A stretch of 63,661 bases of DNA, counting the filler, from Bacteroidales bacterium (lineage in GTDB: Bacteria; Bacteroidota; Bacteroidia; Bacteroidales; CAIWKO01), in the NCBI GenBank assembly GCA_035389045.1. It is 3 parts of 3 records of this genome, joined end to end, with 100 filler letters (N's around TTAATTAATTAA, not from the genome) between each part and the next. Parts side by side here need not be neighbours in the genome. Positions count along the whole stretch, not along the records: positions 1 to 26,346 come from DAOORA010000064.1; 2 more parts are not named here. The stretch is one strand, 5' to 3'. The notes beneath the pieces are model-generated. The model had not been told where the DNA came from. It was given only the letters and a program-made list of their open reading frames with translations, and did not search any database. The position numbers were made by a program, and so were the translations under genes. How positions within the stretch are numbered: position 1 is the stretch's first letter; the number at the start of each line of letters is the position of its first letter. This document shows, piece after piece, positions 1 to 63,661 of the stretch.

Positions 1-739
1 CCACATAGTACAAAGCAGCGGTGTCTGCCGTCCATGAAAGAGTTGCACCTGTAGTGGTGATATTGCTGGTTGTCAAACCTGTCGGGGGATAGCATGGCGT
101 AACACAAGCCAGTGTTGAGAATGTGATACTCGGCGAGTAAGCGCTTAAAGTATTCGAGCTGCAGTGAGAAGCAACCTGCCATTCATATTGCGTACCGCAG
201 GTCAGATTGGATAAAGAAATTGAAGTGTTTTGTGTTGTAACACTGATCCAGGCTGAAACCGGATTGGTCACTGGCCGGTATTGAACCACATATACATATG
301 CACCGGTGGCAGCCGTCCAGGAAAGGGTAGCGCCGGTGGTGGTGATATTGGTGGTTGTTAAACCCGTTGGAGGGTTACAGGGAACCACACAAGCCAGCGT
401 TGAGAATGTGATACTCGGCGAGTAAGCACTTAGAGTGCCATAACAATAAGATGCTACCTGCCATTCGTATTGAGTGCCGCATGCGAGGTTTGTCAGTGTA
501 ACATAAGGTGTCTGTGCAGTAACATTGGTCCATGCTGAAACCGGATTGGTTACCGGACGGTACTGCACCATATATGCGTACACTCCGGAGTTTGCCGTCC
601 ATGAAAGGGTAGCGCCTGTGGCCGTGATATTGGTGGTTGCCAGGCCTGTAGGGGGAACACAATTATTTTGCGAAACTGCAGGTAAAGCAAATGTCAATAC
701 CAGGCAAATGAACAAAAATGAAAATAGTTTTGTTTTCAT
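1..739 (-). CDS. Secreted tandem fibronectin type III repeat protein, 3' end outside window (absent from ORF track)
   Basis: Manual translation from ATG at 739: MKTKLFSFLFICLVLTFALPAVSQ signal peptide, then ~95-aa repeats CxPPTGLxTTNITxTGATLSWTA...VQYRPV...LxCGTQYEWQVAS...FSTLAC, open to window edge; DNA repeat offset 285 bp (103 vs 388). Confidence 0.9.
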   Translation of the reverse strand, partial: MKTKLFSFLFICLVLTFALPAVSQNNCVPPTGLATTNITATGATLSWTANSGVYAYMVQYRPVTNPVSAWTNVTAQTPYVTLTNLACGTQYEWQVASYCYGTLSAYSPSITFSTLACVVPCNPPTGLTTTNITTTGATLSWTAATGAYVYVVQYRPVTNPVSAWISVTTQNTSISLSNLTCGTQYEWQVASHCSSNTLSAYSPSITFSTLACVTPCYPPTGLTTSNITTTGATLSWTADTAALYYV

Positions 740-1319
740 GGCTTAAAAATTAATTTATAAATAAATGGCATATTCAATATTACTGTAACGTACTATTAAC
801 AGACAAACTTGGTAAATTTGGAATATTTTGTTAAAATTAAGAAAAAAAATTTAATTCGGAAATAAACACATTAAAGTGCAGATTTTCAATTGCTATTCGT
901 TTCCGAAGGGTGTCTGTCCGAATGGGACAGCCAGGAGGGTGCTGAAAATCAAATAGTTCCTTTCCGGGTTGATACAAACAATTTGTTTTTGCATGAAGTA
1001 GAATTTTAACTGATTCATTTATCAAATTAAGTTTCATCATGGATTTTCACTCTCAGGAGCCTCATTTTGGGAAAAAGCCAAAAAGAACTTTGGATTTTCA
1101 TAGAGTGCCATGGTGAGGTTTTTTTGAATTGACCATGTTGAAAAAACATCAAACCCAGACAGGTACTAAAGTCATCTTGTATTAAATTCATATAAATATA
1201 TGCGTTTATAATAAACTATACAGCTGCCATCTGAGTAAAAAATATAATGTAATAAAAAATTTGGTTATATTTGTATATAGAAATTACCGAGGTTGTCTCA
1301 AAAGATATTTCAGTCAGAT

Positions 1320-1440
1320 TTTTCCTTTGAGATTTCTTTACGTTTACTTCGTGTCCGCCGCGGCAAACTTTGTTGGTCAGTGCATTTATCACCCATAAAG
1401 GACATAAAGGTTTACACGAAGGAAGCACAAAATGCTTTTC
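1320..1440. repeat. Degenerate copy of the cacgaag/cacaaag hairpin repeat family
   Basis: tacttcgtgtccgccgcggc is the reverse complement of gccgcggcggacacgaagta at ~34080-34099; followed by acacgaaggaagcacaaa. Confidence 0.65.
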
Positions 1441-1558
1441 AGACATCCTCAAAAGAATTCGGGCAACAGGTAAAAAAAAGTTAACAACAAGTTATTCTTA
1501 TGGAGCACCGTTTTAATAGACAGAACAATAGCTTCTAAAAATAAAAAAAACGAAGTAT

Positions 1559-3442
1559 ATGAAAAGAACGATAATTAATATGGGTGTTTTGTTTATTTTT
1601 CTATTTATATCAGCAATAAATATTCAAAATTTATATGCGCAGGAAAATTGTGCAAACGGAACGGATGACGATGGTGATGGATTAGTTGATTGTTTGGACC
1701 CGGATTGCACAGGCAGCCCTCCATCTTCCTTTTATTTCAATACCGGTAACAATGGCTGGGGCGGTGTTCTTGCCGGAGGCGCCCAGGATCTTTCCTGGAC
1801 CTATTCCAGTTCATATGCAGGGCCTTACACTCCTGCAATTGTTATGAGTGTACTTCCGGGTAACTATTATTCAAGTCCCTGGCCCAATTCCGCCTGGATA
1901 TCCTATTCAACAAACGGTTATCATACGGGCAGCCCGCAGGATTTTTATTTCAGGATCACTTTTTTACTGCCTTGTGTTGATCTCTGTGGATCTAGTTATT
2001 CAACTACCGGTGTTTTTTGCCTTAATCTGGACTATTTTTCAGATAATTCTATTGGAGAAATCTGGGTTAATGGTGTTCCGCAAAGTTCCATAATCGGAAC
2101 GATTCCTGTTGCAAATCCTTATTATAATTATGGTTTTATGGCATCCGGAATGCTCACCGCTTCGCTTTGTCAAAACTGGCATCCCGGGCTGAACGAGATC
2201 ATCGTCAAGGTTTGTTCCGGCCCTCCTTACGTGGGACTGTTGGTGCAAAGCAGCATCAATTTTCCCCCATCACCTACCGCCGATATCAGTGGTGACACAT
2301 CGGTCTGCCAGGGCGCCCCGCCTCCCGTTATCACCTTTACCGGTAACGGAACCCCTCCGTTTACATTTAATTATAATATCAATGGCGGGGCAACCCAGAC
2401 TGTGAACGCCACAACCGGAAATACAGCGACTGTTACGGTGCCGACCAACACCCCCGGCGTATATACCTACACGCTGACCAGTGTGCAGGATTCCAACTCG
2501 GCCTGTGCTGTTTCAGTAAATGATGCCGCAACGATCACTGTTATTCAAAATCCTTATGTTTTTATCACACCGGATTCTGCGAATATTTGCCCGCCCGATA
2601 CCATTTCCCTGACTGCACATGCAAGCACTTCAGCGCAACATTATCATTGGTCAACCCTGGATACTACGCAAACTGCTGTTGTCAGTCCTATTACCTCAAC
2701 CAACTATACGGTAACCCTAACTGATGTTAACGGATGCAGTGGTTCTGCCAGCGCCGTTGTTTTGATTAGCCCAGATGCAACACCGGTATTTACTGCCTTG
2801 GGCCCGTATTGTGCTGGCGACACACCGGGCTTACTGCCCGATATTTCGGTCAACGGAATTACAGGAACATGGAATCCCGCTTCCATCGGCACAGGTTCTG
2901 CAGGGACCGCTGCCTATTCCTTTACACCGTCATCAGGACAATGTGCGGTGGGTGCAACGATGCAGGTAACCGTTAATGCCCTTGTTACGCCTGCATTTAC
3001 TATACCGGGGCCTTACTGTGCCGGAGATATTCCTGTAACACTGTCGGCCACATCGGTTAACGGCATCACAGGAACATGGAATCCGCCGCTCATCAGCACG
3101 GCTTCCGCAGGAACCTTTATATATATCTTTACACCTGATACCGGACAGTGTGCCTCCTCCATAATATATGATACGGTGACAGTAAATGGTTGCGAAGTTA
3201 CCATTCCAAATATTTTCACACCGAATAACGATGGTGCCAATGATGAATTTGTCATCGAGGGAATAGAAGATTTTCCCGGATCAAAGCTTGAGATATTCAA
3301 CCGTTGGGGGCGAAAGATCTATGAAAGTACAGGTTATAAAAACGACTGGGACGGAAAAAATTATGCAGATGGGGTTTACTATTATGTATTAACCCTTGAT
3401 AATGGTAAAGAGTTCCAGGGAACAATTACGCTGATGCGTTGA
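1559..3442 (+). CDS. T9SS-secreted surface protein with type B (gliding-motility/CHU-like) C-terminal domain
   Basis: Signal peptide; ENCANGTDDDGDGLVDCLDPDC acidic Cys motif; two GITGTWNP...FTPxxGQCA repeats; C-terminal IPNIFTPNNDGANDEF...LEIFNRWG...DGVYYYVL. Confidence 0.88.
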   Translation: MKRTIINMGVLFIFLFISAINIQNLYAQENCANGTDDDGDGLVDCLDPDCTGSPPSSFYFNTGNNGWGGVLAGGAQDLSWTYSSSYAGPYTPAIVMSVLPGNYYSSPWPNSAWISYSTNGYHTGSPQDFYFRITFLLPCVDLCGSSYSTTGVFCLNLDYFSDNSIGEIWVNGVPQSSIIGTIPVANPYYNYGFMASGMLTASLCQNWHPGLNEIIVKVCSGPPYVGLLVQSSINFPPSPTADISGDTSVCQGAPPPVITFTGNGTPPFTFNYNINGGATQTVNATTGNTATVTVPTNTPGVYTYTLTSVQDSNSACAVSVNDAATITVIQNPYVFITPDSANICPPDTISLTAHASTSAQHYHWSTLDTTQTAVVSPITSTNYTVTLTDVNGCSGSASAVVLISPDATPVFTALGPYCAGDTPGLLPDISVNGITGTWNPASIGTGSAGTAAYSFTPSSGQCAVGATMQVTVNALVTPAFTIPGPYCAGDIPVTLSATSVNGITGTWNPPLISTASAGTFIYIFTPDTGQCASSIIYDTVTVNGCEVTIPNIFTPNNDGANDEFVIEGIEDFPGSKLEIFNRWGRKIYESTGYKNDWDGKNYADGVYYYVLTLDNGKEFQGTITLMR

Positions 3443-3546
3443 TTTAATGATAAGTATGTGGCTTTTTAATATTCATGGAAAATCTAATTTTTTTAGTTTT
3501 GGGAATGTTGCAAATAGTAAGCATAGTTAATTAAATATTTATAAGC

Positions 3547-4398
3547 ATGTGCAGTGGGAAGGTTTTCACTCAAAGAAAAAAACATAAAAAAACACTATAT
3601 ATAATCATTTTTGTAGTAGTAACTTTATTTGTTTTATATAAAATTTGCAAAGACAATTTACCTTCAGATAACATTGAAAGCTCTGCTCAAGAGGATAGCA
3701 TTAAAAAAAACCAGGTCAATATTTATTATGATAGTGCATTATATTATAGTAAAGCAGATAGATATGATAAGGCATTAAACTGTTTTGACATTATAATTTG
3801 GTTAAATCCGACAGATGATGCATTCTTTCGTAGGGCAAATATAAAGTCGAATATGCAAAATTATAGTGGAGCAATTGAAGATTATTCTCGAGCGATTGAA
3901 TTAGTAAATAAAAAATCCTTTTTAAAAGAATTTGATATGGCTAAATATTATGATTGCAGAGGTAAAGCAAAATTCATGCTTAAAAAATACCTCGAAGCTA
4001 AAGAGGATTTCGATAAAGCTATTGAATGTCTGCCAGATGAAGAACTTGGTTTTTTTGGGGTTGAATATCTGTTAGATAAAGGAAAAGCAGAGTATATGCT
4101 GGGACTTTATTCAAACGCTATAAATGTTTTTACTATGGTAATTGCATTAAAACCAGAATATGGCATTTCCTATTATTGGCGTGGGCGTGTTGAATATGAA
4201 CTAAAAAATTATTCTTATGCTATACTTGATTTTAACAAAGCTGTTGAAATAGATTCAATAAATGCAGAAACTATATATGCAAGGGCAATGGCAAAAATTA
4301 AAACTTATGATCATTCTGGTGCGTGTAAAGATTTGCAATTAGCCTTTAAATTAGGACATAGTGAGGCTGGGAATGTCTTAAATCAATATTGCAAGTAA
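3547..4398 (+). CDS. Membrane-anchored TPR repeat protein
   Basis: N-terminal hydrophobic segment; repeats such as AFFRRANIKSNMQNYSGAIEDYSRAIEL and YYWRGRVEYELKNYSYAILDFNKAVEID; ends ACKDLQLAFKLG...YCK; visibly AT-rich. Confidence 0.88.
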   Translation: MCSGKVFTQRKKHKKTLYIIIFVVVTLFVLYKICKDNLPSDNIESSAQEDSIKKNQVNIYYDSALYYSKADRYDKALNCFDIIIWLNPTDDAFFRRANIKSNMQNYSGAIEDYSRAIELVNKKSFLKEFDMAKYYDCRGKAKFMLKKYLEAKEDFDKAIECLPDEELGFFGVEYLLDKGKAEYMLGLYSNAINVFTMVIALKPEYGISYYWRGRVEYELKNYSYAILDFNKAVEIDSINAETIYARAMAKIKTYDHSGACKDLQLAFKLGHSEAGNVLNQYCK

Positions 4399-4640
4399 TC
4401 CCCTCGTTTGTCTGAAGTAAATAGACCATGTTAAGCAAACTCCTCTTAAGTCCGGAATAAGTACTTTTCCTTAGGTGTCATATTTTTTTTTGAGCGCAAG
4501 TTGCGTATCTTTGCTCAGATGGGCAAGATGCAGTTTGCCGGAGGCTTACGTATAAAGAACTGTATGATTAGTGTTCGTTTGAATATAAACGTAATAATAT
4601 TGAATTTTCATAAAAAAAAAGAATTACTCACATTTTAATC

Positions 4641-4788
4641 AAGCCCGGTTTCAAATACAGCCTCATATCTTCCAGCACCTCAAAAAAAGATTTGACCGAA
4701 ATTCGGGGGTAACCCTGACAAAAAATTGCTTTTTAGCAATTTTTTGTCAATTACGCGATAGAAATTTCCTATTGCGTAATCCGGGTTT
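4641..4788. repeat. Nested inverted-repeat element between convergent genes (MITE-like or bidirectional terminator)
   Basis: Perfect 15-bp stem tgacaaaaaattgct-tttt-agcaattttttgtca (4716-4749), second stem attacgc...gcgtaat (4750-4780), outer aagcccgg/ccgggttt. Confidence 0.55.
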
Positions 4789-4838
4789 AAGAGGCTTATG
4801 ACGGCAGCGTAAAGGTCGGGATTCAAGGTACGAATGTA

Positions 4839-5285
4839 TTATTGATCTGACTCCAAATTCATTTTGGTTTTAATATCCGGCCTTTCATCCTTCATGTGCT
4901 CGTACACCCACTTTTTATTTAATACATATCCTAATAATCCATTGGGTATGGCAATTATAGCAGAGGCCACATAAGCATTGACATGGATCAATGAGAATGC
5001 CCAGATAAAAAACATGCCCACACAATACGTGATGAAATATACTAATAAAAACCTGAATATTAATTTGTTGCTCCTGTTATTAAAAACAAGTATGCCATAG
5101 GTTTTAAAATTAAACAAAATTCCCAGTGTAGTCGAAATAGCACCCGCTATGGTATAATGCAGCCCGATCCACAAAAAGAAAGCCAGAATGCCGTAGCCGA
5201 ATATTGTATTCAACCCGGCAACCAGGAAAAACCTTATGATTTTAACACTTACAATGTTTTTAATAATTCTTTTTGTTTTTTCCAT
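4839..5285 (-). CDS. gtrA: GtrA-family polyprenyl-phosphate-sugar flippase
   Basis: Small 4-TM protein with IIRFFLVAGLNTIFGY...NF...LVF...RFLLVY...GYVLNKKWVY pattern. Confidence 0.85.
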   Translation of the reverse strand: MEKTKRIIKNIVSVKIIRFFLVAGLNTIFGYGILAFFLWIGLHYTIAGAISTTLGILFNFKTYGILVFNNRSNKLIFRFLLVYFITYCVGMFFIWAFSLIHVNAYVASAIIAIPNGLLGYVLNKKWVYEHMKDERPDIKTKMNLESDQ

Positions 5286-5396
5286 CTGTCGTTATTACCA
5301 TCGCCGTGAATAAACCGGGAAACTTATTGTAATAGACTCCTGAGAATCAGCAGGAATCCGAAACAAAACGCACAGCACGATCACCGATATAGATTT

Positions 5397-6332
5397 TTAT
5401 TCAAAATTGATCCGCTCTTTTTCGATGACCAACGGACGTTTCTTTACCTGTGTATAGATTGCACCGATATATTCGCCTATGATGCCGATAAAAAAAAGCT
5501 GCACTGAGGAAAAGAAAAACAAACCGATCACCAGGGGTGCCGTCCCGAGCTTAAATTCATTCCAGTAAATAAGTTTGTAGATCAAATAACCGATGGCAAC
5601 CAACAGACTGAAGATGGCAACGGTAAAACCGATGAAACTGGCCAGCCGCAGCGGCAGCTTTGAATGATTTACAAAGCCGAGCATACCGATATCATAAAGC
5701 GTATAGAAATTATTTTTGGTTTTTCCATGCAGTCGTTTCGGCTGGACATATTCTAACGAAGAGGTCTGAAATCCCACTTCGGATATCAGCCCTCTGAAAT
5801 AAGGATAAGGATCATCAATCCGGCGTATCACTTCGATAAATGAGCGGTCGTAAAGCCCGAAGCCCGTGAAATTCTTTATTTGTTCTCCTTCTGAAAATTT
5901 TTCAAGCATATTATAATACACTTTCCGCATCAGGAACATGACCGGGTTTTCCCTGGACTTTTTCTTTACGGCAGTGACGATTTTATACCCCTTCTCCCAT
6001 TTTTCCACAAAGGCAGGGATAACCTCCGGAGGGTCCTGCAGGTCGGCAGCCATAACGATCACACAGTCGCCGGTAACCTGGAGCAAACCATAGTAAGGCG
6101 AACGGATATGTCCGAAATTACGGACATTGACAATGATCCTGACATGTTTGTCCCGGGCAGCAATCCCTTTAAGTATCTCAACGGTTTTATCCTGAGAGTT
6201 GTTGTCGATGAAAACATGCTCGTAATCGTATCCCGGTAATCCGTCGAAAACCTTTTTTACCTCGTTGCACAGGATCTCAACATTTTCTTCTTCGTTGAAA
6301 CAGGGCGTCAGTACAGAAATCTTTTTGTTCAT
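5397..6332 (-). CDS. gtrB: GtrB/DPM-synthase-like GT2 polyprenyl-phosphate glycosyltransferase
   Basis: ISVLTPCFNEEEN, IDNNSQDKT, RNFGH, MAADLQDPP, two C-terminal TM helices, IGEYIGAIYTQVKKRP. Confidence 0.9.
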   Translation of the reverse strand: MNKKISVLTPCFNEEENVEILCNEVKKVFDGLPGYDYEHVFIDNNSQDKTVEILKGIAARDKHVRIIVNVRNFGHIRSPYYGLLQVTGDCVIVMAADLQDPPEVIPAFVEKWEKGYKIVTAVKKKSRENPVMFLMRKVYYNMLEKFSEGEQIKNFTGFGLYDRSFIEVIRRIDDPYPYFRGLISEVGFQTSSLEYVQPKRLHGKTKNNFYTLYDIGMLGFVNHSKLPLRLASFIGFTVAIFSLLVAIGYLIYKLIYWNEFKLGTAPLVIGLFFFSSVQLFFIGIIGEYIGAIYTQVKKRPLVIEKERINFE

Positions 6333-6339
6333 ATGGCAA

Positions 6340-7437
6340 TCACTTGTTTTTCTTGAGTTTTATGTTCTTATCAATCAGGTCTTCTTCCGTAAATACCTCA
6401 TTACAGGGTACAGGCAACTTTTTTCCATAAATTTTTTTGACCACATACTTGTCGATAAAATGCCTGTCCTCTGCAATAACGCAGGTATCTGAAAAGTTGC
6501 CGAAATATTTGATGTTCATTCCCCTTTGAATAATATCCTTTAGCGGTTCCTCAAACAAATTCCCGATAGAGGTATGAATATAGGGGCATGGCAGCACATC
6601 GCCGTATTGGGTGATGGAGATCATTCTTTTTACGGCAATACATCCTAAATTCAATCCATAGGACGGAGTGAGGTGTGTAAAAACGTTATATTTTTTTTCG
6701 AGTTCCCTCATATAATCCATATCATCGCGTGTAACCAGCGAATCGAAATTGCCTTCCCATGCGCCCACGGGTTTGGCGTAGGTAACAAACACCCCTACAT
6801 TTTTGTTGTTCAAAAACTCCAAAAACTCAATAAACTCCTGCGACCTGACTCTTTGTTTGGTAACAACGGTCTGAACGATCAGGCTCAACCCAGCATGAAA
6901 GGCTGCGTCGATGGCTTTCAACGCCCGGCTGTGCGACCCCCTGGCATTTCTGAAATCATCATGCTCTCCGGCTGATAAACTATCCAGGCTGAGCTGTATT
7001 TTGTCAACCCCGATCTTTTTTAAATGCAAGGCTTTTTTTTCGTCGAGAAACCATCCGTTGGTATCTGAAGTGATATAAAATTTCTGAGGATCAACAGCAG
7101 CGACCAGTTCGTCAAAATCTTTAAACACCAGTGGCTCCCCTCCGGTGATCACCAGGTGTGCCAGGCCCAGTTCGTCGGCCTGCCGCGACAAATCTTTCAC
7201 ATCGTCTATGGTAAACTTCCTGCCGCCTTTTTTTCCCTGAAAACCTTTGATGGAACAATGCTGACATACAAAATTACATGTATAATTGTACTGAAACTGA
7301 AGTATGGCAATGCTTTCGCCTCTTTTCACCTTATCGTCGTACTTCATAATTTTTTCATAGACGTAAGGCTTATTGAATTTTAGCTGATTTCTTTTTTCTT
7401 TTTCGCCGGCTTTCAGCGGATCATTTGTCAGTGACAT
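6340..7437 (-). CDS. Radical SAM protein with SPASM/twitch domain
   Basis: CNFVCQHC (CxxxCxxC), ITGGEPL, TNG, C-terminal GCIAVKRMISITQYGDVLPCPY...IGNL; start taken at MSLTND. Confidence 0.88.
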   Translation of the reverse strand: MSLTNDPLKAGEKEKRNQLKFNKPYVYEKIMKYDDKVKRGESIAILQFQYNYTCNFVCQHCSIKGFQGKKGGRKFTIDDVKDLSRQADELGLAHLVITGGEPLVFKDFDELVAAVDPQKFYITSDTNGWFLDEKKALHLKKIGVDKIQLSLDSLSAGEHDDFRNARGSHSRALKAIDAAFHAGLSLIVQTVVTKQRVRSQEFIEFLEFLNNKNVGVFVTYAKPVGAWEGNFDSLVTRDDMDYMRELEKKYNVFTHLTPSYGLNLGCIAVKRMISITQYGDVLPCPYIHTSIGNLFEEPLKDIIQRGMNIKYFGNFSDTCVIAEDRHFIDKYVVKKIYGKKLPVPCNEVFTEEDLIDKNIKLKKNK

Positions 7438-7447
7438 ATATGTATGT

Positions 7448-8584
7448 TTAGTTAATTTTTTCCAGGCCATAATCCCTCAGAATGGCGATGGCTATTTCTT
7501 TGCTGTATTTGTTCATCAAAAAACCCGCAATTTCATCCGAATAGGCAGCAGCCATTATAATTACGGCGTCCACCTTGTTTGCACGAAGCATCTCCGGTGC
7601 CACAATGGGGATATGCGAAGCGGGTGTATATTTGTTTTGTTTAAAAGGAGCCGAATCCACCACATATTTGATTTTTCCTGATAATCCGGCCAGGGATATC
7701 ACGGTAAGCGCCTGGTGCCCGGCCCCCCAAATGGCAACATCCTGATGGCGGCCGATAAATTCGAACAGTTCGTCTTTAAGTTTTGATTGGAATCCGGAAA
7801 AATCCGACATATCAACGGGGCGTCGTTTTCTGACCACGGCAGAGAGGATATAATCATGCCATACAGCCTTACATTCCAGTACCTGAAACCCATTAACGGC
7901 CAATAATGAAGACAGTGTTTCTGCTGTAAAATAAAACAGGTGGTCGCTGATGAATTCTGAGAACAGGTTTTTCCTGAGTATCATGTCGAAATTGGGCACC
8001 TCTATCAGCCCGACCGCATCATCGGTCAGGTTATGAGCAATTCCCCTCAGCGCCGTGTTAATATCCGGCATATGCTCAAGGAAACTCAAAATAAAAAAAG
8101 CATTAAAGGGTGCGTCTTGTAAAATAAACTTCTCAGCATCAATATAACCCTGCTGAACCTTCAGCCCTGATTCCTTACAGAGATTGACAGAAACCGGTGA
8201 ATATTCAATCCCGTAGGCCTGCGCAATAAATTTTTTCATCAGCGACAAGTACTCACCGCGCCCGCAACCGATTTCGATAATTTTCTTATTTTCAAGAGAA
8301 TACCGGTGGGCAAACTGCTCAAACTGGTGTAAACGGAATTGTTTCATTTCCTCCGAAAATGCTGCAGCGCGTATCACTTCCCGGTAATATGGCACCGGGT
8401 CGTTGCTGAGCTGGACAATGCCGCAGCCCGAGCACTGGCAGACTTCCAGGTCGATTCCTTTGTCGTTGCCCAGCGATGCAGCATCAGGAAAATTCTGGGC
8501 TGATTTAGGCATGTTCTCATACCTGAATAAAGGTGTTTCAAAAAACTCATGATGACAAACACGGCAATGATTAATGCGTTTCAC
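7448..8584 (-). CDS. NDP-sugar C-methyltransferase-like protein (Zn-binding N-terminus, SAM domain, C-methyltransferase C-terminal domain)
   Basis: CRVC...CSGCGIVQL, IEIGCGRG, LEHMPD, IEVPN, DHLFYF, WGAGHQ, VVDSAPFKQNKYTPASHIPIV. Confidence 0.82.
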   Translation of the reverse strand: MKRINHCRVCHHEFFETPLFRYENMPKSAQNFPDAASLGNDKGIDLEVCQCSGCGIVQLSNDPVPYYREVIRAAAFSEEMKQFRLHQFEQFAHRYSLENKKIIEIGCGRGEYLSLMKKFIAQAYGIEYSPVSVNLCKESGLKVQQGYIDAEKFILQDAPFNAFFILSFLEHMPDINTALRGIAHNLTDDAVGLIEVPNFDMILRKNLFSEFISDHLFYFTAETLSSLLAVNGFQVLECKAVWHDYILSAVVRKRRPVDMSDFSGFQSKLKDELFEFIGRHQDVAIWGAGHQALTVISLAGLSGKIKYVVDSAPFKQNKYTPASHIPIVAPEMLRANKVDAVIIMAAAYSDEIAGFLMNKYSKEIAIAILRDYGLEKIN

Positions 8585-8609
8585 TTTTTTAGCAACTTTT
8601 TTAGCAGAT

Positions 8610-10259
8610 TTATGAATTTAATGTAATATTAAAATAATCGAAATGTTTTTTCCAGAAATCATTTTTAGCTACTATTTCTTTTGCTGTTTTCATAAAATGT
8701 TCCGCCCGTTCAGGATCATCTAATTTCTCATAACATTTGGAGGTCATGTAATAGGCTAATGCGTGATTATTCTTTGCTCTTATTGCATTTTCAAAACCCT
8801 TTAAAGCAGTTTTATAATTACCCAAACGAAAATCACTATTTAAAACAAAATTCAATTCTAAATTAAGCAAATACGCTTTTTCCTGTATATATTCCGATGA
8901 AAAATCTTCGGTTTCCACTACGGCAAGCTTGTAATCGGACCGGTTAAAATTTGATTTTAAGTATTTCTTTTTTACACAAATATCGTACATTTCACTTCCA
9001 ACAAGCGGGTTGGCGCAAAAAATCAAATACCAGTTCGAGTCAATGGTTTTCAGAAAACTTCGGGTGACCTCAATATCTTCTTTTGTTTCCCCCGGAAGCC
9101 CAATAAGAATATTGGTGTTTGTGTATATTCCTAAATCCCTGCAATTATTGACAACATCCCGGACAATGTTTAAATTCAAAGGCTTATGCATGATTTCTTT
9201 TAAAACTCTTTCATTGCCCGATTCAACTGATAATAAAAGCTGATCGATCCCGGCATCTTTAAGCGTTTTAAGCATTTCCCTGTCCAAAGCATACAGTGCC
9301 AGGCCATTTTGAAAAACGACATTTATTTTTAATTCTTTTACAATTTCAATAATTTGATAAACCCTTTTTTTATCAGCCATTAAATGGTCATCCTGAAAAA
9401 CAAGAACTTTTGCATTATATTTTTCTTTTAGTTTAGTAAAATCTTCTTTAATCCGGTCAATACTAAAATATCTCATCTCCCGGCCATGTACGGTATAGGA
9501 AGAGCAAAAACAACATTTAAATGTACAGCCCCTCGATGTCATAACGTGGACATTATGGCTTTTTTGGCTGACGCCGGCATAAGCTGTAATTGCAGGGTTA
9601 AGACCATAGCTGTCCATGTCGCACAGATCATAATCATAAAAAGGAATCTCATCCAAATCAGTAATATAGCTGGGTGAAAATTGACAATTATTTTCAATTT
9701 TGTTTTTAGTTATCCAGGAAGAATGATTTTCCAACAACTCTTTTTTATGGTCTGCTTTGAGTAATTCTAAAAAAGGCAATTCTCCTTCTCCAAAACAAAG
9801 GGCATCGATGTCTGTTGTTTTGTCAAAAATCTGCCTGTACAAATTCGTCGGAATTCCACCTCCTGCCACGATAAGAGACTTTGGAAATATTTTTCTGCAA
9901 CTTGCAATGACATCAAACATCACCTCATAGGAAGGTGTAAATAAAACAGATATGCCAATTACAGACGGATTGTAATCGATATTTTCTTTTTGATTTAATT
10001 TTGAATAGACATAATCATAAAAAGAATTATACTCAAAACAACTTATGGTGTTGAGGTCAATATTAAAATCAATAAGCCTTGTTTCAACTTTGCAGTGTTT
10101 TTTAATAAAGGAGCTAATAGATAAGATTCCTATTGGCATATCGCTTAAGACACTGCCAAAATCCCTGCCTTCCCTTTTGATAACTCTGACATTATGGGGC
10201 GGATTAATGAAATCTTCAAAGGTTATGTGAGGGGGATCGATAAAAAGAACTTTTTCCAT
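8610..10259 (-). CDS. Cobalamin-binding (class B) radical SAM enzyme with C-terminal TPR-like helices
   Basis: PIGILSISS, VIGISV, VAGGGIPT, GEGE, TSRGCTFKCCFC, VESGNERVL, IGLPGETKED; more AT-rich than neighbours. Confidence 0.9.
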   Translation of the reverse strand: MEKVLFIDPPHITFEDFINPPHNVRVIKREGRDFGSVLSDMPIGILSISSFIKKHCKVETRLIDFNIDLNTISCFEYNSFYDYVYSKLNQKENIDYNPSVIGISVLFTPSYEVMFDVIASCRKIFPKSLIVAGGGIPTNLYRQIFDKTTDIDALCFGEGELPFLELLKADHKKELLENHSSWITKNKIENNCQFSPSYITDLDEIPFYDYDLCDMDSYGLNPAITAYAGVSQKSHNVHVMTSRGCTFKCCFCSSYTVHGREMRYFSIDRIKEDFTKLKEKYNAKVLVFQDDHLMADKKRVYQIIEIVKELKINVVFQNGLALYALDREMLKTLKDAGIDQLLLSVESGNERVLKEIMHKPLNLNIVRDVVNNCRDLGIYTNTNILIGLPGETKEDIEVTRSFLKTIDSNWYLIFCANPLVGSEMYDICVKKKYLKSNFNRSDYKLAVVETEDFSSEYIQEKAYLLNLELNFVLNSDFRLGNYKTALKGFENAIRAKNNHALAYYMTSKCYEKLDDPERAEHFMKTAKEIVAKNDFWKKHFDYFNITLNS

Positions 10260-10267
10260 TAACAAAT

Positions 10268-10765
10268 TTAAAAATAATTTCGATACATATCTTGCATCGG
10301 GATGAGATTTTCAGGACATTTTTCGTGCCATGCAAGAAAGCCGGCATCGTTAACGCTCAATCCCGTTGAGTTCAATACAAATTGTTCCGACAAAAAACAT
10401 TTAAATAACAAGGAAATAAAGTGGCCTCTTGTTCTACTTTCTGCTATAATAGTCTGACAAATAGCAACCGGACCGGGTTCAAATTCTACCGGTGTTCCTA
10501 TTTCGACTTTGGCAACCTCAATAATTCTGTTTTCAATAGTTTCCTTAAACCGGATAATACCGCCGGGGACATGCCAGCCGGTGCCGCAGTATGTGTCGTC
10601 TCTCCAGGATAGCAGTGTCCGGTTTCTTTCGTCTTTTATAAGCAGGTCAACATTAATCATCGGGGTAATCCCGCTGACAAACAAAAAAACATCTTCCGGC
10701 AAGCCATCACAGGGGTTGGAAATACCGTCATATATCACTTTTAAAGCATCGCTGATTTTCATCAT
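10268..10765 (-). CDS. NUDIX hydrolase, GDP-mannose mannosyl hydrolase (Gmm/WcaH)-like
   Basis: TPMINVDLLI...WHVPGGIIRFKETIENRI...EIG, HFISL. Confidence 0.75.
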   Translation of the reverse strand: MMKISDALKVIYDGISNPCDGLPEDVFLFVSGITPMINVDLLIKDERNRTLLSWRDDTYCGTGWHVPGGIIRFKETIENRIIEVAKVEIGTPVEFEPGPVAICQTIIAESRTRGHFISLLFKCFLSEQFVLNSTGLSVNDAGFLAWHEKCPENLIPMQDMYRNYF

Positions 10766-10766
10766 C

Positions 10767-11660
10767 TTAAAATGGTTGTTCCATAAAACCAATATCCTTA
10801 TCGATGATATGTTTGTTTAACACATACCATTCGTATAACATTTTTAAACCCACATCAAGGGGTGTAAATTCAAAGCTTTTCATTTCTTTCAGCAACAGCG
10901 TATTGTCACCGCTGTATTCTGTTCCAAGTCCATCTTTCTGAAAGGTAACGCTTAATTTTTTCCCGGATAGTTCCACAATTTTTCCGGCAATGGTTTTATA
11001 ATCAGTCACATTGCCCGAACAGACGTTATAAACTTTTTGCGACGGGGTATGTTCGGCAAACCATTCCACAATTTTCACCAGGTCGCCGGCGAACAAGAAA
11101 TCCGCAAATTTATTCTGACCGATGCGGACAGGCATGTTCATGACTACCTGACAACAGACATTCGGTATCAACCGGGTTTTCCAGTCATCATCGTGTCCGT
11201 ATACGCCAAAAAGCCTCAGGTTGTATATGTTGTTGTTCAGCAGGGTAAATTTTGTCATCAGGTATTTTGAAAAGCCGTACTGGTCGGCCGGGACAAAAGT
11301 ATCAAAGTAATTTTCCTTCATTCCGGGGATCCAGTTTTCGCGCCCGAATTCTGCCCCGCTGCCAAAATAGATCATCTTGCCGAAAAAACCACTGCATCTT
11401 GCAACATTGAAAAACATTTTCAGGTTGTTTTCCAGCACCATCATTGGATTTTTCACAGAATGGCGGGGGGCTGCATCGTAAGTGGCTGTGTGTATAACAA
11501 CATCAAAGCGGTGTTTTTTAATAAAATCCTCAACTTGTGATATGACCAGTAAGTCCAGTTCCTGCCGTGCGGGCGCCAGAACCTCGTATTTGCCCTGAAA
11601 CTCCCCGGCCAGATTTCGGGCAATAAAACCATTTCCACCGGTGATCAATAGTTTCATCAT
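10767..11660 (-). CDS. NAD-dependent epimerase/reductase (extended SDR), YerF-like position
   Basis: LLITGGNGFIA, GSGAEFG, YGFSK, LRLFGVYG; ATGA overlap with the upstream ThDP enzyme. Confidence 0.85.
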   Translation of the reverse strand: MMKLLITGGNGFIARNLAGEFQGKYEVLAPARQELDLLVISQVEDFIKKHRFDVVIHTATYDAAPRHSVKNPMMVLENNLKMFFNVARCSGFFGKMIYFGSGAEFGRENWIPGMKENYFDTFVPADQYGFSKYLMTKFTLLNNNIYNLRLFGVYGHDDDWKTRLIPNVCCQVVMNMPVRIGQNKFADFLFAGDLVKIVEWFAEHTPSQKVYNVCSGNVTDYKTIAGKIVELSGKKLSVTFQKDGLGTEYSGDNTLLLKEMKSFEFTPLDVGLKMLYEWYVLNKHIIDKDIGFMEQPF

Positions 11661-13465
11661 TTGTCTTCCAGTGGTTTTATGATCATATTCTGCCTGAATT
11701 CGTCCCTGTCGAGAAAAGGCCAAAGGTCTTCCAGCGGCCTCGAGATCATCCGTCCGTCTTCCGTTTTATAGCTCATCATCCGCGGCGCTGTAACCTGGTC
11801 GGGGTTGATCAGAAGCTCACACAATACCGGCCCGTTGTAATCCAGTATCTGCCGGATGTTTTCTTTTAATTCGGGGTTATTGGCGATCCGGAATGTTCTG
11901 ATCCCGTGTGCGTCGGCCACCCTGCAGAAATCCGGCAGTGTAAGGCCGCTGCCGGTGCTGCTGCCGGCGAATCGTCCTTCGAAGTAAGCTTTTTGTGTAA
12001 TGCGTATCGAGCCGTATCCTTTATTGTTCAACACAAATATTTTAACCGGAAGTTCAAGCCGTTTCAGGGTTTCCAGCTCCTGAATATTCATCACGAACCC
12101 GCCGTCGCCGTCAATGCATACGGTTCGTTTTTTTTCGCTTGCCAGGCAGCCGCCGATTGCGGCCGGTAAGCCAAATCCCATAGGCCCCAGCCCTTCGCTG
12201 TTGAACAGACGCATCCCTTTTTTGATCCTGAAAGCCTGCATAGTCCTTTCGCTGCATGCGCCCGAGCTGCCGGGAATAATAACATCATCAGCGGTCAGTT
12301 CATCCGACAGCAGATCAATGAGGTAATAATCATTTACAAAATCCTTTTGTTCTTTATATTCAGGCAATACCACGGGATACCGGGCTTTCCATTCCTTACA
12401 TCTGCCGATCCAATAGTTCCTGTCCTTATTTTCGACCAGTGCGATATTCTTTTGAAGTTCTTCGATAAATAATCCGGCATCTGCACAAACGGGCACATCA
12501 ATAAGAGTCATCATTTTATTGATTTCGTGCATATCGGCATCGACCATTATTTTTCGGGCTTCGCGGGCAAAATTCTTATGATTGTATCCTGTCTGGCCAA
12601 AATCGAGCCGCGCCCCGATGATCATAATGGAGTCAGCGTTTTGTTGTACGAAATTGGCGCCTCGTTGTCCGACACTGCCCGGGCGGCCAAAATACCACTC
12701 ATCATTTTCATCAAAAAAATCTATCGTTTTCCAGGTGGTAAGCACGGGTACCTGAAGTTTTTTTACAAGATCGAGAAACAGATGCTCTGCTTTTGCCAGC
12801 CTTATCCCGTTGCCCGCCAAAATCACCGGCCGTTCAGCATTATTAAGCAGTTCAATGGTTCTGGCCACTTGTTCTTTCAGGAGAACGATGTCAACTTTTT
12901 CTATCTGCTCCTCTTCAGAATAGCATTTTAATTTCGTTTCTTCGATACGTGCATCCTGGACATCTAAGGGGATATCAAGCCACGCCGGGCCCGGTCTGCC
13001 GCTTCTTGCCAGGTAAAGCGCCTTTTGCAGGTGGTATTTTACAGACTCAGGATCTGTAATGGTAACAGCATATTTTGTTATGGGCTTCACCATATCAACA
13101 ATGTTGATTTCCTGGAAACCCATCTGCCTCACCTTTCTGTTGCCGATCAGGTCATCCCTCTTCACCTGGCCCGAAAGGATAAGAACCGGTATCGAATCGA
13201 GCCATGCAGAAGCCACCCCGGTGATGGCATTGGTGGCTCCCGGCCCTGTGGTAACAAGCGCCACGCCAATATCATTGGTATACTGTGCGTATGCTTCAGC
13301 GGCGACGGCACAGGCCTGTTCATGCAGGTTTACCGTATATTCAATGGCAGGATGCTTACCCAGTGAATCTACCAGATGCATACATCCTCCGCCGGGAAGC
13401 ATGAACACGTGATTTACACCCGCACCTGCCAGATAGTCGAAAACAAAATCAGATAATTTTTGCAT
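11657..13465 (-). CDS. ThDP-dependent acetolactate-synthase-like carboligase (YerE-like, branched-chain sugar)
   Basis: HEQACAVAAEAYA, VTTGPGATNAITGV, RSGRPGPAWLDIPLDVQ, GDGG...NNKGYGSIR ThDP motif; lies inside a CDP-dideoxyhexose cluster. Confidence 0.85.
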   Translation of the reverse strand: MQKLSDFVFDYLAGAGVNHVFMLPGGGCMHLVDSLGKHPAIEYTVNLHEQACAVAAEAYAQYTNDIGVALVTTGPGATNAITGVASAWLDSIPVLILSGQVKRDDLIGNRKVRQMGFQEINIVDMVKPITKYAVTITDPESVKYHLQKALYLARSGRPGPAWLDIPLDVQDARIEETKLKCYSEEEQIEKVDIVLLKEQVARTIELLNNAERPVILAGNGIRLAKAEHLFLDLVKKLQVPVLTTWKTIDFFDENDEWYFGRPGSVGQRGANFVQQNADSIMIIGARLDFGQTGYNHKNFAREARKIMVDADMHEINKMMTLIDVPVCADAGLFIEELQKNIALVENKDRNYWIGRCKEWKARYPVVLPEYKEQKDFVNDYYLIDLLSDELTADDVIIPGSSGACSERTMQAFRIKKGMRLFNSEGLGPMGFGLPAAIGGCLASEKKRTVCIDGDGGFVMNIQELETLKRLELPVKIFVLNNKGYGSIRITQKAYFEGRFAGSSTGSGLTLPDFCRVADAHGIRTFRIANNPELKENIRQILDYNGPVLCELLINPDQVTAPRMMSYKTEDGRMISRPLEDLWPFLDRDEFRQNMIIKPLEDK

Positions 13466-13466
13466 T

Positions 13467-14042
13467 TTAAACTATAATTTTCTTGAGAAAATCAACTACG
13501 CTTTCCGATGAATTGCTGTTCCACGGTTGAGGGAACAATAATGTCCTTATTCCGTCTTTTTTTGCATCATTGATATGGCTCTCATTATCGTCGATGAAAA
13601 TATCCACATTGCCGAGTGTGCGTAAAAATCCGGCTTTATTAGCATCATAGCATGGAAAATCATCATGGGTGCGTTTTGACGGAACAAAGTGATAGGTCCT
13701 GATCCAGTCACCAAAGTGTTTAAAAACCCATTGTGCTGAACAGGGTGCATAAAAACGCGGTGTGGCCGTTAATACCGCATGACGGAACTGATGGCCATGC
13801 GCCCTGAACCATTCCAGGACATCCATATCCGGCTGAAGCGACTCCCCGTGCTTTATCCTGAACTCATCAAGCGTTTCGAGATATTTTTCGCGGGAAATGT
13901 GAAAGATCTCATGAGGTGGTATCTTATCAATCTGAGCAAACAGCACCATACAAGCGGGGTTGTTCTTCAGCCAGTAACCTTCAAACCAGTCGCGGGTCAG
14001 GTTATTCAACACATCATCAACATCCCAGATTATTGTCTGCAT
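13467..14042 (-). CDS. HAD-superfamily phosphatase, 5'(3')-deoxyribonucleotidase-like
   Basis: IIWDVDDVL motif I, LTAT motif II, NK, IFIDDN motif IV, LLFPQPWN. Confidence 0.8.
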   Translation of the reverse strand: MQTIIWDVDDVLNNLTRDWFEGYWLKNNPACMVLFAQIDKIPPHEIFHISREKYLETLDEFRIKHGESLQPDMDVLEWFRAHGHQFRHAVLTATPRFYAPCSAQWVFKHFGDWIRTYHFVPSKRTHDDFPCYDANKAGFLRTLGNVDIFIDDNESHINDAKKDGIRTLLFPQPWNSNSSESVVDFLKKIIV

Positions 14043-14047
14043 TTTTA

Positions 14048-15565
14048 TTATATGATTGATTTCAGCCACAGGGTGATCTCTGTCTTCCGGTTTTTGTTGC
14101 GGGTAATGGTTTCATCGGTATAATACGAATCGTCTTTATAATGCGTTGAAGAAATTTCTTCGATGATAACACCTGTCTGTGTAAACATTTTATGCTTTAC
14201 TCCCCGCTCAATCACAATGATATCGCCGCTTTTTAACGACCTGGCCACTCCGTCGAGCGTCAGTTCAAGGGTCCCGTACATGATGTGGAAGGTTTCTTCT
14301 TTTTGCTTATGGTATTGCTCAGGATGTGTCTGCCCGGGTAAAAGGATAATGAGTTTTTTGCAGTATTCACGGTTGATAAAATTAATAATGGTGGTACCTG
14401 CCTCATAATACTTGTCTATCCCGTAATGATGCGAGATTTCAAAATCCACTTTATCGGGGACGGAAACCCTGCTTTCAATTATATACTTGCTGACATCTGT
14501 GGTAATAGCGAGCACTTTTTCTCTAAGCTCCATTTTTTTGGTATCTGTAAACAGTATCGCTTCATTTTTCCTGATGTCTTTCAGCAGCCGGAATTCGGTG
14601 TATTTTGAAAAATCATTGGCCGTTATTTGCCCTTCACCGACCGGAATGGCAAAAAACACATCTTCCGTTTCAATTTTTTCTCCATTTTTCAGGTCGTGGC
14701 GTGCAAAAACTCCCCGTCTCAATCCACGGAGGTCGTCCGTTTCTTTTTGCGAAAAGGTATGCCTTTCATCATGATCGCCGCAATACTCAAAAGCTTCTCC
14801 GGCAGCTTTCAGCCATTTGTAAACCTGTTCGGGTTTTGCCGAATAGGCATTCAGCTTATATTGCTCGGTTTCAAGGCCGACATGTTTTTCAAATATCCGC
14901 GCCCCTTTTGCCACCGCTAACTTAATGGAAGTCAGTTCGTCCGGACCTTCATGCGTAGAATATCCAATAGTATGACCGGGGTACCTTTTTCTGAACAGGT
15001 CAATTTGATTCAGGTTAGAATTTTTCGCCGGGGTTGGATATTCTGCAATACAGTGCATCAATGCGAGACTTTTATCCCGGTGTTCAAAAAAGCTGACCAC
15101 CCGGTCGATATTGAATAATTCGACTCCCGCTGTGGATGCAATCAACGGCAGGCGTGTTTTGGAAATTCTTTCGAGCAAAGGCCAGTCGGTGAATGAGCAG
15201 CTTGCTATTTTCAAAAAATCATAACCATGTTCTTCGACCAGGTCCACAGAGGCTTCGTCGAAAGGGGTGCATACCGCCAGGAATCCTTTTTCTTTGATGT
15301 GATCTTTGATTTTCCTGAAATCGTCGGGATTAAGACGTGTTTCCGCAAAACGTTTAATGTATTTTATATCTTTCCGTGTTTGAAAATCCGGATGTATAAA
15401 TGTATCCAGCTGCCTGTACTGCAACTTGAATGCAAAATCAAAACTGAACTCATTAATTATTGCCGCAATTTCATCAATAATTTTACATCCATGTCCGGCA
15501 TCGCCCATGTGATTATTGGCAAGTTCAAATACAAACAATGGTTTATCGCCTGTTTTCATGTTCAT
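14048..15565 (-). CDS. NeuB/SpsE-family PEP-dependent synthase with SAF domain fused to a D-lyxose-isomerase-like cupin
   Basis: ELANNHMGD, KLQ, TPFD, KIAS, LMHCIAEYPT, GYSTHE, FEKHV; SAF LRRGVFARHDLKNGE; cupin NREYCKKLIILLPGQTHPEQYHKQKEETF. Confidence 0.85.
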   Translation of the reverse strand: MNMKTGDKPLFVFELANNHMGDAGHGCKIIDEIAAIINEFSFDFAFKLQYRQLDTFIHPDFQTRKDIKYIKRFAETRLNPDDFRKIKDHIKEKGFLAVCTPFDEASVDLVEEHGYDFLKIASCSFTDWPLLERISKTRLPLIASTAGVELFNIDRVVSFFEHRDKSLALMHCIAEYPTPAKNSNLNQIDLFRKRYPGHTIGYSTHEGPDELTSIKLAVAKGARIFEKHVGLETEQYKLNAYSAKPEQVYKWLKAAGEAFEYCGDHDERHTFSQKETDDLRGLRRGVFARHDLKNGEKIETEDVFFAIPVGEGQITANDFSKYTEFRLLKDIRKNEAILFTDTKKMELREKVLAITTDVSKYIIESRVSVPDKVDFEISHHYGIDKYYEAGTTIINFINREYCKKLIILLPGQTHPEQYHKQKEETFHIMYGTLELTLDGVARSLKSGDIIVIERGVKHKMFTQTGVIIEEISSTHYKDDSYYTDETITRNKNRKTEITLWLKSII

Positions 15566-15620
15566 CAAATTTGTTGTTTCGAAAATTCAATCTGCTGGTT
15601 TAGATTAACGATATCTTTTT

Positions 15621-15628
15621 CAAAATTA
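15621..15628 (-). promoter_or_regulatory. Putative Bacteroidota sigma70 -7 element upstream of the NeuB-like gene
   Basis: TAATTTTG on the minus strand matches TAnnTTTG, within a ~90-bp intergenic gap. Confidence 0.4.
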
Positions 15629-15655
15629 CACAAAGTATTTCAATATTTGTCCACT

Positions 15656-16969
15656 TTACAGTCCATTGACAAAGTCATCCAGGATGCCTTCGGCATAATC
15701 AAACATTTCTCTTGACAAACCGGGATATGTCCCCAAAAAGAACGTATTGTTCATAATGGTTTCCGTATTCAGCAGGTGATCGGCAACACGCCATGATTTA
15801 TCAGCAAAAGCGGGCTGTTTTATGATGTTTCCTGCAAAAAGGTTGCGGGTTTCGATTAATTTCTCATTCAGCAATGTGGTTAAGGTGTCACGCGTGAAAG
15901 GGGCTTTATCCTTTATTGTCACAATAAAGGCAAACCACGCAGGATCAGCCCCCTCAGTGGCTTCGGGCAAAATAAAGTAATCAGGATATTTTGCAAAGAT
16001 ACGGGTCCACTCCCGGAAATTCTTTTTACGTTTTTCGCAGAAATCAGGGAGTTTGTCTATTTGTGCGGCCCCTATAGCGGCCTGTATGTCGGTCATTTTT
16101 AAATTATAACCGATCTCCGAATACACGTATTTATGGTCGTATCCCGAAGGCAGTTGCCCGAACTGTCGTGAAAAACGGCTACCACAGGTGTTGTTATCGC
16201 CCCCGGCACAGTAACAGTCGCGTCCCCAATCGCGGAAAGCGCGAATTATCTTTGCCAATTGCGGATCGTTAGTGCATACGGCTCCTCCTTCGCCGGTGGT
16301 GATGTGGTGTGCCGGATAAAAAGAAAGCGTTGAAATATGCCCGAAAGTTCCGGTGAATCCGGATTTGTATTTACTGCCAAAGGCATCGCAGTTGTCTTCA
16401 ATAACCCATAAATTATGCTTATGGGCTAGTCCCATAACAGCATCGACATTAAACGGATTCCCGAGGGTATGGGCAATGAAAATGCATCGGGTACGTGGAG
16501 TGATGGCTCTGCGCATCATGTCAGCGTCAATGTTATACCCGGGAATTTCCACATCAACGAATACCGGTACTAGTCCATTTTGAATGATGGGGGTCACTGT
16601 AGACGGGAAACCTGCTGCAACGGTGATCACCTCGTCACCGGGGATCATCTTACGGTTGCCCAGTTTCCTGGACATAAGAGCGGATAAAGCCAGCAGGTTG
16701 GCTGAAGAACCCGAATTGACGAGTAAGATGTGTTTTATTTTTAAAAACTCCGAAATTTTAGCGGTAAATTGTTCTGAAAAACGGCCCTCGGTGAGCCAGA
16801 AATCAAGCGAGGCCTCCACAGCATTGATGAGTTCGCATTCATCAAAAACCCGGCCGGCATAGTTTATCAGGGTTTTTCCCGGGATAAATTCTTTCTGTTC
16901 AAAATACGCACGATAATATTCCGCTGTTTTTTCCAGAATTTCTTTCCGTAGTTGTTTATGATCAGACAT
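15656..16969 (-). CDS. rfbH: CDP-4-keto-6-deoxy-D-glucose 3-dehydratase (E1, RfbH/DdhC)
   Basis: DFWLTEGRF, NSGSSANL, AAGFPSTV, AHTLGNPF, EDNCDA, SFYPAHHITTGEGG (His in place of the PLP Lys), RDWGRDCYC...NTC Fe-S Cys, YDHKY. Confidence 0.93.
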   Translation of the reverse strand: MSDHKQLRKEILEKTAEYYRAYFEQKEFIPGKTLINYAGRVFDECELINAVEASLDFWLTEGRFSEQFTAKISEFLKIKHILLVNSGSSANLLALSALMSRKLGNRKMIPGDEVITVAAGFPSTVTPIIQNGLVPVFVDVEIPGYNIDADMMRRAITPRTRCIFIAHTLGNPFNVDAVMGLAHKHNLWVIEDNCDAFGSKYKSGFTGTFGHISTLSFYPAHHITTGEGGAVCTNDPQLAKIIRAFRDWGRDCYCAGGDNNTCGSRFSRQFGQLPSGYDHKYVYSEIGYNLKMTDIQAAIGAAQIDKLPDFCEKRKKNFREWTRIFAKYPDYFILPEATEGADPAWFAFIVTIKDKAPFTRDTLTTLLNEKLIETRNLFAGNIIKQPAFADKSWRVADHLLNTETIMNNTFFLGTYPGLSREMFDYAEGILDDFVNGL

Positions 16970-16998
16970 AACAATATTTTTAAGCATGATGGGACATT

Positions 16999-18087
16999 TT
17001 ACAACAGATGGTTGTAATATTCCGAAATCTGGGCTTCAGTAACTTTTTGTATGTTTTGACCTGAAAGATAAGCTTTGTTCCAATCGACAATGTTCCGAAG
17101 TGCTGTTTCTATATCCCACTGCGGTTGCCATCCCAATTCGTTTTTTGCCTTGGAGCAGTCTAATTTCAGGTATGTGGCCTCATGCGGCCCGGTATTTTTA
17201 TCCATCCGGAATGAAGCGTCTTTGCCCCAATAGCTGCACAATGCAGTAATGATCCATTCCACACTTCTTGCATCCTTGTCTTCCGGGCCGAAATTCCAGG
17301 CTTCCGCATATTTAACACCATCAGCATATAGTTTTTCAGCCAGTTTCAGGTACCCCGACAAAGGTTCAAGGACGTGCTGCCATGGTCGTATGGCGGCGGG
17401 ATTGCGTACCGTGAGTTTTTTTCCTTTGGAAACGGCTTTAACAAAGTCAGGGATCAGGCGGTCTTCGGCCCAGTCGCCCCCGCCGATAACATTGCCAGCC
17501 CGTGCCGATGCAACAGCCACACCATGCTTACTGTACTCTTCCGCATTAAAAAAAGAACTCCTGAACGCCGACGTGACCAGTTCCGAACAGGCTTTGCTGT
17601 TGGAATAGGGATCGTAGCCCCCCATGGGTTCGTATTCCCTGTATCCCCAGAGCCATTCATGGTTTTCGTAACATTTATCGGTGGTGACATTGATCACGGC
17701 TTTTATACCGGGAACATGCCGCACGGCTTCCAGCACATTCACCGTCCCCATCACATTGGTGGAATAGGTTTGCACCGGGTCGTGATATGACCTGAGCACC
17801 AGCGCCTGGGCAGCCATATGGATGATGATTTCGGGCTTTACCTTTTTGATCGTTGCCAGCACTTTTTCATAATCCCTGATATCACCGATATATGAGGTGA
17901 TACATTCATGGATCCGGGCATCCGCAAATAAGCTCGGGTTTGTAGGCGGTTCAAGGGCATAACCATACACATCGGCGCCCAGTCTTTTGAGCAGCAGGCA
18001 GAGCCATGAACCTTTAAACCCGGTGTGTCCGGTAATTAAAACCTTTTTGCCGACCCAGAAATTTTCAGTTTGTATTTTTTTTACCAT
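16999..18087 (-). CDS. rfbG: CDP-glucose 4,6-dehydratase
   Basis: LITGHTGFKGSWL, HMAAQALV, TTDKCYEN, DPYSNSK, RAGNVIGGGDW, RPWQHVLEPL. Confidence 0.96.
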   Translation of the reverse strand: MVKKIQTENFWVGKKVLITGHTGFKGSWLCLLLKRLGADVYGYALEPPTNPSLFADARIHECITSYIGDIRDYEKVLATIKKVKPEIIIHMAAQALVLRSYHDPVQTYSTNVMGTVNVLEAVRHVPGIKAVINVTTDKCYENHEWLWGYREYEPMGGYDPYSNSKACSELVTSAFRSSFFNAEEYSKHGVAVASARAGNVIGGGDWAEDRLIPDFVKAVSKGKKLTVRNPAAIRPWQHVLEPLSGYLKLAEKLYADGVKYAEAWNFGPEDKDARSVEWIITALCSYWGKDASFRMDKNTGPHEATYLKLDCSKAKNELGWQPQWDIETALRNIVDWNKAYLSGQNIQKVTEAQISEYYNHLL

Positions 18088-18857
18088 AATTTCCACTCAC
18101 ATTTGTCTGACGACCATATTTTTTCTAAATCTTCTTTATCACGGATGGTATCCATAGGCCTCCAGAAGCCATAATGCTTGTACGCATACAATTGAGCCTC
18201 TCTGGCCAGAGCCTCCAGCGGTTCTCTTTCCCAGATCGTGGAATCGTCCCTGATGTAGTCAAAAACTTCGGGCTGAAGAACAAAAAATCCGGCATTGATC
18301 CATGCATTATCCCCTTTGGGCTTTTCCTGAAATGCAAAGATCTCCACAGAATTTTCATCATTGAAATGAATGGCTCCAAACCGTCCGGTGGGCTGCGTGA
18401 CAGTGACGGTGGCCAGTTTTTTTTGCGAATGATGAAAATCAACCAGTTCTTTGATATTCACATTACCCACCCCATCACCGTATGTCAGCATAAATGGTTC
18501 ACTGCCGATATATTCCTGCACTCTTTTTATTCTGCCCCCGGTCATGGTATCCATTCCGGTATCAATCAGGGTGATCTTCCAGGGTTCCGCATTTGACTGG
18601 TGAATATCAATTTTGTTTTTTTGCAGGTCAATAGTAACATCGGCCTGATGCAGGAAATAGTTGGCAAAATATTCCTTAATCAAGAATCCTTTATACCCAC
18701 AGCAGACGATAAATTCATTGTAGCCATAATGAGAATATATTTTCATTATGTGCCAGAGTATGGGTTTTCCGCCTATTTCGACCATGGGTTTAGGTTTCAG
18801 GCCCGTTTCTTCGCTTAATCGGGTTCCCAGCCCTCCTGCTAAAATAATTACTTTCAT
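18081..18857 (-). CDS. rfbF: Glucose-1-phosphate cytidylyltransferase
   Basis: ILAGGLGTRLSEET..KPKPMVEIGGKPILWHIMK, TMTGGRIKR, LTYGDG, INAGFF, GFWRPMDT. Confidence 0.96.
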   Translation of the reverse strand: MKVIILAGGLGTRLSEETGLKPKPMVEIGGKPILWHIMKIYSHYGYNEFIVCCGYKGFLIKEYFANYFLHQADVTIDLQKNKIDIHQSNAEPWKITLIDTGMDTMTGGRIKRVQEYIGSEPFMLTYGDGVGNVNIKELVDFHHSQKKLATVTVTQPTGRFGAIHFNDENSVEIFAFQEKPKGDNAWINAGFFVLQPEVFDYIRDDSTIWEREPLEALAREAQLYAYKHYGFWRPMDTIRDKEDLEKIWSSDKCEWKLW

Positions 18858-19045
18858 AAATATTTTTTCAATAGTGTTATTAACAAGATGTTTTCATTAA
18901 CAAATGTATTGATTTTGTTGGTTAATTTAAATAAAATTTTCACTACTGTCCGACAAATAATATTTTATTACAATGCCATTTACAATATCCGCCACGGCTG
19001 ATTGTGCGGCAAGAGGGGATGGTTTAACAATAGAAAAAGAAGGTT

Positions 19046-20653
19046 TTATTTGTTTGCAGAATTGTTTGTTATTTTCCAGACGGAAATAATACGGCTGTTA
19101 TAGGCCTTTATATTAAAAACTTCTTTGACATTGAAATTGCCCTGGAAGGTATAATCTTCTGGATGAACGCGGTAATTACTGACAAAATAATCAGGATTAT
19201 CGGTTCCTTTTTGTAAAAAAGTTATTCGTTCTCTGTCTTCAGGCCGGAGAATGTCAAGCGTGAAAAGGCCGGGAGGTATATTATAATAGACGACTACATG
19301 TTTGCGGTCATCGGTTTTTAATATGTACTCATATGCTTCTTTAAATGAAGTTCCCCAATAATCCAGTTCATAGTTTTTCCGAAGGCCTTCGCGCTTATTC
19401 TTTAACTTATAAACGACATCATTGAAATAAATCCCTTCGTAAGGGTGCAATCTGATCATCTGAGAAGCAATGAAACAAAATGTCACTCCGAGTGCTGCAA
19501 TTAAAACTTTTCCGAGCTTTCCCCTGATCCTTTGCCAGAGTTCATGTACCCCGTATGCCGCAATCAATACCAGGCCTCCGTAAACAAAAAAGACCTGCCG
19601 CCAATCATCGTATACCACTGATTTCATTATAACTATGATGGCTAAAGGCGAAATGAAGCATAAGAAAAAGAAAAAGGGGATCATAAAGTTTTTATCATTA
19701 AGCACACGCCATCCGTTGCGGAATATCTTAATCACCAGAAATACCACACCGGCTAAAGTCAGAAGCCAATACACAAGAGGTATGGTGATGATCATCCACC
19801 AGAGAATATGATACCAGGGCAGTTCATTGGATATATAAAATTTCCCCATAAACAGCACTGATCCGCGCCACCAGAAACTGGACATGGTAGAAAAGGAAGA
19901 TGCAAGTTTTCCGAACGGATCGTGCCACAAGATCGGCCATGTAATATATAAAACTAGAAAAGTGGTCGTCAGCAATAATAAAAACTGGATGGCTGTTTTT
20001 TTTGGCGACTCTTTTTTTATGTTAAACAGAAAGTCAATTATCCTGAAAATGGTGAAAAAAAACGGTAACATCAGCCCCATGATGCGAATATTAATCGTCA
20101 GGGCATATATTGCCCCAAGAATAATATAATCTTTATATTTATTGGAATACAGGGTTTTAATGGAAAAATAAATCGAAATAACCACCATGGAAAGAAAGGG
20201 CATATCCTTGGGGTTAAAAAAGGAATGGGCATATATACGCGGATTGAGCAAATAGATCAGTAAGGCGATGATGCCCAACCATTCGTTTTTCCAAACCTTT
20301 ACAACCAGCTTATACAGGAAAAAACCGGATAAAAGAAATAATAAATGATTGATCAGATGCCTGGATATCATAACATCACGGATATCGCTTATTATGCCGG
20401 TTTTTTCAAAGCCTATGCAGAGCCATTCAAAAAACACTCCGTAGCCACTCATACCCTTTGTATAAATGGATAGGTCGTGATGAAAAACGTAATCAAAATT
20501 CAACAGGCCATATTCCCGGTGAATTTTTTCGTCCCAACCCAAGCCGTAATCATTGCATACGATGATTCCAACAACCAGGAAAATAAAAAGCAGCACATAT
20601 ACGGCATTCTCTTTTACCTTAGGATTAATCGAAAATGGCTTTTGTTTTCGCAT
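19046..20653 (-). CDS. GT-C fold multi-TM glycosyltransferase (ArnT/PMT-like, polyprenyl-phosphate-sugar donor)
   Basis: DYGLGWDE first-loop motif, many TM segments, HSFFNPKD, YDDWRQ, periplasmic tail with YELDYWG. Confidence 0.78.
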   Translation of the reverse strand: MRKQKPFSINPKVKENAVYVLLFIFLVVGIIVCNDYGLGWDEKIHREYGLLNFDYVFHHDLSIYTKGMSGYGVFFEWLCIGFEKTGIISDIRDVMISRHLINHLLFLLSGFFLYKLVVKVWKNEWLGIIALLIYLLNPRIYAHSFFNPKDMPFLSMVVISIYFSIKTLYSNKYKDYIILGAIYALTINIRIMGLMLPFFFTIFRIIDFLFNIKKESPKKTAIQFLLLLTTTFLVLYITWPILWHDPFGKLASSFSTMSSFWWRGSVLFMGKFYISNELPWYHILWWMIITIPLVYWLLTLAGVVFLVIKIFRNGWRVLNDKNFMIPFFFFLCFISPLAIIVIMKSVVYDDWRQVFFVYGGLVLIAAYGVHELWQRIRGKLGKVLIAALGVTFCFIASQMIRLHPYEGIYFNDVVYKLKNKREGLRKNYELDYWGTSFKEAYEYILKTDDRKHVVVYYNIPPGLFTLDILRPEDRERITFLQKGTDNPDYFVSNYRVHPEDYTFQGNFNVKEVFNIKAYNSRIISVWKITNNSANK

Positions 20654-20796
20654 ATTAAAGTATTTGAGAAAACGAAATTAGTACTTTTTTGAAAAACACT
20701 AAAAAAAATACGGATACCACACAATTTCCGCCAAAGAGTATTGTGCGAAAAGCAGAAGCTGTTTTTATTGGTCTGAAACCGCTACGGAGTCAGCGA

Positions 20797-21876
20797 TTAG
20801 TTCCTGTTTAAGGCATTAAGGTCATTGAAGGCCACCTTTAAGCGTTCGGCAAGGAACTTTTCGCCGTTACGGAGCCATGCCCGGGGATCGTAGAATTTTT
20901 TGTTCGGCTTATCGGCTCCTTCGGGATTACCCAGCTGCCCCTGCAGGTAGGCTTCATTTTTTTTATAATAATTCAGTATACCATCCCAGAAAGCCCATTG
21001 AGTATCTGTATCGATGTTCATTTTGATGACTCCGTAAGAAATGGCTTCCTGAATTTTTTCAGGTTCCGAGCCTGAGCCTCCGTGAAACACAAAGTTCACC
21101 GGGTTAGACACAGTATGAAACTTTTCTTCGATATATTTTTGTGAGTTATCAAGAATTACCGGTTCCAACTTGACATTTCCGGGTTTGTACACGCCGTGGA
21201 CATTGCCAAACGAGGCAGCAATCGTAAAACGACTGCTTATCCCGCTTAACTGTTCGTAAGCATAGGCGACATCGGCAGGCTGGGTATATAGTCTTGAACT
21301 GTGAATATCGCTGTGATCAACGCCATCTTCTTCGCCGCCGGTAATACCCAGTTCGATTTCGAGCGTCATCCCTATTTTACTCATACGTTCGAGATAACTC
21401 TTACATGTTTCGATATTTTGTTCCAGCGGTTCTTCGGAAAGGTCGAGCATATGCGAACTGAACAACGGCTTTCCGTATTGCTTGTAAAACTTTTCCCCTG
21501 CATCAAGCAAACCGTCAATCCAGGGCAACAGTTTTCTGGCTGCATGATCCGTATGAATTATCACCGGAATGCCGTAATGTTCCGACATCATGTGAACATG
21601 CATCGCACCGGCAATCGTACCGGCGATAGCAGCTTTTTCACCGGTATTATCAAGAGATTTGCCTCCGAAAAACAAGCCTCCGCCATTGGAAAACTGTATG
21701 ATAACAGGCGAATTAACTGCTTTGGCCGCCTCCAGAACAGCGTTCACCGAGTTGGTACCTACCACATTCACAGCAGGTAAAGCAAATTTGTTCTGCTTGG
21801 CTGCGTTAAAGATATATTGAAGATTTTCACCGGTAACAACACCGGGGCCGACTTTGCTTAATATACTTTCTGACAT
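20797..21876 (-). CDS. fbaA: Class II fructose-bisphosphate aldolase
   Basis: HTDHAARKLLPWIDG, SSHMLDLSEE, EIELGITGGEEDG, FGNVHGVYKPG, VFHGGSGS, KMNIDTD, KKFYDPR. Confidence 0.97.
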   Translation of the reverse strand: MSESILSKVGPGVVTGENLQYIFNAAKQNKFALPAVNVVGTNSVNAVLEAAKAVNSPVIIQFSNGGGLFFGGKSLDNTGEKAAIAGTIAGAMHVHMMSEHYGIPVIIHTDHAARKLLPWIDGLLDAGEKFYKQYGKPLFSSHMLDLSEEPLEQNIETCKSYLERMSKIGMTLEIELGITGGEEDGVDHSDIHSSRLYTQPADVAYAYEQLSGISSRFTIAASFGNVHGVYKPGNVKLEPVILDNSQKYIEEKFHTVSNPVNFVFHGGSGSEPEKIQEAISYGVIKMNIDTDTQWAFWDGILNYYKKNEAYLQGQLGNPEGADKPNKKFYDPRAWLRNGEKFLAERLKVAFNDLNALNRN

Positions 21877-21897
21877 ATCGTTATATTTAAATATTTG

Positions 21898-22134
21898 TTA
21901 TTCTGCTAAAACAATGATTTTGTTTTTTTTCAGCTCAACAACGCCGCCGTTTACCTCAAAAAAATTGTGTTTGTTTTCGGCGTCGGTGATCCTGATCTTT
22001 CCTTTTTTCAGGACGGCGACCATAGGAGCGTGATTGTTCAGTATCTCAAAGGAACCTTCTTTGCCCGGAAATTTTACTTTTTTGATTTCGCCTGAAAAAA
22101 TAGTAAACTCAGGTGAAATAATTTCAATAAACAT
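21898..22134 (-). CDS. atpC: F0F1 ATP synthase epsilon subunit (short form)
   Basis: IEIISPE, PGKEGSFEILNNHAP, GGVVE; downstream of atpD. Confidence 0.93.
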   Translation of the reverse strand: MFIEIISPEFTIFSGEIKKVKFPGKEGSFEILNNHAPMVAVLKKGKIRITDAENKHNFFEVNGGVVELKKNKIIVLAE

Positions 22135-22217
22135 AATTTATTTGGTTAATAATTTTTGAAAATATCTGATATTTCATTTTAATGGCTGATGGGTTAGGCA
22201 ACTGGTCAAGTCTATTG

Positions 22218-22634
22218 TTATTGGTTGATAGCGTTTTTTTGCTCAGTGAATTTTGTACATGCGATCGACAGGTTATAAGTCTGTCTGCTAATTATGTCAT
22301 ATGAAGAAATTAATTCATTACAAATAGCTAAATCTACGAATTGTGGATATAAACCCCTCGTCTGACACAAAGAAACTATTGTTTCGTTAGATTCCGCCAG
22401 GGCATCATCTAAATATTTTTGAAATCCCTTCTTCTGATGTCTTTTGGAATGTCCTTCTGCAATTAATCGAGGTATCGCTTTTGATGATCGCTGAAACTGG
22501 TCCCTCAAATCAAATTTTTCTTCAGGTGGAAGTTTTGGAAGGATATCTTTAAAAACTTTCAGCATAGCAGTATAAGAATTTTGGTAAACATCCAGATCAT
22601 GAAAACTTCGTATTTTTTTCTTTACCTCTTCCAT
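22218..22634 (-). CDS. Four-helix-bundle protein (23S rRNA IVS protein/S23-like family)
   Basis: SFHDLDVYQ, LPPEEKFDLRDQ..RSS..IPRLIAEG, ALAESNET. Confidence 0.88.
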   Translation of the reverse strand: MEEVKKKIRSFHDLDVYQNSYTAMLKVFKDILPKLPPEEKFDLRDQFQRSSKAIPRLIAEGHSKRHQKKGFQKYLDDALAESNETIVSLCQTRGLYPQFVDLAICNELISSYDIISRQTYNLSIACTKFTEQKNAINQ

Positions 22635-22723
22635 TTCTATTTACTATTAACATTAACCCAAACTAGCAGCCCAACCTATTTACCTTCTACAAATATAGTA
22701 ACTACTTATCTCAACAGGGTTTA

Positions 22724-24232
<1,509 letters not shown>

Positions 24233-24284
24233 CTATAAAGTTTCGTATTTCGTGATTGAATTTGTTTTTTTCATGCCTACCCAG

Positions 24285-24343
24285 CAAAATTACATTTTTT
24301 AAAAATAAAAAATGATTTGCATAGAAAATATCTTTTATTTTTG
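24285..24343. promoter_or_regulatory. Divergent Bacteroidota-type promoters for atpD and ribF
   Basis: Minus-strand TAATTTTG at 24285-24292; plus-strand TTTG at 24316-24319 and TATTTTTG at 24336-24343. Confidence 0.55.
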
Positions 24344-24368
24344 CTGAAATATCATTATTTCCGATATA

Positions 24369-25307
24369 TTGAAGGTTATTCATAATATTAATGATTTTCC
24401 CCGCGAACTTGCATCAGCAGTTTCCGTCGGAACTTTTGACGGCGTCCACAAAGGGCATCAGGCCATCATCCGCCGGATGACTGATATTGCAGAACAAAAC
24501 GGGCTGGTATCCGTCATACTTACATTCGATCCTCATCCGCGGTATGCCTTAAAAAAAGATGACGACAAACTGAAACTGCTTTCCACCACAGCAGAAAAAA
24601 TCGCATTGCTGGAACGGGCAGGAGTTGATTATGCTGTGTTGATAAACTTTTCGGAAGAATTTGCCAGAATCTCTTACGAAGAATTCATAAAAGATTATCT
24701 GTCTGATCGTTTACATGCCAGATTCATTGTTATCGGGTTTGATCACCGTTTTGGCAGCAAGCGTTCGGGCGACCACCTGAAACTTATTGATTCAAAAGAA
24801 AAATATGGCTTTTCGGTTGTTGAAATTTTAGCACAAAATGACGACGGTTCTGCCATAAGCTCAACCCGGATCAGAAAGTATATCGAAAACCAGCAGGTGG
24901 AACAGGCCAATAAGCTGTTGAATTACACATACAGCATAGGAGGAACCGTAGTACGAGGAACCAACACAGGAACAAAACTCGGGTTTCCTACAGCCAACCT
25001 CTGTGTTGATGATACCTGCAAGTTGATCCCGGCCAACGGCGTATATGTTGTAAAAGTTAAAATAAAAAATGTTTTTTATTACGGAATGTGCAATATCGGC
25101 TTTAAGCCTACTTTTGAAAAACAAGCGCTGACCATAGAAACCCATATTTTTGATTTTAATAAAGATATATACGGGCAATATATCCGCATCAGTTTTATCT
25201 CGTTCATGAGAGATGAACAGAAATTCGAACATATCAGCCTGCTGAAAGCCCAACTGGAAATAGACAAGCAAACGATCATCAAAAAAATTAATGAATCCCG
25301 TCCATAA
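24369..25307 (+). CDS. ribF: Bifunctional riboflavin kinase/FAD synthetase
   Basis: GTFDGVHKGH, TFDPHP, GFDHRFG, ISSTRIR, LGFPTAN, NIGFKPTF, ETHIFDF. Confidence 0.96.
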   Translation: MKVIHNINDFPRELASAVSVGTFDGVHKGHQAIIRRMTDIAEQNGLVSVILTFDPHPRYALKKDDDKLKLLSTTAEKIALLERAGVDYAVLINFSEEFARISYEEFIKDYLSDRLHARFIVIGFDHRFGSKRSGDHLKLIDSKEKYGFSVVEILAQNDDGSAISSTRIRKYIENQQVEQANKLLNYTYSIGGTVVRGTNTGTKLGFPTANLCVDDTCKLIPANGVYVVKVKIKNVFYYGMCNIGFKPTFEKQALTIETHIFDFNKDIYGQYIRISFISFMRDEQKFEHISLLKAQLEIDKQTIIKKINESRP

Positions 25308-26049
25308 ATCCCTGCCGGTATTTTTTCTTTCCGGCATACTTACCTGTTTCGGCATCATCGCTGTACAGGCACAGCATAATGATACCGCCGCCATCGACAC
25401 CGAAAGGATATTCACCTCGCTTGATGAAGCTTTACAGGCGCCTTCAGCAGTTTACCGGCTAAACCTGCAAAGGAAAAAACTCACACAGATACCCGCTGCG
25501 GTTTTTTCTCTGGAAAACCTGGAAGAACTTGATCTTTCGCATAATAAAATCAAGGAAGTTCCTTCGCAGATCGGCAGCCTGAAAAACCTTAAAATCCTTA
25601 ACCTTTCGCATAACAAACTCAACGAACTGCCACCGGAAACCGGCGACTTGAAAAGTCTGACTATACTGAATCTTTCGAAAAACAAACTTTTTTCGCTGCC
25701 GGTAACTATCGGGTTGTTGCCAGGACTGTCGAGTCTCGACGCTTCAAACAACAAAATAACCATGCTGCCCTCCACCATCGGTAATTTACATCAGCTGAAA
25801 ACCCTTGTATTAAACCAGAATCTTCTTACAGCACTGCCTGCTGAGATCGGTAATCTTGTTCAACTAAACTACCTTGACCTCTGGGGCAATGCCATTACGG
25901 TATTACCTGAAGAGATCGGCAAACTGGCACCTGTCCTTAAAATACTGGATATGCGCGTAATGGCGATCAACTTTGAAAAACAGAAACACATTCAGAACCT
26001 GCTGCCCGAAACCGAAATATACTTTTCAAAAAGCTGCAACTGCCAGTGA
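25291..26049 (+). CDS. Secreted leucine-rich repeat protein
   Basis: Signal peptide then 23-aa repeats LxxLxxLNLSxNKLxxLPxxIG. Confidence 0.9.
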   Translation: MNPVHKSLPVFFLSGILTCFGIIAVQAQHNDTAAIDTERIFTSLDEALQAPSAVYRLNLQRKKLTQIPAAVFSLENLEELDLSHNKIKEVPSQIGSLKNLKILNLSHNKLNELPPETGDLKSLTILNLSKNKLFSLPVTIGLLPGLSSLDASNNKITMLPSTIGNLHQLKTLVLNQNLLTALPAEIGNLVQLNYLDLWGNAITVLPEEIGKLAPVLKILDMRVMAINFEKQKHIQNLLPETEIYFSKSCNCQ

Positions 26050-26135
26050 TTTTTAACTTTGGGCCGGCTTAATGGACATTTTTCAGGTAAGAATCTCTGT
26101 ACGTATTATTACTCGTACCGTTGCATAAATCCCAA

Positions 26136-26233
26136 ATTCCGCATTAAGAATTTTCTAATGCGTAGCATTAGGAATAATTAAGTATAATTAACTGTTTTTA
26201 AATAACTTATAATGTGGATTTTTAATGCGGAAT
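26136..26233. repeat. ~100-bp element with 12-bp terminal inverted repeats (MITE-like)
   Basis: attccgcattaa (26136) ... ttaatgcggaat (26233); internal hairpin ctaatgc-gta-gcattag. Confidence 0.55.
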
Positions 26234-26346
26234 CGACAAAGTAAATGTAATCCCGGCAATTAAAAATTGCCAGGAACATTTACTAAGTCGGCTTGCCTGC
26301 TGCAAGCAGGGATTACCCAGATTCAACCCACAATCCTGCGCGCTAC

Positions 26347-26446
26347 NNNNNNNNNNNNNNNNNNNNNNNNNNNNNNNNNNNNNNNNNNNNTTAATTAATT
26401 AANNNNNNNNNNNNNNNNNNNNNNNNNNNNNNNNNNNNNNNNNNNN
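26347..26446. other. Artificial contig linker
   Basis: N-run, TTAATTAATTAA (stops in all frames), N-run; identical structure at 52684-52783. Confidence 0.97.
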
Positions 26447-29400
26447 GAGTGACGGTGTACACGACGGTGACAACAGAGTCGGTGGTATTGGTCAGCGTGT
26501 TTCCTATAGCGGCGAGGTTAGTTCCTGCGGCTTCCCCTGTGATTTGTGCGACATTGGGGCTGGGCCATGAATACGTTGTTCCGGCCGGTATCATCCCATC
26601 GGTACCGTTGACCGGTGTTATCAGGAAGGCAGCGCCGCTGCAGATGCTGGTCGTGAAATTATTCACCGAAGGTCCGGGATTCACGGTAACAGAAACGGTA
26701 AACGTATCTCCAATGCAAGTGCCGGTTGAAGGCGTGATGATGTACACCACGTTTATGGCCGCATTGGTCGTGTTGGTAAGTGTTCCGGAGATATTAGCGG
26801 CGTTGTTTCCTGCTGCAGTACCGGTAATGCCGGCAACAACTGGAGCCGTCCATGAATAGGTTGTTCCTGCCGGAACAATCCCGTTGGTGATATTTACCGG
26901 GGTCACGGTGAAGCTGTTTCCGCTGCATACTGCAGCAGATATGTTGTTTACAGCAGGTACGGGCTTAACATAAATGTTGACGGTAAATATAGTTCCGGTG
27001 CATGTACCGGATGAAGGTGTAATAGTATAGGGAACATTAGCAGCGGCATTGGTGGTGTTGACCAGTGTACCGCTGATATTGGCTGCATTGGTTCCTGCTG
27101 CTTCACCGGTAACGGCGGCCACATTGGGAATCGGCCATGAATAGGTTGTTCCGGCGGGAACAGTGCCGTTGACTGCATTAACCGGCGTTACCGTAAACGT
27201 CTGTCCGCTGCAGATGGTGTCGTATATGCTAGTAATAACGGGTTTGGGGTTTACAGTCACCGAAACGGAGAAAGTATCTCCGATACAGGTACCGGCGCTG
27301 GGGGTAACCACATAGGTCACCGTTATCGGGGCATTGGTGGTATTAGTCAGTGTCCCGGTGATATTGGTGGCATTTGTTGCGGATGCAGCGCCTGTAATTC
27401 CGGCAGCAGCAGGCGCCGGCCAGTTGTACCTTGTTATCGCAGGAATAATACCATTTGTTCCGTTTACGGGAGTGAATAAGAAGCTGTTTCCGCTACAGAT
27501 TGATGTTGCATAGTTTGTATTGCTGGGCTTAGGGTTAACGTTAATGGTCACCGTGAAAGCATTGCCGGTGCATGATCCTGCAGTGGGTGTTACCGTATAT
27601 ATGACACTGATGTTTGCATTGGTTGTATTGGTCAGCGTACCACTGATAGTATTAGCATTGGCGCCGGCGGCAGTTCCGGTGATGCCCGCAACCACAGGAG
27701 CAGCCCAGGAATAGATGGTATTGGCAGGCACTATGGTTGTAGTGGGAGTGACAGTGAACACATCACCGCTGCAAATGGTATTGGTAATATTAGCCACGGC
27801 AGGTTTCGGGTCGACAGCAACAGTAACTGTGAAAGGCGCTCCTGTGCAGCTGCCCCATTTGGGCGTAACGGTGTACACTATATTGACTGCCGAATTGGTG
27901 GTATTGGTCAGCGTGTTTCCTATAGCGGCGAGGTTAGTTCCTGCGGCTTCCCCTGTAATTTGTGCGACATTTGGGCTGGGCCATGAATAGGTGGTTCCGG
28001 CCGGTATCATCCCGTCGGTACCGTTGACCGGAGTTATGGAAAAAGCAGCGCCGCTGCAAATGCTGGTCGTGAAATTATTCACCGAAGGTCCGGGATTAAC
28101 GGTAACAGAAACGGTAAACGTATCTCCAATGCAAGTGCCGGTTGAAGGTGTGATGATGTACACCACGTTTATGGCCGCATTGGTAGTGTTGGTAAGTGTT
28201 CCGGAGATATTAGCGGCGTTGTTTCCTGCTGCAGTACCGGTAATGCCGGCAAGCACAGGAGCCGTCCATGAATAGCTTGTTCCGGCAGGAACAATCCCGT
28301 TGGTGGTATTTACCGGGGTCACGGTGAAGCTGTTTCCGCTGCATACCGTGGTAGACATATTATTTATAGAAGGCACAGGCTTGACATAAACACTTACGGT
28401 GAATGCTGTTCCGTTACAAGTTCCGGCTGAGGGTGTAACGGTATAGGCAACATTGGCAGCGGCATTGGTGGTGTTGACCAGTGTGCCACTGATCGTCGAG
28501 GCATTGGTTCCGGCTGCTTCACCGGTAACAGAAGCCACATTGGGAGCCGGCCATGAATAGGTTGTTCCAGCCGGAACAATACCGTTGACCGAATTGGCAG
28601 GAATTACCGAAAAGGTCTGTCCGCTGCAGATGGTATCGTACATCATGGTGATAGCGGGCTTGGGATTGACGGTCACCGTTACGGAAAAGGTATCGCCGAT
28701 ACAGGTACCGGCGTTGGGGGTAACCACATAGGTCACCGTTATTGGTGCATTGGTAGTATTTGTCAGCGTTCCGGAGACACTGGTTGCATTTGTTCCGGAT
28801 GCAGCGCCCGTAATTCCGGCAACGACAGGCGCCGGCCAGTTGTACCTTGTTGTCGCGGGAACAATGCCGTCAGTTCCATTGACGGGAGTGAACGAAAAAC
28901 TGCTGCCGCTGCAGATGGATGTCGAATAATTTGTAATGTCGGGCTTGGTGGTAACATTAATGGTCACCGTAAAGGTATTACCGGAGCAAGAACCTGCTGT
29001 AGGTGTGACGGTATAAACGACACTGATGTTTGCAGTGGTTGTATTGGTCAGCGTACCGCTGATAGTATTGGCATTGGCGCCGGCGGCAGCCCCGGTGATG
29101 CCGGCAACTACAGGGGCTGCCCACGTGTAGGTAGTATTGGAAGGCACGATAGTCGTGGTGGGTGTGATGGTAAATGCATCACCGCTGCAAATGGTATTTG
29201 TAATATTGGTTACGGCAGGCCTGGGGTTGACAGTGACCGTAACCGAAAACGTCGTCCCTGTGCAGTTTCCTGATTTTGGGGTGACGGTGTACACGACATT
29301 GATCGGGGCATTTGTGGTGTTGGTCAGTGTTGCTCCAATATTCGCGGCATTGCTTCCTGCCGCATCCCCGGTGATTCCGGCAATATTCGGGTTGGGCCAT

Positions 29401-30815
29401 GAGTAGGTAGTTCCTGTGGGTACAATGCCATTGATCCCATGGGCAGGAGTATACAGGAATGAACCTCCACTGCATAGTGAGATGCTGGTATCTGCTATGG
29501 ACGGCATTGGGTTGACAAGGACATTGACTTTGAAAGTATCACCCGGACAGTTTGCATTGATCGGGGTAACGATGTACGGCACATTAATGGCTGAATTGGT
29601 GGTATTGGTCAGTGTCCCGCTGATCCCGGAAGCATGGTTTCCGGCTGCAGTGCCTGTGATGCCCGGGACATTGGGCGCGGCCCAGGAATAGGTAGTTCCT
29701 GCCGGTACGGTGTCAAAGCCTGCATTGACCGGTGCATAAATAAAAGGCACTCCGCTGCAGGCAGAAATGGTATGATTACCAATAGAAGGAAGGGGTGTTA
29801 CCGTCAGCATAGTTACAAAAACACTGTCACACCCACCGGGTATGGCAAAGGTATCCAGATGCGCTCCCGGAGTGCTATACGTGTGCCCGTTAATGGTATA
29901 GGTCTGACCCTGGCAGATCGTCTGCGGATTGGTGACTGAAGGAATCTGATCCACAGTAAGTGTGTGTGTGATGGTATCTTTGCAGCCGTTAAAAAATGTA
30001 ACCACTAATGAAACATTATAATTGCCGGCAGTTAAATAGATATGAGACGGGTTTTGCTCTGTGGAGCTGTATCCGTCGCCAAAGTCCCAGCGCCAGTTGC
30101 TGATGCTGGCCGGAAAGTTGGCCTGTGTTGTGGAATCATGGAACTCAATGATGCCCGGACAAATATGCGTGTATCCAAAATCGGGAAACAGTGGCGTTTG
30201 TATTCCCCATGTAAAATTCTGGTAAATCTCAGAGGAATAGGTATAAGCAGAAATACAGGTAAAGGTGCCCGGGAACACTATTACACAATAACCTTCTGCT
30301 CCACGCAGGCAGGTATCATTGATATAGGTCATGTTACCAGAAGTATAAATAACACTGTATTCAGCGGAAAAACTCACCGTCACAGGTATGGTTGAGGCTC
30401 CGAGAGAAGAGAATAGCAATACTGGGTTCGTCACAGGTTGAGAGAAGCAGATGGTGGTTACTCCGCCTGCGCCAAAATTTGTTGCAGGAACCGTGGTATT
30501 AGGCGGTCTGTCTGGAAATCCTGAGAAAGCGGAATTCCAATTAAAAATTCCACCTGTGAAAAAAATGTTATAATTGGATGTCAGCGTCAGGCCAAACAAC
30601 TGTCCATTATTGTCGATGGTTGAAGTTGCTGTATTGGTATTTCCCTGATTTGTCCAGGTCGCCCAGTTATAACCATAACAATTCTGAGCAATGGCTGAAT
30701 ATTTAAACGTTGTGAGTAACAGCGCAAGAAATATCAGCGTAGTTTTGAATAAAACAGAATTAAAACTGAAAAAATTTTTTCTGACTGATCTATAAAGGGT
30801 AAATTTTTTTTTCAT
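26447..30815 (-). CDS. Large secreted adhesin-like protein with a PKD domain and tandem PKD-like Ig repeats (3' end lost at contig edge)
   Basis: Signal region; PKD WRWDFGDGYSSTEQNPSHIY..AGNYNVSL; ~12 repeats of ICSG...GTTYSW.AP...ISGTLTNTT...YTVTP..G.C.G..F.VTVTVNP. Confidence 0.88.
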
Positions 30816-31159
30816 AAACAAAAAATTAAAAATCACAATGCTTTGTCGGGTTAGTTTCAAATGTCTTTTTGTTTATCTCTTAGAGTGTCTGTTCATCCTT
30901 CAAATACATTATTAAAAAACACATAATTAAAACACACAATATATAAATTCATTAGGTATGAATTTTCAAAAGTAATTCAAATTTTGTTTTTTTTCAAAAT
31001 AATGATAAAAAAATGCAACCATATACAAATATATTCAAGAGAAAAGTGCATACTAATAAACATTTTTGTGTGACATTCCTGAATAATTTAAAAAACGTAA
31101 TTCATATCACCAGTATTTGGTTTAAAGATTAAAAAGAAAGAAAAAGAATGCCTGTTTTT

Positions 31160-31440
31160 TCCTGCCTGGCTGAAAGTGGCAGTGCGACTTCCCGGTGGCT
31201 GAGGCCACCTAAGGCGGCTTAAGCTCCCAACGGTGGCTGAGCGGAGTCGAAGCCACCGTCAATAGCTTCTGCTCAAGCTGAAAGTGTTAGCGCGACTGCT
31301 CCGCAGGAGCTCCTGCGGAGCGCGAAAGGCATCCGCTGCCGTCAGCCGTGCTACCACTACAGCCCCGGATTTAGTGATAAGATGACTGCCATAAGCGCAG
31401 GACCAGCGCGCAGTCATCTTATCACTTGTATTTATATATT
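31160..31440. repeat. Cluster of GC-rich palindromes (REP-like) upstream of wzm
   Basis: acggtggct-gagcggagtcga-agccaccgt (31230-31259); perfect 24-bp palindrome gctccgcaggagctcctgcggagc (31298-31321); similar to 52304-52400. Confidence 0.7.
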
Positions 31441-31480
31441 TGAGTTTAACGTGCCTGTGATGAGAAGTTCTGAAAATTAA

Positions 31481-31488
31481 TATCTTTG
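31481..31488 (+). promoter_or_regulatory. Putative -7 promoter element for wzm
   Basis: TATCTTTG matches TAnnTTTG 14 bp before the start codon. Confidence 0.5.
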
Positions 31489-31502
31489 CACAAAAAATTT
31501 CA

Positions 31503-32354
31503 ATGGCACAAGAACCTGATGTCTGGACAGAAGTTATAAAACCCCAGACCAACTGGTTTAATTTTCATCTAAAAGAAGTCTGGAGGTATCGCGACCTGCT
31601 GATGTTATTTGTCCGCAGGGATTTTGTTTCGGTATACAAGCAAACCATACTCGGTCCTTTGTGGTATCTGGTGCAGGCGTTGTTAACAACGATAACATAT
31701 ACAATAATATTTGGCCGTGTAGCCAAACTGCCGACGGACGGCATTCCGCAATCTTTGTTTTATATGGCCGGCATAGTTTGCTGGGGCTATTTTTCGACAT
31801 GCCTGACCAAGACGTCGAATACGTTTGTCAATAATGCAGGCATTTTTGGTAAGGTCTATTTTCCACGTCTCACGGTCCCTGTTTCTATTGTGATTTCTAA
31901 CCTGGTAAGTTTCGGGATACAATTGCTTATGTTTTTCGGATTTATGGTGTATTTTTATTTCCAGGGGATGCCTGTCCGTCTGAATACCACATTATTCCTT
32001 TTCCCATTATTGATCCTTTTGATGGCGGGAATGGGCCTTGGCCTCGGGATCATCATATCTTCGCTGACTACCAAATACAGGGATCTGCAATACCTGGTGA
32101 CTTTTGCGGTTCAGTTGCTCATGTATGCCACACCGGTAATTTTTCCACTGTCCTTTTTCGGAGGAACTTTGCGAACCCTTGTTTTGCTTAATCCGATGAC
32201 TTCGATAGTAGAGTCTTTCAAATATGCTTTTCTGGGGTCAGGGACATTCAGCTGGCTATACCTCGGGTATAGTGCGGCTTTCACCCTTGTGGTGCTGCTT
32301 GCCGGCATAGTATTGTTTAACCGGATTGAACGGAATTTTATGGATACGGTATGA
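31503..32354 (+). CDS. wzm: Polysaccharide ABC transporter permease
   Basis: EVWRYRDLL..FVRRD...YKQTILGPLW, KVYFPR, YRDL, LMYATPVIFP, LNPM. Confidence 0.93.
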   Translation: MAQEPDVWTEVIKPQTNWFNFHLKEVWRYRDLLMLFVRRDFVSVYKQTILGPLWYLVQALLTTITYTIIFGRVAKLPTDGIPQSLFYMAGIVCWGYFSTCLTKTSNTFVNNAGIFGKVYFPRLTVPVSIVISNLVSFGIQLLMFFGFMVYFYFQGMPVRLNTTLFLFPLLILLMAGMGLGLGIIISSLTTKYRDLQYLVTFAVQLLMYATPVIFPLSFFGGTLRTLVLLNPMTSIVESFKYAFLGSGTFSWLYLGYSAAFTLVVLLAGIVLFNRIERNFMDTV

Positions 32355-32491
32355 TCAGAATTTTTATTAATTTTGTAAACTGCTTATCCCCTTTAAACAA
32401 GTCCGCATTAAATTCAATGAATATGAGTCTGAATCTGATAATAGTTTATGTTTTAAATTTGAGAATCCTCATTCCACTCCGTTCCATTTAA

Positions 32492-32521
32492 CCTGCCTGC
32501 CGTAACGGCAGTTCAGGCAGG
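32492..32521. repeat. 30-bp palindromic mini-element cctgcctgccg..cggcagttcaggcagg
   Basis: Near-identical copies at 33887-33915, 34189-34217 and 51286-51314. Confidence 0.8.
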
Positions 32522-32552
32522 TCAGTGAGGAATCTTAGCGATCAGGGATAAT

Positions 32553-32849
32553 ATGAATAAGTATACAGACAAGGAAATAAAGATAAAATTGAAGTCCGTT
32601 TTCTGGGATCATAATATTACTTCTGAAGATTTGTTCGGTATTTTTACGGGTAAAAAAAAGAATGTGGGTTCGGTGAATCGTGTAATTATTTATTACCGTT
32701 TATTGAACTCCTACGATTGGTATACGCTGCTGAAAATGGTACCATCCGGAAAATGGAAAGAAATGCTATCAGATCCCGTCCTGGAAAATCTCTTCCCCAA
32801 AAGCTTAAAGAAAAAATATTCTTATGCACGCCGAGTATTATACGGATAA
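32553..32849 (+). CDS. Small putative antitoxin partner of the downstream nucleotidyltransferase
   Basis: 98 aa, SVFWD..I motif, overlaps the start of the AbiEii-like gene. Confidence 0.6.
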   Translation: MNKYTDKEIKIKLKSVFWDHNITSEDLFGIFTGKKKNVGSVNRVIIYYRLLNSYDWYTLLKMVPSGKWKEMLSDPVLENLFPKSLKKKYSYARRVLYG

Positions 32850-33507
32850 ACTATATCCCCTGCAGGATAAGTTTTTGAGAATGCTGAACAACATGGATAC
32901 CGATTTTTATTTAACCGGCGGAACAGCATTAAGCCGTTTTTACCTGCAACACCGTTACTCTGATGATCTGGATTTTTTTGCGAACGGGTCTGAACATTTC
33001 AGAGAAAATATAACCGCTATCATTAAAGGCATGGATGTAAAGTGTGAAATAGGGGCAAGGGATGAGATGTTTGCCCGTATTTTTGTAAACCAGGGAGATT
33101 GTACCCTGAAGATCGATTTTGTGAATGATGTTCCTTTTCATTCAGGCACATTTAACAAAACCCGTATTTTTAAAAAGGTTGACAATCCTTTGAATATTTT
33201 ATCCAACAAAGTTTCGGCATTGCAGCGCAATAGTCCGAAAGATATCGCCGATATCGTTTTAATCAGTGAAAGGTTTCATTTCAACTGGGTAGAAATTATT
33301 GAAGATGCACAAAAAAAAGATCTTTGGGTGAATCCTTTAGATGTGGCAATGATCATGGAATCCTTTCCGGTAAAACAGCTCAATGAGGTAAAATGGATTT
33401 CTATGCCGGATTTGGACCTGTTCAGTAAAAATATTAAAATACTAATAAAGGATATTGTTAAAGGAAAAACGAACTCATTGTGCAAATTAAAACAGGATGG
33501 CAAGTGA
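32824..33507 (+). CDS. AbiEii/AbiGii-family nucleotidyltransferase toxin
   Basis: FYLTGGTALSRFYLQHRYSDDLDFF, KIDFV, NKVSAL.R..PKDIADI. Confidence 0.88.
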   Translation: MHAEYYTDKLYPLQDKFLRMLNNMDTDFYLTGGTALSRFYLQHRYSDDLDFFANGSEHFRENITAIIKGMDVKCEIGARDEMFARIFVNQGDCTLKIDFVNDVPFHSGTFNKTRIFKKVDNPLNILSNKVSALQRNSPKDIADIVLISERFHFNWVEIIEDAQKKDLWVNPLDVAMIMESFPVKQLNEVKWISMPDLDLFSKNIKILIKDIVKGKTNSLCKLKQDGK

Positions 33508-33540
33508 GAAGGTGAAAGGGAAAAGGGAGACTGTTGAAGT

Positions 33541-33710
33541 GTTGAAATGGTTAAATGTGTCAAATAGTTAAATAGTTAAATAGTTAAAATGGTCAAATGG
33601 TCAAATGAGCCAAATAGTTATTAGTCAAATAGGTTAAATAGGCTAAATGAGTTAAATGGTTGTTAGTTAAATAGCTAGATGGGGCAAATGGTCAAATGTT
33701 CATAGGGTTA
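33541..33710 (+). repeat. Degenerate 8-9-bp tandem repeat (tagttaaa/tggtcaaa)
   Basis: aaatagttaaatagttaaatagttaaaatggtcaaatggtcaaatgagccaaatag... Confidence 0.85.
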
Positions 33711-33711
33711 A

Positions 33712-33930
33712 GTGGTGACAAAAAGCGAAATTATTAATAGTATTAAGGGAGGCGAAAATCAAAAGATTGAGCTTAAATCATCTTTTGGCAAGAGCGTTAT
33801 TGAAACCGTAGTGGCTTTTTCGAATGCAAGCGGAGGCAGAATTATTATGGGGTGCTACAAATGGTCTCAGCGTTATTTTTGTCAACCCTGCCTGCCGTTC
33901 GGCAGTTCAGGCTGGCTTTGCGCGCCTTAG
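33712..33930 (+). pseudogene. Truncated AlbA_2/Schlafen-domain protein
   Basis: GENQKIELKSSF...IETVVAFSNASGGRIIMG, then runs into the palindromic repeat and stops. Confidence 0.75.
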
Positions 33931-34295
33931 TTGTAAAAAAAAATAGAACCACGAAGTCGCACGAAGGGTATTCACGAAGGGACACAAAGGGGAAATTTTA
34001 AAAAAAATAACATAAAAAACATACTTTTGTCAACTTTTGCGCGCCTTAGTGGTAAAAAAAAAGATAACTACGAAGTCCGCCGCGGCGGACACGAAGTACA
34101 TTCACAAAGGGACACAAAGAGGAATTTAATAAAAATAAATATCAAAAAAATATGCTTTATGCAGACCTTTGAGTGCCTTAGTGACAACCCTGCCTGCCGT
34201 TCGGCAGTTCAGGCAGGCTTTGAGCGCCTTAGTGGTTAAAAAAAATAGAACCACGAAGTCGCACGAAGTACATTCACAAAGGGACACAAAGTGAA
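33883..34295. repeat. Three tandem ~150-bp hairpin repeat units
   Basis: Repeated ctttg.gcgccttagt.gt-aaaa-aaccacgaagtcgcacgaag...cac.aagggacacaaag separated by AT-rich spacers; arms are mutually complementary. Confidence 0.85.
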
Positions 34296-34333
34296 ATAAA
34301 AAATTCATTATTTAACAACACATAATACGAAAT

Positions 34334-35617
34334 ATGTCCATTGTAATCCAGGTTGAACATCTCTCTAAGCAATACCGTCTGGGACAGATCGGGAGCGGAA
34401 CGATCAAAGATGACCTTAGTCGTTTTTGGGCAAGGCTGAGGGGACAGGAAGATCCGACGCTCAAAATCGGGCAGTCGAATGTGCTGAATAGTAAGAGCCG
34501 GGGAGCCGAAAAAGGGGATGCGGAATATGTGTGGGCATTGAATGATGTTAATTTTGACGTGCAACAGGGCGAGGTGCTTGGCATTATTGGTAAAAACGGT
34601 GCTGGGAAATCCACGCTGTTAAAAATTTTATCGAAAGTTACGGCGCCCACCACCGGCAGTGTCCGGGTAAAAGGACGCATTGCCAGCCTGCTCGAAGTGG
34701 GTACCGGATTTCATCCTGAATTATCCGGCAGGGAAAACATTTTTCTCAATGGCGCCATATTGGGGATGACAAAATCCGAGATACGTGCAAAATTTGATGA
34801 AATTGTTGATTTCGCCGGCGTCGCAAAATATATTGACACCCCTGTAAAACGTTACAGCAGCGGCATGTATGTGCGTCTGGCCTTTGCCGTAGCAGCTCAT
34901 CTCGAACCAGAGATTCTTGTGGTGGACGAAGTACTGGCCGTCGGGGATGCCGAGTTTCAGAAAAAAGCAGTGGGAAAAATGCAGGACGTGAGCAAAGATC
35001 AGGGCAGAACAGTACTGTTTGTGAGTCACAATATGACAGCCATTGAAACTTTATGCAAAAGAGTACTGGTTATGGAAAACGGAAAACTGGCATTTTCAGG
35101 CAGTGTGGATGAAGGGATTTCAAGATATTTTGAAAATGTGGAACGCAGGGAAAGCACCACCATCAGGGAAGGAGTGACCCGTATCCACCACGACCTGACA
35201 ATTGACGATATACAGATCAACGGGAGCAGTTCCAATACCGTATACATTGATGCCCAAACGGATCATATAGATTTTTATGTGAAAGGCAGTCTGAATGAAA
35301 AAAAGCGCATGGCGCTGGAGGTCAGGATTTTTGATTTCAGGGATAACCTGCTGGCCTTTTTTTCGCCGGGGCACCTCTATGGCGAACTGAATACGTATGA
35401 GGCAGGGCCATTTGAGTTAAAAGAAAAATTCAATCTGCCGGTCAATATTTCAAAAGGTGAATATTATCTGAGTTTTCTGATTTCTCATCCCAATGTTGAA
35501 GTTTATGCACTGGAACACAGACATGTAAAACTGGTTTCCAAAGGTGTTGCCACAACCACCGGCTTTGAACTGGATTATAAAAACAGAGGCTTTATTATTT
35601 TAGAACGGGTCAAATAA
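34334..35617 (+). CDS. wzt: Polysaccharide ABC transporter ATPase with C-terminal Wzt_C-like extension
   Basis: GKNGAGKST, LLEVGTGFHPELSGREN, YSSGMYVRLAF, VDEVLAVGD, LFVSH, ~150-aa beta-rich tail. Confidence 0.93.
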   Translation: MSIVIQVEHLSKQYRLGQIGSGTIKDDLSRFWARLRGQEDPTLKIGQSNVLNSKSRGAEKGDAEYVWALNDVNFDVQQGEVLGIIGKNGAGKSTLLKILSKVTAPTTGSVRVKGRIASLLEVGTGFHPELSGRENIFLNGAILGMTKSEIRAKFDEIVDFAGVAKYIDTPVKRYSSGMYVRLAFAVAAHLEPEILVVDEVLAVGDAEFQKKAVGKMQDVSKDQGRTVLFVSHNMTAIETLCKRVLVMENGKLAFSGSVDEGISRYFENVERRESTTIREGVTRIHHDLTIDDIQINGSSSNTVYIDAQTDHIDFYVKGSLNEKKRMALEVRIFDFRDNLLAFFSPGHLYGELNTYEAGPFELKEKFNLPVNISKGEYYLSFLISHPNVEVYALEHRHVKLVSKGVATTTGFELDYKNRGFIILERVK

Positions 35618-35713
35618 CACTTATCTTTAGGGTGAACAAAGCATATTATTATAAGTTGTATGAATACTGTATTAAAAATAATTTTTTGAAATGATATATA
35701 ATAATAGGGAAAT

Positions 35714-36751
35714 ATGAAAAAAGCGCTTATTTCGGGTATAACAGGTCAGGATGGAAGTTACCTGGCAGAATTATTACTGGAAAAGAATTATATTGTGCAT
35801 GGCATCATCAGGCGTTCGAGTTCTTTCAATACATTTCGGATCGATCATCTGTATAATGACCCGGAAATACTGAATAAACGGTTGTTCCTTCATTACGGGG
35901 ATATGAATGATTCGTCCAGTCTGAACCGTATCCTCGAGAAAACCCGGCCGGATGAAATTTATAACCTTGCGGCACAAAGTCATGTACAGGTTTCTTTTGA
36001 AATGCCTGAGTACACTGCCGAAGCTGACGGTGTCGGCGCCCTGAGGTTTTTGGATGCCATTAAGGATGTGGGGGTTTCGTCAAAATTTTACCAGGCTTCA
36101 ACATCTGAACTTTACGGACTGGCCCAGGCGGTGCCGCAAAATGAAAAAACGCCTTTTTATCCGCGCAGTCCTTATGCCGTGGCAAAACTTTATGCTTACT
36201 GGATCGTGGTAAATTACCGCGAAGCATACAATCTTTTTGCCTGTAACGGCATCCTTTTTAACCATGAAAGCGAAAGAAGGGGCAAGACCTTTGTCACACG
36301 GAAGATCAGTGTTTCCGTTGCCAATATCATGACGGGAAAAGATGAAATCCTGCTTTTAGGGAACCTTGATTCCCGGCGTGACTGGGGTTATGCCCCGGAA
36401 TACATTGAAGGGATGTGGAGAATTTTGCAGCATGAAAAGCCCGAAGACTTTGTGCTGGCTACCAACGAAACACATACCGTACGCGAGTTTGTTGAGGAGG
36501 CCTTTAAAGTGCTTGGCGAAGAAATAACGTGGGCAGGGAGTGGTGTTGATGAAAAAGGATACTTAAAATCAACCGGAAAGATGGTGGTGGGGATCAATTC
36601 CCGCTATTTCAGGCCGACAGAAGTTGATTTGCTGATAGGCGACTACTCTAAAGCCAAAAGACTCCTGGGATGGGAGCCCGGGACTACGTTCAAAGACCTG
36701 GTAAGGATCATGGTGATGGCTGATTTTGAAAAAGCAAAAAAAAGAATATAG
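35714..36751 (+). CDS. gmd: GDP-mannose 4,6-dehydratase
   Basis: [61 protein letters not shown]. Confidence 0.97.
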
Positions 36752-36752
36752 C

Positions 36753-37868
36753 ATGGAAAAAAGCAGCAAAATATATGTTGCAGGGCATAACGGACTGGTA
36801 GGATCTGCTATTGTTCAAAACCTGAGGCAAAAAGGATATTATAATATCATCGGAAAAGATTTCCGGGAGCTTGATCTGCGTGATCCTGCGGCTGTAAACG
36901 CTTACTTTCAGATAGAAAAACCGGAATATGTGTTTCTGGCTGCGGCAAAAGTCGGGGGAATTGTGGCAAACAATACCTATCGTGCCGAGTTTATCTATGA
37001 TAACTTAATGATACAGAACAATGTGATACATAATGCGTACCTGCACGGGGTAAAAAAATTACTTTTTCTGGGCAGTACATGTATCTATCCCGGGCAATGC
37101 CCCCAACCTATGAAAGAGGAATATTTACTTTCCAGCGAACTTGAATATACCAATGAACCCTATGCCATAGCAAAAATTGCCGGAATAAAAATGTGCGAAA
37201 GCTATAACATACAGTACGGAACCAATTTTTTAAGTGTTATGCCCACGAATTTGTATGGGCCCAATGATAATTTTGACCTTGAAAAAAGCCATGTTCTGCC
37301 TGCTATGCTGCGCAAGATACATCTTGCAAAGTGTTTGGAAGCTGCTGATTTTGCTGAAATAAGGAAGGACCTGACTTTAGAGCCCATAGAAAATGCGGAC
37401 GGTAATTCATCAACAGGAGAAATCATGTTGATCCTGGAAAAATACGGCATTAGGAAGAATAATGATGATGAAAAAACAAGTGTTGAAATCTGGGGCAGCG
37501 GCGAACCGCTGCGGGAATTTTTGTGGAGCGGGGAAATGGCAGACGCCTGTGTATTTATCATGGAAAAGGTTAATTTCTCTGATGTGGCAGGCAGTTGCAA
37601 TGGCGGAATCCGAAATACCCACATCAACATTGGCACCGGCAGGGAAATTCCCATTAAAAACCTGGCATATCTGGTCAAAGAAACCATCGGCTTTGCCGGA
37701 GACTTGTTTTTTAATAAAGCAAAACCCGACGGCACCATGCGGAAACTCACCGATACCACAAAACTCAATGCGTTGGGATGGAAACACAGCATTGATATTG
37801 AACAGGGCATTAAAATGATGTACGACTGGTACAGGGAAAGACAATTAATAAAACAGGACGATCATTGA
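36753..37868 (+). CDS. fcl: GDP-L-fucose synthase
   Basis: VAGHNGLVGSA, AAAKVGGI, FLGSTCIYP, NEPYAIAKIAG, MPTNLYGPNDNF, KPDGT. Confidence 0.96.
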   Translation: MEKSSKIYVAGHNGLVGSAIVQNLRQKGYYNIIGKDFRELDLRDPAAVNAYFQIEKPEYVFLAAAKVGGIVANNTYRAEFIYDNLMIQNNVIHNAYLHGVKKLLFLGSTCIYPGQCPQPMKEEYLLSSELEYTNEPYAIAKIAGIKMCESYNIQYGTNFLSVMPTNLYGPNDNFDLEKSHVLPAMLRKIHLAKCLEAADFAEIRKDLTLEPIENADGNSSTGEIMLILEKYGIRKNNDDEKTSVEIWGSGEPLREFLWSGEMADACVFIMEKVNFSDVAGSCNGGIRNTHINIGTGREIPIKNLAYLVKETIGFAGDLFFNKAKPDGTMRKLTDTTKLNALGWKHSIDIEQGIKMMYDWYRERQLIKQDDH

Positions 37869-37869
37869 T

Positions 37870-38862
37870 ATGGAAACGATAAAAATTGACTTTGTGGATT
37901 TCTATCCCAATTTTGTAAAAAACAATAATGAACTCTATAATGCATTGGCTGAAAAATTCAATCTACAGATAAGTTCATCGCCGGATTATATTATTTATTC
38001 ATGTTATGGTAATGAACATTTGAAATACGATGGTATAAAAATATTTTTTACCGGGGAGAACCTGGTGCCTGACTTTAATTTTTGCGACTATGCCATAGGA
38101 TTTCACTTCATTGATTTTGAGGACAGGTATCTCAGGCTGCCGCTGTCGGTAATCAGGGGATCATATAAAAACATTGCCGACAAAAAAATTGACCGCGAAA
38201 AAGCATTGAACCGTAAATTCTGCAATTTTGTATATTCAAACCAGGGTAACGCTCATCCGATACGAAACAAGTTTTTTAATGAACTGTCGAAATATAAGAA
38301 GGTTGATTCGGGAGGAAAGGCATTTAACAATATAGGAGGGGCTGTAGCAGATAAATTTGCTTTTATTGCTGAATATAAATTTACCATTGCCATTGAAAAC
38401 TCAAGTGTGAACGGGTATGTCACCGAAAAGATCGTGGAGCCCATGTCGGTGAACTCGGTGCCGGTGTACTGGGGCAGTAAAAGTATAGGCGCCGATTTCA
38501 ATACCGATGCGTTTGTTGTGATCAGGGACGACAGTGACGAAGCTATACGGGAAGCCATACAACGGATCAGATTTTTAGACCAGAATGATGATGAATACCT
38601 GAAGCTGCTGTCGCAGCCCTGGGTAAAACCCGGCCAATATGTAAATTTTGAAGAAACCCTTCAGCAATTTTTCGGACACATTGTATCGCAGCCATTTCAT
38701 ACGGCCGGACGAAGGGCCCTGAATGGATTTAATATGAGATATGTTGGAAAAATGATTAAGTTCTATGAGAGTGTTAAGAACAGGACGATAGATAATGAAA
38801 TCAGTTTCAGGGAAATAATGAAATTATTATTAAGAAAGGTGAAAAGGAAAATGCCTCTATAA
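37870..38862 (+). CDS. GT10-family alpha-1,3/4-fucosyltransferase-like protein
   Basis: FTGENLVPDFNFCDYAIGF, DRYLRLP, RKFCNFVYSN, YKKVDSGG..FNNIG, YKFTIAIENS...GYVTEKI, PVYWG. Confidence 0.88.
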   Translation: METIKIDFVDFYPNFVKNNNELYNALAEKFNLQISSSPDYIIYSCYGNEHLKYDGIKIFFTGENLVPDFNFCDYAIGFHFIDFEDRYLRLPLSVIRGSYKNIADKKIDREKALNRKFCNFVYSNQGNAHPIRNKFFNELSKYKKVDSGGKAFNNIGGAVADKFAFIAEYKFTIAIENSSVNGYVTEKIVEPMSVNSVPVYWGSKSIGADFNTDAFVVIRDDSDEAIREAIQRIRFLDQNDDEYLKLLSQPWVKPGQYVNFEETLQQFFGHIVSQPFHTAGRRALNGFNMRYVGKMIKFYESVKNRTIDNEISFREIMKLLLRKVKRKMPL

Positions 38863-39043
38863 TTAGTGTTTGTTCACAAACTCTAATTAGAGGAATTTGA
38901 AACTATGAAAAATACTGTTTTATTTATATTGTTGCATTGTTGTTGAAACCTTACTGTTATAAAAAATATTAGCGTGGTTTATGGTTTTAGAAACTCAGAA
39001 AATTTGTCATAAATGTAATAAAAAACAATAAATATATAGTTAA

Positions 39044-39640
39044 ATGAAGTTTATTTTTGATTTAGATGGTACTATAACTGCACAGGAAACATTACCAGTT
39101 ATAGCCAAGAAATTTCATTTGGAGAAAGAAATTTTAAATCTCACTAATGAAACCATAAAAGGTAATATTCCTTTTGTTGAAAGTTTTATCCGCAGGGTGC
39201 ATGTTTTAGGGAAATTGCCGGTTTCTGAAATTTCAGATTTACTTTCAGGCGTCAGGTTACATAAAAAGGTTTTGAAATTTATTAATGATAATAAAGAGAA
39301 TTGTGTAATAGCAACCGGCAATCTGGATTGCTGGATAGATAAACTTTCTTCAAAAATTGATTGTATTTGTTATAATTCTATTGCAAAAGTTGAGAATAAC
39401 AAAGTAGTTTCTATCGAGTACATTTTGAACAAGGACGAAGTGGTTAATAAATATAAAGGAATGGGCGAGGAAGTGGTTTTTATCGGAGACGGAAATAATG
39501 ATATGGAAGCTATGCGCATTTCTGATATTTCTATTGCGGCTGGGTTAATTCATTATCCTGCCAATAGTATTTTGACCGTTGCAGATTATTTAATTTTTAA
39601 TGAGGAGGCGTTATGTCGTCAGTTAAATCAGTTGTTATAA
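39044..39640 (+). CDS. HAD-IB phosphatase (phosphoserine-phosphatase-like)
   Basis: FIFDLDGT, ATG, K, FIGDGNND. Confidence 0.82.
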   Translation: MKFIFDLDGTITAQETLPVIAKKFHLEKEILNLTNETIKGNIPFVESFIRRVHVLGKLPVSEISDLLSGVRLHKKVLKFINDNKENCVIATGNLDCWIDKLSSKIDCICYNSIAKVENNKVVSIEYILNKDEVVNKYKGMGEEVVFIGDGNNDMEAMRISDISIAAGLIHYPANSILTVADYLIFNEEALCRQLNQLL

Positions 39641-40254
39641 GTTGTGCCGGGATAGGATCCCGTCTGGGTCTTGGACAAACAAAAGCGTTGATCACTCTGA
39701 ACGGAAGATCTCTGATCAGGTGGCAGCTGGAGTTACTTAAAGATTTTGAAGATATTAGAATTGTTGTAGGGTATCAGGCAAATGACGTGATCAAAGAAGT
39801 TTTAAAAATCAGGAAAGACGTAATTTTTGTATATAATCATGATTATTTTAATACAAAAACAGGGGCAAGTTTTTATTTAGGAGCCAAAGATGCCAATGAA
39901 TTCGTAATTGAATGGGATGGTGATCTTTTGGTTCATCCCGATGATATTTCAAAAATTTTGAATGCTAACGATGAATTTATTGGATATTCAGACATTGTTT
40001 CAGACGAAGCAGTATTTGTTAAAACCAATAATAAAGGAGATGTTTTATCTTTCTCCAGAGAGCATGGAGATTACGAATGGACAGGCCCTGCATGTATAAG
40101 AAAATCAAAACTTCAATTCACCCGGGGCAATGTTTTTGAACAGCTTGAACCATATTTGCCAATGAAAGGTCTGAGGGTAAGAGCTTATGACATTGATACT
40201 TACGATGATTATAAAAGAGTTGAATTAGTAATAAAAGAATGGAGGAATTTGTGA
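39613..40254 (+). CDS. NTP transferase, LicC/phosphocholine-cytidylyltransferase-like
   Basis: VISCAGIGSRLG...TKAL, IVVGYQ, DGDLL, DIDTYDDY. Confidence 0.78.
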   Translation: MSSVKSVVISCAGIGSRLGLGQTKALITLNGRSLIRWQLELLKDFEDIRIVVGYQANDVIKEVLKIRKDVIFVYNHDYFNTKTGASFYLGAKDANEFVIEWDGDLLVHPDDISKILNANDEFIGYSDIVSDEAVFVKTNNKGDVLSFSREHGDYEWTGPACIRKSKLQFTRGNVFEQLEPYLPMKGLRVRAYDIDTYDDYKRVELVIKEWRNL

Positions 40255-41000
40255 AACGAATATATGGTATAATAGGGGGCGCCGGTGTTGCTGCAACAAA
40301 TAGATTAAATCATTTAATTGAAGAATATTTGACGAGAAATGGGGCATTTAGAGACGCCCATCATCCAGAAATTATATCTTATCAGGCAGTTAATTCTCCT
40401 TCAAGAAGTATGTTTTTAGAAAAAAAAGGTGAAACTTTTATACCAAGTTATGTTGACATTGGGAAAAAATTAAAATCGATTGGAGCAAATATTTTATGTA
40501 TGTCATGTAACACAGCTCATTATGCTTTTGATGAAATTCAAAAAGAAGTTGATTTGCCATTTATAAATATGGTTGAAGATACGGTCAAATTCATTGATGA
40601 TAAATATAAAAACAAGAGAATCGGATTAATTGCTTCAGATGGGTGTTTAATGGGTAAAGTTTATGAGTTTTATTTTAACAAATATAATATCAAATTACCA
40701 GTTGTATACCCTGATGTTGAATATCAGAAAGAAGTAACACGAGGAATTATAAACATAAAAAACAGTAATCGGTTTAAAGATATTAATTATATCAATAGGC
40801 CAAGAAACATTTTTAAATCTGTTTGTGACCATTTGGTGTACAATGGCGCTGAAGTAATTATTTTAGGATGTACAGATATCTCAGTAGATTTTGTACCTTT
40901 GAATAATGAAAGTGTAATAATTGTTGATTCGCTTAATATTCTTGCAAATTCGATAATAAATGATTTTTTAATTTATAAACAACAATATGATGGAAAATAA
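40239..41000 (+). CDS. Aspartate/glutamate racemase family protein
   Basis: GIIGGAG..AT, CNTAH and LGCTD two-cysteine motifs. Confidence 0.88.
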   Translation: MEEFVKRIYGIIGGAGVAATNRLNHLIEEYLTRNGAFRDAHHPEIISYQAVNSPSRSMFLEKKGETFIPSYVDIGKKLKSIGANILCMSCNTAHYAFDEIQKEVDLPFINMVEDTVKFIDDKYKNKRIGLIASDGCLMGKVYEFYFNKYNIKLPVVYPDVEYQKEVTRGIINIKNSNRFKDINYINRPRNIFKSVCDHLVYNGAEVIILGCTDISVDFVPLNNESVIIVDSLNILANSIINDFLIYKQQYDGK

Positions 41001-41634
41001 GAATGCTCTTAATTTTTTCAGAGAAATTTCAGAAAAAAAAACAGTGAAAATTAAATCAGATAAACTTTCCAGTTCTAATGATTTTACAAAATTAGACTCA
41101 TCATTTATACTAAAGTATGCGGATAAATCAAGCAAAATTTTAGATATGGGAAGTGGAACAGGTTTAATTGTGAACAAAATATACAATAAAGTTGCGGATA
41201 TTACTGCTGTTGAACCTTTAAAGGGGTTTTCAAAGCATATTGTAAAAAGTAATAATGTCGTAATTGTTAATCAAAATATTTTTGATTTTGAACCAAATAT
41301 TGAGATTAAATATGATTTAATTACAATGTTTGGATTGATGCATTATTTTAACGAATTAGAAGCAATTGAAATTTATAAAAAATATTTTTATTATTTGAAA
41401 AATGGTGGAAAAATGATTATAAAAAATCAGTTTGGGGTTAATGATGATGTTGTTGTTGATGGTTATTCAGAAGAGCAAAATACAAATTACTTTGCACATT
41501 ACAGATATTTGGATAAAGAAGTAAGTATACTGAGAAAAACCGGTTTTAATAATATTGAAATAATTGATATTTACCCGCCTGAATGTAACAGATGGAATAA
41601 CACACATTATTATGCAATTGTTGCTGAAAAATAA
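40987..41634 (+). CDS. Class I SAM-dependent methyltransferase
   Basis: ILDMGSGTG, ITAVEP, YDLITMFG, LKNGGKMII. Confidence 0.82.
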   Translation: MMENKNALNFFREISEKKTVKIKSDKLSSSNDFTKLDSSFILKYADKSSKILDMGSGTGLIVNKIYNKVADITAVEPLKGFSKHIVKSNNVVIVNQNIFDFEPNIEIKYDLITMFGLMHYFNELEAIEIYKKYFYYLKNGGKMIIKNQFGVNDDVVVDGYSEEQNTNYFAHYRYLDKEVSILRKTGFNNIEIIDIYPPECNRWNNTHYYAIVAEK

Positions 41635-41786
41635 TGGTATTGGGAAAATGTGCATTTTTTATTTAAAATTATTGAATATTTGTGGATGCATCAATTGTGT
41701 TATAGGTCTGTATTGCCGCTAATTAAACTTTTTTAATAATAACATACGCATTAAGCTAAAAACACATAATGTGAAAGTTAATTTAT

Positions 41787-42815
41787 ATGAATAAAAGCAG
41801 AATAAATATTCTTGTGAAAGGTACATTTGCATCTGGTTCTAGTGCAGTTACAGATCTTTTAAAGGAATATGATAATATTGCAGTAGTTCCTTACGAATTT
41901 AATGATTTTTGTTATCCTCAAATGGTTGGTGATTGTATAGAAGATGATAGATTGCTGAAGATTCCCACACAGGAATATACCCACGAAATAATCAGAAGGT
42001 ACGGACCAAGAGGGTGGGTTATTGGTGATGGCAAAATAAAATATGCCTTGAAGAAAAGATTGCTCCGCGCAAAAGCAAACGAATCTTTTATGATGTACTT
42101 ATTGCCCCAAAATATAGAAGACAAAATAAATAGTTTACAAACGGATTATAATCATAGGCAAAATATCGAAAACCTGACAAAAAGATATAACCTTATTGAT
42201 AAATTATTTAGTGAGATTGTAAAAAACAATATCACAAGATCAGAAAGAATCGAGTTTGCAAATAATTGGATACAGAACATCGGGAAAATATACGCGATTA
42301 ATAGAAAACAAGTTTTTGTTCTTTTTGATCAGCCAATAATATTAGAAGGGCATCTGGATACCTGGCCGGAGGTGTTCAGGCCTTTCAAACTGATAATTGT
42401 ATACCGGGATCCCAGAGACCAGATTGCAGATTTGATACAGTGGAATGAAATATATATTAAACATATACCAAATGATAGGGATTTATTATCCGCTATCCAA
42501 TCAACTCTTAAATATATAAAAAGGGAAATTTATGGTGCTGAAAATGTCTACAATGTATTAGGAATTGAAAAAGTGATGATGATAAGTTTTGAAAAGTTTA
42601 TAAAAGATAATGATTTAATGACAAAAAAAATTCAGTCTTTTTTAGGCTTAAATGAAATTAATCATAAAAAAAAGGAGCTTTTTTTACAACCAAAAAAATC
42701 AATAAAAAATATTGGAATCTATAAAAGGATACTTACAAAAGAGCAGGAAAATTTAATAGAAGAATTATATCAATGGTATATTAATAAAGAGAGAGAAAAT
42801 GTTTTTTATGGGTAG
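41787..42815 (+). CDS. Sulfotransferase-like P-loop protein
   Basis: KGTFASGSSAVTDLL (5'-PSB-like), KLIIVYRDPRD (3'-PB-like), ISFEKF. Confidence 0.62.
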   Translation: MNKSRINILVKGTFASGSSAVTDLLKEYDNIAVVPYEFNDFCYPQMVGDCIEDDRLLKIPTQEYTHEIIRRYGPRGWVIGDGKIKYALKKRLLRAKANESFMMYLLPQNIEDKINSLQTDYNHRQNIENLTKRYNLIDKLFSEIVKNNITRSERIEFANNWIQNIGKIYAINRKQVFVLFDQPIILEGHLDTWPEVFRPFKLIIVYRDPRDQIADLIQWNEIYIKHIPNDRDLLSAIQSTLKYIKREIYGAENVYNVLGIEKVMMISFEKFIKDNDLMTKKIQSFLGLNEINHKKKELFLQPKKSIKNIGIYKRILTKEQENLIEELYQWYINKERENVFYG

Positions 42816-42854
42816 GATATTCACATGCAATATTTTCTAAAAATCAAAGACTTG

Positions 42855-42910
42855 TATACTTTTAAATTCCTTAGACTTTGCCGTATTTTTTCCATTAGTT
42901 TTTTATAATT
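42855..42910 (+). pseudogene. Remnant of the 5' end of an MBOAT gene
   Basis: aattccttagactttgccgtattttttccattagttttt matches the start of the MBOAT gene at 44710; ATG lost. Confidence 0.75.
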
Positions 42911-42974
42911 TGTTCAATTGTACAAACTATAATTTGTATATTTGCTGTGTTTTACTAATTATACTTTGAATGAA

Positions 42975-44249
42975 ATGGAAAACGCTATTCTGCTTCATAA
43001 TAAACATTGGCAAAAAACACCTTATGACATACCAATACAAAGGGATTTGTTAAAAAAATTGCTCAGGTACAATACAGCCAAAGAAATACAGATAATCTCA
43101 GGCATCCGCAGAAGCGGCAAATCGTCCTTACTCAAATTATATATAAACGAACTTATTAAAACAGTAAATCCTCTTAGTATTTTATTTGTCAATTTTGACG
43201 ATCCCAATTTTTCCGGAGTGTATCAGCAGCCTCAAAACATTTACAATATTGTTGAAATAGCCGAACGATTAACCCAAACAAAAATTAATTATTTGTTGTT
43301 TGATGAAATCCAAATGGTTGATGGCTGGGAGAAGTATGTAAAAAGCATTTATGATGCCGATGCCTACAAAAAAATTTGTATCACCGGATCCAATGCTAAG
43401 CTCTTAAACAGCAATTATTCCAAGCTGCTTTCGGGCCGGTATATTACCCATCAGATTTACCCATTGTCGTTAAATGAAATTTTTACCCACTATAATTTGG
43501 ATAATAAACTGGCGGTTTTACAAAACAAGCCTGATGTCTTTAACATGCTTGACCATGTTATGAAGTACGGATCTTTCCCGGAAATTATAAATAAATCAGA
43601 CCAGCAGCTAAAACACGAGATAGCAACAAATTATTTCGACAGTATATTGGTAAAAGATTGTATTGTAAACAAAAATATCAGAGACAGCAAATCATTTAAG
43701 GAACTTTCATTTTACCTGTTTACTAATATTTCGTCACTGTATTCATATAACAGCATTTCAAAAGCAACAGGAATAAATGATATCTCTGTTAAAGAATATA
43801 TCAATACCATGTCCGATTCATTCCTTATTTATGAAATTGCTCAGTTTTCATATAAAGTCAGGCAGCAAATAAAATCGAAACGAAAAATGTATTGTATTGA
43901 TAATGGATTGATATCGGCTGTTTCATTGAATTTTTCAGAAAACAAAGGAAAACTTTTCGAAAACCTGGTATTTTCGGAAATAATAAAATCCGGATGTAAA
44001 GAAATCTTTTTTTATAACGAAAACAAGGAATGTGATTTTTTAATAAAGAAAAAAAACAAACTAATTGCAATACAGGTTTGTTACGAAATAAACAAGACAA
44101 ACAAAGAACGCGAAATTTTAGGATTAGAAGAAGTTATGAAAACATTTTCAATAGATAAGTCGTTTATAATTACATTTTTGCAATCAGAAAAGGTAAATAA
44201 AAACATCTCAGTAATTCCCATTTATGAAATGAGCAACATTTTTGAATGA
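42975..44249 (+). CDS. AAA+ ATPase (AAA_14 plus DUF4143-type C-terminus)
   Basis: GIRRSGKS, FDEIQ, ITGSNA, LSGR, YGSFPE, KMYCIDNG, GKLFENLV, ECDF, IQVCY. Confidence 0.88.
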   Translation: MENAILLHNKHWQKTPYDIPIQRDLLKKLLRYNTAKEIQIISGIRRSGKSSLLKLYINELIKTVNPLSILFVNFDDPNFSGVYQQPQNIYNIVEIAERLTQTKINYLLFDEIQMVDGWEKYVKSIYDADAYKKICITGSNAKLLNSNYSKLLSGRYITHQIYPLSLNEIFTHYNLDNKLAVLQNKPDVFNMLDHVMKYGSFPEIINKSDQQLKHEIATNYFDSILVKDCIVNKNIRDSKSFKELSFYLFTNISSLYSYNSISKATGINDISVKEYINTMSDSFLIYEIAQFSYKVRQQIKSKRKMYCIDNGLISAVSLNFSENKGKLFENLVFSEIIKSGCKEIFFYNENKECDFLIKKKNKLIAIQVCYEINKTNKEREILGLEEVMKTFSIDKSFIITFLQSEKVNKNISVIPIYEMSNIFE

Positions 44250-44709
44250 AGTAACGGAAGTTGCGCTAAAAAAATAATTTTAAACAACGATGAATAGTAA
44301 AATGTAAAGATATAAAAGATGAGCCTACTCCGAAAAGTATGAATTTATGCGACTTCCCTTTGGGATAAAGGGCAAGAAGTCGCAGGTTAAAAAAAACCGG
44401 GCGTTTCGGAGCGGACTCAAAGATATGGGAATCAACTTTTTAACATATTGTAAAAAAGAACAAAACCACGGTCAGACAGAGCCGATATTATTGAAACAGC
44501 AGAGCCGGAGTGTCAGGCATACAGGCAGGGAAGCCGGTCGGAGGATCGTTGTAAAAATTTGCTCAGCATAAGCCGCGTTTATGTGATTAATAAAAACAGT
44601 TATTCATAATTTTGTAACTCTGCAAACTTTTTGCAAAAAAAAAGCTTATAAAACATGGTAATTTCCGGATTAATAAAAATAACAATATCCATAAATATTT
44701 AATCTTCGT

Positions 44710-46167
44710 ATGCTTTTTAATTCCTTAGACTTTGCCGTATTTTTTCCATTAGTTTTTATACTCTACTGGTTTGTTGTACAACGGAACCTGAAGCTGCAAA
44801 ATCTTTTCGTCCTGGCATCAAGTTTTGTGTTTTACGGCTGGTGGGACTGGCGTTTTTTAGCGCTGCTGTTTTCGGGCTGCCTGGTCAATTATATTGTCGG
44901 CCGGCTGCTTTCAGCCCGGAACGATAAACCGGTGCGAAGACTGCTGTTATGGACAGCGGTCGTTTACAACATAGGGCTGCTCGTCGTATTTAAATACCTG
45001 AACTTTTTTATCGGCAGCTTTGTTTCTGCATTTACCTTTTTTGGTCTTAACCTGTCAGGCAGTTCCCTGAACATCGTTTTGCCGGTGGGTATCAGTTTCT
45101 TTACCTTTCAGGCGCTGGGCTACGTTTTGGAAGTGTACCGCCGTAACGCGGATGCAGAACGGAATTTTATCAGTTTTTCCGCCTTTGTCAGTTTTTTTCC
45201 GCTCATACTGGCCGGACCCATCGAACGGGCAACCCACCTGCTTCCCCAGTTCAGCAAAAAACGAACTTTTGATTATACTAAGGCGACCGACGGACTGAGG
45301 CAAATATTATGGGGACTGTTCAAAAAGATCGTCATAGCCGATAACTGTGCCATATTTGCAAACGCAACTTTTGATGATCCTTCGGGATATAGTGGTTCAA
45401 CCCTGGTGTTAGGAGCATTGTTTTATACGATTCAGATTTATTCAGATTTTTCAGGTTATTCTGATATTGCTATCGGGGTGTCGAAATTAATGGGCTTTGA
45501 TATAATAAGAAATTTTAATAATCCCTACCTATCTTTGAATGTAGCAGATTTTTGGAGACGCTGGCATATTTCGCTTTCATCGTGGCTACGGGATTATCTG
45601 TTTACCCCAATGTCAATAAAACTCAGAAGTCTGGGGGTCACAGGTATAATAATTTCATTATTTGTTACCTTTATTTTATGTGGTTTATGGCATGGCGCAA
45701 ATTATACTTTTATAGTTTGGGGCGGGTTACATGGTCTTGCTTTGGTTTGGGATGTAATTTCAACCAGAACCAGAAAGAAGATAAGAAAACAAACGAATTC
45801 AACTTTGTACAACAGCATTAGTTGGTTTTTTACATTTTCGTTTATTGTTTTTACATGGATTTTCTTCAGGGCAGAAAACTTTATACAGGCAAATAATTTT
45901 ATTTATGAAATATTTTCTGGTTCATTTTTTTCTATACCGTATATTATTGAACCTTCAACAGGAAGGACAATCCTGCCTAAAACAATTTATTTTCTAATTC
46001 TTTTATTCCTTTTTTTCGAATTATATGGCCGCAATCAAGAGTTTTCATTTGCACAAATAGGGAAGAATTGGAAAAGACCATTACGATTTGCATTATATTA
46101 TTCTATCATTATTGCAATATATTGGTTTAGTGGGCCGGGACAGCAATTTATTTACGCTCAGTTTTAA
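44710..46167 (+). CDS. MBOAT O-acyltransferase (AlgI/DltB/PatA-like), copy 1
   Basis: LPVGISFFTFQ, AGPIERA, DFSGYSDIAIG, FWRRWHISLS, GLWHGAN, FIYAQF. Confidence 0.93.
   Translation: MLFNSLDFAVFFPLVFILYWFVVQRNLKLQNLFVLASSFVFYGWWDWRFLALLFSGCLVNYIVGRLLSARNDKPVRRLLLWTAVVYNIGLLVVFKYLNFFIGSFVSAFTFFGLNLSGSSLNIVLPVGISFFTFQALGYVLEVYRRNADAERNFISFSAFVSFFPLILAGPIERATHLLPQFSKKRTFDYTKATDGLRQILWGLFKKIVIADNCAIFANATFDDPSGYSGSTLVLGALFYTIQIYSDFSGYSDIAIGVSKLMGFDIIRNFNNPYLSLNVADFWRRWHISLSSWLRDYLFTPMSIKLRSLGVTGIIISLFVTFILCGLWHGANYTFIVWGGLHGLALVWDVISTRTRKKIRKQTNSTLYNSISWFFTFSFIVFTWIFFRAENFIQANNFIYEIFSGSFFSIPYIIEPSTGRTILPKTIYFLILLFLFFELYGRNQEFSFAQIGKNWKRPLRFALYYSIIIAIYWFSGPGQQFIYAQF
44821..45306 (+). repeat. ~486-bp segment identical to 47377-47862
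   Basis: Read-through comparison; identical antisense ORFs at 45055-45303 and 47611-47859, offset 2556. Confidence 0.88.
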
Positions 46168-46174
46168 ATTAATA

Positions 46175-47095
46175 ATGAAGAATTTTTTAAAACTATTTTT
46201 GATTTTTAGTTTGCCATTAGTTATTATTTGCACTTCGGTTGAAATACTTACTCGAAGAATTCCTAATGTTTATAAATGTAAGAAAGATTACTTGGACAAA
46301 CATTCTGACAGTATATCAATTTTATTCTTGGGGAATTCATGTGTTTTATATGGTATTAATCCTGATTATGTTAATAAAATTAGTTTTAATGCAGCTAATC
46401 CTGGGCAACCATTATTTTATGACAATGGAATACTTAAAAAATACCAGAATAATTGGAATAACTTGGATTGTATTGCAATACAGGTTTCTTATTCTTCCAT
46501 TTTTTGTGAAATTGATTTTTTTAGAAAATGTAAGTACAATATTTATTTTGGCATGCATACATCAAAAAAATTAGCAGAATATATAGAAGTATTTAATAGT
46601 GCCCCCATCGTTCTTATTAAACGGATTTATTATTATTATATAAAGGGTTATTCATTTACTCCATGCACTGATTTAGGATGGTGTTCTTACGGAGATTCTA
46701 AAAGTAGCGAAGGATTAGTTAAAACAGGAAAGGATATTGCATGGGTCCATTCAAAAAGTATAAATGATAAAAGTTTTTCTGAAAATATAATTGCATTAAA
46801 ATCTATTTTTGAATTTGCAATAAATAAAGGTGTGAAACTTTTTGTTTATACTCCACCAGCCTATCATACCTATAATGAAAATTTAGATAGCACGGATGTA
46901 AATCAAATGATAGCTATTTTAAAAAGTTTTGATAGGGAACACTCTAATGTAGCATATGCGAATTTTTTATACGATACTTCCTTTTCAGAAGCAGACTACT
47001 ATGATGCCGTTCATTTGAACGAAGCTGGTGCAAAAAAACTCACATGTAAAATTGATAGTTTAATAAATAAATGCCCCCAAAATATATGGAAATAG
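46175..47095 (+). CDS. SGNH-like periplasmic partner of MBOAT (AlgJ/DltD-like), copy 1
   Basis: N-terminal TM, LGNS, DAVHLNEAGA. Confidence 0.72.
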   Translation: MKNFLKLFLIFSLPLVIICTSVEILTRRIPNVYKCKKDYLDKHSDSISILFLGNSCVLYGINPDYVNKISFNAANPGQPLFYDNGILKKYQNNWNNLDCIAIQVSYSSIFCEIDFFRKCKYNIYFGMHTSKKLAEYIEVFNSAPIVLIKRIYYYYIKGYSFTPCTDLGWCSYGDSKSSEGLVKTGKDIAWVHSKSINDKSFSENIIALKSIFEFAINKGVKLFVYTPPAYHTYNENLDSTDVNQMIAILKSFDREHSNVAYANFLYDTSFSEADYYDAVHLNEAGAKKLTCKIDSLINKCPQNIWK

Positions 47096-47265
47096 CAATA
47101 TCAAAATAGTTAATTTTGATTTTTTTATGACAATTACTGATTCGTGTATATACTTATAATATAATCGATGGACATTCCCACACATTATCAATTCTTTGAT
47201 AAATCCATTATGATGCATTTATTATTAGAAAAAAAACAAAAAATATTTTAAAGAAAAAAACACTA

Positions 47266-48723
47266 ATGCTTTTTAATTCCTTAGACTTTGCCGTATTTTT
47301 TCCTGTAGTTTTTATAATTTATTGGTTTATGGTAAACCGGAAATTACAGCTTCAGAATTTATTTATAGTAATAGCGAGTTTTGTGTTTTACGGCTGGTGG
47401 GACTGGCGTTTTTTAGCGCTGCTGTTTTCGGGCTGCCTGGTCAATTATATTGTCGGCCGGCTGCTTTCAGCCCGGAACGATAAACCGGTGCGAAGACTGC
47501 TGTTATGGACAGCGGTCGTTTACAACATAGGGCTGCTCGTCGTATTTAAATACCTGAACTTTTTTATCGGCAGCTTTGTTTCTGCATTTACCTTTTTTGG
47601 TCTTAACCTGTCAGGCAGTTCCCTGAACATCGTTTTGCCGGTGGGTATCAGTTTCTTTACCTTTCAGGCGCTGGGCTACGTTTTGGAAGTGTACCGCCGT
47701 AACGCGGATGCAGAACGGAATTTTATCAGTTTTTCCGCCTTTGTCAGTTTTTTTCCGCTCATACTGGCCGGACCCATCGAACGGGCAACCCACCTGCTTC
47801 CCCAGTTCAGCAAAAAACGAACTTTTGATTATACTAAGGCGACCGACGGACTGAGGCAAATACTCTGGGGACTCTTTAAAAAGATCGTCATAGCCGATAA
47901 CTGTGCTGAATTTGCCAACATGATATTTGATAGTCCCGGAAACTACAGCGGCGCCACCCTGGCGGTGGGAGCGCTCTTATATACTTTACAAATCTATGCC
48001 GATTTTTCGGGCTATTCGGATATCGCCATCGGGGTGTCCCGTCTGCTGGGATTTGATGTCATCAGGAATTTTAATTCGCCCTATCTGTCGGTAAGTGTGG
48101 CAGATTTCTGGAGACGTTGGCATATTGCGCTTTCAACATGGCTGCGCGACTACCTGTTCTCCCCGCTGTCGATAAAATTACGGAATGCAGGTACCACAGG
48201 GGTGGTTTTTGCATTATTTGTAACTTTTCTGTTATGCGGATTATGGCACGGGGCAAATTACACATTTATTGTCTGGGGCGGGCTGCATGGCCTTGCCCTC
48301 GGCTGGGATATCATTTCGGCCAGGCAGCGGAAAAAGATACGCAAAAAGATGAATCCGGGAGTGTATAATACCATAAGCTGGCTCATTACTTTTGTATTTA
48401 TTGTCTGTACCTGGATATTCTTTCGTTCCCCCAACCTTCATGAGGCAGCAGCTTACATACAAAGTATGTTAAGCGGGCTTTCCGTAAAATCTTCCGTTGT
48501 TGAAGCCTTTAATTTTACCTATTGGGAGATAGGGCCTGCCATATTGGCCATGATCGGCTTATTCATTATCATTGAGTTGCTGGGTCGCAAACAGCAGCAC
48601 GCCCTTGAACGCTTGGGCCTGAAATGGAAAGCGCCGCTGAGGTATGTTATGTATTATGCCATTATTCTTGCCATATTATTGTTCAGCGGCCAGGAACAGC
48701 AATTCATTTATTTTCAGTTTTAA
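47266..48723 (+). CDS. MBOAT O-acyltransferase (AlgI/DltB/PatA-like), copy 2
   Basis: Same motifs as copy 1; ends FIYFQF. Confidence 0.93.
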   Translation: MLFNSLDFAVFFPVVFIIYWFMVNRKLQLQNLFIVIASFVFYGWWDWRFLALLFSGCLVNYIVGRLLSARNDKPVRRLLLWTAVVYNIGLLVVFKYLNFFIGSFVSAFTFFGLNLSGSSLNIVLPVGISFFTFQALGYVLEVYRRNADAERNFISFSAFVSFFPLILAGPIERATHLLPQFSKKRTFDYTKATDGLRQILWGLFKKIVIADNCAEFANMIFDSPGNYSGATLAVGALLYTLQIYADFSGYSDIAIGVSRLLGFDVIRNFNSPYLSVSVADFWRRWHIALSTWLRDYLFSPLSIKLRNAGTTGVVFALFVTFLLCGLWHGANYTFIVWGGLHGLALGWDIISARQRKKIRKKMNPGVYNTISWLITFVFIVCTWIFFRSPNLHEAAAYIQSMLSGLSVKSSVVEAFNFTYWEIGPAILAMIGLFIIIELLGRKQQHALERLGLKWKAPLRYVMYYAIILAILLFSGQEQQFIYFQF

Positions 48724-48726
48724 CTA

Positions 48727-49647
48727 ATGAAAAAATTTATCCCCAGGTTTATCCTGTTTATTTTACCCTTGTTATTGCTGTTTGTCTTGATGGAGGCCTT
48801 TTTAAGGATGATTCCCAACGATTATCTGTTGAAAAAAAAATACCTGGATGTTCATGCGGAAAAGATCCAGACACTTGTTTTTGGCAGTTCACATGCATTC
48901 AGGGGCATAAACCCTGAGTATTTTTCAGGCAAAACCTTTAATGCAGGCTATGTCTCCCAGTCCCTGAAATATGATTATAAGATTTTTGAAAAATATAAAC
49001 ATCAGATGACAGCCCTCAAAACGGTCGTTGTCCCTATATCATATTTCAGTTTTGTGTATGAACTGGAACACAGTATAGAGGCATGGCGCACCAAGAATTA
49101 TGTTATTTATTACGGATTTCAGAATACGGCTTCCTTTAAGTATTATTCGGAACTGTTAAGCAATAGCTTTAAGATCAATGTGACACGATTGGTTTCTTAT
49201 TATATCAGAGGAGAATCAAGCATCTCTTCGGACAGTAACGGGTATGGCCGTCTGGATATTACTAAAAATACCGACTTGGAAAGAACAGGTAAGGAAGCTG
49301 CGGAAAGACACACTGTAAAAGATCAGGCCTTCGTAAAAGATAATTGTTTTTATGTACAGTCCATCATTGAGGATTGCCGGAAACAAGGCGTACAGGTGAT
49401 TTTAGTGACGCTGCCGGCATGGGAAACTTACAGGGTATTATTAGACTCACAACAACTGATAGCAATGGAAAACAATGCGAATAATTTGTCTGAAACGTAC
49501 CGAAATTGTATTTATATCAATCTTTTAGATGATACGGATTTTGTCAAAAATGATTTTCACAGCGCCGATCATCTGAATGATGCAGGTGCAAAAAAATTAT
49601 CTCTGAAACTTAACGATATTATTAATCAATATAATGAGCAACGATAA
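48727..49647 (+). CDS. SGNH-like periplasmic partner of MBOAT, copy 2
   Basis: N-terminal TM, FGSSH, SADHLNDAGA. Confidence 0.75.
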   Translation: MKKFIPRFILFILPLLLLFVLMEAFLRMIPNDYLLKKKYLDVHAEKIQTLVFGSSHAFRGINPEYFSGKTFNAGYVSQSLKYDYKIFEKYKHQMTALKTVVVPISYFSFVYELEHSIEAWRTKNYVIYYGFQNTASFKYYSELLSNSFKINVTRLVSYYIRGESSISSDSNGYGRLDITKNTDLERTGKEAAERHTVKDQAFVKDNCFYVQSIIEDCRKQGVQVILVTLPAWETYRVLLDSQQLIAMENNANNLSETYRNCIYINLLDDTDFVKNDFHSADHLNDAGAKKLSLKLNDIINQYNEQR

Positions 49648-50755
49648 AATTTATGTTACGCGCCCATTTCTTCCCCCTCTGGAAGAATTTGATGAGTACC
49701 TGAAAGAAATCTGGGCAAGCGGCCAGCTGACCAACAACGGGCAGTTTCATCAGCAGCTTGAAAAAGAGTTGTGTGCCTGGCTGGGAGTGAACTATATATC
49801 ACTTTTTGCAAACGGCACACTGGCGCTGATCACAGCGTTGCAGGCGCTGGATATCAAAGGCGAAGTGGTCACCACGCCATACAGCTTTGTGGCAACGGCA
49901 CATGCTCTGGTCTGGAACGGCATTACACCGGTATTCGCAGATACTGACCCTGAATACGGTAATTTAGACCCACGGCACATTGAAGCAGCAATAACGGACA
50001 AAACCAGCGCTATCCTGCCGGTGCATGTTTATGGACATCCCTGCCATCATGAGGAAATTGAAAAAACAGCAAAGAAACACGGACTAAAACTGATATATGA
50101 TGCCGCTCATGCTTTTGGGGTGCAGCAAAACGGTAGCAGCATCCTCAACTATGGCGACTTGTCTGTTTTGAGTTTTCATGCCACCAAGGTGTTTACCACC
50201 TTAGAGGGAGGCGCTATTGTTTGCCACACCCCCGAAATGAAACAACATATCGACAACCTGAAAAATTTCGGATTTCGTAATTATGAAGTCATATCGCTGG
50301 GGATCAATGCAAAAATGAATGAAATACAAGCTGCCATGGGATTGCTGCAGCTTAAATATGTTGATGCTTCCATCGAAAAGAGAAGATCACTCAGTGCTTT
50401 TTATTTCGAACAATTGGGCGACATAAACGGGATAAGAATGTTATCACCGGCATCTGATGTACATTATAACTATTCGTATTTTCCTGTTTTTATTGACGAA
50501 GAACTATATGGAAAAAGCAGGGATGCGCTTTATGAGGAATTAATAAAGCACAATATTTACGGAAGACGGTATTTTTATCCGCTGATCAGCCATTGCCATC
50601 CTTATAAGGACCTGGGTTCGGCACAACAAGGGATAATGCCTGTGGCTGAAAAAATTGCTGAGCAGGTGATCTGTCTCCCAATTTTCCATGATCTGGAAAG
50701 GGATACCGTTACCAATATCTGTGAAATAATAAGAAATTTTCGTGCGGAGGGATAA
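49634..50755 (+). CDS. DegT/DnrJ/EryC1/StrS sugar aminotransferase (VioA-like)
   Basis: LTNNG, NGTLAL, TTPYSFVAT, PVHVYG, YDAAHAFG, SFHATKVFTTLEGG, GINAKMNE, RRYFYP. Confidence 0.92.
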   Translation: MSNDKIYVTRPFLPPLEEFDEYLKEIWASGQLTNNGQFHQQLEKELCAWLGVNYISLFANGTLALITALQALDIKGEVVTTPYSFVATAHALVWNGITPVFADTDPEYGNLDPRHIEAAITDKTSAILPVHVYGHPCHHEEIEKTAKKHGLKLIYDAAHAFGVQQNGSSILNYGDLSVLSFHATKVFTTLEGGAIVCHTPEMKQHIDNLKNFGFRNYEVISLGINAKMNEIQAAMGLLQLKYVDASIEKRRSLSAFYFEQLGDINGIRMLSPASDVHYNYSYFPVFIDEELYGKSRDALYEELIKHNIYGRRYFYPLISHCHPYKDLGSAQQGIMPVAEKIAEQVICLPIFHDLERDTVTNICEIIRNFRAEG

Positions 50756-50784
50756 AGGGACCGGGGATTTTAGTGATATTTGAT

Positions 50785-51530
50785 GGCAGGTGCGGAGCGC
50801 CGGAACATTTGTAAAATAATGATGAGCCTTAAGAATAAGGTACAGCCTGCCTGGTCGGCAGACAGGCGTACCGTAACATAAGCCATGATTGGGATTGACG
50901 GTTGTACTCAGGAAATTAATTTTACGGTGCTCTGCACCTGTGTTTTCGCGAGTTGACGATTTCTTACAAATACTACGGGGCGCTGCCCCTGTCGAGGTCA
51001 TAACTGATAAAACAGCTTTTTGGTCACACCTTTGAATTCTGACAACCTGTTTTAAAATTAAAACTCCGAAGATTTATCAGAAATGAATAACTTTGTTGCA
51101 GAACAGATACAAGAGGCTGTCCTGAAAGTCCTTTATGCGCCTTTGTGTTACTCTTTGTGTGTCTTTGTATCAATAAATACTGACCACGAAGTCGCACGAA
51201 GTACAGTCACGAAGGAACACGAAGGAAAAATAAATTAAACATCAAAAAATGATTCATATCAACCTTTGTGCGCCTTAGTGACAACCCTGCCTGCCGTTCG
51301 GCAGTTCAGGCAGGCTTTGCGCGCCTTAGTGGTAAAAAAAATAGAACCACGAAGTCGCACGAAGTACAGTCACGAAGGAACACGAAGGGACACGAAGGAA
51401 GAATAAAAATAAATTATATTTAATAAATATGTTTTCTGTGAGCCTTAGCGCGCCTTTGCGGTAAAAAAAACATGAATTACCCATAAAAATAAGGTACAGC
51501 CAGGTCCGGCAGACAGGCGTACCGTAACAT
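50785..51530. repeat. Intergenic region packed with REP-like hairpins, two cacgaag units and a flanking direct repeat
   Basis: ataaggtacagcc...ggcagacaggcgtaccgtaacata at ~50835 and ~51489; ggtgctctgcacc; ggggcgctgcccc; accacgaagtcgcacgaagtacagtcacgaagg at ~51183 and ~51346. Confidence 0.8.
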
Positions 51531-51596
51531 AATTAACGATGTTTGTTTTGATGTTTGTTATACCATCAAGCCAACTCATAAATAAAAATAATACAG

Positions 51597-52289
51597 ATGT
51601 TGTCACTGATAAAAAGAATCATCAACAAAATAAAACGGACAGGGAAGGATATTACATTTAATTTACGAAGTGTGTATTTGGGTATGATTCAGGAAAAAGG
51701 CACCGTTCAGGATGTTGAAAACAGGAACTATACAACAATCCTTATCGGTAAACAGGAGTGGATGGCGGAGAACCTCTGTGTGAGTCATTTTCGTAATGGC
51801 GACCTGATAACCTTCATCGATAATGATGATGAATGGCAGCTTGCAGGACAACAGGGCCTTCCGGCATGGAGTTTTTATAAAGACGACCCGGCATCAGAGA
51901 AAAAATTCGGCAAGTTATACAACTGGTATGCAGTTAATGATCCTCGCGGACTGGCGCCGGATGGCTGGCATATACCTTCGGATGGCGATTGGGCGGCCAT
52001 GATATCTTTCCTGGACGGAGAAGAAATAGCAGGTAAAAAGCTGAAAAGCCGCAAAGGATGGAAAAATGAGGGAAATGGTTCGGACAGGAGCGGATTTAAC
52101 GCTTTGCCCGGAGGGTACCGTGATCCTGCGGGGTGGTTCGGGAATGGAGGGTTCGGCCGCTGGTGGTCTTCAACAGAAGCTTCGGAAGACAAAGCCTGGC
52201 GGTTCAGGATGGGCTTTGATAATGGGATCATTAACCGGTTTGATGGCCCTAAAGGATATGGTTTTTCGATACGCTGTGTCAGGAATTGA
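51597..52289 (+). CDS. FISUMP (Fibrobacter succinogenes major paralogous) domain protein
   Basis: IGKQEWMAENL, GKLYNWYAV, LAPDGWHIPS, SGFNALPGGYR, WWSSTE, GFSIRCVRN. Confidence 0.9.
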   Translation: MLSLIKRIINKIKRTGKDITFNLRSVYLGMIQEKGTVQDVENRNYTTILIGKQEWMAENLCVSHFRNGDLITFIDNDDEWQLAGQQGLPAWSFYKDDPASEKKFGKLYNWYAVNDPRGLAPDGWHIPSDGDWAAMISFLDGEEIAGKKLKSRKGWKNEGNGSDRSGFNALPGGYRDPAGWFGNGGFGRWWSSTEASEDKAWRFRMGFDNGIINRFDGPKGYGFSIRCVRN

Positions 52290-52303
52290 TGGTAAACTGG
52301 TGT

Positions 52304-52400
52304 TGAAAGTGGCAGTACGTCGGCTTTGCGGGAGCTCCTGCGGAGCGCGAGAGTAATACGCTGCCAACAGTTATACTGCCATTACTGCCCAAAAGTTGTT
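52304..52400. repeat. Second copy of the element at 31280-31380
   Basis: tgaaagtg...gcgggagctcctgcggagcgcga...cgctgcc..cag...ctgccattactgccc. Confidence 0.65.
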
Positions 52401-52474
52401 CTGATAACCGTGAATAAGGCTGTTGTAGAAAAAATGTGTATTTTTGCGGGGAGTCAAGAAAAAATCTGTATATA

Positions 52475-52683
52475 ATGAAAAAATTAATACTTATAGGCGC
52501 CCGGGGTTATGGAAGAGTAATATACAACCTGGCCATATCATGCAAAGGATATAATACCGAATATACGATCAAAGGCTTTCTGGATGATAAACGGGATGCC
52601 CTGGATGAATTTGACGGTTATCCCCCGGTCATTGCTTCTGTTGAAGACTACCAGGTGCAGCAGGACGATGTTTTTGTCTGTGC
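52475..52683 (+). CDS. NeuD/PglD-like sugar acyltransferase, N-terminal part (truncated by contig end)
   Basis: MKKLILIGARGYGR...IKGFLDD... Confidence 0.8.
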
Positions 52684-52783
52684 NNNNNNNNNNNNNNNNN
52701 NNNNNNNNNNNNNNNNNNNNNNNNNNNTTAATTAATTAANNNNNNNNNNNNNNNNNNNNNNNNNNNNNNNNNNNNNNNNNNNN
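52684..52783. other. Artificial contig linker
   Basis: N-run, TTAATTAATTAA, N-run. Confidence 0.97.
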
Positions 52784-52785
52784 TA

Positions 52786-55700
52786 GAAACTTCATACAAC
52801 CCGGTAACGATCACCGGTGTAACACAATCTCCTGCTGCTACCGTATGGACAAACCAATCCGCGAATATCACCGTTACGCTCAGCGGCGCTAAAAATGCCA
52901 ATGAGAAAGTCTTCGTAAGATATACCACAAATAACTGGACTAATTCCTCTTTTGTCGAAATCACCTCTTTCAACGGGAGCCATCAGGGTACGGCGACCAT
53001 TCCCGGACAGACATCCGGCACTTCGGTTTCCTATTATGCCCTCACCACCATTGATGCGACGCCCGATGCGTCGGACATTGACTACCTGACGCTGAACCTG
53101 AACAATAACAGCAACAATAATTATTCATACACCGTAAGCGCGTTATGGTGTAACCTGCAATGGCCGGAAAACGGAGCTATTAATCCCGGCAGCACTTTTG
53201 ATGTGTATGCGCAGATCTATGCGCAGGGAGTCACAGAGGCTGCAGGACAAGGAGCGGGTATTACAGCATGGATAGGTTATAACACATCAGATACCGATCC
53301 CGCCACCTGGACAAACTGGATCCCGGCATCATACTATGGAGATGCCGGAAATAATGATGAATATTTTGCAAATATAGGAAGTTCGCTGTCTGCAGGTCAA
53401 TATTATTACGCCAGCCGTTTTCAGGAAGGCAGCGGACCGTATTATTACGGCGGATATCATTCCGGAACGGGAGGCTTCTGGGACGGATCAGCCAATGTTT
53501 CCGGTGTACTTACCGTAAGGGAAATAACATGGTGTAACCTTCAGTCACCATCGGGTGGCACCATAATCACCGGAGGAACTTTCGATGTGTATGCCCGGGT
53601 GTACGCTGCAGGGGTGACCGATGCAGCAGGACAGGGATCCGGCATTCAGGCATGGATCGGTTACAGCACCAACGATACCGATCCTTCCACCTGGACAAAC
53701 TGGGTTGTGGCGTCGTATTATTCGGATGCCGGAAACAACGATGAATATAAGGTAAATATTGGAACTTCGCTGCCTGCAGGTACCTATTACTATGCCAGCC
53801 GTTTTCAGCTGGGCAACGGCACTTATCGCTACGGGGGCTATAATTCCGGTTACTGGGACGGGGGAACCAGTGTATCCGGCGTGCTGACCGTGAATGACAT
53901 CAGTATCAACTGGTGCAATCTGCAGGGCCCCGAAACCGGAGGATGCAATCCAGGAGGCACTTACATGGTATACTCCCGTATTTATGCTCAAGGTCTTACT
54001 GATGTGATATCAGGACAGGCGCCGGGGATCCAGGCATGGATCGGTTACAGCACCAGCAACACCAATCCCTCCACATGGACAAACTGGATCGCTTCACAAT
54101 ACTTTGGTGAAGTGAACAGCGGAAACAATGATGAATACCAGACCAACATCGGCACTGCCCTTCCCGCAGGACATTATTACTATGCCAGCCGTTTTCAGCT
54201 GGGCACCGGGACATATGTTTATGGCGGTTACAATGCCGGAGGCGGCGGTTTCTGGGACGGATCCGCCAATGTCTCAGGCGAATTGACCGTTGGCGTCATA
54301 CCCTCGGTATCACTTCAGAATGTTGTTGCCGGAACCGGAACCGTATCGGTGAATTTATACATGAACGACTTTTCAAACCTGATAAGCGGGTTCGGGTGGA
54401 CAATCGAATATGATTACGGAGACCTCTTTTTCCTCAATGCAAGTGATTGGGCAGCCGGTGTAAATCCTGTCGATGTTGATATTACCGAAGACATTCCCGG
54501 CAGCCTGGCTTTTGTTGGTTCTTTTTTCCCGTCGGTAACTGTTGAAGGAAAATTATGCCAGCTGAATTTTACTTATAGTTCAGCAGCACTTGAAAACCTT
54601 ATGTTTACCGGGTCCCAGGCATCGCTTATGGTGGGAGATGACAACAGCAATGAATACCTCCTGGTATCCTGGATCGACGGGACTATCGGCCCCTGCAACG
54701 GCGTAACCAACCTGTGGACAGGCGCTTCCGGTGCCAACTGGGATGTGGCAGGAAACTGGTCGTGCGGTACCGTGCCGGTAAATTCCACCGATGTTGTCAT
54801 TCCGGATGTGGCTAATCAACCGGTTGTGAGTTCTGTAAATACTTCCGTATGCCGCAGTGTCACCATTGAAGAAGATGCTTCTTTAACAGTAAACAGCGGC
54901 AGCGACCTGGCAGTTTACGGCAACTGGATCAATGCCGGACAAACCACCGTAGGAGCCGGAAAAATTACCCTTATGGGCAGCTCGCCACAAACAGTGACCG
55001 GCACAACATCTTTCAGGGATCTTACCATAAACAATGCTAATGGTGTAAACCTGAATGACCCCACACAGGTTTCCGGGGTTTTGACACTTTCTCAGGGCAC
55101 CCTGGCCGGTAACGGCAATCTGACACTCACATCCGATGCCAGCGGAACCGCCCTGATAGCAAGCTCTGGATCAGGAACTGTGACGGGTAACGTCACCATG
55201 CAGCGTTATATACCCATCAGGTTAGGCTATCATTATTTTTCTTCACCCTTCAACGGGGCATCCATACATGAAATGGATACAGAACTGGGGGGAACCCTGA
55301 TAACCGGAAATCCATACATTGGAAATGATACGACACAGACTGTGACCCCTTTCCCGAACTTCTTTATGTATAATGAAACTATGGGACCTACTATGTCTAT
55401 CGGATGGACCGGAGCCGGCTCCACACTTGAGACCATGAGAGGTTATTGTGTGAATTTAGGTGCCTCATCTGCACCATTAACAGCTGATATCAGCGGAACG
55501 GTAAATAACGGGCCATATAGTTACAATCTCACAAAAACGGCAACAGGCAATACGTATGCCGACGGGTGGAACCTGGTGGGCAACCCGTATCCGTCGCCGA
55601 TCGACTGGAATGCCTTAAGTGGCTGGAATAAATCAAATATTGTTAACAGCGTTTACTTTTTTAATCCAACCACCCAGTATACCGGGACGTACAGTTCGTA

Positions 55701-56541
55701 TGCCGGAGGTATTGGTGTCCCCGGAGATATCAATGGAATAATTCCTGCAATGCAGGGATTCTTTGTAAAAGCAACCGGCAGCGGACCTTTCAGTGTCACG
55801 AATGACGTGAGAATATCGGAGTTAAATCCTGTATTTCATAAATCAACGGCAAATACAACCTTATTAAGGCTTAAAGGGTACCCCACAGCAAACGAGCCTT
55901 CGGGGGATGAAACGGTGATTTATTTTGACCCTCAGGCGAGCTACCTGTTTGACAGTGATCTGGATGCTTTTAAGATGATGAACAGCGACCAGATACACCC
56001 GAATATTTTCACCAGAGACAGCTCTGTATATTCCTTATCAATAAATTCATTGCCGCCGCTCTCCAACATGGATGTGGTGATACCTCTCGGCTTTATGACC
56101 AAAACAAACGGGAGTTTCACTATCACGGCAACAGAAATACTTAACTTTGACTCTCAGGTACATATATATCTGCAGGACAACCAGAATATCACAAGCCAGG
56201 ACCTGACGGCCAATCCTGAATATACCTTTAACATCAATGCCAATGATCCCTTATACCGTTTTTTCATCAGGTTCTCGCCTTCGGTCATAACAGGCATATC
56301 TGATAATAGCGCAAATGTTGCTGATGCATGGGCTTCGGGCAGGGATATTTATGTTAATTATAGTAACTCTGTAAACCAAAATGCTGATATCATCATTTAT
56401 GATATCCTTGGACAGGAAATCATAAAAACCAAAATGACGGCTAACATTATTACTCATTTCAGAATGGAAAAACCGGGATGTTTTATTGTTAATGTTGTTA
56501 ATGGCTCTGTAAACTTTCAGAAAAAAGTTATAATTTTATGA
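52786..56541 (+). CDS. Large T9SS-secreted multidomain protein, 5' end lost at contig edge
   Basis: Frame is open from the gap (ETSYNPVTITG...) through the GTG at 53203; three ~127-aa WCNLQ...GNNDEY...YYYASRFQ repeats; cohesin-like segment; WTGA...WDVAGNWS; GWNLVGNPYPSPIDW; C-terminal IYDILGQ...KKVIIL. Confidence 0.85.
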   Translation, partial: ETSYNPVTITGVTQSPAATVWTNQSANITVTLSGAKNANEKVFVRYTTNNWTNSSFVEITSFNGSHQGTATIPGQTSGTSVSYYALTTIDATPDASDIDYLTLNLNNNSNNNYSYTVSALWCNLQWPENGAINPGSTFDVYAQIYAQGVTEAAGQGAGITAWIGYNTSDTDPATWTNWIPASYYGDAGNNDEYFANIGSSLSAGQYYYASRFQEGSGPYYYGGYHSGTGGFWDGSANVSGVLTVREITWCNLQSPSGGTIITGGTFDVYARVYAAGVTDAAGQGSGIQAWIGYSTNDTDPSTWTNWVVASYYSDAGNNDEYKVNIGTSLPAGTYYYASRFQLGNGTYRYGGYNSGYWDGGTSVSGVLTVNDISINWCNLQGPETGGCNPGGTYMVYSRIYAQGLTDVISGQAPGIQAWIGYSTSNTNPSTWTNWIASQYFGEVNSGNNDEYQTNIGTALPAGHYYYASRFQLGTGTYVYGGYNAGGGGFWDGSANVSGELTVGVIPSVSLQNVVAGTGTVSVNLYMNDFSNLISGFGWTIEYDYGDLFFLNASDWAAGVNPVDVDITEDIPGSLAFVGSFFPSVTVEGKLCQLNFTYSSAALENLMFTGSQASLMVGDDNSNEYLLVSWIDGTIGPCNGVTNLWTGASGANWDVAGNWSCGTVPVNSTDVVIPDVANQPVVSSVNTSVCRSVTIEEDASLTVNSGSDLAVYGNWINAGQTTVGAGKITLMGSSPQTVTGTTSFRDLTINNANGVNLNDPTQVSGVLTLSQGTLAGNGNLTLTSDASGTALIASSGSGTVTGNVTMQRYIPIRLGYHYFSSPFNGASIHEMDTELGGTLITGNPYIGNDTTQTVTPFPNFFMYNETMGPTMSIGWTGAGSTLETMRGYCVNLGASSAPLTADISGTVNNGPYSYNLTKTATGNTYADGWNLVGNPYPSPIDWNALSGWNKSNIVNSVYFFNPTTQYTGTYSSYAGGIGVPGDINGIIPAMQGFFVKATGSGPFSVTNDVRISELNPVFHKSTANTTLLRLKGYPTANEPSGDETVIYFDPQASYLFDSDLDAFKMMNSDQIHPNIFTRDSSVYSLSINSLPPLSNMDVVIPLGFMTKTNGSFTITATEILNFDSQVHIYLQDNQNITSQDLTANPEYTFNINANDPLYRFFIRFSPSVITGISDNSANVADAWASGRDIYVNYSNSVNQNADIIIYDILGQEIIKTKMTANIITHFRMEKPGCFIVNVVNGSVNFQKKVIIL

Positions 56542-56606
56542 TGTATTTGATTATTGACATACTTTTATATGATTTTTCATAATATGTATTTTAAAACAAT
56601 TATACG

Positions 56607-56792
56607 ATGAGAGAAATAAATAAAAAATTTCTTTTGGTGTTATGTTTTTTAACAATACCATTTTTTATCAGTAATGTAATAGCACAACCTCCGCCTCCGG
56701 ATCCTAATGCCGTTCCGGTTCACGGACTTGGAATATTAGCGGTCCTTGGAATTGTTTATGGAGTAGTGAAACTGAGAAAGAAAAATAAATGA
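56607..56792 (+). CDS. Microprotein with signal peptide and PID-CTERM-like sorting signal
   Basis: Signal peptide to VIA|Q, PPPPDPNA, VPVHG, TM helix, basic tail KLRKKNK. Confidence 0.68.
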   Translation: MREINKKFLLVLCFLTIPFFISNVIAQPPPPDPNAVPVHGLGILAVLGIVYGVVKLRKKNK

Positions 56793-57068
56793 TTAAGATC
56801 GTTCATAATTCAGTAAACTGTTGTGATTCACAAAACAGATACAGTTATTTTGAACAATTAAACTTCATAAAGCATTAAACACAAACTGGAAAAGTGAAAG
56901 AAAAAAGTTTCTGTAATCACTATAATTAAAAGTTATTATAATAAAAACACAATAAATAACGCGGATTCCTTTTCCATTAAATCATGGCAGCAAGTTTTAT
57001 ATAGAAGTTTTCGTTTTGTTTAAAGGGTGCAGTATCAGTGATTGTCATTTGCGCAGAAAAAAAGACTA

Positions 57069-57986
57069 ATGAAAAGTCAGATCAGAATATCAATACTATT
57101 TCTTTTCCTTGTTTTTTGTCTTATACAAGCATCCTTCGCATTGATAAATACACCTGACGTGAAATTTTTCGCTGCACGGGGCGCAAAGAAAAACATTTTT
57201 CATATCAGCCTGAACCTGGGTTTCACCTCATATTACGGAGATCTGGCCAATACCAATCTCAACGCTCCTTTTTATCAGCGTTACGGCATTCAGGTCAATG
57301 CAGAAAGGGATATTTTTCAGGCCACACGCCTTTGCGTAAATTTTTTTGGCGGGAATATCCTGGGTGATGAAAAATCAGAGGCACGTACGCTGAATTTCAG
57401 GTCCAATGTGCTTGCGCCACAGCTCGGATTATCATTTAACTTTCTATATTGGGCAGGGGGCGGCAATCTGCGCGAACATTTTTCCATGTACCTGTTTGCC
57501 GGTGTGGAAGCTGTGTTTTTCAGGGTTGCCGGCGATCTGAAGAATTCATCCAATGAAACATATCATTACTGGTCCGACGGCAGTATCCGCAACATGCCGG
57601 AAACCGCTGCCCACCAAAATGATGCAGCCGAAATTAAAAGAGATTATATTTACGAAACCAATTACCACAACCTCGATTTTGATAATTTCGGCAATGTACC
57701 CCGTTCCGGACTGGGACTGCCGCTCGGGCTGTCGGCGGAAATGAAATTCGGTAATTTCGGCATACGGGTGGGGGCTGTGTATCATTATACATTAACAGAT
57801 CATCTTGACAATATCACCTCAAAAAGCATCGGAAACCGTAAGGGAAACAGCGGAACTGATAAATACCTTTTCACTTATGCCGGCCTTGCTTACACCCTGC
57901 CATTCGCATCAAGATCAGGTGGTTACAACACAAAAAAGATCAATACAAAACCGCTCTATAAGAAAAAACATTATATTAAAACATAA
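57069..57986 (+). CDS. Outer-membrane beta-barrel protein (DUF6089-like)
   Basis: Signal peptide, GFTSYYGDL, LNFRS, LPLGL, YTLTDHLDN, DKYLFTYAGLAY amphipathic strands. Confidence 0.62.
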   Translation: MKSQIRISILFLFLVFCLIQASFALINTPDVKFFAARGAKKNIFHISLNLGFTSYYGDLANTNLNAPFYQRYGIQVNAERDIFQATRLCVNFFGGNILGDEKSEARTLNFRSNVLAPQLGLSFNFLYWAGGGNLREHFSMYLFAGVEAVFFRVAGDLKNSSNETYHYWSDGSIRNMPETAAHQNDAAEIKRDYIYETNYHNLDFDNFGNVPRSGLGLPLGLSAEMKFGNFGIRVGAVYHYTLTDHLDNITSKSIGNRKGNSGTDKYLFTYAGLAYTLPFASRSGGYNTKKINTKPLYKKKHYIKT

Positions 57987-58002
57987 CTAATACGTAGGCC
58001 CT

Positions 58003-61000
58003 ATGATAAAACTAAAATATACACTAATAGCCATCTGCTTCACGCTCATGACCAATGCTGCATTTCCGCAGGGTGTGATCATTCCCACAGGCAATACCCA
58101 GGCTGATTTTCTGAAAGCCTACAAACTTGTCTTTGAAAAGTGCGACCAGGATTTCCGTATGGCGGGCAATATGGACAGCCTCCTTTTTCCAAAGTTCGGG
58201 GAATTTTCCGTGTACTGGGCGGATGCAGGAGCCGACAAAGGGAGTTTTGTCCTGCCCCAGGCCCTTCCTGCAGGATATGCCTCTGTTACTGCAAATAGTT
58301 ACACAGCCTATAACTGGCAGGCGGGCGATCATTATGCCCTGCAGTTCAAAAGAGGCCAGAAACCTATCGCATTGTTCCGGAGTTCCATTCTTCAGAACAA
58401 CCTCAGTATTTCATGGGAAAGCATGTATTTCAAAAATTCTTTCGACACCTACCTGTATGACAATATGTACTATTACGTTGATGAACACACCTTCGACAAC
58501 AGCTACCTCTCAGCCAATACAAAACTATTGATCCTGCCTTCGTTCATGATTGACGGAACCAATACCGCCCATTTTATGGACAGTGTAATTTCAGCCTCAC
58601 CCAATATGAAAGCAAAGATCGACACCTTCCTGAGCAAAGGCGGTACTGTTTATGCAGAAGGCAACGCAGTCTATCTCATTGAAAAACTTGGGTTTCTGTC
58701 CCCCGGAGCAGTTAATTTTTCCAGTTTTGTTAATGCAGATCTAAGTACCAACCTGGTTGAGATCAATGTTACAAGTTCTTCCAACCCCATAGGATATACG
58801 ACCAATGCTACAGGAAATTTTCTCTATGCAAGTTCTATCCCTGAAGTAAATCCGGGAAGTGCAGAAGTCGTAGCCCGGCTGTCTGTGAATGCGGCGCCGG
58901 CCATTTTTGTCCTGAAAGGCGCCCAGGCAGGAGGCGGCAGGATCATCTGCAACCTTGGCCTGCCGACTGTGGGCGGCAACAGTGAGATACTGAACGGCAG
59001 CAGACAATTACAATGGACATTTAACACCCTGTTGTATGCACTCTCCAACAATATAGACGTTACCCGTTCCGTGTTCAACGACCTGCCCAACGGAGTAATT
59101 GCCGGTAAAAATGCCATACCTTATGACAAAGTGGATACTTTTGAGGTACGCATAAAAATCCGTAATCTTTCTTCTGCTGCTGTTTCCGGCATTAAGATTA
59201 ACGAAAATATCGGGACATACTTTTCTTTTGTTGATGTTACTACTCCCGGTTCCACATTTACACTTACCGGCAACAATCTTGAGTTTTCCGGGATAAACAT
59301 GCCGGCCTGGTCGGAATCGGTCATTGTCTACCGTCTAAAAACACCGCCCCTCAACTCACAGGTTCATGCCGACATAGATAATTATATTGCCTGGAGTACT
59401 TATATCAATACGTCGGTGAATTCAACACGATATGACGATACCGGCGGCAAACATTTTTATAACAAATACAGGGCTTATGCCGATGTTATGTTCAGCGCCG
59501 ATATTGCCGCTGATGCCGACCTCAACTGGAAGAATTTTCTCGGGATTTTTTATCAGCCGTTCAAGGTTTTTATGATCATGGAAAATAAAGAACGCACCCC
59601 GGCCCAGCAAACTCAATATGTGCAATATATCCCAAAAGATGTTCCTTTTTACTGGGTGGACCATAGCCTGAACATTCCGGTACTTAAGACTCCCGGGGGA
59701 AAGTTTGTTGATGTTTTAAAAGGCAGTAATAATCAGGGTATCCCCGACTATGATATGAGCGACAACGGACATCCGGATGCCTGGCTGGATACCGCCTCTA
59801 TCTACCCCAAAGGATATATCCTTACCGAAGATTCTGTGTACTGGCAAAATCCCTGGCACCGGCTTGCTACCGGCGACTCCGTGCCCTATTTTGAAGATAT
59901 AGACCATGATGGTGTCCGGGCACAGGACCTCAATAATGACGGTATTCCCGAAATTGATGAACCGGGCGACAAGATCAGGGTATGGAAAGTAACTTGGAAT
60001 ATTAACCAGGTGGCTGGCCATCAGGTTTTTGACCCTTATTGTTCTTACGAAATATGGGTCGATCCCCCGGATCTTGTTAAAATGGCTGCCGGCGTCGGGC
60101 ATGTTTACGGATCACTTACTGACTCTGTGCCCGGAATGTTCTATCCTTACTCTCCTGTGCTGAACAATCCGAATCTTACCGACACCTCCTGGACCTACTG
60201 GATGGACAGAGACTCAAATGGCCAGATAAAATGGACACAGCTGATATATCAAAGTATAAACAACTATGAGGGGTATACATTTATTGATACCGCTGCCATT
60301 CATTACCACCTTCTTCCGACAGACAGCTGCGCCGGCACGGTTCCTCAGCCGCACAACGAATTTATTGCGGTGCTGTCAATGGGCGGTGAAGAAATCGACA
60401 TGCAGAATCCCACCCCCTTCCGGTCGAATTACTCAAATATTGATTATAAAACAATATTTAATGAGGCTAAGAAAACACCCATCAGGACCACTTATACCTA
60501 TTATGCCCCGCTTCCTAATCCCCTTCAATTCGAGTACCTCACCAATAATTTTATCATTAAAGATTCATTGAATAACACCTTGCAGACCCTTCCTTCCAAG
60601 GGTAAGGCGTATATTACCTATGACGTGGATGCCTCTACCGAGTATTCGTATTACTGGATAAGAAATGCCGGCCATGATGTGGATTTTAACGACTTGTCGC
60701 TGGCCGCTGAAGGCATTGAGGAGCTTGGCGATGGCGTGTTCGGATACCTTGTATATGATATCCCCAAAGGCTTTTCCGATTATAAAATAACGCTACCTAC
60801 GCTGAACGACGGCAGTTATGATATCAACTCTATTGTTCAGGTTGACGGACAAGCTTATACCCAATGGATATCCAATCCCAACACCCCGGATTCCATCAGC
60901 ATCTGGGAAGATGATTTCCGTTATCACATCCATATTCCCCAGTTGCTCATTCCACCTGCGCTGTGCGACAAAAACGGCGACGGCATTGACGACTGGATCG

Positions 61001-63561
61001 ACGACCACGGAGATCGCTTTCATTCGCAAACCGGATATTTACATGATGCGTTCATGACTGGCAACGGAGAAAGTTTCCCTGCCGGCACTCCGCATGTTTT
61101 TCCGCATAATGACGAAGGCATGGCCGGCCAGGTTGATGAAGGATGGTCCAGCGGAAACGACAACACCTATGGAAGCGACTGGTTTGATGACCTCGGCAAA
61201 GTACATTTTTCCATCAATGCCATTTATGAAGGCAAAGGCAAGGAAGGCCCGGTAGATATCAGCAAGGGCGGCTGGCTGGTGGTGGAAGAGATCTTCGGAG
61301 GCTCTCCCTGGGTTATTTTCTCTCATACCTTATCCGCCTTTGCCCAGGGGGTGGATATGTCCATTACATCAACACCCAGTCCGGCAGTGGTGAAAGTCGG
61401 CATTGACACCTGTTATATAAAACACAAAATAGAAGACCTCAACGAACCCCATGAGTTTGATGGTAATTTCGATCCTTATCACGTCAGTTACGGCTACGGC
61501 GATGTTTCCATTTCGACCTATGCCGGAGGCAAAGACCCGTGCAGCCTGATTAGCCCTTCTGTTAATTTGCCGGCCATTATTGATCCGTCATTCGATCATA
61601 AAACCCTGACTTTGGTTCCACTCGCTGACCCGTTGAATCCTGATCTCGCTGGTTTCCCCCAGACGGTCAGCGGAACTTTTGTCGAAGCGATGATAACCGT
61701 GGTCAACGGCACCGGAGACAACTGGATCGATACACGGCTCACCCCGGTGATACCTGCTGAATTAGGCAGCACCCATGTCGTTATGAAGTATGTGGCTTAT
61801 CCCAGGCCGCTGGTGCCTGCTGTTGCCGATCCCGCAACAGGCGCTGTGCTGCATTCCGGCGACCAGGTGGGATCATTTACTGCCGGATGGCGTTTCAACC
61901 AGCCCGACGGAGAAGTACTTGTCAAAATGGGCGACACACTGAACCTTTTGCAGCCCACGCGCAGAGCTTATTTCATGTTCCTGATCGATGTGGATGAAAC
62001 CCTTCCCCCGGGAATATACAGCATACCCTTTACGATCACCGGCACCAAAGTTCATTATACAGGAGCTAATAACGGAAATGTCAGCTATCCTGTTCCGCAA
62101 TTGCAATTCAGCATCACTCCGAAAACCAGTACGGGCAACATAGTGAATTTTCAGAAACTGGTCATCGGAGAAGGCGATCTCACGGATATTACAGTAAATA
62201 CAACACCTGAATTCAAAGGCCTGGAACATGTGAAATGGTCGGTCAACGATGTCAATCATACTGATTTTTCATCCCTGACGCAAACGCTGCCGGCAACCTA
62301 CAGCCAGGGAAGCAGCACCGAAGTGATCGACATGAGCACATTTACGGATTTTCCTTCGGCCGATACAACCAAAATATATATTCTTGAACAGGGACAGGTC
62401 AATTCCACATACGCACCCGTTGGTGAAGACCTTGACATCAGCACGGAAGAAAAACTGAACTTTCAGTATTCAAATGCCAACTATTATACCACTGATGGCA
62501 AAGTCAGTGTTGTGCCTATCGGACCCAAGATTTATATCAGTAAAAAAATATATAGTGTCAACGGCGTGCCTGTCGGCGACAATGATTCGATTGCCTTCAG
62601 TCCCGATACTTCACTTAGCATTGTAGCTTTGATCACTTCTTATAATATCGGCAGCGATATTGCCATGAATACCAAGCTTGATATCATGAACGGCAAGGCC
62701 TATTATGTGCTGACCGACAGCCTGCCTGCAAACTGCTCCTATTCACAACCGGTAACCACGGCACTGATGGGGTCTTATGTTCCGGGGCAGAAAAAAGAAC
62801 TTTATATTCATTATATACTCGACGAACGTATCTGTGATTCCGTAATTGACGTGCTCAAACTGATAGCTCAGATTGATATTTCCTACAGTGGCCAGTTCAC
62901 TTCGGAATATTATAATTACCCCGATTCCTCATTGCTGCTATTCCCTGCATCAGATATCAATATGTTTGATCTGTCAACCGATAAAACAACGGTCTCGAAA
63001 GGCGAAGTGGTCAGTATTACGGTTCATGCCGAAAACAGTGGTAAAGCAGTGAACAATGTATGGCTAAGGGTATATGCGATACTTGGAACAGACACCGGCA
63101 AGATCGGGGAAAATCACTATGACCAGATACTTGCACATGAGGTTATTACTTATACCCTGCCTTATACCATCCCGGAAAATGCTTATTCGGTCATCATCTA
63201 TTCAAAAATTGTTTCCCTCGACTCCTGCGAAGTATGCATCAATAACAACGACAGGAACACCCGGCTGATCATACGGGAAGTCCCCTGGATCAACAATGTA
63301 TATGCAAGCCCCAACCCGTTTGGCAAAGAGATTGGTTTTTATTATGAACTGGGAAGGGATATGGCAGAAATTTATTTCGATATTTTCACCTCCGAAGGGA
63401 AAAAAGTAGCTCACATCGGTGATTGTCCATCATCAACCGGCACACATTCCGTGAATTGGGATACCAATGATGTCGGGCCGGGAATATATTACTTCAGGAT
63501 CACGGGCATGGATATAGATAGCAAAACCCATGAGTATGCTGATAAAATAATGAAAAAATAA
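58003..63561 (+). CDS. 1852-aa T9SS type A-sorted protein of unknown function
   Basis: Signal peptide; DxDxDG-type loops; DUF11/CARDB-like Ig segments; C-terminal YASPNPF...DIFTSEGKKV...WD...PGIYYFRI. Confidence 0.85.
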   Translation: MIKLKYTLIAICFTLMTNAAFPQGVIIPTGNTQADFLKAYKLVFEKCDQDFRMAGNMDSLLFPKFGEFSVYWADAGADKGSFVLPQALPAGYASVTANSYTAYNWQAGDHYALQFKRGQKPIALFRSSILQNNLSISWESMYFKNSFDTYLYDNMYYYVDEHTFDNSYLSANTKLLILPSFMIDGTNTAHFMDSVISASPNMKAKIDTFLSKGGTVYAEGNAVYLIEKLGFLSPGAVNFSSFVNADLSTNLVEINVTSSSNPIGYTTNATGNFLYASSIPEVNPGSAEVVARLSVNAAPAIFVLKGAQAGGGRIICNLGLPTVGGNSEILNGSRQLQWTFNTLLYALSNNIDVTRSVFNDLPNGVIAGKNAIPYDKVDTFEVRIKIRNLSSAAVSGIKINENIGTYFSFVDVTTPGSTFTLTGNNLEFSGINMPAWSESVIVYRLKTPPLNSQVHADIDNYIAWSTYINTSVNSTRYDDTGGKHFYNKYRAYADVMFSADIAADADLNWKNFLGIFYQPFKVFMIMENKERTPAQQTQYVQYIPKDVPFYWVDHSLNIPVLKTPGGKFVDVLKGSNNQGIPDYDMSDNGHPDAWLDTASIYPKGYILTEDSVYWQNPWHRLATGDSVPYFEDIDHDGVRAQDLNNDGIPEIDEPGDKIRVWKVTWNINQVAGHQVFDPYCSYEIWVDPPDLVKMAAGVGHVYGSLTDSVPGMFYPYSPVLNNPNLTDTSWTYWMDRDSNGQIKWTQLIYQSINNYEGYTFIDTAAIHYHLLPTDSCAGTVPQPHNEFIAVLSMGGEEIDMQNPTPFRSNYSNIDYKTIFNEAKKTPIRTTYTYYAPLPNPLQFEYLTNNFIIKDSLNNTLQTLPSKGKAYITYDVDASTEYSYYWIRNAGHDVDFNDLSLAAEGIEELGDGVFGYLVYDIPKGFSDYKITLPTLNDGSYDINSIVQVDGQAYTQWISNPNTPDSISIWEDDFRYHIHIPQLLIPPALCDKNGDGIDDWIDDHGDRFHSQTGYLHDAFMTGNGESFPAGTPHVFPHNDEGMAGQVDEGWSSGNDNTYGSDWFDDLGKVHFSINAIYEGKGKEGPVDISKGGWLVVEEIFGGSPWVIFSHTLSAFAQGVDMSITSTPSPAVVKVGIDTCYIKHKIEDLNEPHEFDGNFDPYHVSYGYGDVSISTYAGGKDPCSLISPSVNLPAIIDPSFDHKTLTLVPLADPLNPDLAGFPQTVSGTFVEAMITVVNGTGDNWIDTRLTPVIPAELGSTHVVMKYVAYPRPLVPAVADPATGAVLHSGDQVGSFTAGWRFNQPDGEVLVKMGDTLNLLQPTRRAYFMFLIDVDETLPPGIYSIPFTITGTKVHYTGANNGNVSYPVPQLQFSITPKTSTGNIVNFQKLVIGEGDLTDITVNTTPEFKGLEHVKWSVNDVNHTDFSSLTQTLPATYSQGSSTEVIDMSTFTDFPSADTTKIYILEQGQVNSTYAPVGEDLDISTEEKLNFQYSNANYYTTDGKVSVVPIGPKIYISKKIYSVNGVPVGDNDSIAFSPDTSLSIVALITSYNIGSDIAMNTKLDIMNGKAYYVLTDSLPANCSYSQPVTTALMGSYVPGQKKELYIHYILDERICDSVIDVLKLIAQIDISYSGQFTSEYYNYPDSSLLLFPASDINMFDLSTDKTTVSKGEVVSITVHAENSGKAVNNVWLRVYAILGTDTGKIGENHYDQILAHEVITYTLPYTIPENAYSVIIYSKIVSLDSCEVCINNNDRNTRLIIREVPWINNVYASPNPFGKEIGFYYELGRDMAEIYFDIFTSEGKKVAHIGDCPSSTGTHSVNWDTNDVGPGIYYFRITGMDIDSKTHEYADKIMKK

Positions 63562-63661
63562 TGATTTCAGGGCTGCCCTGACAAGAGTTTCATCGGTCTG
63601 CCTCCACGCTCACTGAATTAATGTCACCCCTCCGGTATAGGTTTTATACCCGTCGATGTTG

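Follow-up and report, generated by a model that had tools for sequence, protein, structure and literature searches.

What sugar could be made by a run of 14 consecutive open reading frames in an uncultured Bacteroidales bacterium, and how might this sugar leave the cytoplasm? The genes are all co-oriented on the minus strand (20653 to 4839), adjacent genes overlapping by as many as 67 bases or lying up to 188 bases apart, and the run sits between housekeeping genes; its neighbors on the contig are fbaA, atpD, ribF, and genes for a TPR protein, a T9SS cargo protein, an FN3 protein, and an LRR protein. Positions refer to the window, i.e. the whole stretch of 63,661 nucleotides analyzed, of which only positions 1-26346 are the operon's contig and the rest comes from other contigs. 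An ORF listing together with Pfam and NCBIfam profile searches, by which gene families were assigned, confirmed the 14 co-oriented genes and named families of the initial annotation, with two labels (HAD and NUDIX) being without a Pfam match. Short contigs identical to the window were present in two metatranscriptome libraries and span parts of the GtrB, B12 radical SAM, SDR, ThDP/HAD, NeuB, RfbH, RfbG/F, and GT-C genes, which fits transcription of the operon, DNA carry-over in RNA libraries also being possible. Based on the families of the gene products, we propose as the reading that is on balance probable that the operon's product is a single 3,6-dideoxyhexose with a long branch, which would be delivered across the membrane on polyprenyl phosphate. 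From position 20653 downward, the genes encode:

19046..20653, minus strand: GT-C polytopic membrane glycosyltransferase, proposed periplasmic transferase (Pfam PMT_2, 35.9 bits vs a 26.1 cut-off)
18081..18857, minus strand: RfbF, glucose-1-phosphate cytidylyltransferase (TIGR02623 equivalog, 427.9 bits vs 300.25)
16999..18096, minus strand: RfbG, CDP-glucose 4,6-dehydratase (TIGR02622 equivalog, 514 bits vs 278.45)
15656..16987, minus strand: RfbH (E1), CDP-4-keto-6-deoxyglucose 3-dehydrase (NF011936, 673.8 bits vs 423)
14048..15568, minus strand: bifunctional NeuB-family ulosonic acid synthase and D-lyxose/D-mannose-isomerase-type cupin (Pfam NeuB and Cupin_2)
13467..14069, minus strand: putative HAD-superfamily phosphatase (alignment motifs, AlphaFold2 model, Foldseek)
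11657..13465, minus strand: YerE-like ThDP-dependent carboligase (three Pfam ThDP domains)
10767..11723, minus strand: epimerase-type SDR, proposed branch-ketone reductase in a YerF-like role (Pfam Epimerase, residues 26-235)
10268..10792, minus strand: Nudix-fold protein, distant GDP-mannose mannosyl hydrolase relative (NF011963, E 3e-8, below cut-off)
8610..10265, minus strand: B12-binding radical SAM enzyme with a TPR tail, probable methyltransferase (Pfam B12-binding and Radical_SAM)
7448..8584, minus strand: SAM-dependent sugar C-methyltransferase, Methyltransf_14/13 type (Pfam PF08484, E 1.8e-16)
6340..7470, minus strand: radical SAM/SPASM enzyme (Pfam Radical_SAM and SPASM)
5397..6332, minus strand: GtrB-like polyprenyl-phosphate glycosyltransferase, GT2 with two C-terminal TM segments (PDB matches, TM count)
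4839..5285, minus strand: GtrA-family small membrane protein, putative flippase or partner (Pfam GtrA_DPMS_TM, 46.5 bits vs 26.1)

RfbF, RfbG, and RfbH, assigned to their families by equivalog score, would convert glucose-1-phosphate to CDP-4-keto-3,6-dideoxyglucose. RfbH carries the cysteine pattern C200-x57-C258-x-C260-x7-C268, which we take to be the E1 iron-sulfur cluster motif. E1 depends on an E3 reductase in the Yersinia and Salmonella pathways; no E3 reductase is encoded in the 14-gene cluster, and a scan of ORFs in 15 related loci gave no Fer2, FAD_binding_6, or NAD_binding_1 protein, with the three NAD_binding_1 genes of the genome all lying on contigs other than the operon's. Because the reductase needed by RfbH is absent from the cluster, which encodes no electron donor for this enzyme, the system is not wholly self-contained; the initial annotation was right to place sugar pathway and delivery genes in one operon, but its claim of self-containment has to be relaxed.

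The ThDP-dependent carboligase, which we propose builds the branch, has an intact ThDP-binding motif (GDG-x26-NN at residue 453). Its second PDB match is 5ahk (E 1.7e-85), deposited as 'acetolactate synthase II', which we take to be the YerE homologue PpYerE, and plant, yeast, and bacterial enzymes deposited as acetolactate synthases match at E 1e-75 or weaker. The top match is JanthE (8rph, E 6.5e-126), which is YerE-like according to PMC12188165. NCBIfam acetolactate synthase models give the best names for the enzyme, yet every one scores below its cut-off. Furthermore, neither ilvC nor a second ThDP paralogue is present in the genome; all 14 control genomes (14 of 14) yielded ilvC in an identical search. 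The JanthE match, the sub-cut-off scores, and the lack of ilvC led us to reject a plain acetolactate synthase identity, in agreement with the initial annotation.

The NeuB-cupin/HAD pair, which had no role in the initial annotation, is now proposed as the donor supplier. The fusion protein comprises a NeuB half (residues ~1-345), for which the top PDB match is 3g8r (E 1e-116), and a cupin half (residues ~345-506), and it scores far below the equivalog cut-offs for NeuB (136 vs 400 bits) and PseI (120 vs 340 bits). The cupin domain, modeled with a pLDDT of 92.7, is predicted to fold as a D-lyxose/D-mannose isomerase, the best 10 Foldseek matches all being D-lyxose isomerases (TM 0.62-0.74). In the family alignment, the NeuB active-site residues are invariant, as are residues of the cupin domain. 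The HAD label of the initial annotation is borne out by DxDxV, T, K, and DD motifs that are invariant in 26 aligned sequences, and by an AlphaFold2 model (pLDDT 95.1) for which Foldseek returned 240 PDB matches at E <= 1e-3 with HAD hydrolases on top; translation probably begins at the ATG codon of ORF residue 10. NeuB-family enzymes usually feed CMP-activated nonulosonic acids, and a 4-hydroxy-2-oxo acid is also a NeuB product type; a scan of the window and of 10 NeuB-cupin loci showed no CMP-transferase family. Judging from these folds, the phosphatase, cupin isomerase, and NeuB would convert a common ketose phosphate and PEP to a free KDO- or KDN-like 3-deoxy-2-ulosonic acid with a chain of 8 or 9 carbons. 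The substrates of D-lyxose isomerases are free sugars, so the position of the phosphatase in this scheme and the choice of aldose are tentative.

The genomic context of the ThDP gene was compared across 80 loci kept out of 101 confirmed relatives of the enzyme, and RfbF, RfbG, and RfbH usually accompany these relatives. Exactly one keto-acid maker adjoins the ThDP gene in 73 of the 80 loci and two in none, with the maker being a NeuB-cupin fusion (27 loci), an HMGL-like aldolase (34), or a NeuB-TIM-barrel fusion (12). Among the remaining seven, three are cut by a contig end, two have a weaker NeuB-like match (L057, 30% identity; L073, 34%), and two have none (L075, L077). RfbH lies beside the ThDP gene in 19/27, 20/34, and 12/12 of the three locus classes, respectively, and a GtrB-like gene is found in 31 of the 80 loci (43-96% identity), so the co-occurrence elsewhere anticipated by the initial annotation was observed. 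Maker type tracks the ThDP tree, with 5 label changes compared to a shuffled mean of 34.6 and 0 of 200 shuffles reaching 5, although this test overstates independence, related sequences having common labels. The mutual replacement of the three makers, which never occur together, fits a common donor-supplier role, and the HMGL-aldolase class agrees with a published unifying scheme, where ErwE, MMAR_2332, or MyGE ligates a 4-hydroxy-2-oxo acid supplied by an aldolase (Steitz et al. 2022, PMC9306805). The gene order NeuB-cupin, HAD, ThDP is found in 23 of the 27 NeuB-cupin loci and recurs in no fewer than 13 bacterial phyla as well as one archaeal bin; Vallitalea maricola (L022) and a Nostoc strain are among the carriers of the system. 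A HAD homologue lies directly upstream of the ThDP gene in 25 of the 80 loci, and this phosphatase is private to the NeuB-cupin cluster type; L022 is without it and has a different HAD_2 gene immediately after the ThDP gene. From the enzyme family and the conserved gene order, we infer that the YerE-like enzyme decarboxylates the keto acid to a 7- or 8-carbon acyl anion, which it then joins to the CDP-sugar at the C4 ketone.

The new branch ketone would be reduced by the SDR, whose true start is probably ~20 codons inside the ORF and whose homologue immediately follows the ThDP gene in L002, L005, and L007. Tailoring of the sugar, in some order, may fall to four other products: the C-methyltransferase, the radical SAM/SPASM enzyme, the B12 radical SAM enzyme, and the Nudix-fold protein. 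C-methyltransferase homologues (52-89% identity) are found in L002, L016, L020, L028, and L029, while radical SAM/SPASM homologues (51-96% identity) are found in 8 loci, in 6 of which a Nudix-fold gene is co-present; the best PDB matches of the SPASM enzyme are MoaA and BlsE only. The NUDIX label of the initial annotation survives as that of a distant GDP-mannose mannosyl hydrolase relative only (PDB match 2gt4, E 2.3e-5), given its sub-cut-off NCBIfam score. The B12 radical SAM gene is accessory: it is missing from the closest relative, L002, where ~234 bases stand in its place, and its only clear homologue is in L018 (51% identity).

For delivery, the GtrB-like enzyme would load polyprenyl phosphate with the sugar of the CDP donor, GtrA would aid membrane crossing, and GT-C would attach the sugar to a periplasmic acceptor, as their families suggest; no polyprenyl-phosphate glycosyltransferase is known to use a CDP-sugar. 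The GtrB-like protein has full-length PDB matches to Synechocystis GtrB (5ekp, E 5e-48) and ArnC (E 3e-32), and a branch with 99% support divides the GtrB-like proteins of the loci from five same-genome paralogues (26-33% identity), the operon protein belonging to a separate orthologous group. GtrA has 4 TM-like segments by hydropathy count, and its gene follows the GtrB-like gene here and in L002, L005, L007, L013, L029, and L043. The GT-C protein (535 aa, 8 TM-like segments by hydropathy count) gave no match in a PDB sequence search; its gene is not common to the 92%-identical relative L002, and it is 25% identical to the GT-C protein of L005. Because the genome has 31 PMT_2 matches and GT-C is not kept in relatives, what ties it to the cluster is its adjacency and co-orientation, and it is the least conserved component. 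A polytopic membrane protein adjoins the GtrB/GtrA pair in six loci (PMT_2 in L005, YfhO in L039, and no family in L007, L029, L057, and L002). As previously annotated, the scanned ORFs of the remaining contig (window 1-26346) include no wzx, wzy, wzm, or additional glycosyltransferase. Of the GtrB/GtrA/GT-C delivery set of the initial annotation, the GtrB-like and GtrA genes recur elsewhere and GT-C varies. Since the same core is instead accompanied by cytoplasmic GT4/GT2 enzymes in L018 and L010, carrier-mediated delivery is one option of several.

The branch could alternatively consist of two pyruvate-derived carbons, as in yersiniose, with the ulosonic acid of NeuB-cupin and HAD being separate and entering this or a different glycan via enzymes encoded elsewhere. 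Such a use would accord with the normal supply of CMP-activated nonulosonic acids by NeuB-family enzymes. In addition, the branch may be short because some YerE-like enzymes use pyruvate or are promiscuous: PMC12247030 and PMC12188165 describe YpYerE as preferring pyruvate and JanthE, the closest solved relative, as promiscuous and accepting pyruvate among its donors. Nevertheless, we consider this rather unlikely given the lack of a CMP-transferase family in the window and the scanned NeuB-cupin loci, the three interchangeable keto-acid makers beside the ThDP gene, the gene order kept across many phyla, and the rejection of pyruvate by the aldolase-associated ErwE (PMC9306805). The branch is probably a long polyhydroxy chain derived from NeuB-cupin/HAD, such that C4 branching by a YerE-like enzyme, as in the initial annotation, stands but a 2-carbon branch as in yersiniose is improbable. 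We give very little credence to unrelated modules, in which RfbFGH and the SDR make an abequose- or paratose-like 3,6-dideoxyhexose, the ThDP enzyme is of acetolactate synthase type, and NeuB leads to a sialic-acid-like sugar. While CDP-abequose and CDP-paratose synthases belong to such SDRs and acetolactate synthase models name the ThDP enzyme best, the YerE-like enzymes are closer, and the ThDP gene is linked to RfbFGH and a keto-acid maker across phyla.

With regard to delivery, the GtrB-like GT2 could instead transfer the sugar straight from CDP, on the cytoplasmic side, to a membrane-bound glycolipid or a lipid-linked glycan, GT-C being unrelated. The poor conservation of GT-C, the many PMT_2 matches, and the ordinary GT4/GT2 enzymes paired with the core in some loci are consistent with this route, and PMC4403928 considers such a possibility for the DPM-like glycosyltransferases encoded in mycobacterial LOS clusters. 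However, the GtrB/ArnC match spans the whole protein, including the C-terminal membrane segments, and both the following GtrA gene and the adjacent polytopic membrane protein recur, making the direct route quite improbable.

The long-branched, carrier-delivered sugar that we favor has parallels in several known systems. The long acyl-branched sugar pathways for erwiniose (ErwE/F/I/J), caryophyllose (MMAR_2331-2333), and gastriose (MygE/F/I) (PMC9306805) have in common with the operon the CDP-4-keto-3,6-dideoxyglucose genes, a YerE-like ThDP enzyme, a reductase, and a 4-hydroxy-2-oxo acid maker, and the caryophyllose cluster also has a DPM-synthase-like GT2 (PMC4403928), as the operon has a GT2. 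In place of their pyruvate aldolase, the operon has a PEP-dependent synthase of the NeuB family that carries a lyxose/mannose-type isomerase as fusion partner, together with a private HAD phosphatase, from which a fully hydroxylated branch of 7 or 8 carbons, longer than theirs, is predicted; it also has radical SAM, B12 radical SAM, and Nudix-fold genes and a Bacteroidales host. The yersiniose A pathway of Yersinia pseudotuberculosis (DdhA-D, YerE, YerF) likewise combines an RfbF/G/H-type acceptor route with ThDP C4 branching and subsequent reduction, but its YerE uses a pyruvate donor and makes a 2-carbon branch, its cluster includes the E3 reductase DdhD, and yersiniose reaches the O-antigen through ordinary glycosyltransferases. 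Phage GtrA/GtrB/GtrC, ArnC/ArnT, and CsbB/YfhO likewise feature a GT2 polyprenyl-phosphate enzyme, a GtrA-family protein, and a GT-C-type transferase; in our system, a CDP-linked higher-carbon sugar presumably takes the place of UDP-glucose or UDP-Ara4FN as donor, and the sugar pathway lies in the same operon. Of the three components, the GT2 and GtrA are conserved, and the GT-C protein varies. Sialic acid, KDN, and KDO synthesis (NeuB/PseI/LegI; KDN-9-P and KDO-8-P phosphatases) likewise employs a NeuB TIM-barrel synthase and a HAD phosphatase, but the operon differs in its fused isomerase cupin, its sub-cut-off NeuB/PseI scores, the lack of a CMP-transferase nearby, and a product that, we propose, the ThDP enzyme decarboxylates instead of its being activated. 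This hitherto unstudied pathway core is conserved in many bacterial phyla.

The 14 genes of the cluster, which the initial annotation had described as co-oriented, form an unbroken series of minus-strand open reading frames running from 20653 to 4839, with spacing that ranges from a 67-base overlap to a 188-base gap. Searches with Pfam and NCBIfam confirmed 12 of the 14 labels proposed for these genes, which are as follows in gene order.

19046-20653, minus: GT-C transferase (PMT_2)
between the GT-C and RfbH genes, minus: RfbF, then RfbG
15656-16987, minus: RfbH
14048-15568, minus: NeuB-cupin fusion (NeuB + Cupin_2)
13467-14069, minus: HAD protein, 200 aa
11657-13465, minus: three-domain ThDP enzyme
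10767-11723, minus: epimerase-type SDR
10268-10792, minus: Nudix-fold protein
8610-10265, minus: B12-binding radical SAM enzyme with a TPR tail
7448-8584, minus: C-methyltransferase (Methyltransf_14/13)
6340-7470, minus: radical SAM/SPASM enzyme
5397-6332, minus: GtrB-like GT2
4839-5285, minus: GtrA-family protein

The HAD label found no family match, but aligned motifs and a structural model searched with Foldseek agree with it, while the Nudix label held only in the sense of a distant relative of GDP-mannose mannosyl hydrolase. As the initial annotation had noted, neither wzx, wzy nor wzm was present among the open reading frames scanned on the contig, and no further glycosyltransferase was found there. 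The genes neighbouring the cluster encode FbaA, AtpD, RibF, a TPR protein, a type IX secretion (T9SS) cargo protein, and FN3 and LRR proteins. The T9SS domains are consistent with an origin in Bacteroidota. The T9SS cargo gene (CHU_C or Por_Secre_tail domain) adjoins the delivery end of the cluster both in the window (1559-3442, plus strand) and in a second Bacteroidales locus (L005:18250-21621, minus strand), which may be a coincidence or a hint at the acceptor.

The genome is a 4.46-Mb draft (96.3% complete), and the contig that carries the cluster corresponds to window positions 1-26346 only; positions 26347-63661 are N or lie off this contig, so the window is not a single continuous piece of DNA. 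Scans of 3400-22300 predicted 60 promoters and 17 terminators compared with 48.2 and 18.9 in shuffled sequence, and since neither count differs from the shuffled level, they are uninformative on operon boundaries. No tRNA gene was found on the cluster's contig or on L002, a Bacteroidales metagenome bin locus that is the closest relative found, so nothing points to an island inserted at a tRNA gene. In two sludge-type metatranscriptome libraries, there are short contigs that match the window letter for letter over parts of fbaA and of nine or more cluster genes, which fits transcription of the cluster, although such contigs show neither strand nor level and could reflect DNA carry-over; gaps in their coverage are not evidence of silence.

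The ThDP enzyme contains all three Pfam domains expected of its family (TPP_enzyme_N, M and C) and an intact ThDP-binding motif (GDG-x26-NN, residue 453). Its second PDB match was 5ahk (E 1.7e-85), which we take to be PpYerE, and acetolactate synthases from plants, yeast and bacteria matched at 1e-75 or weaker. The top match, 8rph (E 6.5e-126), is JanthE, described as a YerE-like, ketone-accepting enzyme (PMC12188165). A plain acetolactate synthase was the alternative, and the enzyme does score 413 bits against the model for the biosynthetic form (IlvB, TIGR00118), yet the cut-off is 538 bits, and every remaining NCBIfam acetolactate synthase model likewise fell under its cut-off. Nor was an ilvC gene found in the 96.3%-complete genome, in a search that was positive in 14 of 14 control genomes, and no second ThDP paralogue was detected in the genome at E <= 1e-10. 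On the strength of these comparisons, the enzyme is YerE-like by sequence and not an acetolactate synthase, in line with the earlier YerE-type reading. It shares its operon with RfbF, RfbG and RfbH, which are also found in most related loci.

All three Rfb proteins (RfbF, cytidylyltransferase; RfbG, 4,6-dehydratase; RfbH, E1 3-dehydrase) exceed their NCBIfam equivalog cut-offs, and the cysteine motif of the E1 iron-sulfur enzyme is kept in RfbH. No family of the E3 reductase type (RfbI/DdhD/AscD) was found in the window or in the 15 related loci scanned, and the NAD_binding_1 genes of the genome all lie on contigs other than that of the cluster.

The NeuB part of the fusion belongs to the NeuB Pfam family only (137.6 bits), and the NeuB active-site motifs are invariant across the fused family. 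In the PDB, it matched the uncharacterised protein 3g8r at 1e-116 compared with E values of 1e-19 to 1e-24 for true NeuB and PseI proteins. Assignment as a sialic acid synthase (NeuB, TIGR03569, 136 bits compared with a cut-off of 399.65) or a pseudaminic acid synthase (PseI, TIGR03586, 119.6 bits compared with 340.25) was rejected, and no CMP-transferase family was found in the window or in ten related loci that carry the fusion. For the cupin domain, modelled from 25 sequences (pLDDT 92.7), each of the ten best Foldseek matches was a D-lyxose isomerase, with alignments spanning 167-200 columns, and some members of the NeuB-cupin family also match Pfam Lyx_isomer. Residues H415, H420, E424/E425 and H459 are invariant, and we infer that they are metal ligands. 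The fused family is large: of 8000 candidates scored, 7943 clusters reached E <= 1e-20, all under generic names. It is rare in the phylum, occurring in 5 of 400 other genomes sampled.

When the 200-aa HAD protein was aligned with 25 homologues, the DxDxV, K and DD motifs were invariant and the T nearly so (D7, D9, T92, K136 and D151/D152). Searched against the PDB it returned nothing as a single sequence and weak matches only as a profile, and its model (pLDDT 95.1) matched HAD hydrolases in Foldseek (240 matches at E <= 1e-3). By predicted fold and motifs, then, it is a HAD-superfamily phosphatase. One related locus, from the cultured species Vallitalea maricola (L022), lacks this HAD and has an unrelated HAD_2 gene directly after its ThDP gene, a replacement which suggests that phosphatase activity itself is what is needed.

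We scanned one genome per species for relatives of the ThDP enzyme, which yielded 101 confirmed relatives. Of these we retained the top 80, each with flanks of at most 10 kb, and searched them both with the 14 window proteins and with proteins drawn from the loci themselves. These loci fell into three classes according to the gene beside the ThDP relative.

Classes among the 80 best loci (gene beside ThDP; loci; ThDP identity to the window enzyme)
Class A: NeuB-cupin; 27 loci; 55-94%
Class B: HMGL-like aldolase; 34 loci; 49-52%
Class C: NeuB fused to a xylose-isomerase-like TIM barrel; 12 loci; 47-48.5%
No class assigned: 7 loci, comprising 3 cut at a contig end, 2 with weaker NeuB-like matches and 2 with none

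The classes are mutually exclusive, no locus among the 80 containing two of them. A ThDP tree built on 76 rows gave full support to the clades of class B and class C, with B nested within a class A grade; the class labels required 5 changes compared with a shuffled mean of 34.6, a difference that does not test independent events, since kin share labels. RfbH stood beside the ThDP gene in 19 of 27 class A, 20 of 34 class B and all 12 class C loci, many of the loci without it being cut short; the co-occurrence elsewhere that had been anticipated for these genes is thus borne out, as RfbH and a keto-acid maker accompany the ThDP enzyme in most related loci. A HAD homologue directly precedes the ThDP gene in 25 of the 80 loci, and the order NeuB-cupin, HAD, ThDP is found in 23 of the 27 class A loci. 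As judged from record titles and tree labels, class A spans Bacteroidota, Ignavibacteriota, Nitrospirota, Cyanobacteriota, Melainabacteria, Verrucomicrobiota, Planctomycetota, Kiritimatiellota, Chloroflexota, Thermodesulfobacteriota, Acidobacteriota, Pseudomonadota and Bacillota, together with one Altiarchaeota bin. In this bin (L013, 9954 bases), the NeuB-cupin, ThDP, GtrB-like, GtrA and SPASM proteins are 44-62% identical to those of the window; the cluster could be there through horizontal transfer or a binning error.

Several loci carry further genes. The class B loci (L039:6210-19356 and 33 others) come from gut and rumen Clostridia; an HMGL-like aldolase and a YerE-like enzyme are shared by all 34, with RfbFGH genes as further members of the set. 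Gut Lachnospiraceae and Oscillospiraceae may commonly bear acyl-branched sugars. Class C (L080:5426-7594, L043:6818-8737 and 10 more, from Pseudomonas, Halopseudomonas, Stutzerimonas, Burkholderiales and Solirubrobacteraceae) appears to represent a separate event in which a NeuB domain was fused to an isomerase-like one, and adjoins a GHMP kinase, a second nucleotidyltransferase, a GFO-type oxidoreductase and the YerE-like enzyme. In a Smithellaceae locus (L020:13006-19248), the core is followed by a second nucleotidyltransferase, a GDP-mannose-dehydratase-like gene, a Nudix gene, E1-dehydrogenase subunits and split transketolase genes, which may represent a second ThDP-dependent branching system in the same cluster.

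NeuB-family enzymes yield a 4-hydroxy-2-oxo (3-deoxy-2-ulosonic) acid, which would here be formed from PEP and an aldose. The class B arrangement is that of the published "unifying scheme", in which an aldolase likewise provides the 4-hydroxy-2-oxo acid that a YerE-like enzyme then joins to CDP-4-keto-3,6-dideoxyglucose, with a reductase acting next (PMC9306805). Because its expected product is an acid of this same type, the NeuB-cupin protein occupies the place held by the donor supplier in the other classes. Pyruvate could instead be the donor of the ThDP enzyme; of the enzymes in the published scheme, ErwE rejects it (PMC9306805). A different role for a neighbouring gene, in which the Nudix protein frees the sugar for NeuB as a core step, was rejected, as this gene occurs in only 7 of the 80 loci and travels with SPASM (both are present in 6 loci).

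With the NeuB-derived acid as donor, the families, folds and gene order observed lead to a pathway whose substrates and reactions are all predicted. RfbF, RfbG and RfbH would produce CDP-4-keto-3,6-dideoxyglucose, while the phosphatase, isomerase and NeuB domain would convert a ketose phosphate and PEP into a free ulosonic acid, of 8 carbons if derived from lyxose or 9 carbons (KDN) if from mannose. The phosphatase may precede the isomerase, since lyxose isomerases use free sugars, or may act last as in KDO/KDN synthesis, with the same product either way. The ThDP enzyme would then decarboxylate the acid and add the acyl anion to C4 to give a 13- or 14-carbon sugar, the branch ketone of which would be reduced by the SDR; the SDR gene directly follows the ThDP gene in the window and in three related loci (L002, L005 and L007). 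Tailoring would be carried out by the C-methyltransferase, the B12 radical SAM enzyme, the SPASM enzyme and the Nudix-fold protein.

The genes for these four putative tailoring proteins are accessory. C-methyltransferases of this family need an adjacent ketone. A clear homologue of the B12 radical SAM gene was found in only one of the 80 loci (L018), and in L002, which is 92% identical in DNA, window positions 8518-10405 are replaced by ~234 bases (L002:9016-9250), so that this gene and the end of the Nudix gene are missing there. The B12 gene region is present letter for letter in a DNA run from another study. Homology between the window and L002 ends at both edges of the RfbF-to-GtrB block, so the two strains have different GT-C and GtrA genes.

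For delivery, the GT2 matched GtrB of Synechocystis (5ekp, E 5e-48) and ArnC over its full length in the PDB and has two C-terminal TM-like segments, and the GtrA protein (PF04138, 46.5 bits compared with a cut-off of 26.1) has four. GtrB-like genes of 43-96% identity occur in 31 of the 80 loci (10 of 27 in class A, 19 of 34 in class B, 1 of 12 in class C, and L057), whereas five GtrB paralogues of the same genome are 26-33% identical, and a branch with 99% support splits the two sets. The GtrB-like gene therefore belongs to a dedicated group of orthologues, one that accompanies the branched-sugar genes from locus to locus. In several loci it is followed by GtrA. The GT-C protein scored above the PMT_2 cut-off and has eight TM-like segments and no PDB sequence match; it is not conserved with the cluster and, tied to it by adjacency in a genome with 31 PMT_2 matches, is a candidate for the transferase that uses the lipid-linked sugar. 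By tblastn, the window GT-C and GtrA had 1 and 3 relatives, respectively, in the 80 loci, but Pfam finds GtrA in more of them, so the tblastn absences are not evidence. The third component varies, being PMT_2 in the window and in L005 (25% mutual identity), a family-less polytopic protein in L007, L029, L057 and L002, and YfhO in L039 (1521 aa), and conserved GtrB and GtrA with a variable third component is the pattern of known three-component systems. In phage Gtr systems, the donor is UDP-glucose and the target is O-antigen. Operon content predicts a CDP-sugar donor for the GtrB-like enzyme here, for which we know of no precedent among GtrB-type enzymes.

Of the 31 PMT_2 matches in the genome, 26 are above cut-off. 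Tandem arrays account for many of them, and one contig (C23) has at least 7; examples are C23:23313-40868, C5:10309-14735 and C35:32680-35544 of the source genome G000 (regions L092-L099), and one protein examined combines PMT_2 with a C-terminal TPR domain (641 aa). The GtrB-like genes found number just 6, so a small set of lipid-linked donors may serve many of these transferases. Two other loci (L018 and L010) have the same core with cytoplasmic GT4/GT2 enzymes instead. In the V. maricola locus (L022:4131-20907), two flagellin genes and a GT2-TPR gene immediately precede the NeuB-cupin/ThDP core, a position that suggests a flagellin glycan.

YerE-type branching and three-component delivery are already known. 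What we propose, at somewhat less than an even chance, is that a NeuB-isomerase fusion with its own phosphatase makes a KDO- or KDN-like acid that is not CMP-activated and serves as acyl-anion donor for the YerE-like ThDP enzyme, giving a 13- or 14-carbon C4-branched 3,6-dideoxyhexose, and that in this bacterium the product would be the first CDP-linked sugar to be loaded on polyprenyl phosphate by a GtrB-type enzyme. The module itself is conserved across 13 or more bacterial phyla, with one archaeal bin in addition. In the papers searched, we did not find the NeuB-isomerase/HAD donor module, its breadth or the predicted sugar size described. Clusters of this kind may nevertheless be listed by Krug et al. 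2024 (doi 10.1002/anie.202403535), who mined more than 200 YerE-like clusters according to PMC12247030. Very few bacteria are known to make branched sugars of more than 8 carbons (PMC9306805, PMC12247030), and chemistry alone does not readily reveal the structures of these sugars.

If the proposal is true, the NeuB-cupin/HAD/ThDP triad would be a sequence marker that predicts sugars of this kind in cyanobacteria and across numerous uncultured lineages, as well as in at least one cultured species of Bacillota, in which flagellin genes adjoin the cluster. Sialic-acid-type synthases would gain a new role, and ThDP carboligases, which are of interest for the catalytic synthesis of tertiary alcohols, a new class of donor; the GtrB/GtrA/GT-C delivery route would be extended to a CDP-sugar. 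Given its breadth across phyla, the module would point to a class of higher-carbon surface sugars that is widespread yet has gone unrecognised.

Follow-up and report, generated by a model that had tools for sequence, protein, structure and literature searches.

The window, by which we mean the whole 63,661-nucleotide stretch of Bacteroidales bacterium DNA analyzed here, contains a same-strand array of 14 genes on the minus strand. The first gene of the array encodes a GT-C membrane glycosyltransferase (PMT_2/ArnT-like; 19046..20653; PF13231 PMT_2, E 1.1e-8), which probably moves the completed sugar off a polyprenyl-phosphate carrier and onto its acceptor. It is followed by genes for RfbF, a glucose-1-phosphate cytidylyltransferase (18081..18857; TIGR02623 equivalog, 427.9 bits, cut-off 300), RfbG, a CDP-glucose 4,6-dehydratase (16999..18096; TIGR02622 equivalog, 514 bits, cut-off 278), and RfbH (E1), a CDP-6-deoxy-4-keto-glucose 3-dehydrase (15656..16987; NF011936 RfbH equivalog, 673.8 bits, cut-off 423), all from families of established chemistry. 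Next come a 506-amino-acid NeuB-SAF-cupin fusion (14048..15568, ATG at 15565; PF03102 NeuB, E 6.3e-40; Cupin_2, E 5.2e-11; weak SAF and Lyx_isomer matches), a 200-amino-acid HAD-superfamily phosphatase with a C1 cap, assigned from motifs and AF2 fold (13467..14069, likely ATG at 14042), a YerE-like ThDP-dependent carboligase with TPP_enzyme N, M, and C domains all present (11657..13465), and an extended SDR of the RmlD/epimerase-like type (10767..11660, ATG at 11660; PF01370, E 5.4e-27). These genes are tightly packed, with 5 nt between the fusion stop and the HAD ATG, 1 nt between the HAD stop and the ThDP start, and a 4-nt ATGA overlap, read directly in the sequence, between the ThDP stop and the SDR start. 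The fusion with the GYSTHE motif of its NeuB-like domain, the HAD phosphatase, the ThDP enzyme, and the SDR with its ATGA overlap had been described in a sequence-only reading of this DNA, and each was found in place.

The remaining genes of the array could be compared with 80 related loci that carry the fusion, from many bacterial and archaeal phyla. They encode a Nudix-like protein resembling GDP-mannose mannosyl hydrolase (10268..10792; NF011963, E 3.1e-8, under cut-off; homologues at 23 of the 80 loci), a B12-binding radical SAM enzyme with a C-terminal TPR (8610..10265; PF04055 and PF02310; 22 of 80), an NDP-sugar C-methyltransferase-like enzyme with a C-terminal Methyltransf_14 domain (7448..8584; PF08484, E 1.8e-16; 46 of 80), and a radical SAM/SPASM enzyme (6340..7470; PF04055 and PF13186; 34 of 80). 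The B12-binding enzyme may carry out a tailoring methylation or deoxygenation, and the SPASM enzyme may likewise act in tailoring. The array ends with a GT2 polyprenyl-phosphate glycosyltransferase (PgfS/ArnC-like; 5397..6332; NF047588 PgfS, E 4.6e-57, and ArnC-type NF007986, E 7.5e-38, both under cut-off) and a small GtrA-family, flippase-associated membrane protein (4839..5285; PF04138, E 5e-12).

The fusion resembles sialic acid and KDN synthases (NmeNeuB, 1xuz) in having a NeuB TIM barrel with a SAF domain, the metal-binding His pair, and two of the three catalytic Glu residues. The equivalents of NmeNeuB E25 and E234 are retained as E15 and E227, along with H206 and H229, which we take to be the His pair of the NeuB metal site. 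Its translation contains the motif IGYSTHE where sialic acid synthases have GxSDH. Among the NmeNeuB residues named in PMC8208679 (E25, E134, E234, and R314), E134 is replaced by Ser and R314 by Ile in the fusion. The protein falls far under the NeuB and PseI equivalog cut-offs, scoring 136 bits on TIGR03569 against a cut-off of 399.65, and it further differs from sialic acid synthases in its fused cupin and in being linked to a ThDP gene in place of a cytidylyltransferase partner. The NeuB-SAF part aligns over residues 8 to 342 with PDB 3g8r (E 1.1e-116), a "probable spore coat polysaccharide biosynthesis protein E," presumably from Chromobacterium violaceum, that shares the GYSTHE and SCSFTDW motifs and, at 350 amino acids, lacks the fused cupin. 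We propose that the fusion is a PEP-dependent ulosonate synthase joined to an isomerase, and that it serves as a keto-acid supplier.

For the cupin domain, the best match among solved structures by sequence was the D-lyxose isomerase of Bacillus subtilis (2y0o, E 3.8e-8), and PF07385 scored 15.0 bits on the fusion, under its 20.8-bit cut-off. An AF2 model (pLDDT 93) returned 2y0o at Foldseek rank 1 (TM 0.71/0.69, rmsd 2.2 Å), ranks 2 to 10 were further D-lyxose isomerases, and no RmlC- or FdtA-type NDP-sugar cupin was described among the 47 matches listed (ranks to 50). Known D-lyxose/D-mannose isomerases, namely YdaE of B. subtilis (2y0o), the Thermofilum enzyme (7nzo to 7nzq), and Z5688 of Escherichia coli (3kmh), act on free sugars and match the cupin over its full length (TM 0.71, rmsd 2.0 to 2.2 Å), sharing the motifs PGQ.HP..H, K.EETF, and E.SSTH..DS.Y. 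Sequence and fold thus support a D-lyxose/D-mannose-isomerase-like role, in line with the earlier suggestion of an aldose-making isomerase. Unlike those enzymes, the cupin is the C-terminal domain of a synthase, and its substrate may be phosphorylated. Gln replaces the first His of the HxH motif, both here and in roughly half of the relatives, which counts against the pathway proposed below.

The 200-amino-acid ORF gave no Pfam match at an E value of ≤0.001 (HAD, E 0.051), but the HAD motifs D16xD18, T101, K145, and D161 are retained and are invariant across 34 sequences. Its AF2 model (pLDDT 95.7) yielded 218 PDB matches at an E value of ≤0.001, and all of the 47 listed are HAD-superfamily structures. 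Motifs and fold thus support the phosphatase assignment made in the sequence-only reading, and we propose that the enzyme acts on an ulosonate phosphate. NeuB routes with phosphorylated substrates likewise have a HAD phosphatase next after the synthase, as with the KDN-9-P synthase and KDN-9-P phosphatase of Bacteroides thetaiotaomicron. Of the 80 loci, 44 have the HAD gene, and in 43 of these it directly follows the fusion. Its absence from the other 36 counts against our reading and, since no fusion residue distinguished loci with and without it across the 80, a phosphorylated intermediate is not assured.

The association of the fusion with a ThDP gene is conserved. A ThDP homologue lies near the fusion at 77 of the 80 loci, adjoining it or separated by only the HAD gene in 68 of the 77, and the three loci lacking one end, at contig ends, 0 to 312 bp past the fusion gene. 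Such recurrence puts the arrangement far beyond chance. Within a sample of 401 genomes from the same phylum, the fusion occurred in 6, with the ThDP gene adjacent in 5. Cytidylyltransferase genes were present at 4 of the 80 fusion loci, so the comparison of YerE-like against neuA co-occurrence that the sequence-only reading had called for favors the ThDP link. Its claim that no CMP-ulosonate synthetase is present also held for the contig, which has no CTP_transf_3 gene; the single one in the genome (96.3% complete) is KdsB on another contig (C6; TIGR00466, 211 bits, cut-off 155). We count this as the lack of a CMP-activation route, which favors ThDP use of the ulosonate. A rival explanation is that the same glycan also contains a common KDN-like or other nonulosonic acid made by the fusion and HAD enzyme, and that the ThDP enzyme adds a plain yersiniose-type acetyl branch from pyruvate. 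In Bacteroides, the KDN-9-P route does combine NeuB with a HAD phosphatase, and the CMP route is indeed taken by a sister subfamily of the fusion. We nevertheless consider this very unlikely, given the scarcity of cytidylyltransferases, the ThDP linkage at 77 of 77 informative loci, which is tighter than two independent sugars would give, the joint exchange of ThDP gene and supplier within a genus (below), the replaced E134 and R314 equivalents, and the low TIGR03569 score.

The sister subfamily is 46% identical to the fusion, has the same three domains, and stands beside NeuA/PseF-like cytidylyltransferases, at 59 of 80 metagenome loci and at 34 of the 36 loci flanked by >2.5 kb on both sides. 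ThDP genes occurred at 2 of these 36, and no rfbH or HAD200 homologue was found in the sister loci neighborhoods. Cytidylyltransferases act on free ulosonic acids, and the sister context therefore suggests that the NeuB-SAF-cupin architecture handles free sugars and makes a free ulosonic acid, supporting the earlier proposal of ulosonate as the fusion product. CMP-transferase co-occurrence, which the sequence-only reading had named as a finding that would count against it, does occur, but only for this paralogue; window-type fusions pair with ThDP genes. These comparisons also bear on whether the NeuB domain acts on the CDP-sugar itself, with the ThDP step before or after it. In one version, PEP would be added to the C4 ketone and yield a C3 branch of pyruvyl type; in the other, the ThDP enzyme would add a hydroxyacetyl group that the cupin isomerizes to an aldehyde for extension by NeuB with PEP. 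Context by itself does not set the order of the reactions, a -CO-CH2OH branch is conceivable as a substrate for an aldose-ketose isomerase, and shewanellose is a natural sugar with a pyruvate-type C4 branch. The sister context and the free-sugar isomerase matches of the cupin, with no NDP-sugar cupin among the 47 listed, make such a route unlikely. Where an aldolase module takes the place of the fusion, moreover, free keto acids are made (PMC9306805).

Of five fetched ThDP clusters from the organism's own phylum that lack the fusion, four carry an HpcH/HpaI aldolase, as against 0 of 80 fusion loci; for ErwE, MMAR_2332, and MyGE, the donor has been demonstrated or postulated to come from an enzyme of this aldolase class (PMC9306805). 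At one chromosomal locus within a single genus, rfbF, rfbG, rfbH, the GT2 gene, and flanking genes are 56 to 86% identical, and the ThDP gene, merely 43% identical, has been exchanged jointly with the supplier module. The mutual exclusion and the module swap support a feed of ulosonate to the ThDP enzyme, as the sequence-only reading had envisaged. On the other side, in a midpoint-rooted tree, the five aldolase-associated ThDP enzymes nest within the fusion-associated ones, so the ThDP sequence family alone is no marker of donor type.

All of this support is comparative, and gene context does not separate donor from acceptor. The ulosonate might be the acceptor, with the ThDP enzyme adding a pyruvate-derived acetyl group to its C2 ketone, or the enzyme might simply decarboxylate it to a 2-deoxy-aldose. 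Acetolactate synthases take 2-keto acids as acceptors, adjacency is compatible with either role, and on TIGR00118, a model of acetolactate synthase, the window enzyme reaches 413 bits (cut-off 538). That score, like those on all acetolactate synthase models, is below cut-off, and the closest solved structure is no acetolactate synthase (best E 1.7e-85) but the ketone-accepting YerE-like JanthE (8rph, E 6.5e-126). Furthermore, rfbF, rfbG, and rfbH stand before the module at most loci, and there would be no way to activate the product, because no cytidylyltransferase is present. Homologous aldolase-type clusters match the ErwE case, studied by experiment, in which the donor is the aldolase product and pyruvate is rejected (PMC9306805). 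We therefore regard an acceptor role as improbable. JanthE, from Janthinobacterium sp. HH01, takes longer as well as hydroxylated 2-keto acids, along with ketone acceptors, and its physiological substrates are given as unknown, according to PMC12188165. Its cofactor motif is CDG, whereas that of the window enzyme is GDG, and at a Janthinobacterium lividum locus the ThDP gene next to the fusion is not that of JanthE itself (E 7.1e-116).

In light of these results, we think it reasonably probable that the fusion and phosphatase make a long sugar acid that the ThDP enzyme grafts as a branch onto a CDP-deoxysugar. RfbF, RfbG, and RfbH would provide the acceptor, CDP-4-keto-3,6-dideoxyglucose. The cupin would isomerize a ketose, which is probably phosphorylated, and so yield an aldose of cis-2,3 (lyxo/manno-type) configuration, NeuB-SAF would condense this aldose and PEP into a 3-deoxy-2-ulosonic acid or its phosphate, presumably of C7 to C9, and the HAD enzyme would strip the terminal phosphate. 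The YerE-like enzyme would then decarboxylate the ulosonate and attach the resulting acyl anion at the CDP-sugar's C4 ketone, and the ATGA-coupled SDR, which we propose reduces the C1' ketone of the branch, would complete a long polyhydroxyalkyl branch at C4. Because the donor would be a 2-keto-3-deoxy acid, the branch would carry oxygen at C1' and be deoxy at C2'. Tailoring of the product may fall to the methyltransferase, both radical SAM enzymes, and the Nudix protein, and GT2, GtrA, and GT-C would pass it via polyprenyl phosphate to a surface glycan. The order of the genes mirrors the proposed order of reactions, which speaks for this scheme. Weighing against it, RfbH (at least 200 bits) lies inside the fetched flank at 53 of the 80 loci, so the acceptor may differ among cassettes, and an SDR318-type reductase occurs at only 20 of the 80, or 48 with a second SDR type included. 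In addition, C8 to C9 ulosonates are mostly cyclic in solution, which could hinder ThDP attack.

Acyl-branched 3,6-dideoxyhexose pathways are known for yersiniose (YerE/YerF), erwiniose (ErwE/F/I/J), caryophyllose (MMAR_2331/2332), and gastriose (MyGE/MygI/MygF) (PMC9306805). The window shares with them the CDP-4-keto-3,6-dideoxyglucose genes, a YerE-like ThDP carboligase, an adjacent reductase, and a dedicated 2-keto-3-deoxy acid enzyme, and differs in having additional genes for radical SAM, C-methyltransferase, and Nudix proteins and in export by GT2, GtrA, and GT-C. The caryophyllose-like logic of the sequence-only reading fits as regards a keto-acid donor, but the use of 2-keto-3-deoxy acids as donors by the ThDP enzymes of the erwiniose, caryophyllose, and gastriose pathways was already published, with caryophyllose assigned to the aldolase MMAR_2331 rather than to a NeuB (Steitz 2022, PMC9306805). 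In the published pathways, pyruvate aldolases of the BphI or HpcH/citrate-lyase type act as suppliers, whereas the window has a PEP-dependent NeuB-SAF-isomerase fusion with a phosphatase, and we found no description of NeuB-type keto-acid supply in the literature. The array would thus belong to a known kind of pathway but represent a new and very widespread means of supplying the branch.

The sugar array consists of 14 minus-strand genes between 20653 and 4839, most of them separated by a few bases or overlapping. They fall within bases 1 to 26346 of the window, a single contig in a genome of 135 contigs and 96.3% completeness; the joints between the three pieces of the window lie at 26347-26446 and 52684-52783 (pairs of 44-base N runs), and only 1-26346 carries the finding. 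In order, the array encodes a GT-C (PMT_2-like) transferase; RfbF, RfbG, and RfbH, each above its NCBIfam equivalog cut-off; a NeuB-SAF-cupin fusion of 506 amino acids (14048-15568); a 200-amino-acid protein of the HAD type (13467-14069); a ThDP enzyme of 602 amino acids (11657-13465); an extended SDR (10767-11660); a Nudix-like protein; a B12-radical SAM enzyme; a C-methyltransferase with an NDP-sugar-type C-terminal domain; a radical SAM/SPASM enzyme; a polyprenyl-phosphate-type GT2; and GtrA. The ATGA overlap of the ThDP stop and the SDR start, described in the sequence-only reading, can be read directly in the sequence; a single nucleotide separates the HAD stop from the ThDP start, and 5 nt lie between the fusion stop and the likely ATG of the 200-amino-acid gene. 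GC content along the array ranges from 0.37 to 0.48. A type IX secretion CHU_C protein encoded near the array suggests Bacteroidota. A 23S rRNA intervening-sequence protein (22218-22634; PF05635, E 9.4e-17) is encoded just upstream of the array, between atpD and a class II aldolase gene, and members of this family also occur inside 3 of 80 related sugar loci (e.g., L052:1131-1484).

The fusion contains a NeuB catalytic domain (PF03102, E 6.3e-40) and a weak SAF domain (E 0.017), yet its alignment with Neisseria meningitidis NeuB extends through residue 342. The PDB entry 3g8r, a function-unassigned "SpsE," aligns to residues 8 to 342 with an E value of 1.1e-116, and true sialic acid synthases reach only about 1e-19. 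The fusion falls below the equivalog cut-offs for both NeuB (TIGR03569, 136 bits versus 399.65) and PseI (TIGR03586, 119.6 bits versus 340.25). Histidines 206 and 229, which we take to be the His pair of the NeuB metal site, are kept in the alignment with the N. meningitidis enzyme, as are the equivalents of E25 (E15) and E234 (E227). Replaced are E134, by a serine (S125) that is invariant across 18 sequences, and R314, by I308 (phmmer alignment to 4ipi/4ipj). In N. meningitidis numbering, E25, E134, and E234 are listed as catalytic and R314 as substrate-binding (PMC8208679); R314, in the SAF domain, is essential in bacterial NeuB. Because E15, E227, H206, and H229 are retained but S125 and I308 are changed, the PEP and metal chemistry looks intact, and the sugar pocket is predicted not to be of the sialic acid synthase type. 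One relative of the fusion gene in the sample of the window's own phylum (G238:C35:8754-10241, locus L091) carries an in-frame TGA that may be a sequencing error or mark a broken copy.

In sequence, the C-terminal 160 residues of the fusion match the Bacillus subtilis D-lyxose isomerase 2y0o (E 3.8e-8), and the cupin model (pLDDT 93) has D-lyxose isomerases at Foldseek ranks 1 to 10, with TM scores of up to 0.71 and an rmsd of about 2 Å across the full domain. Archaeal cupin-type phosphomannose isomerases rank next, matching the barrel core only, and no RmlC or FdtA entry appears by description among the 47 Foldseek matches listed (ranks to 50). The Pfam family PF07385 scores 15.0 bits on the cupin against a gathering cut-off of 20.8. 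The metal site follows the pattern HxH...E...H, in which H420, E425, and H459 are kept and invariant across 36 aligned sequences; the position of the first His is occupied by Gln in the window protein (Q418) and by His in about half of the 36 relatives. The earlier description of a NeuB-like synthase joined to a D-lyxose-isomerase-like cupin is thus borne out by domain, sequence, and fold matches.

The product of the following gene had likewise been called a HAD phosphatase, and this assignment stood once a fold search was made. A HAD-family profile gave only weak matches against PDB sequences (best E, 0.099), and Pfam's HAD model also stays under its threshold (14.4 versus 27 bits). The AF2 model (pLDDT 95.7) has a capped HAD phosphatase fold, with 218 PDB fold matches at an E value of ≤0.001 and the deoxyribonucleotidase-like 3bwv giving the best TM score. 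All four HAD motifs are present: across 34 sequences, D16, D18, K145, and D161 do not vary, and T101 reaches at least 90% conservation.

The ThDP enzyme has three TPP domains, and rfbF, rfbG, and rfbH lie upstream of its gene. Its closest solved structure is JanthE (8rph; E 6.5e-126, 424 bits), and the best acetolactate synthase scores 291 bits. By these domains, its proximity to JanthE, and its CDP-4-keto-sugar neighbors, it classifies as a YerE-like carboligase, carboligation itself being predicted. The physiological substrates of JanthE, itself a YerE-like enzyme, are not known according to PMC12188165. A ThDP gene also stands next to a fusion gene in Janthinobacterium lividum (locus L056), and sequence comparison ruled out that it is JanthE itself. 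The cofactor motif is SDG in that enzyme (L056:8408-10333), CDG in JanthE, and the usual GDG in the window enzyme; YerE-like enzymes seem to tolerate variation at the first position. A search of the whole 96.3%-complete genome for another acetolactate-synthase-like ThDP gene, which could have served as an outgroup, was negative at an E value of ≤1e-20, and the organism may be without ilvB.

Relatives of the fusion are abundant, numbering at least 7,950 database proteins, of which the best 120 are 56 to 93% identical to it and come from bacteria and archaea across phyla. At least 576 of 599 pattern-matching stretches from species-representative genomes encode one, and we took neighbor counts over the best 80 of these at least 576 loci. 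A ThDP homolog is present in 77 of the 80, and the other three loci end 0, 7, and 312 bp past the fusion gene. The fusion and ThDP genes are adjacent in 32 of the 77 loci, have the HAD gene alone between them in 36, and are 1 to 1.7 kb apart in 5 and 8.6 to 9.4 kb apart in 4. The other recurrent neighbors are RfbH (53/80, at a score of ≥200 bits), RfbF (52/80), the C-methyltransferase (46/80), the radical SAM/SPASM enzyme (34/80), the polyprenyl-type GT2 (30/80), the Nudix-like protein (23/80), the B12-radical SAM enzyme (22/80), and homologs of the array's SDR (20/80, or 48/80 with a second SDR type included). Unbiased clustering of all neighboring ORFs in the 80 loci returned no further family in more than 18 of them. 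Cultured carriers of the cassette include Rhodoblastus acidophilus DSM 137 (L064) and Enterovirga aerilata (L023). The HAD gene occurs in 44 of the 80 loci, directly after the fusion gene in 43 of these, and is missing from 36. No residue of the fusion was found to track its presence, and nothing therefore hints that some fusions use phosphorylated and others free substrates.

A cytidylyltransferase of the CTP_transf_3 family was detected with an iterated profile in only 4 of the 80 loci, at distances of 3 to 10 kb. The comparison of YerE-like with CMP-transferase genes proposed in the sequence-only reading therefore came down on the ThDP side. Its remark that no CMP-ulosonate synthetase is present holds for the fusion's contig; the genome's only CTP_transf_3 gene is KdsB, on another contig (C6), and its only other, weak match to the NeuB model is a DAHP-synthase-type gene adjoining kdsC.

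In a sample of 401 genomes from the window's own phylum, the fusion occurs in 6 and a close ThDP homolog (E ≤ 1e-110) in 11, and the two genes are adjacent in 5 of the 6 fusion genomes. The sixth encodes a sister protein, 46% identical to the window fusion, with the same three domains, the motif GYSGHE, and an intact HRH cupin motif. Its gene follows that of a PseF/NeuA-like cytidylyltransferase in a capsule-type cluster that has no ThDP gene. Among 80 metagenome relatives, all scoring closer to the sister than to the window protein, 59 have a cytidylyltransferase in the fetched stretch, and of the 36 whose flanks both exceed 2.5 kb, 34 have a cytidylyltransferase and 2 a ThDP gene; no HAD200 (the 200-amino-acid phosphatase) or RfbH homolog occurs in any of the 80. 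The substrates that cytidylyltransferases of the NeuA/PseF-like family activate are free ulosonic acids. Judged by these neighbors, the fusion architecture would therefore make such an acid, and in the window's subfamily the consumer has apparently changed from a cytidylyltransferase to the ThDP enzyme. Homologs accompanied by CMP-transferases had been named beforehand as an observation that would count against a ThDP role; they belong to the separate sister subfamily and are rare in the window's own (4/80). An ordinary KDN-like residue made by the window fusion with no tie to the ThDP enzyme would fit the sister loci; against it stand the ThDP homologs in 77 of the 80 window-type loci and the rarity of cytidylyltransferases there, and we consider it improbable. 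We also think it unlikely that the NeuB domain acts on the CDP-sugar or on its branch, given that the sister loci pair the same three domains with a cytidylyltransferase and lack an RfbH homolog, as expected of an architecture that handles free sugars. Beside the sister fusion at L084, the cytidylyltransferase (8230-8616) has a C-terminal extension of about 120 residues that may be a fused phosphatase; it gave only subthreshold HAD-like matches (E 0.032 to 0.15), which we do not count as evidence.

The preferred reading, in which the fusion supplies a ThDP donor, can be set against clusters that have a ThDP gene and no fusion. Six genomes of the phylum sample have one, and five of these clusters were compared. 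There, rfbF, rfbG, or rfbH adjoins the ThDP gene in all five and the GT2 is kept in four; an HpcH/HpaI aldolase is encoded in four, three of which add an AroB-related enzyme and a short-chain reductase. Gamma-hydroxylated 2-keto acids of C4 to C8 are donors for ErwE, MMAR_2332, and MyGE, pyruvate is rejected by ErwE, and cluster-encoded aldolases have been proposed as suppliers for erwiniose, caryophyllose, and gastriose (Steitz et al. 2022, PMC9306805). Unlike the published acyl-branched scheme, which has a pyruvate aldolase in the cluster, neither the window nor any of the 80 fusion loci has an HpcH/HpaI aldolase homolog. In light of the aldolase in fusion-less clusters, its absence from all 80 fusion loci, and the published suppliers, the fusion and HAD module appears to hold the place of the known supplier. 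In one genus, a fusion-type and an aldolase-type cluster occupy the same chromosomal locus, with flanking genes that are 56 to 81% identical. RfbF (86%), RfbG (78%), RfbH (66%), and GT2 (69%) are shared between the two, and the ThDP genes are only 43% identical, having been exchanged jointly with the supplier and tailoring genes, which is the pattern that a matched enzyme-substrate pair would give. The ulosonate might instead be the acceptor, or merely be decarboxylated, readings that fit the same gene pairing; the donor role of 2-keto acids in the published enzymes argues against them, and we think either unlikely. In a ThDP tree (midpoint root, with only five aldolase-type sequences, all from one phylum), the fusion-associated enzymes form no separate clade, so the tree yields no marker of donor type.

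The trio of short-chain reductase, AroB-related enzyme, and HpcH/HpaI aldolase lies at L085:10940-13471 and recurs in L087, L088, and partly L086. Its AroB-related member is a "sugar phosphate phospholyase (cyclizing)" (TIGR04425, 452 bits, above cut-off); such an enzyme next to the aldolase suggests an unusual aldehyde precursor of the branch. A metallo-beta-lactamase-fold protein (Lactamase_B_2) is encoded between rfbG and rfbH in all five aldolase-type clusters (e.g., L085:5826-6593 and L087:8426-9172). The protein also occurs in 9 of the 80 fusion loci, in L090, and in L091 (11669-12421), and it is absent from the window. No gene for an E3 (RfbI/AscD-type) reductase is conserved in these cassettes.

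Taken in gene order, the most likely mechanism for donor supply by the fusion runs from cupin to NeuB-SAF, HAD, ThDP enzyme, SDR, tailoring, and export. The cupin would convert a ketose or its phosphate into a cis-2,3 aldose (phosphate), the NeuB-SAF part would condense this aldose with PEP, and the HAD enzyme would remove the phosphate. The ThDP enzyme would then decarboxylate the ulosonate and add the remainder to C4 of CDP-4-keto-3,6-dideoxyglucose, the SDR would reduce C1', the remaining enzymes would tailor the sugar, and GT2, GtrA, and the GT-C transferase would export it on a lipid carrier. NeuB enzymes, like D-lyxose isomerases, favor manno or lyxo configurations, which points to mannose-6-phosphate (giving KDN and a C8 branch) or lyxose-5-phosphate (giving a C7 branch) as the putative aldose. 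More tentatively, the cupin might act on a hexose or pentose phosphate (fructose-6-phosphate to mannose-6-phosphate, or xylulose-5-phosphate to lyxose-5-phosphate), with a C8-C9 ulosonate (KDN or a Kdo isomer) as donor and a branched monosaccharide of 13 or 14 carbons as product.

The principle of 2-keto acid donors for ThDP-dependent branching is already in print, so the finding is not categorically new. Supply by a NeuB-cupin-HAD module was found in none of the papers searched; NeuB-type neighbors may be listed in the supplement of Steitz et al. 2022 or in a computational survey, cited in PMC12247030, that covers over 200 YerE-like clusters. Neither the main text of Steitz et al. 2022 (PMC9306805) nor, by word search, the 2025 review PMC12247030 mentions NeuB, sialic, or cupin. 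A literature word search returned no paper joining NeuB, cupin, and thiamine, and YerE is in none of the matches listed for its combinations with NeuB, sialic acid synthase, or neuraminate synthase.

The proposed route would give a non-sialic role to a very large, well-conserved, uncharacterized branch of the NeuB family, with one ulosonate-making fusion wired to two consumers, a cytidylyltransferase or a ThDP carboligase. It would extend the published scheme for long-branched sugars by a supply that is driven by PEP and coupled to an isomerase, and that could yield branches longer and richer in hydroxyl groups than those of aldolase routes; on this view, many uncultured lineages should carry surface sugars not yet described. 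New donor-enzyme pairs could also serve the biocatalysis of chiral tertiary alcohols, a stated aim of the ThDP field (PMC12247030). If the C8-C9 donor is true, the sugar would exceed the branched sugars named in the cited papers, the largest of which has a C7 branch, and hundreds of species, most of them uncultured and drawn from both bacteria and archaea (Patescibacteria and DPANN-type archaea among them), would display it on their surfaces. The same logic would also name the missing physiological donor class of the orphan YerE-like enzymes.
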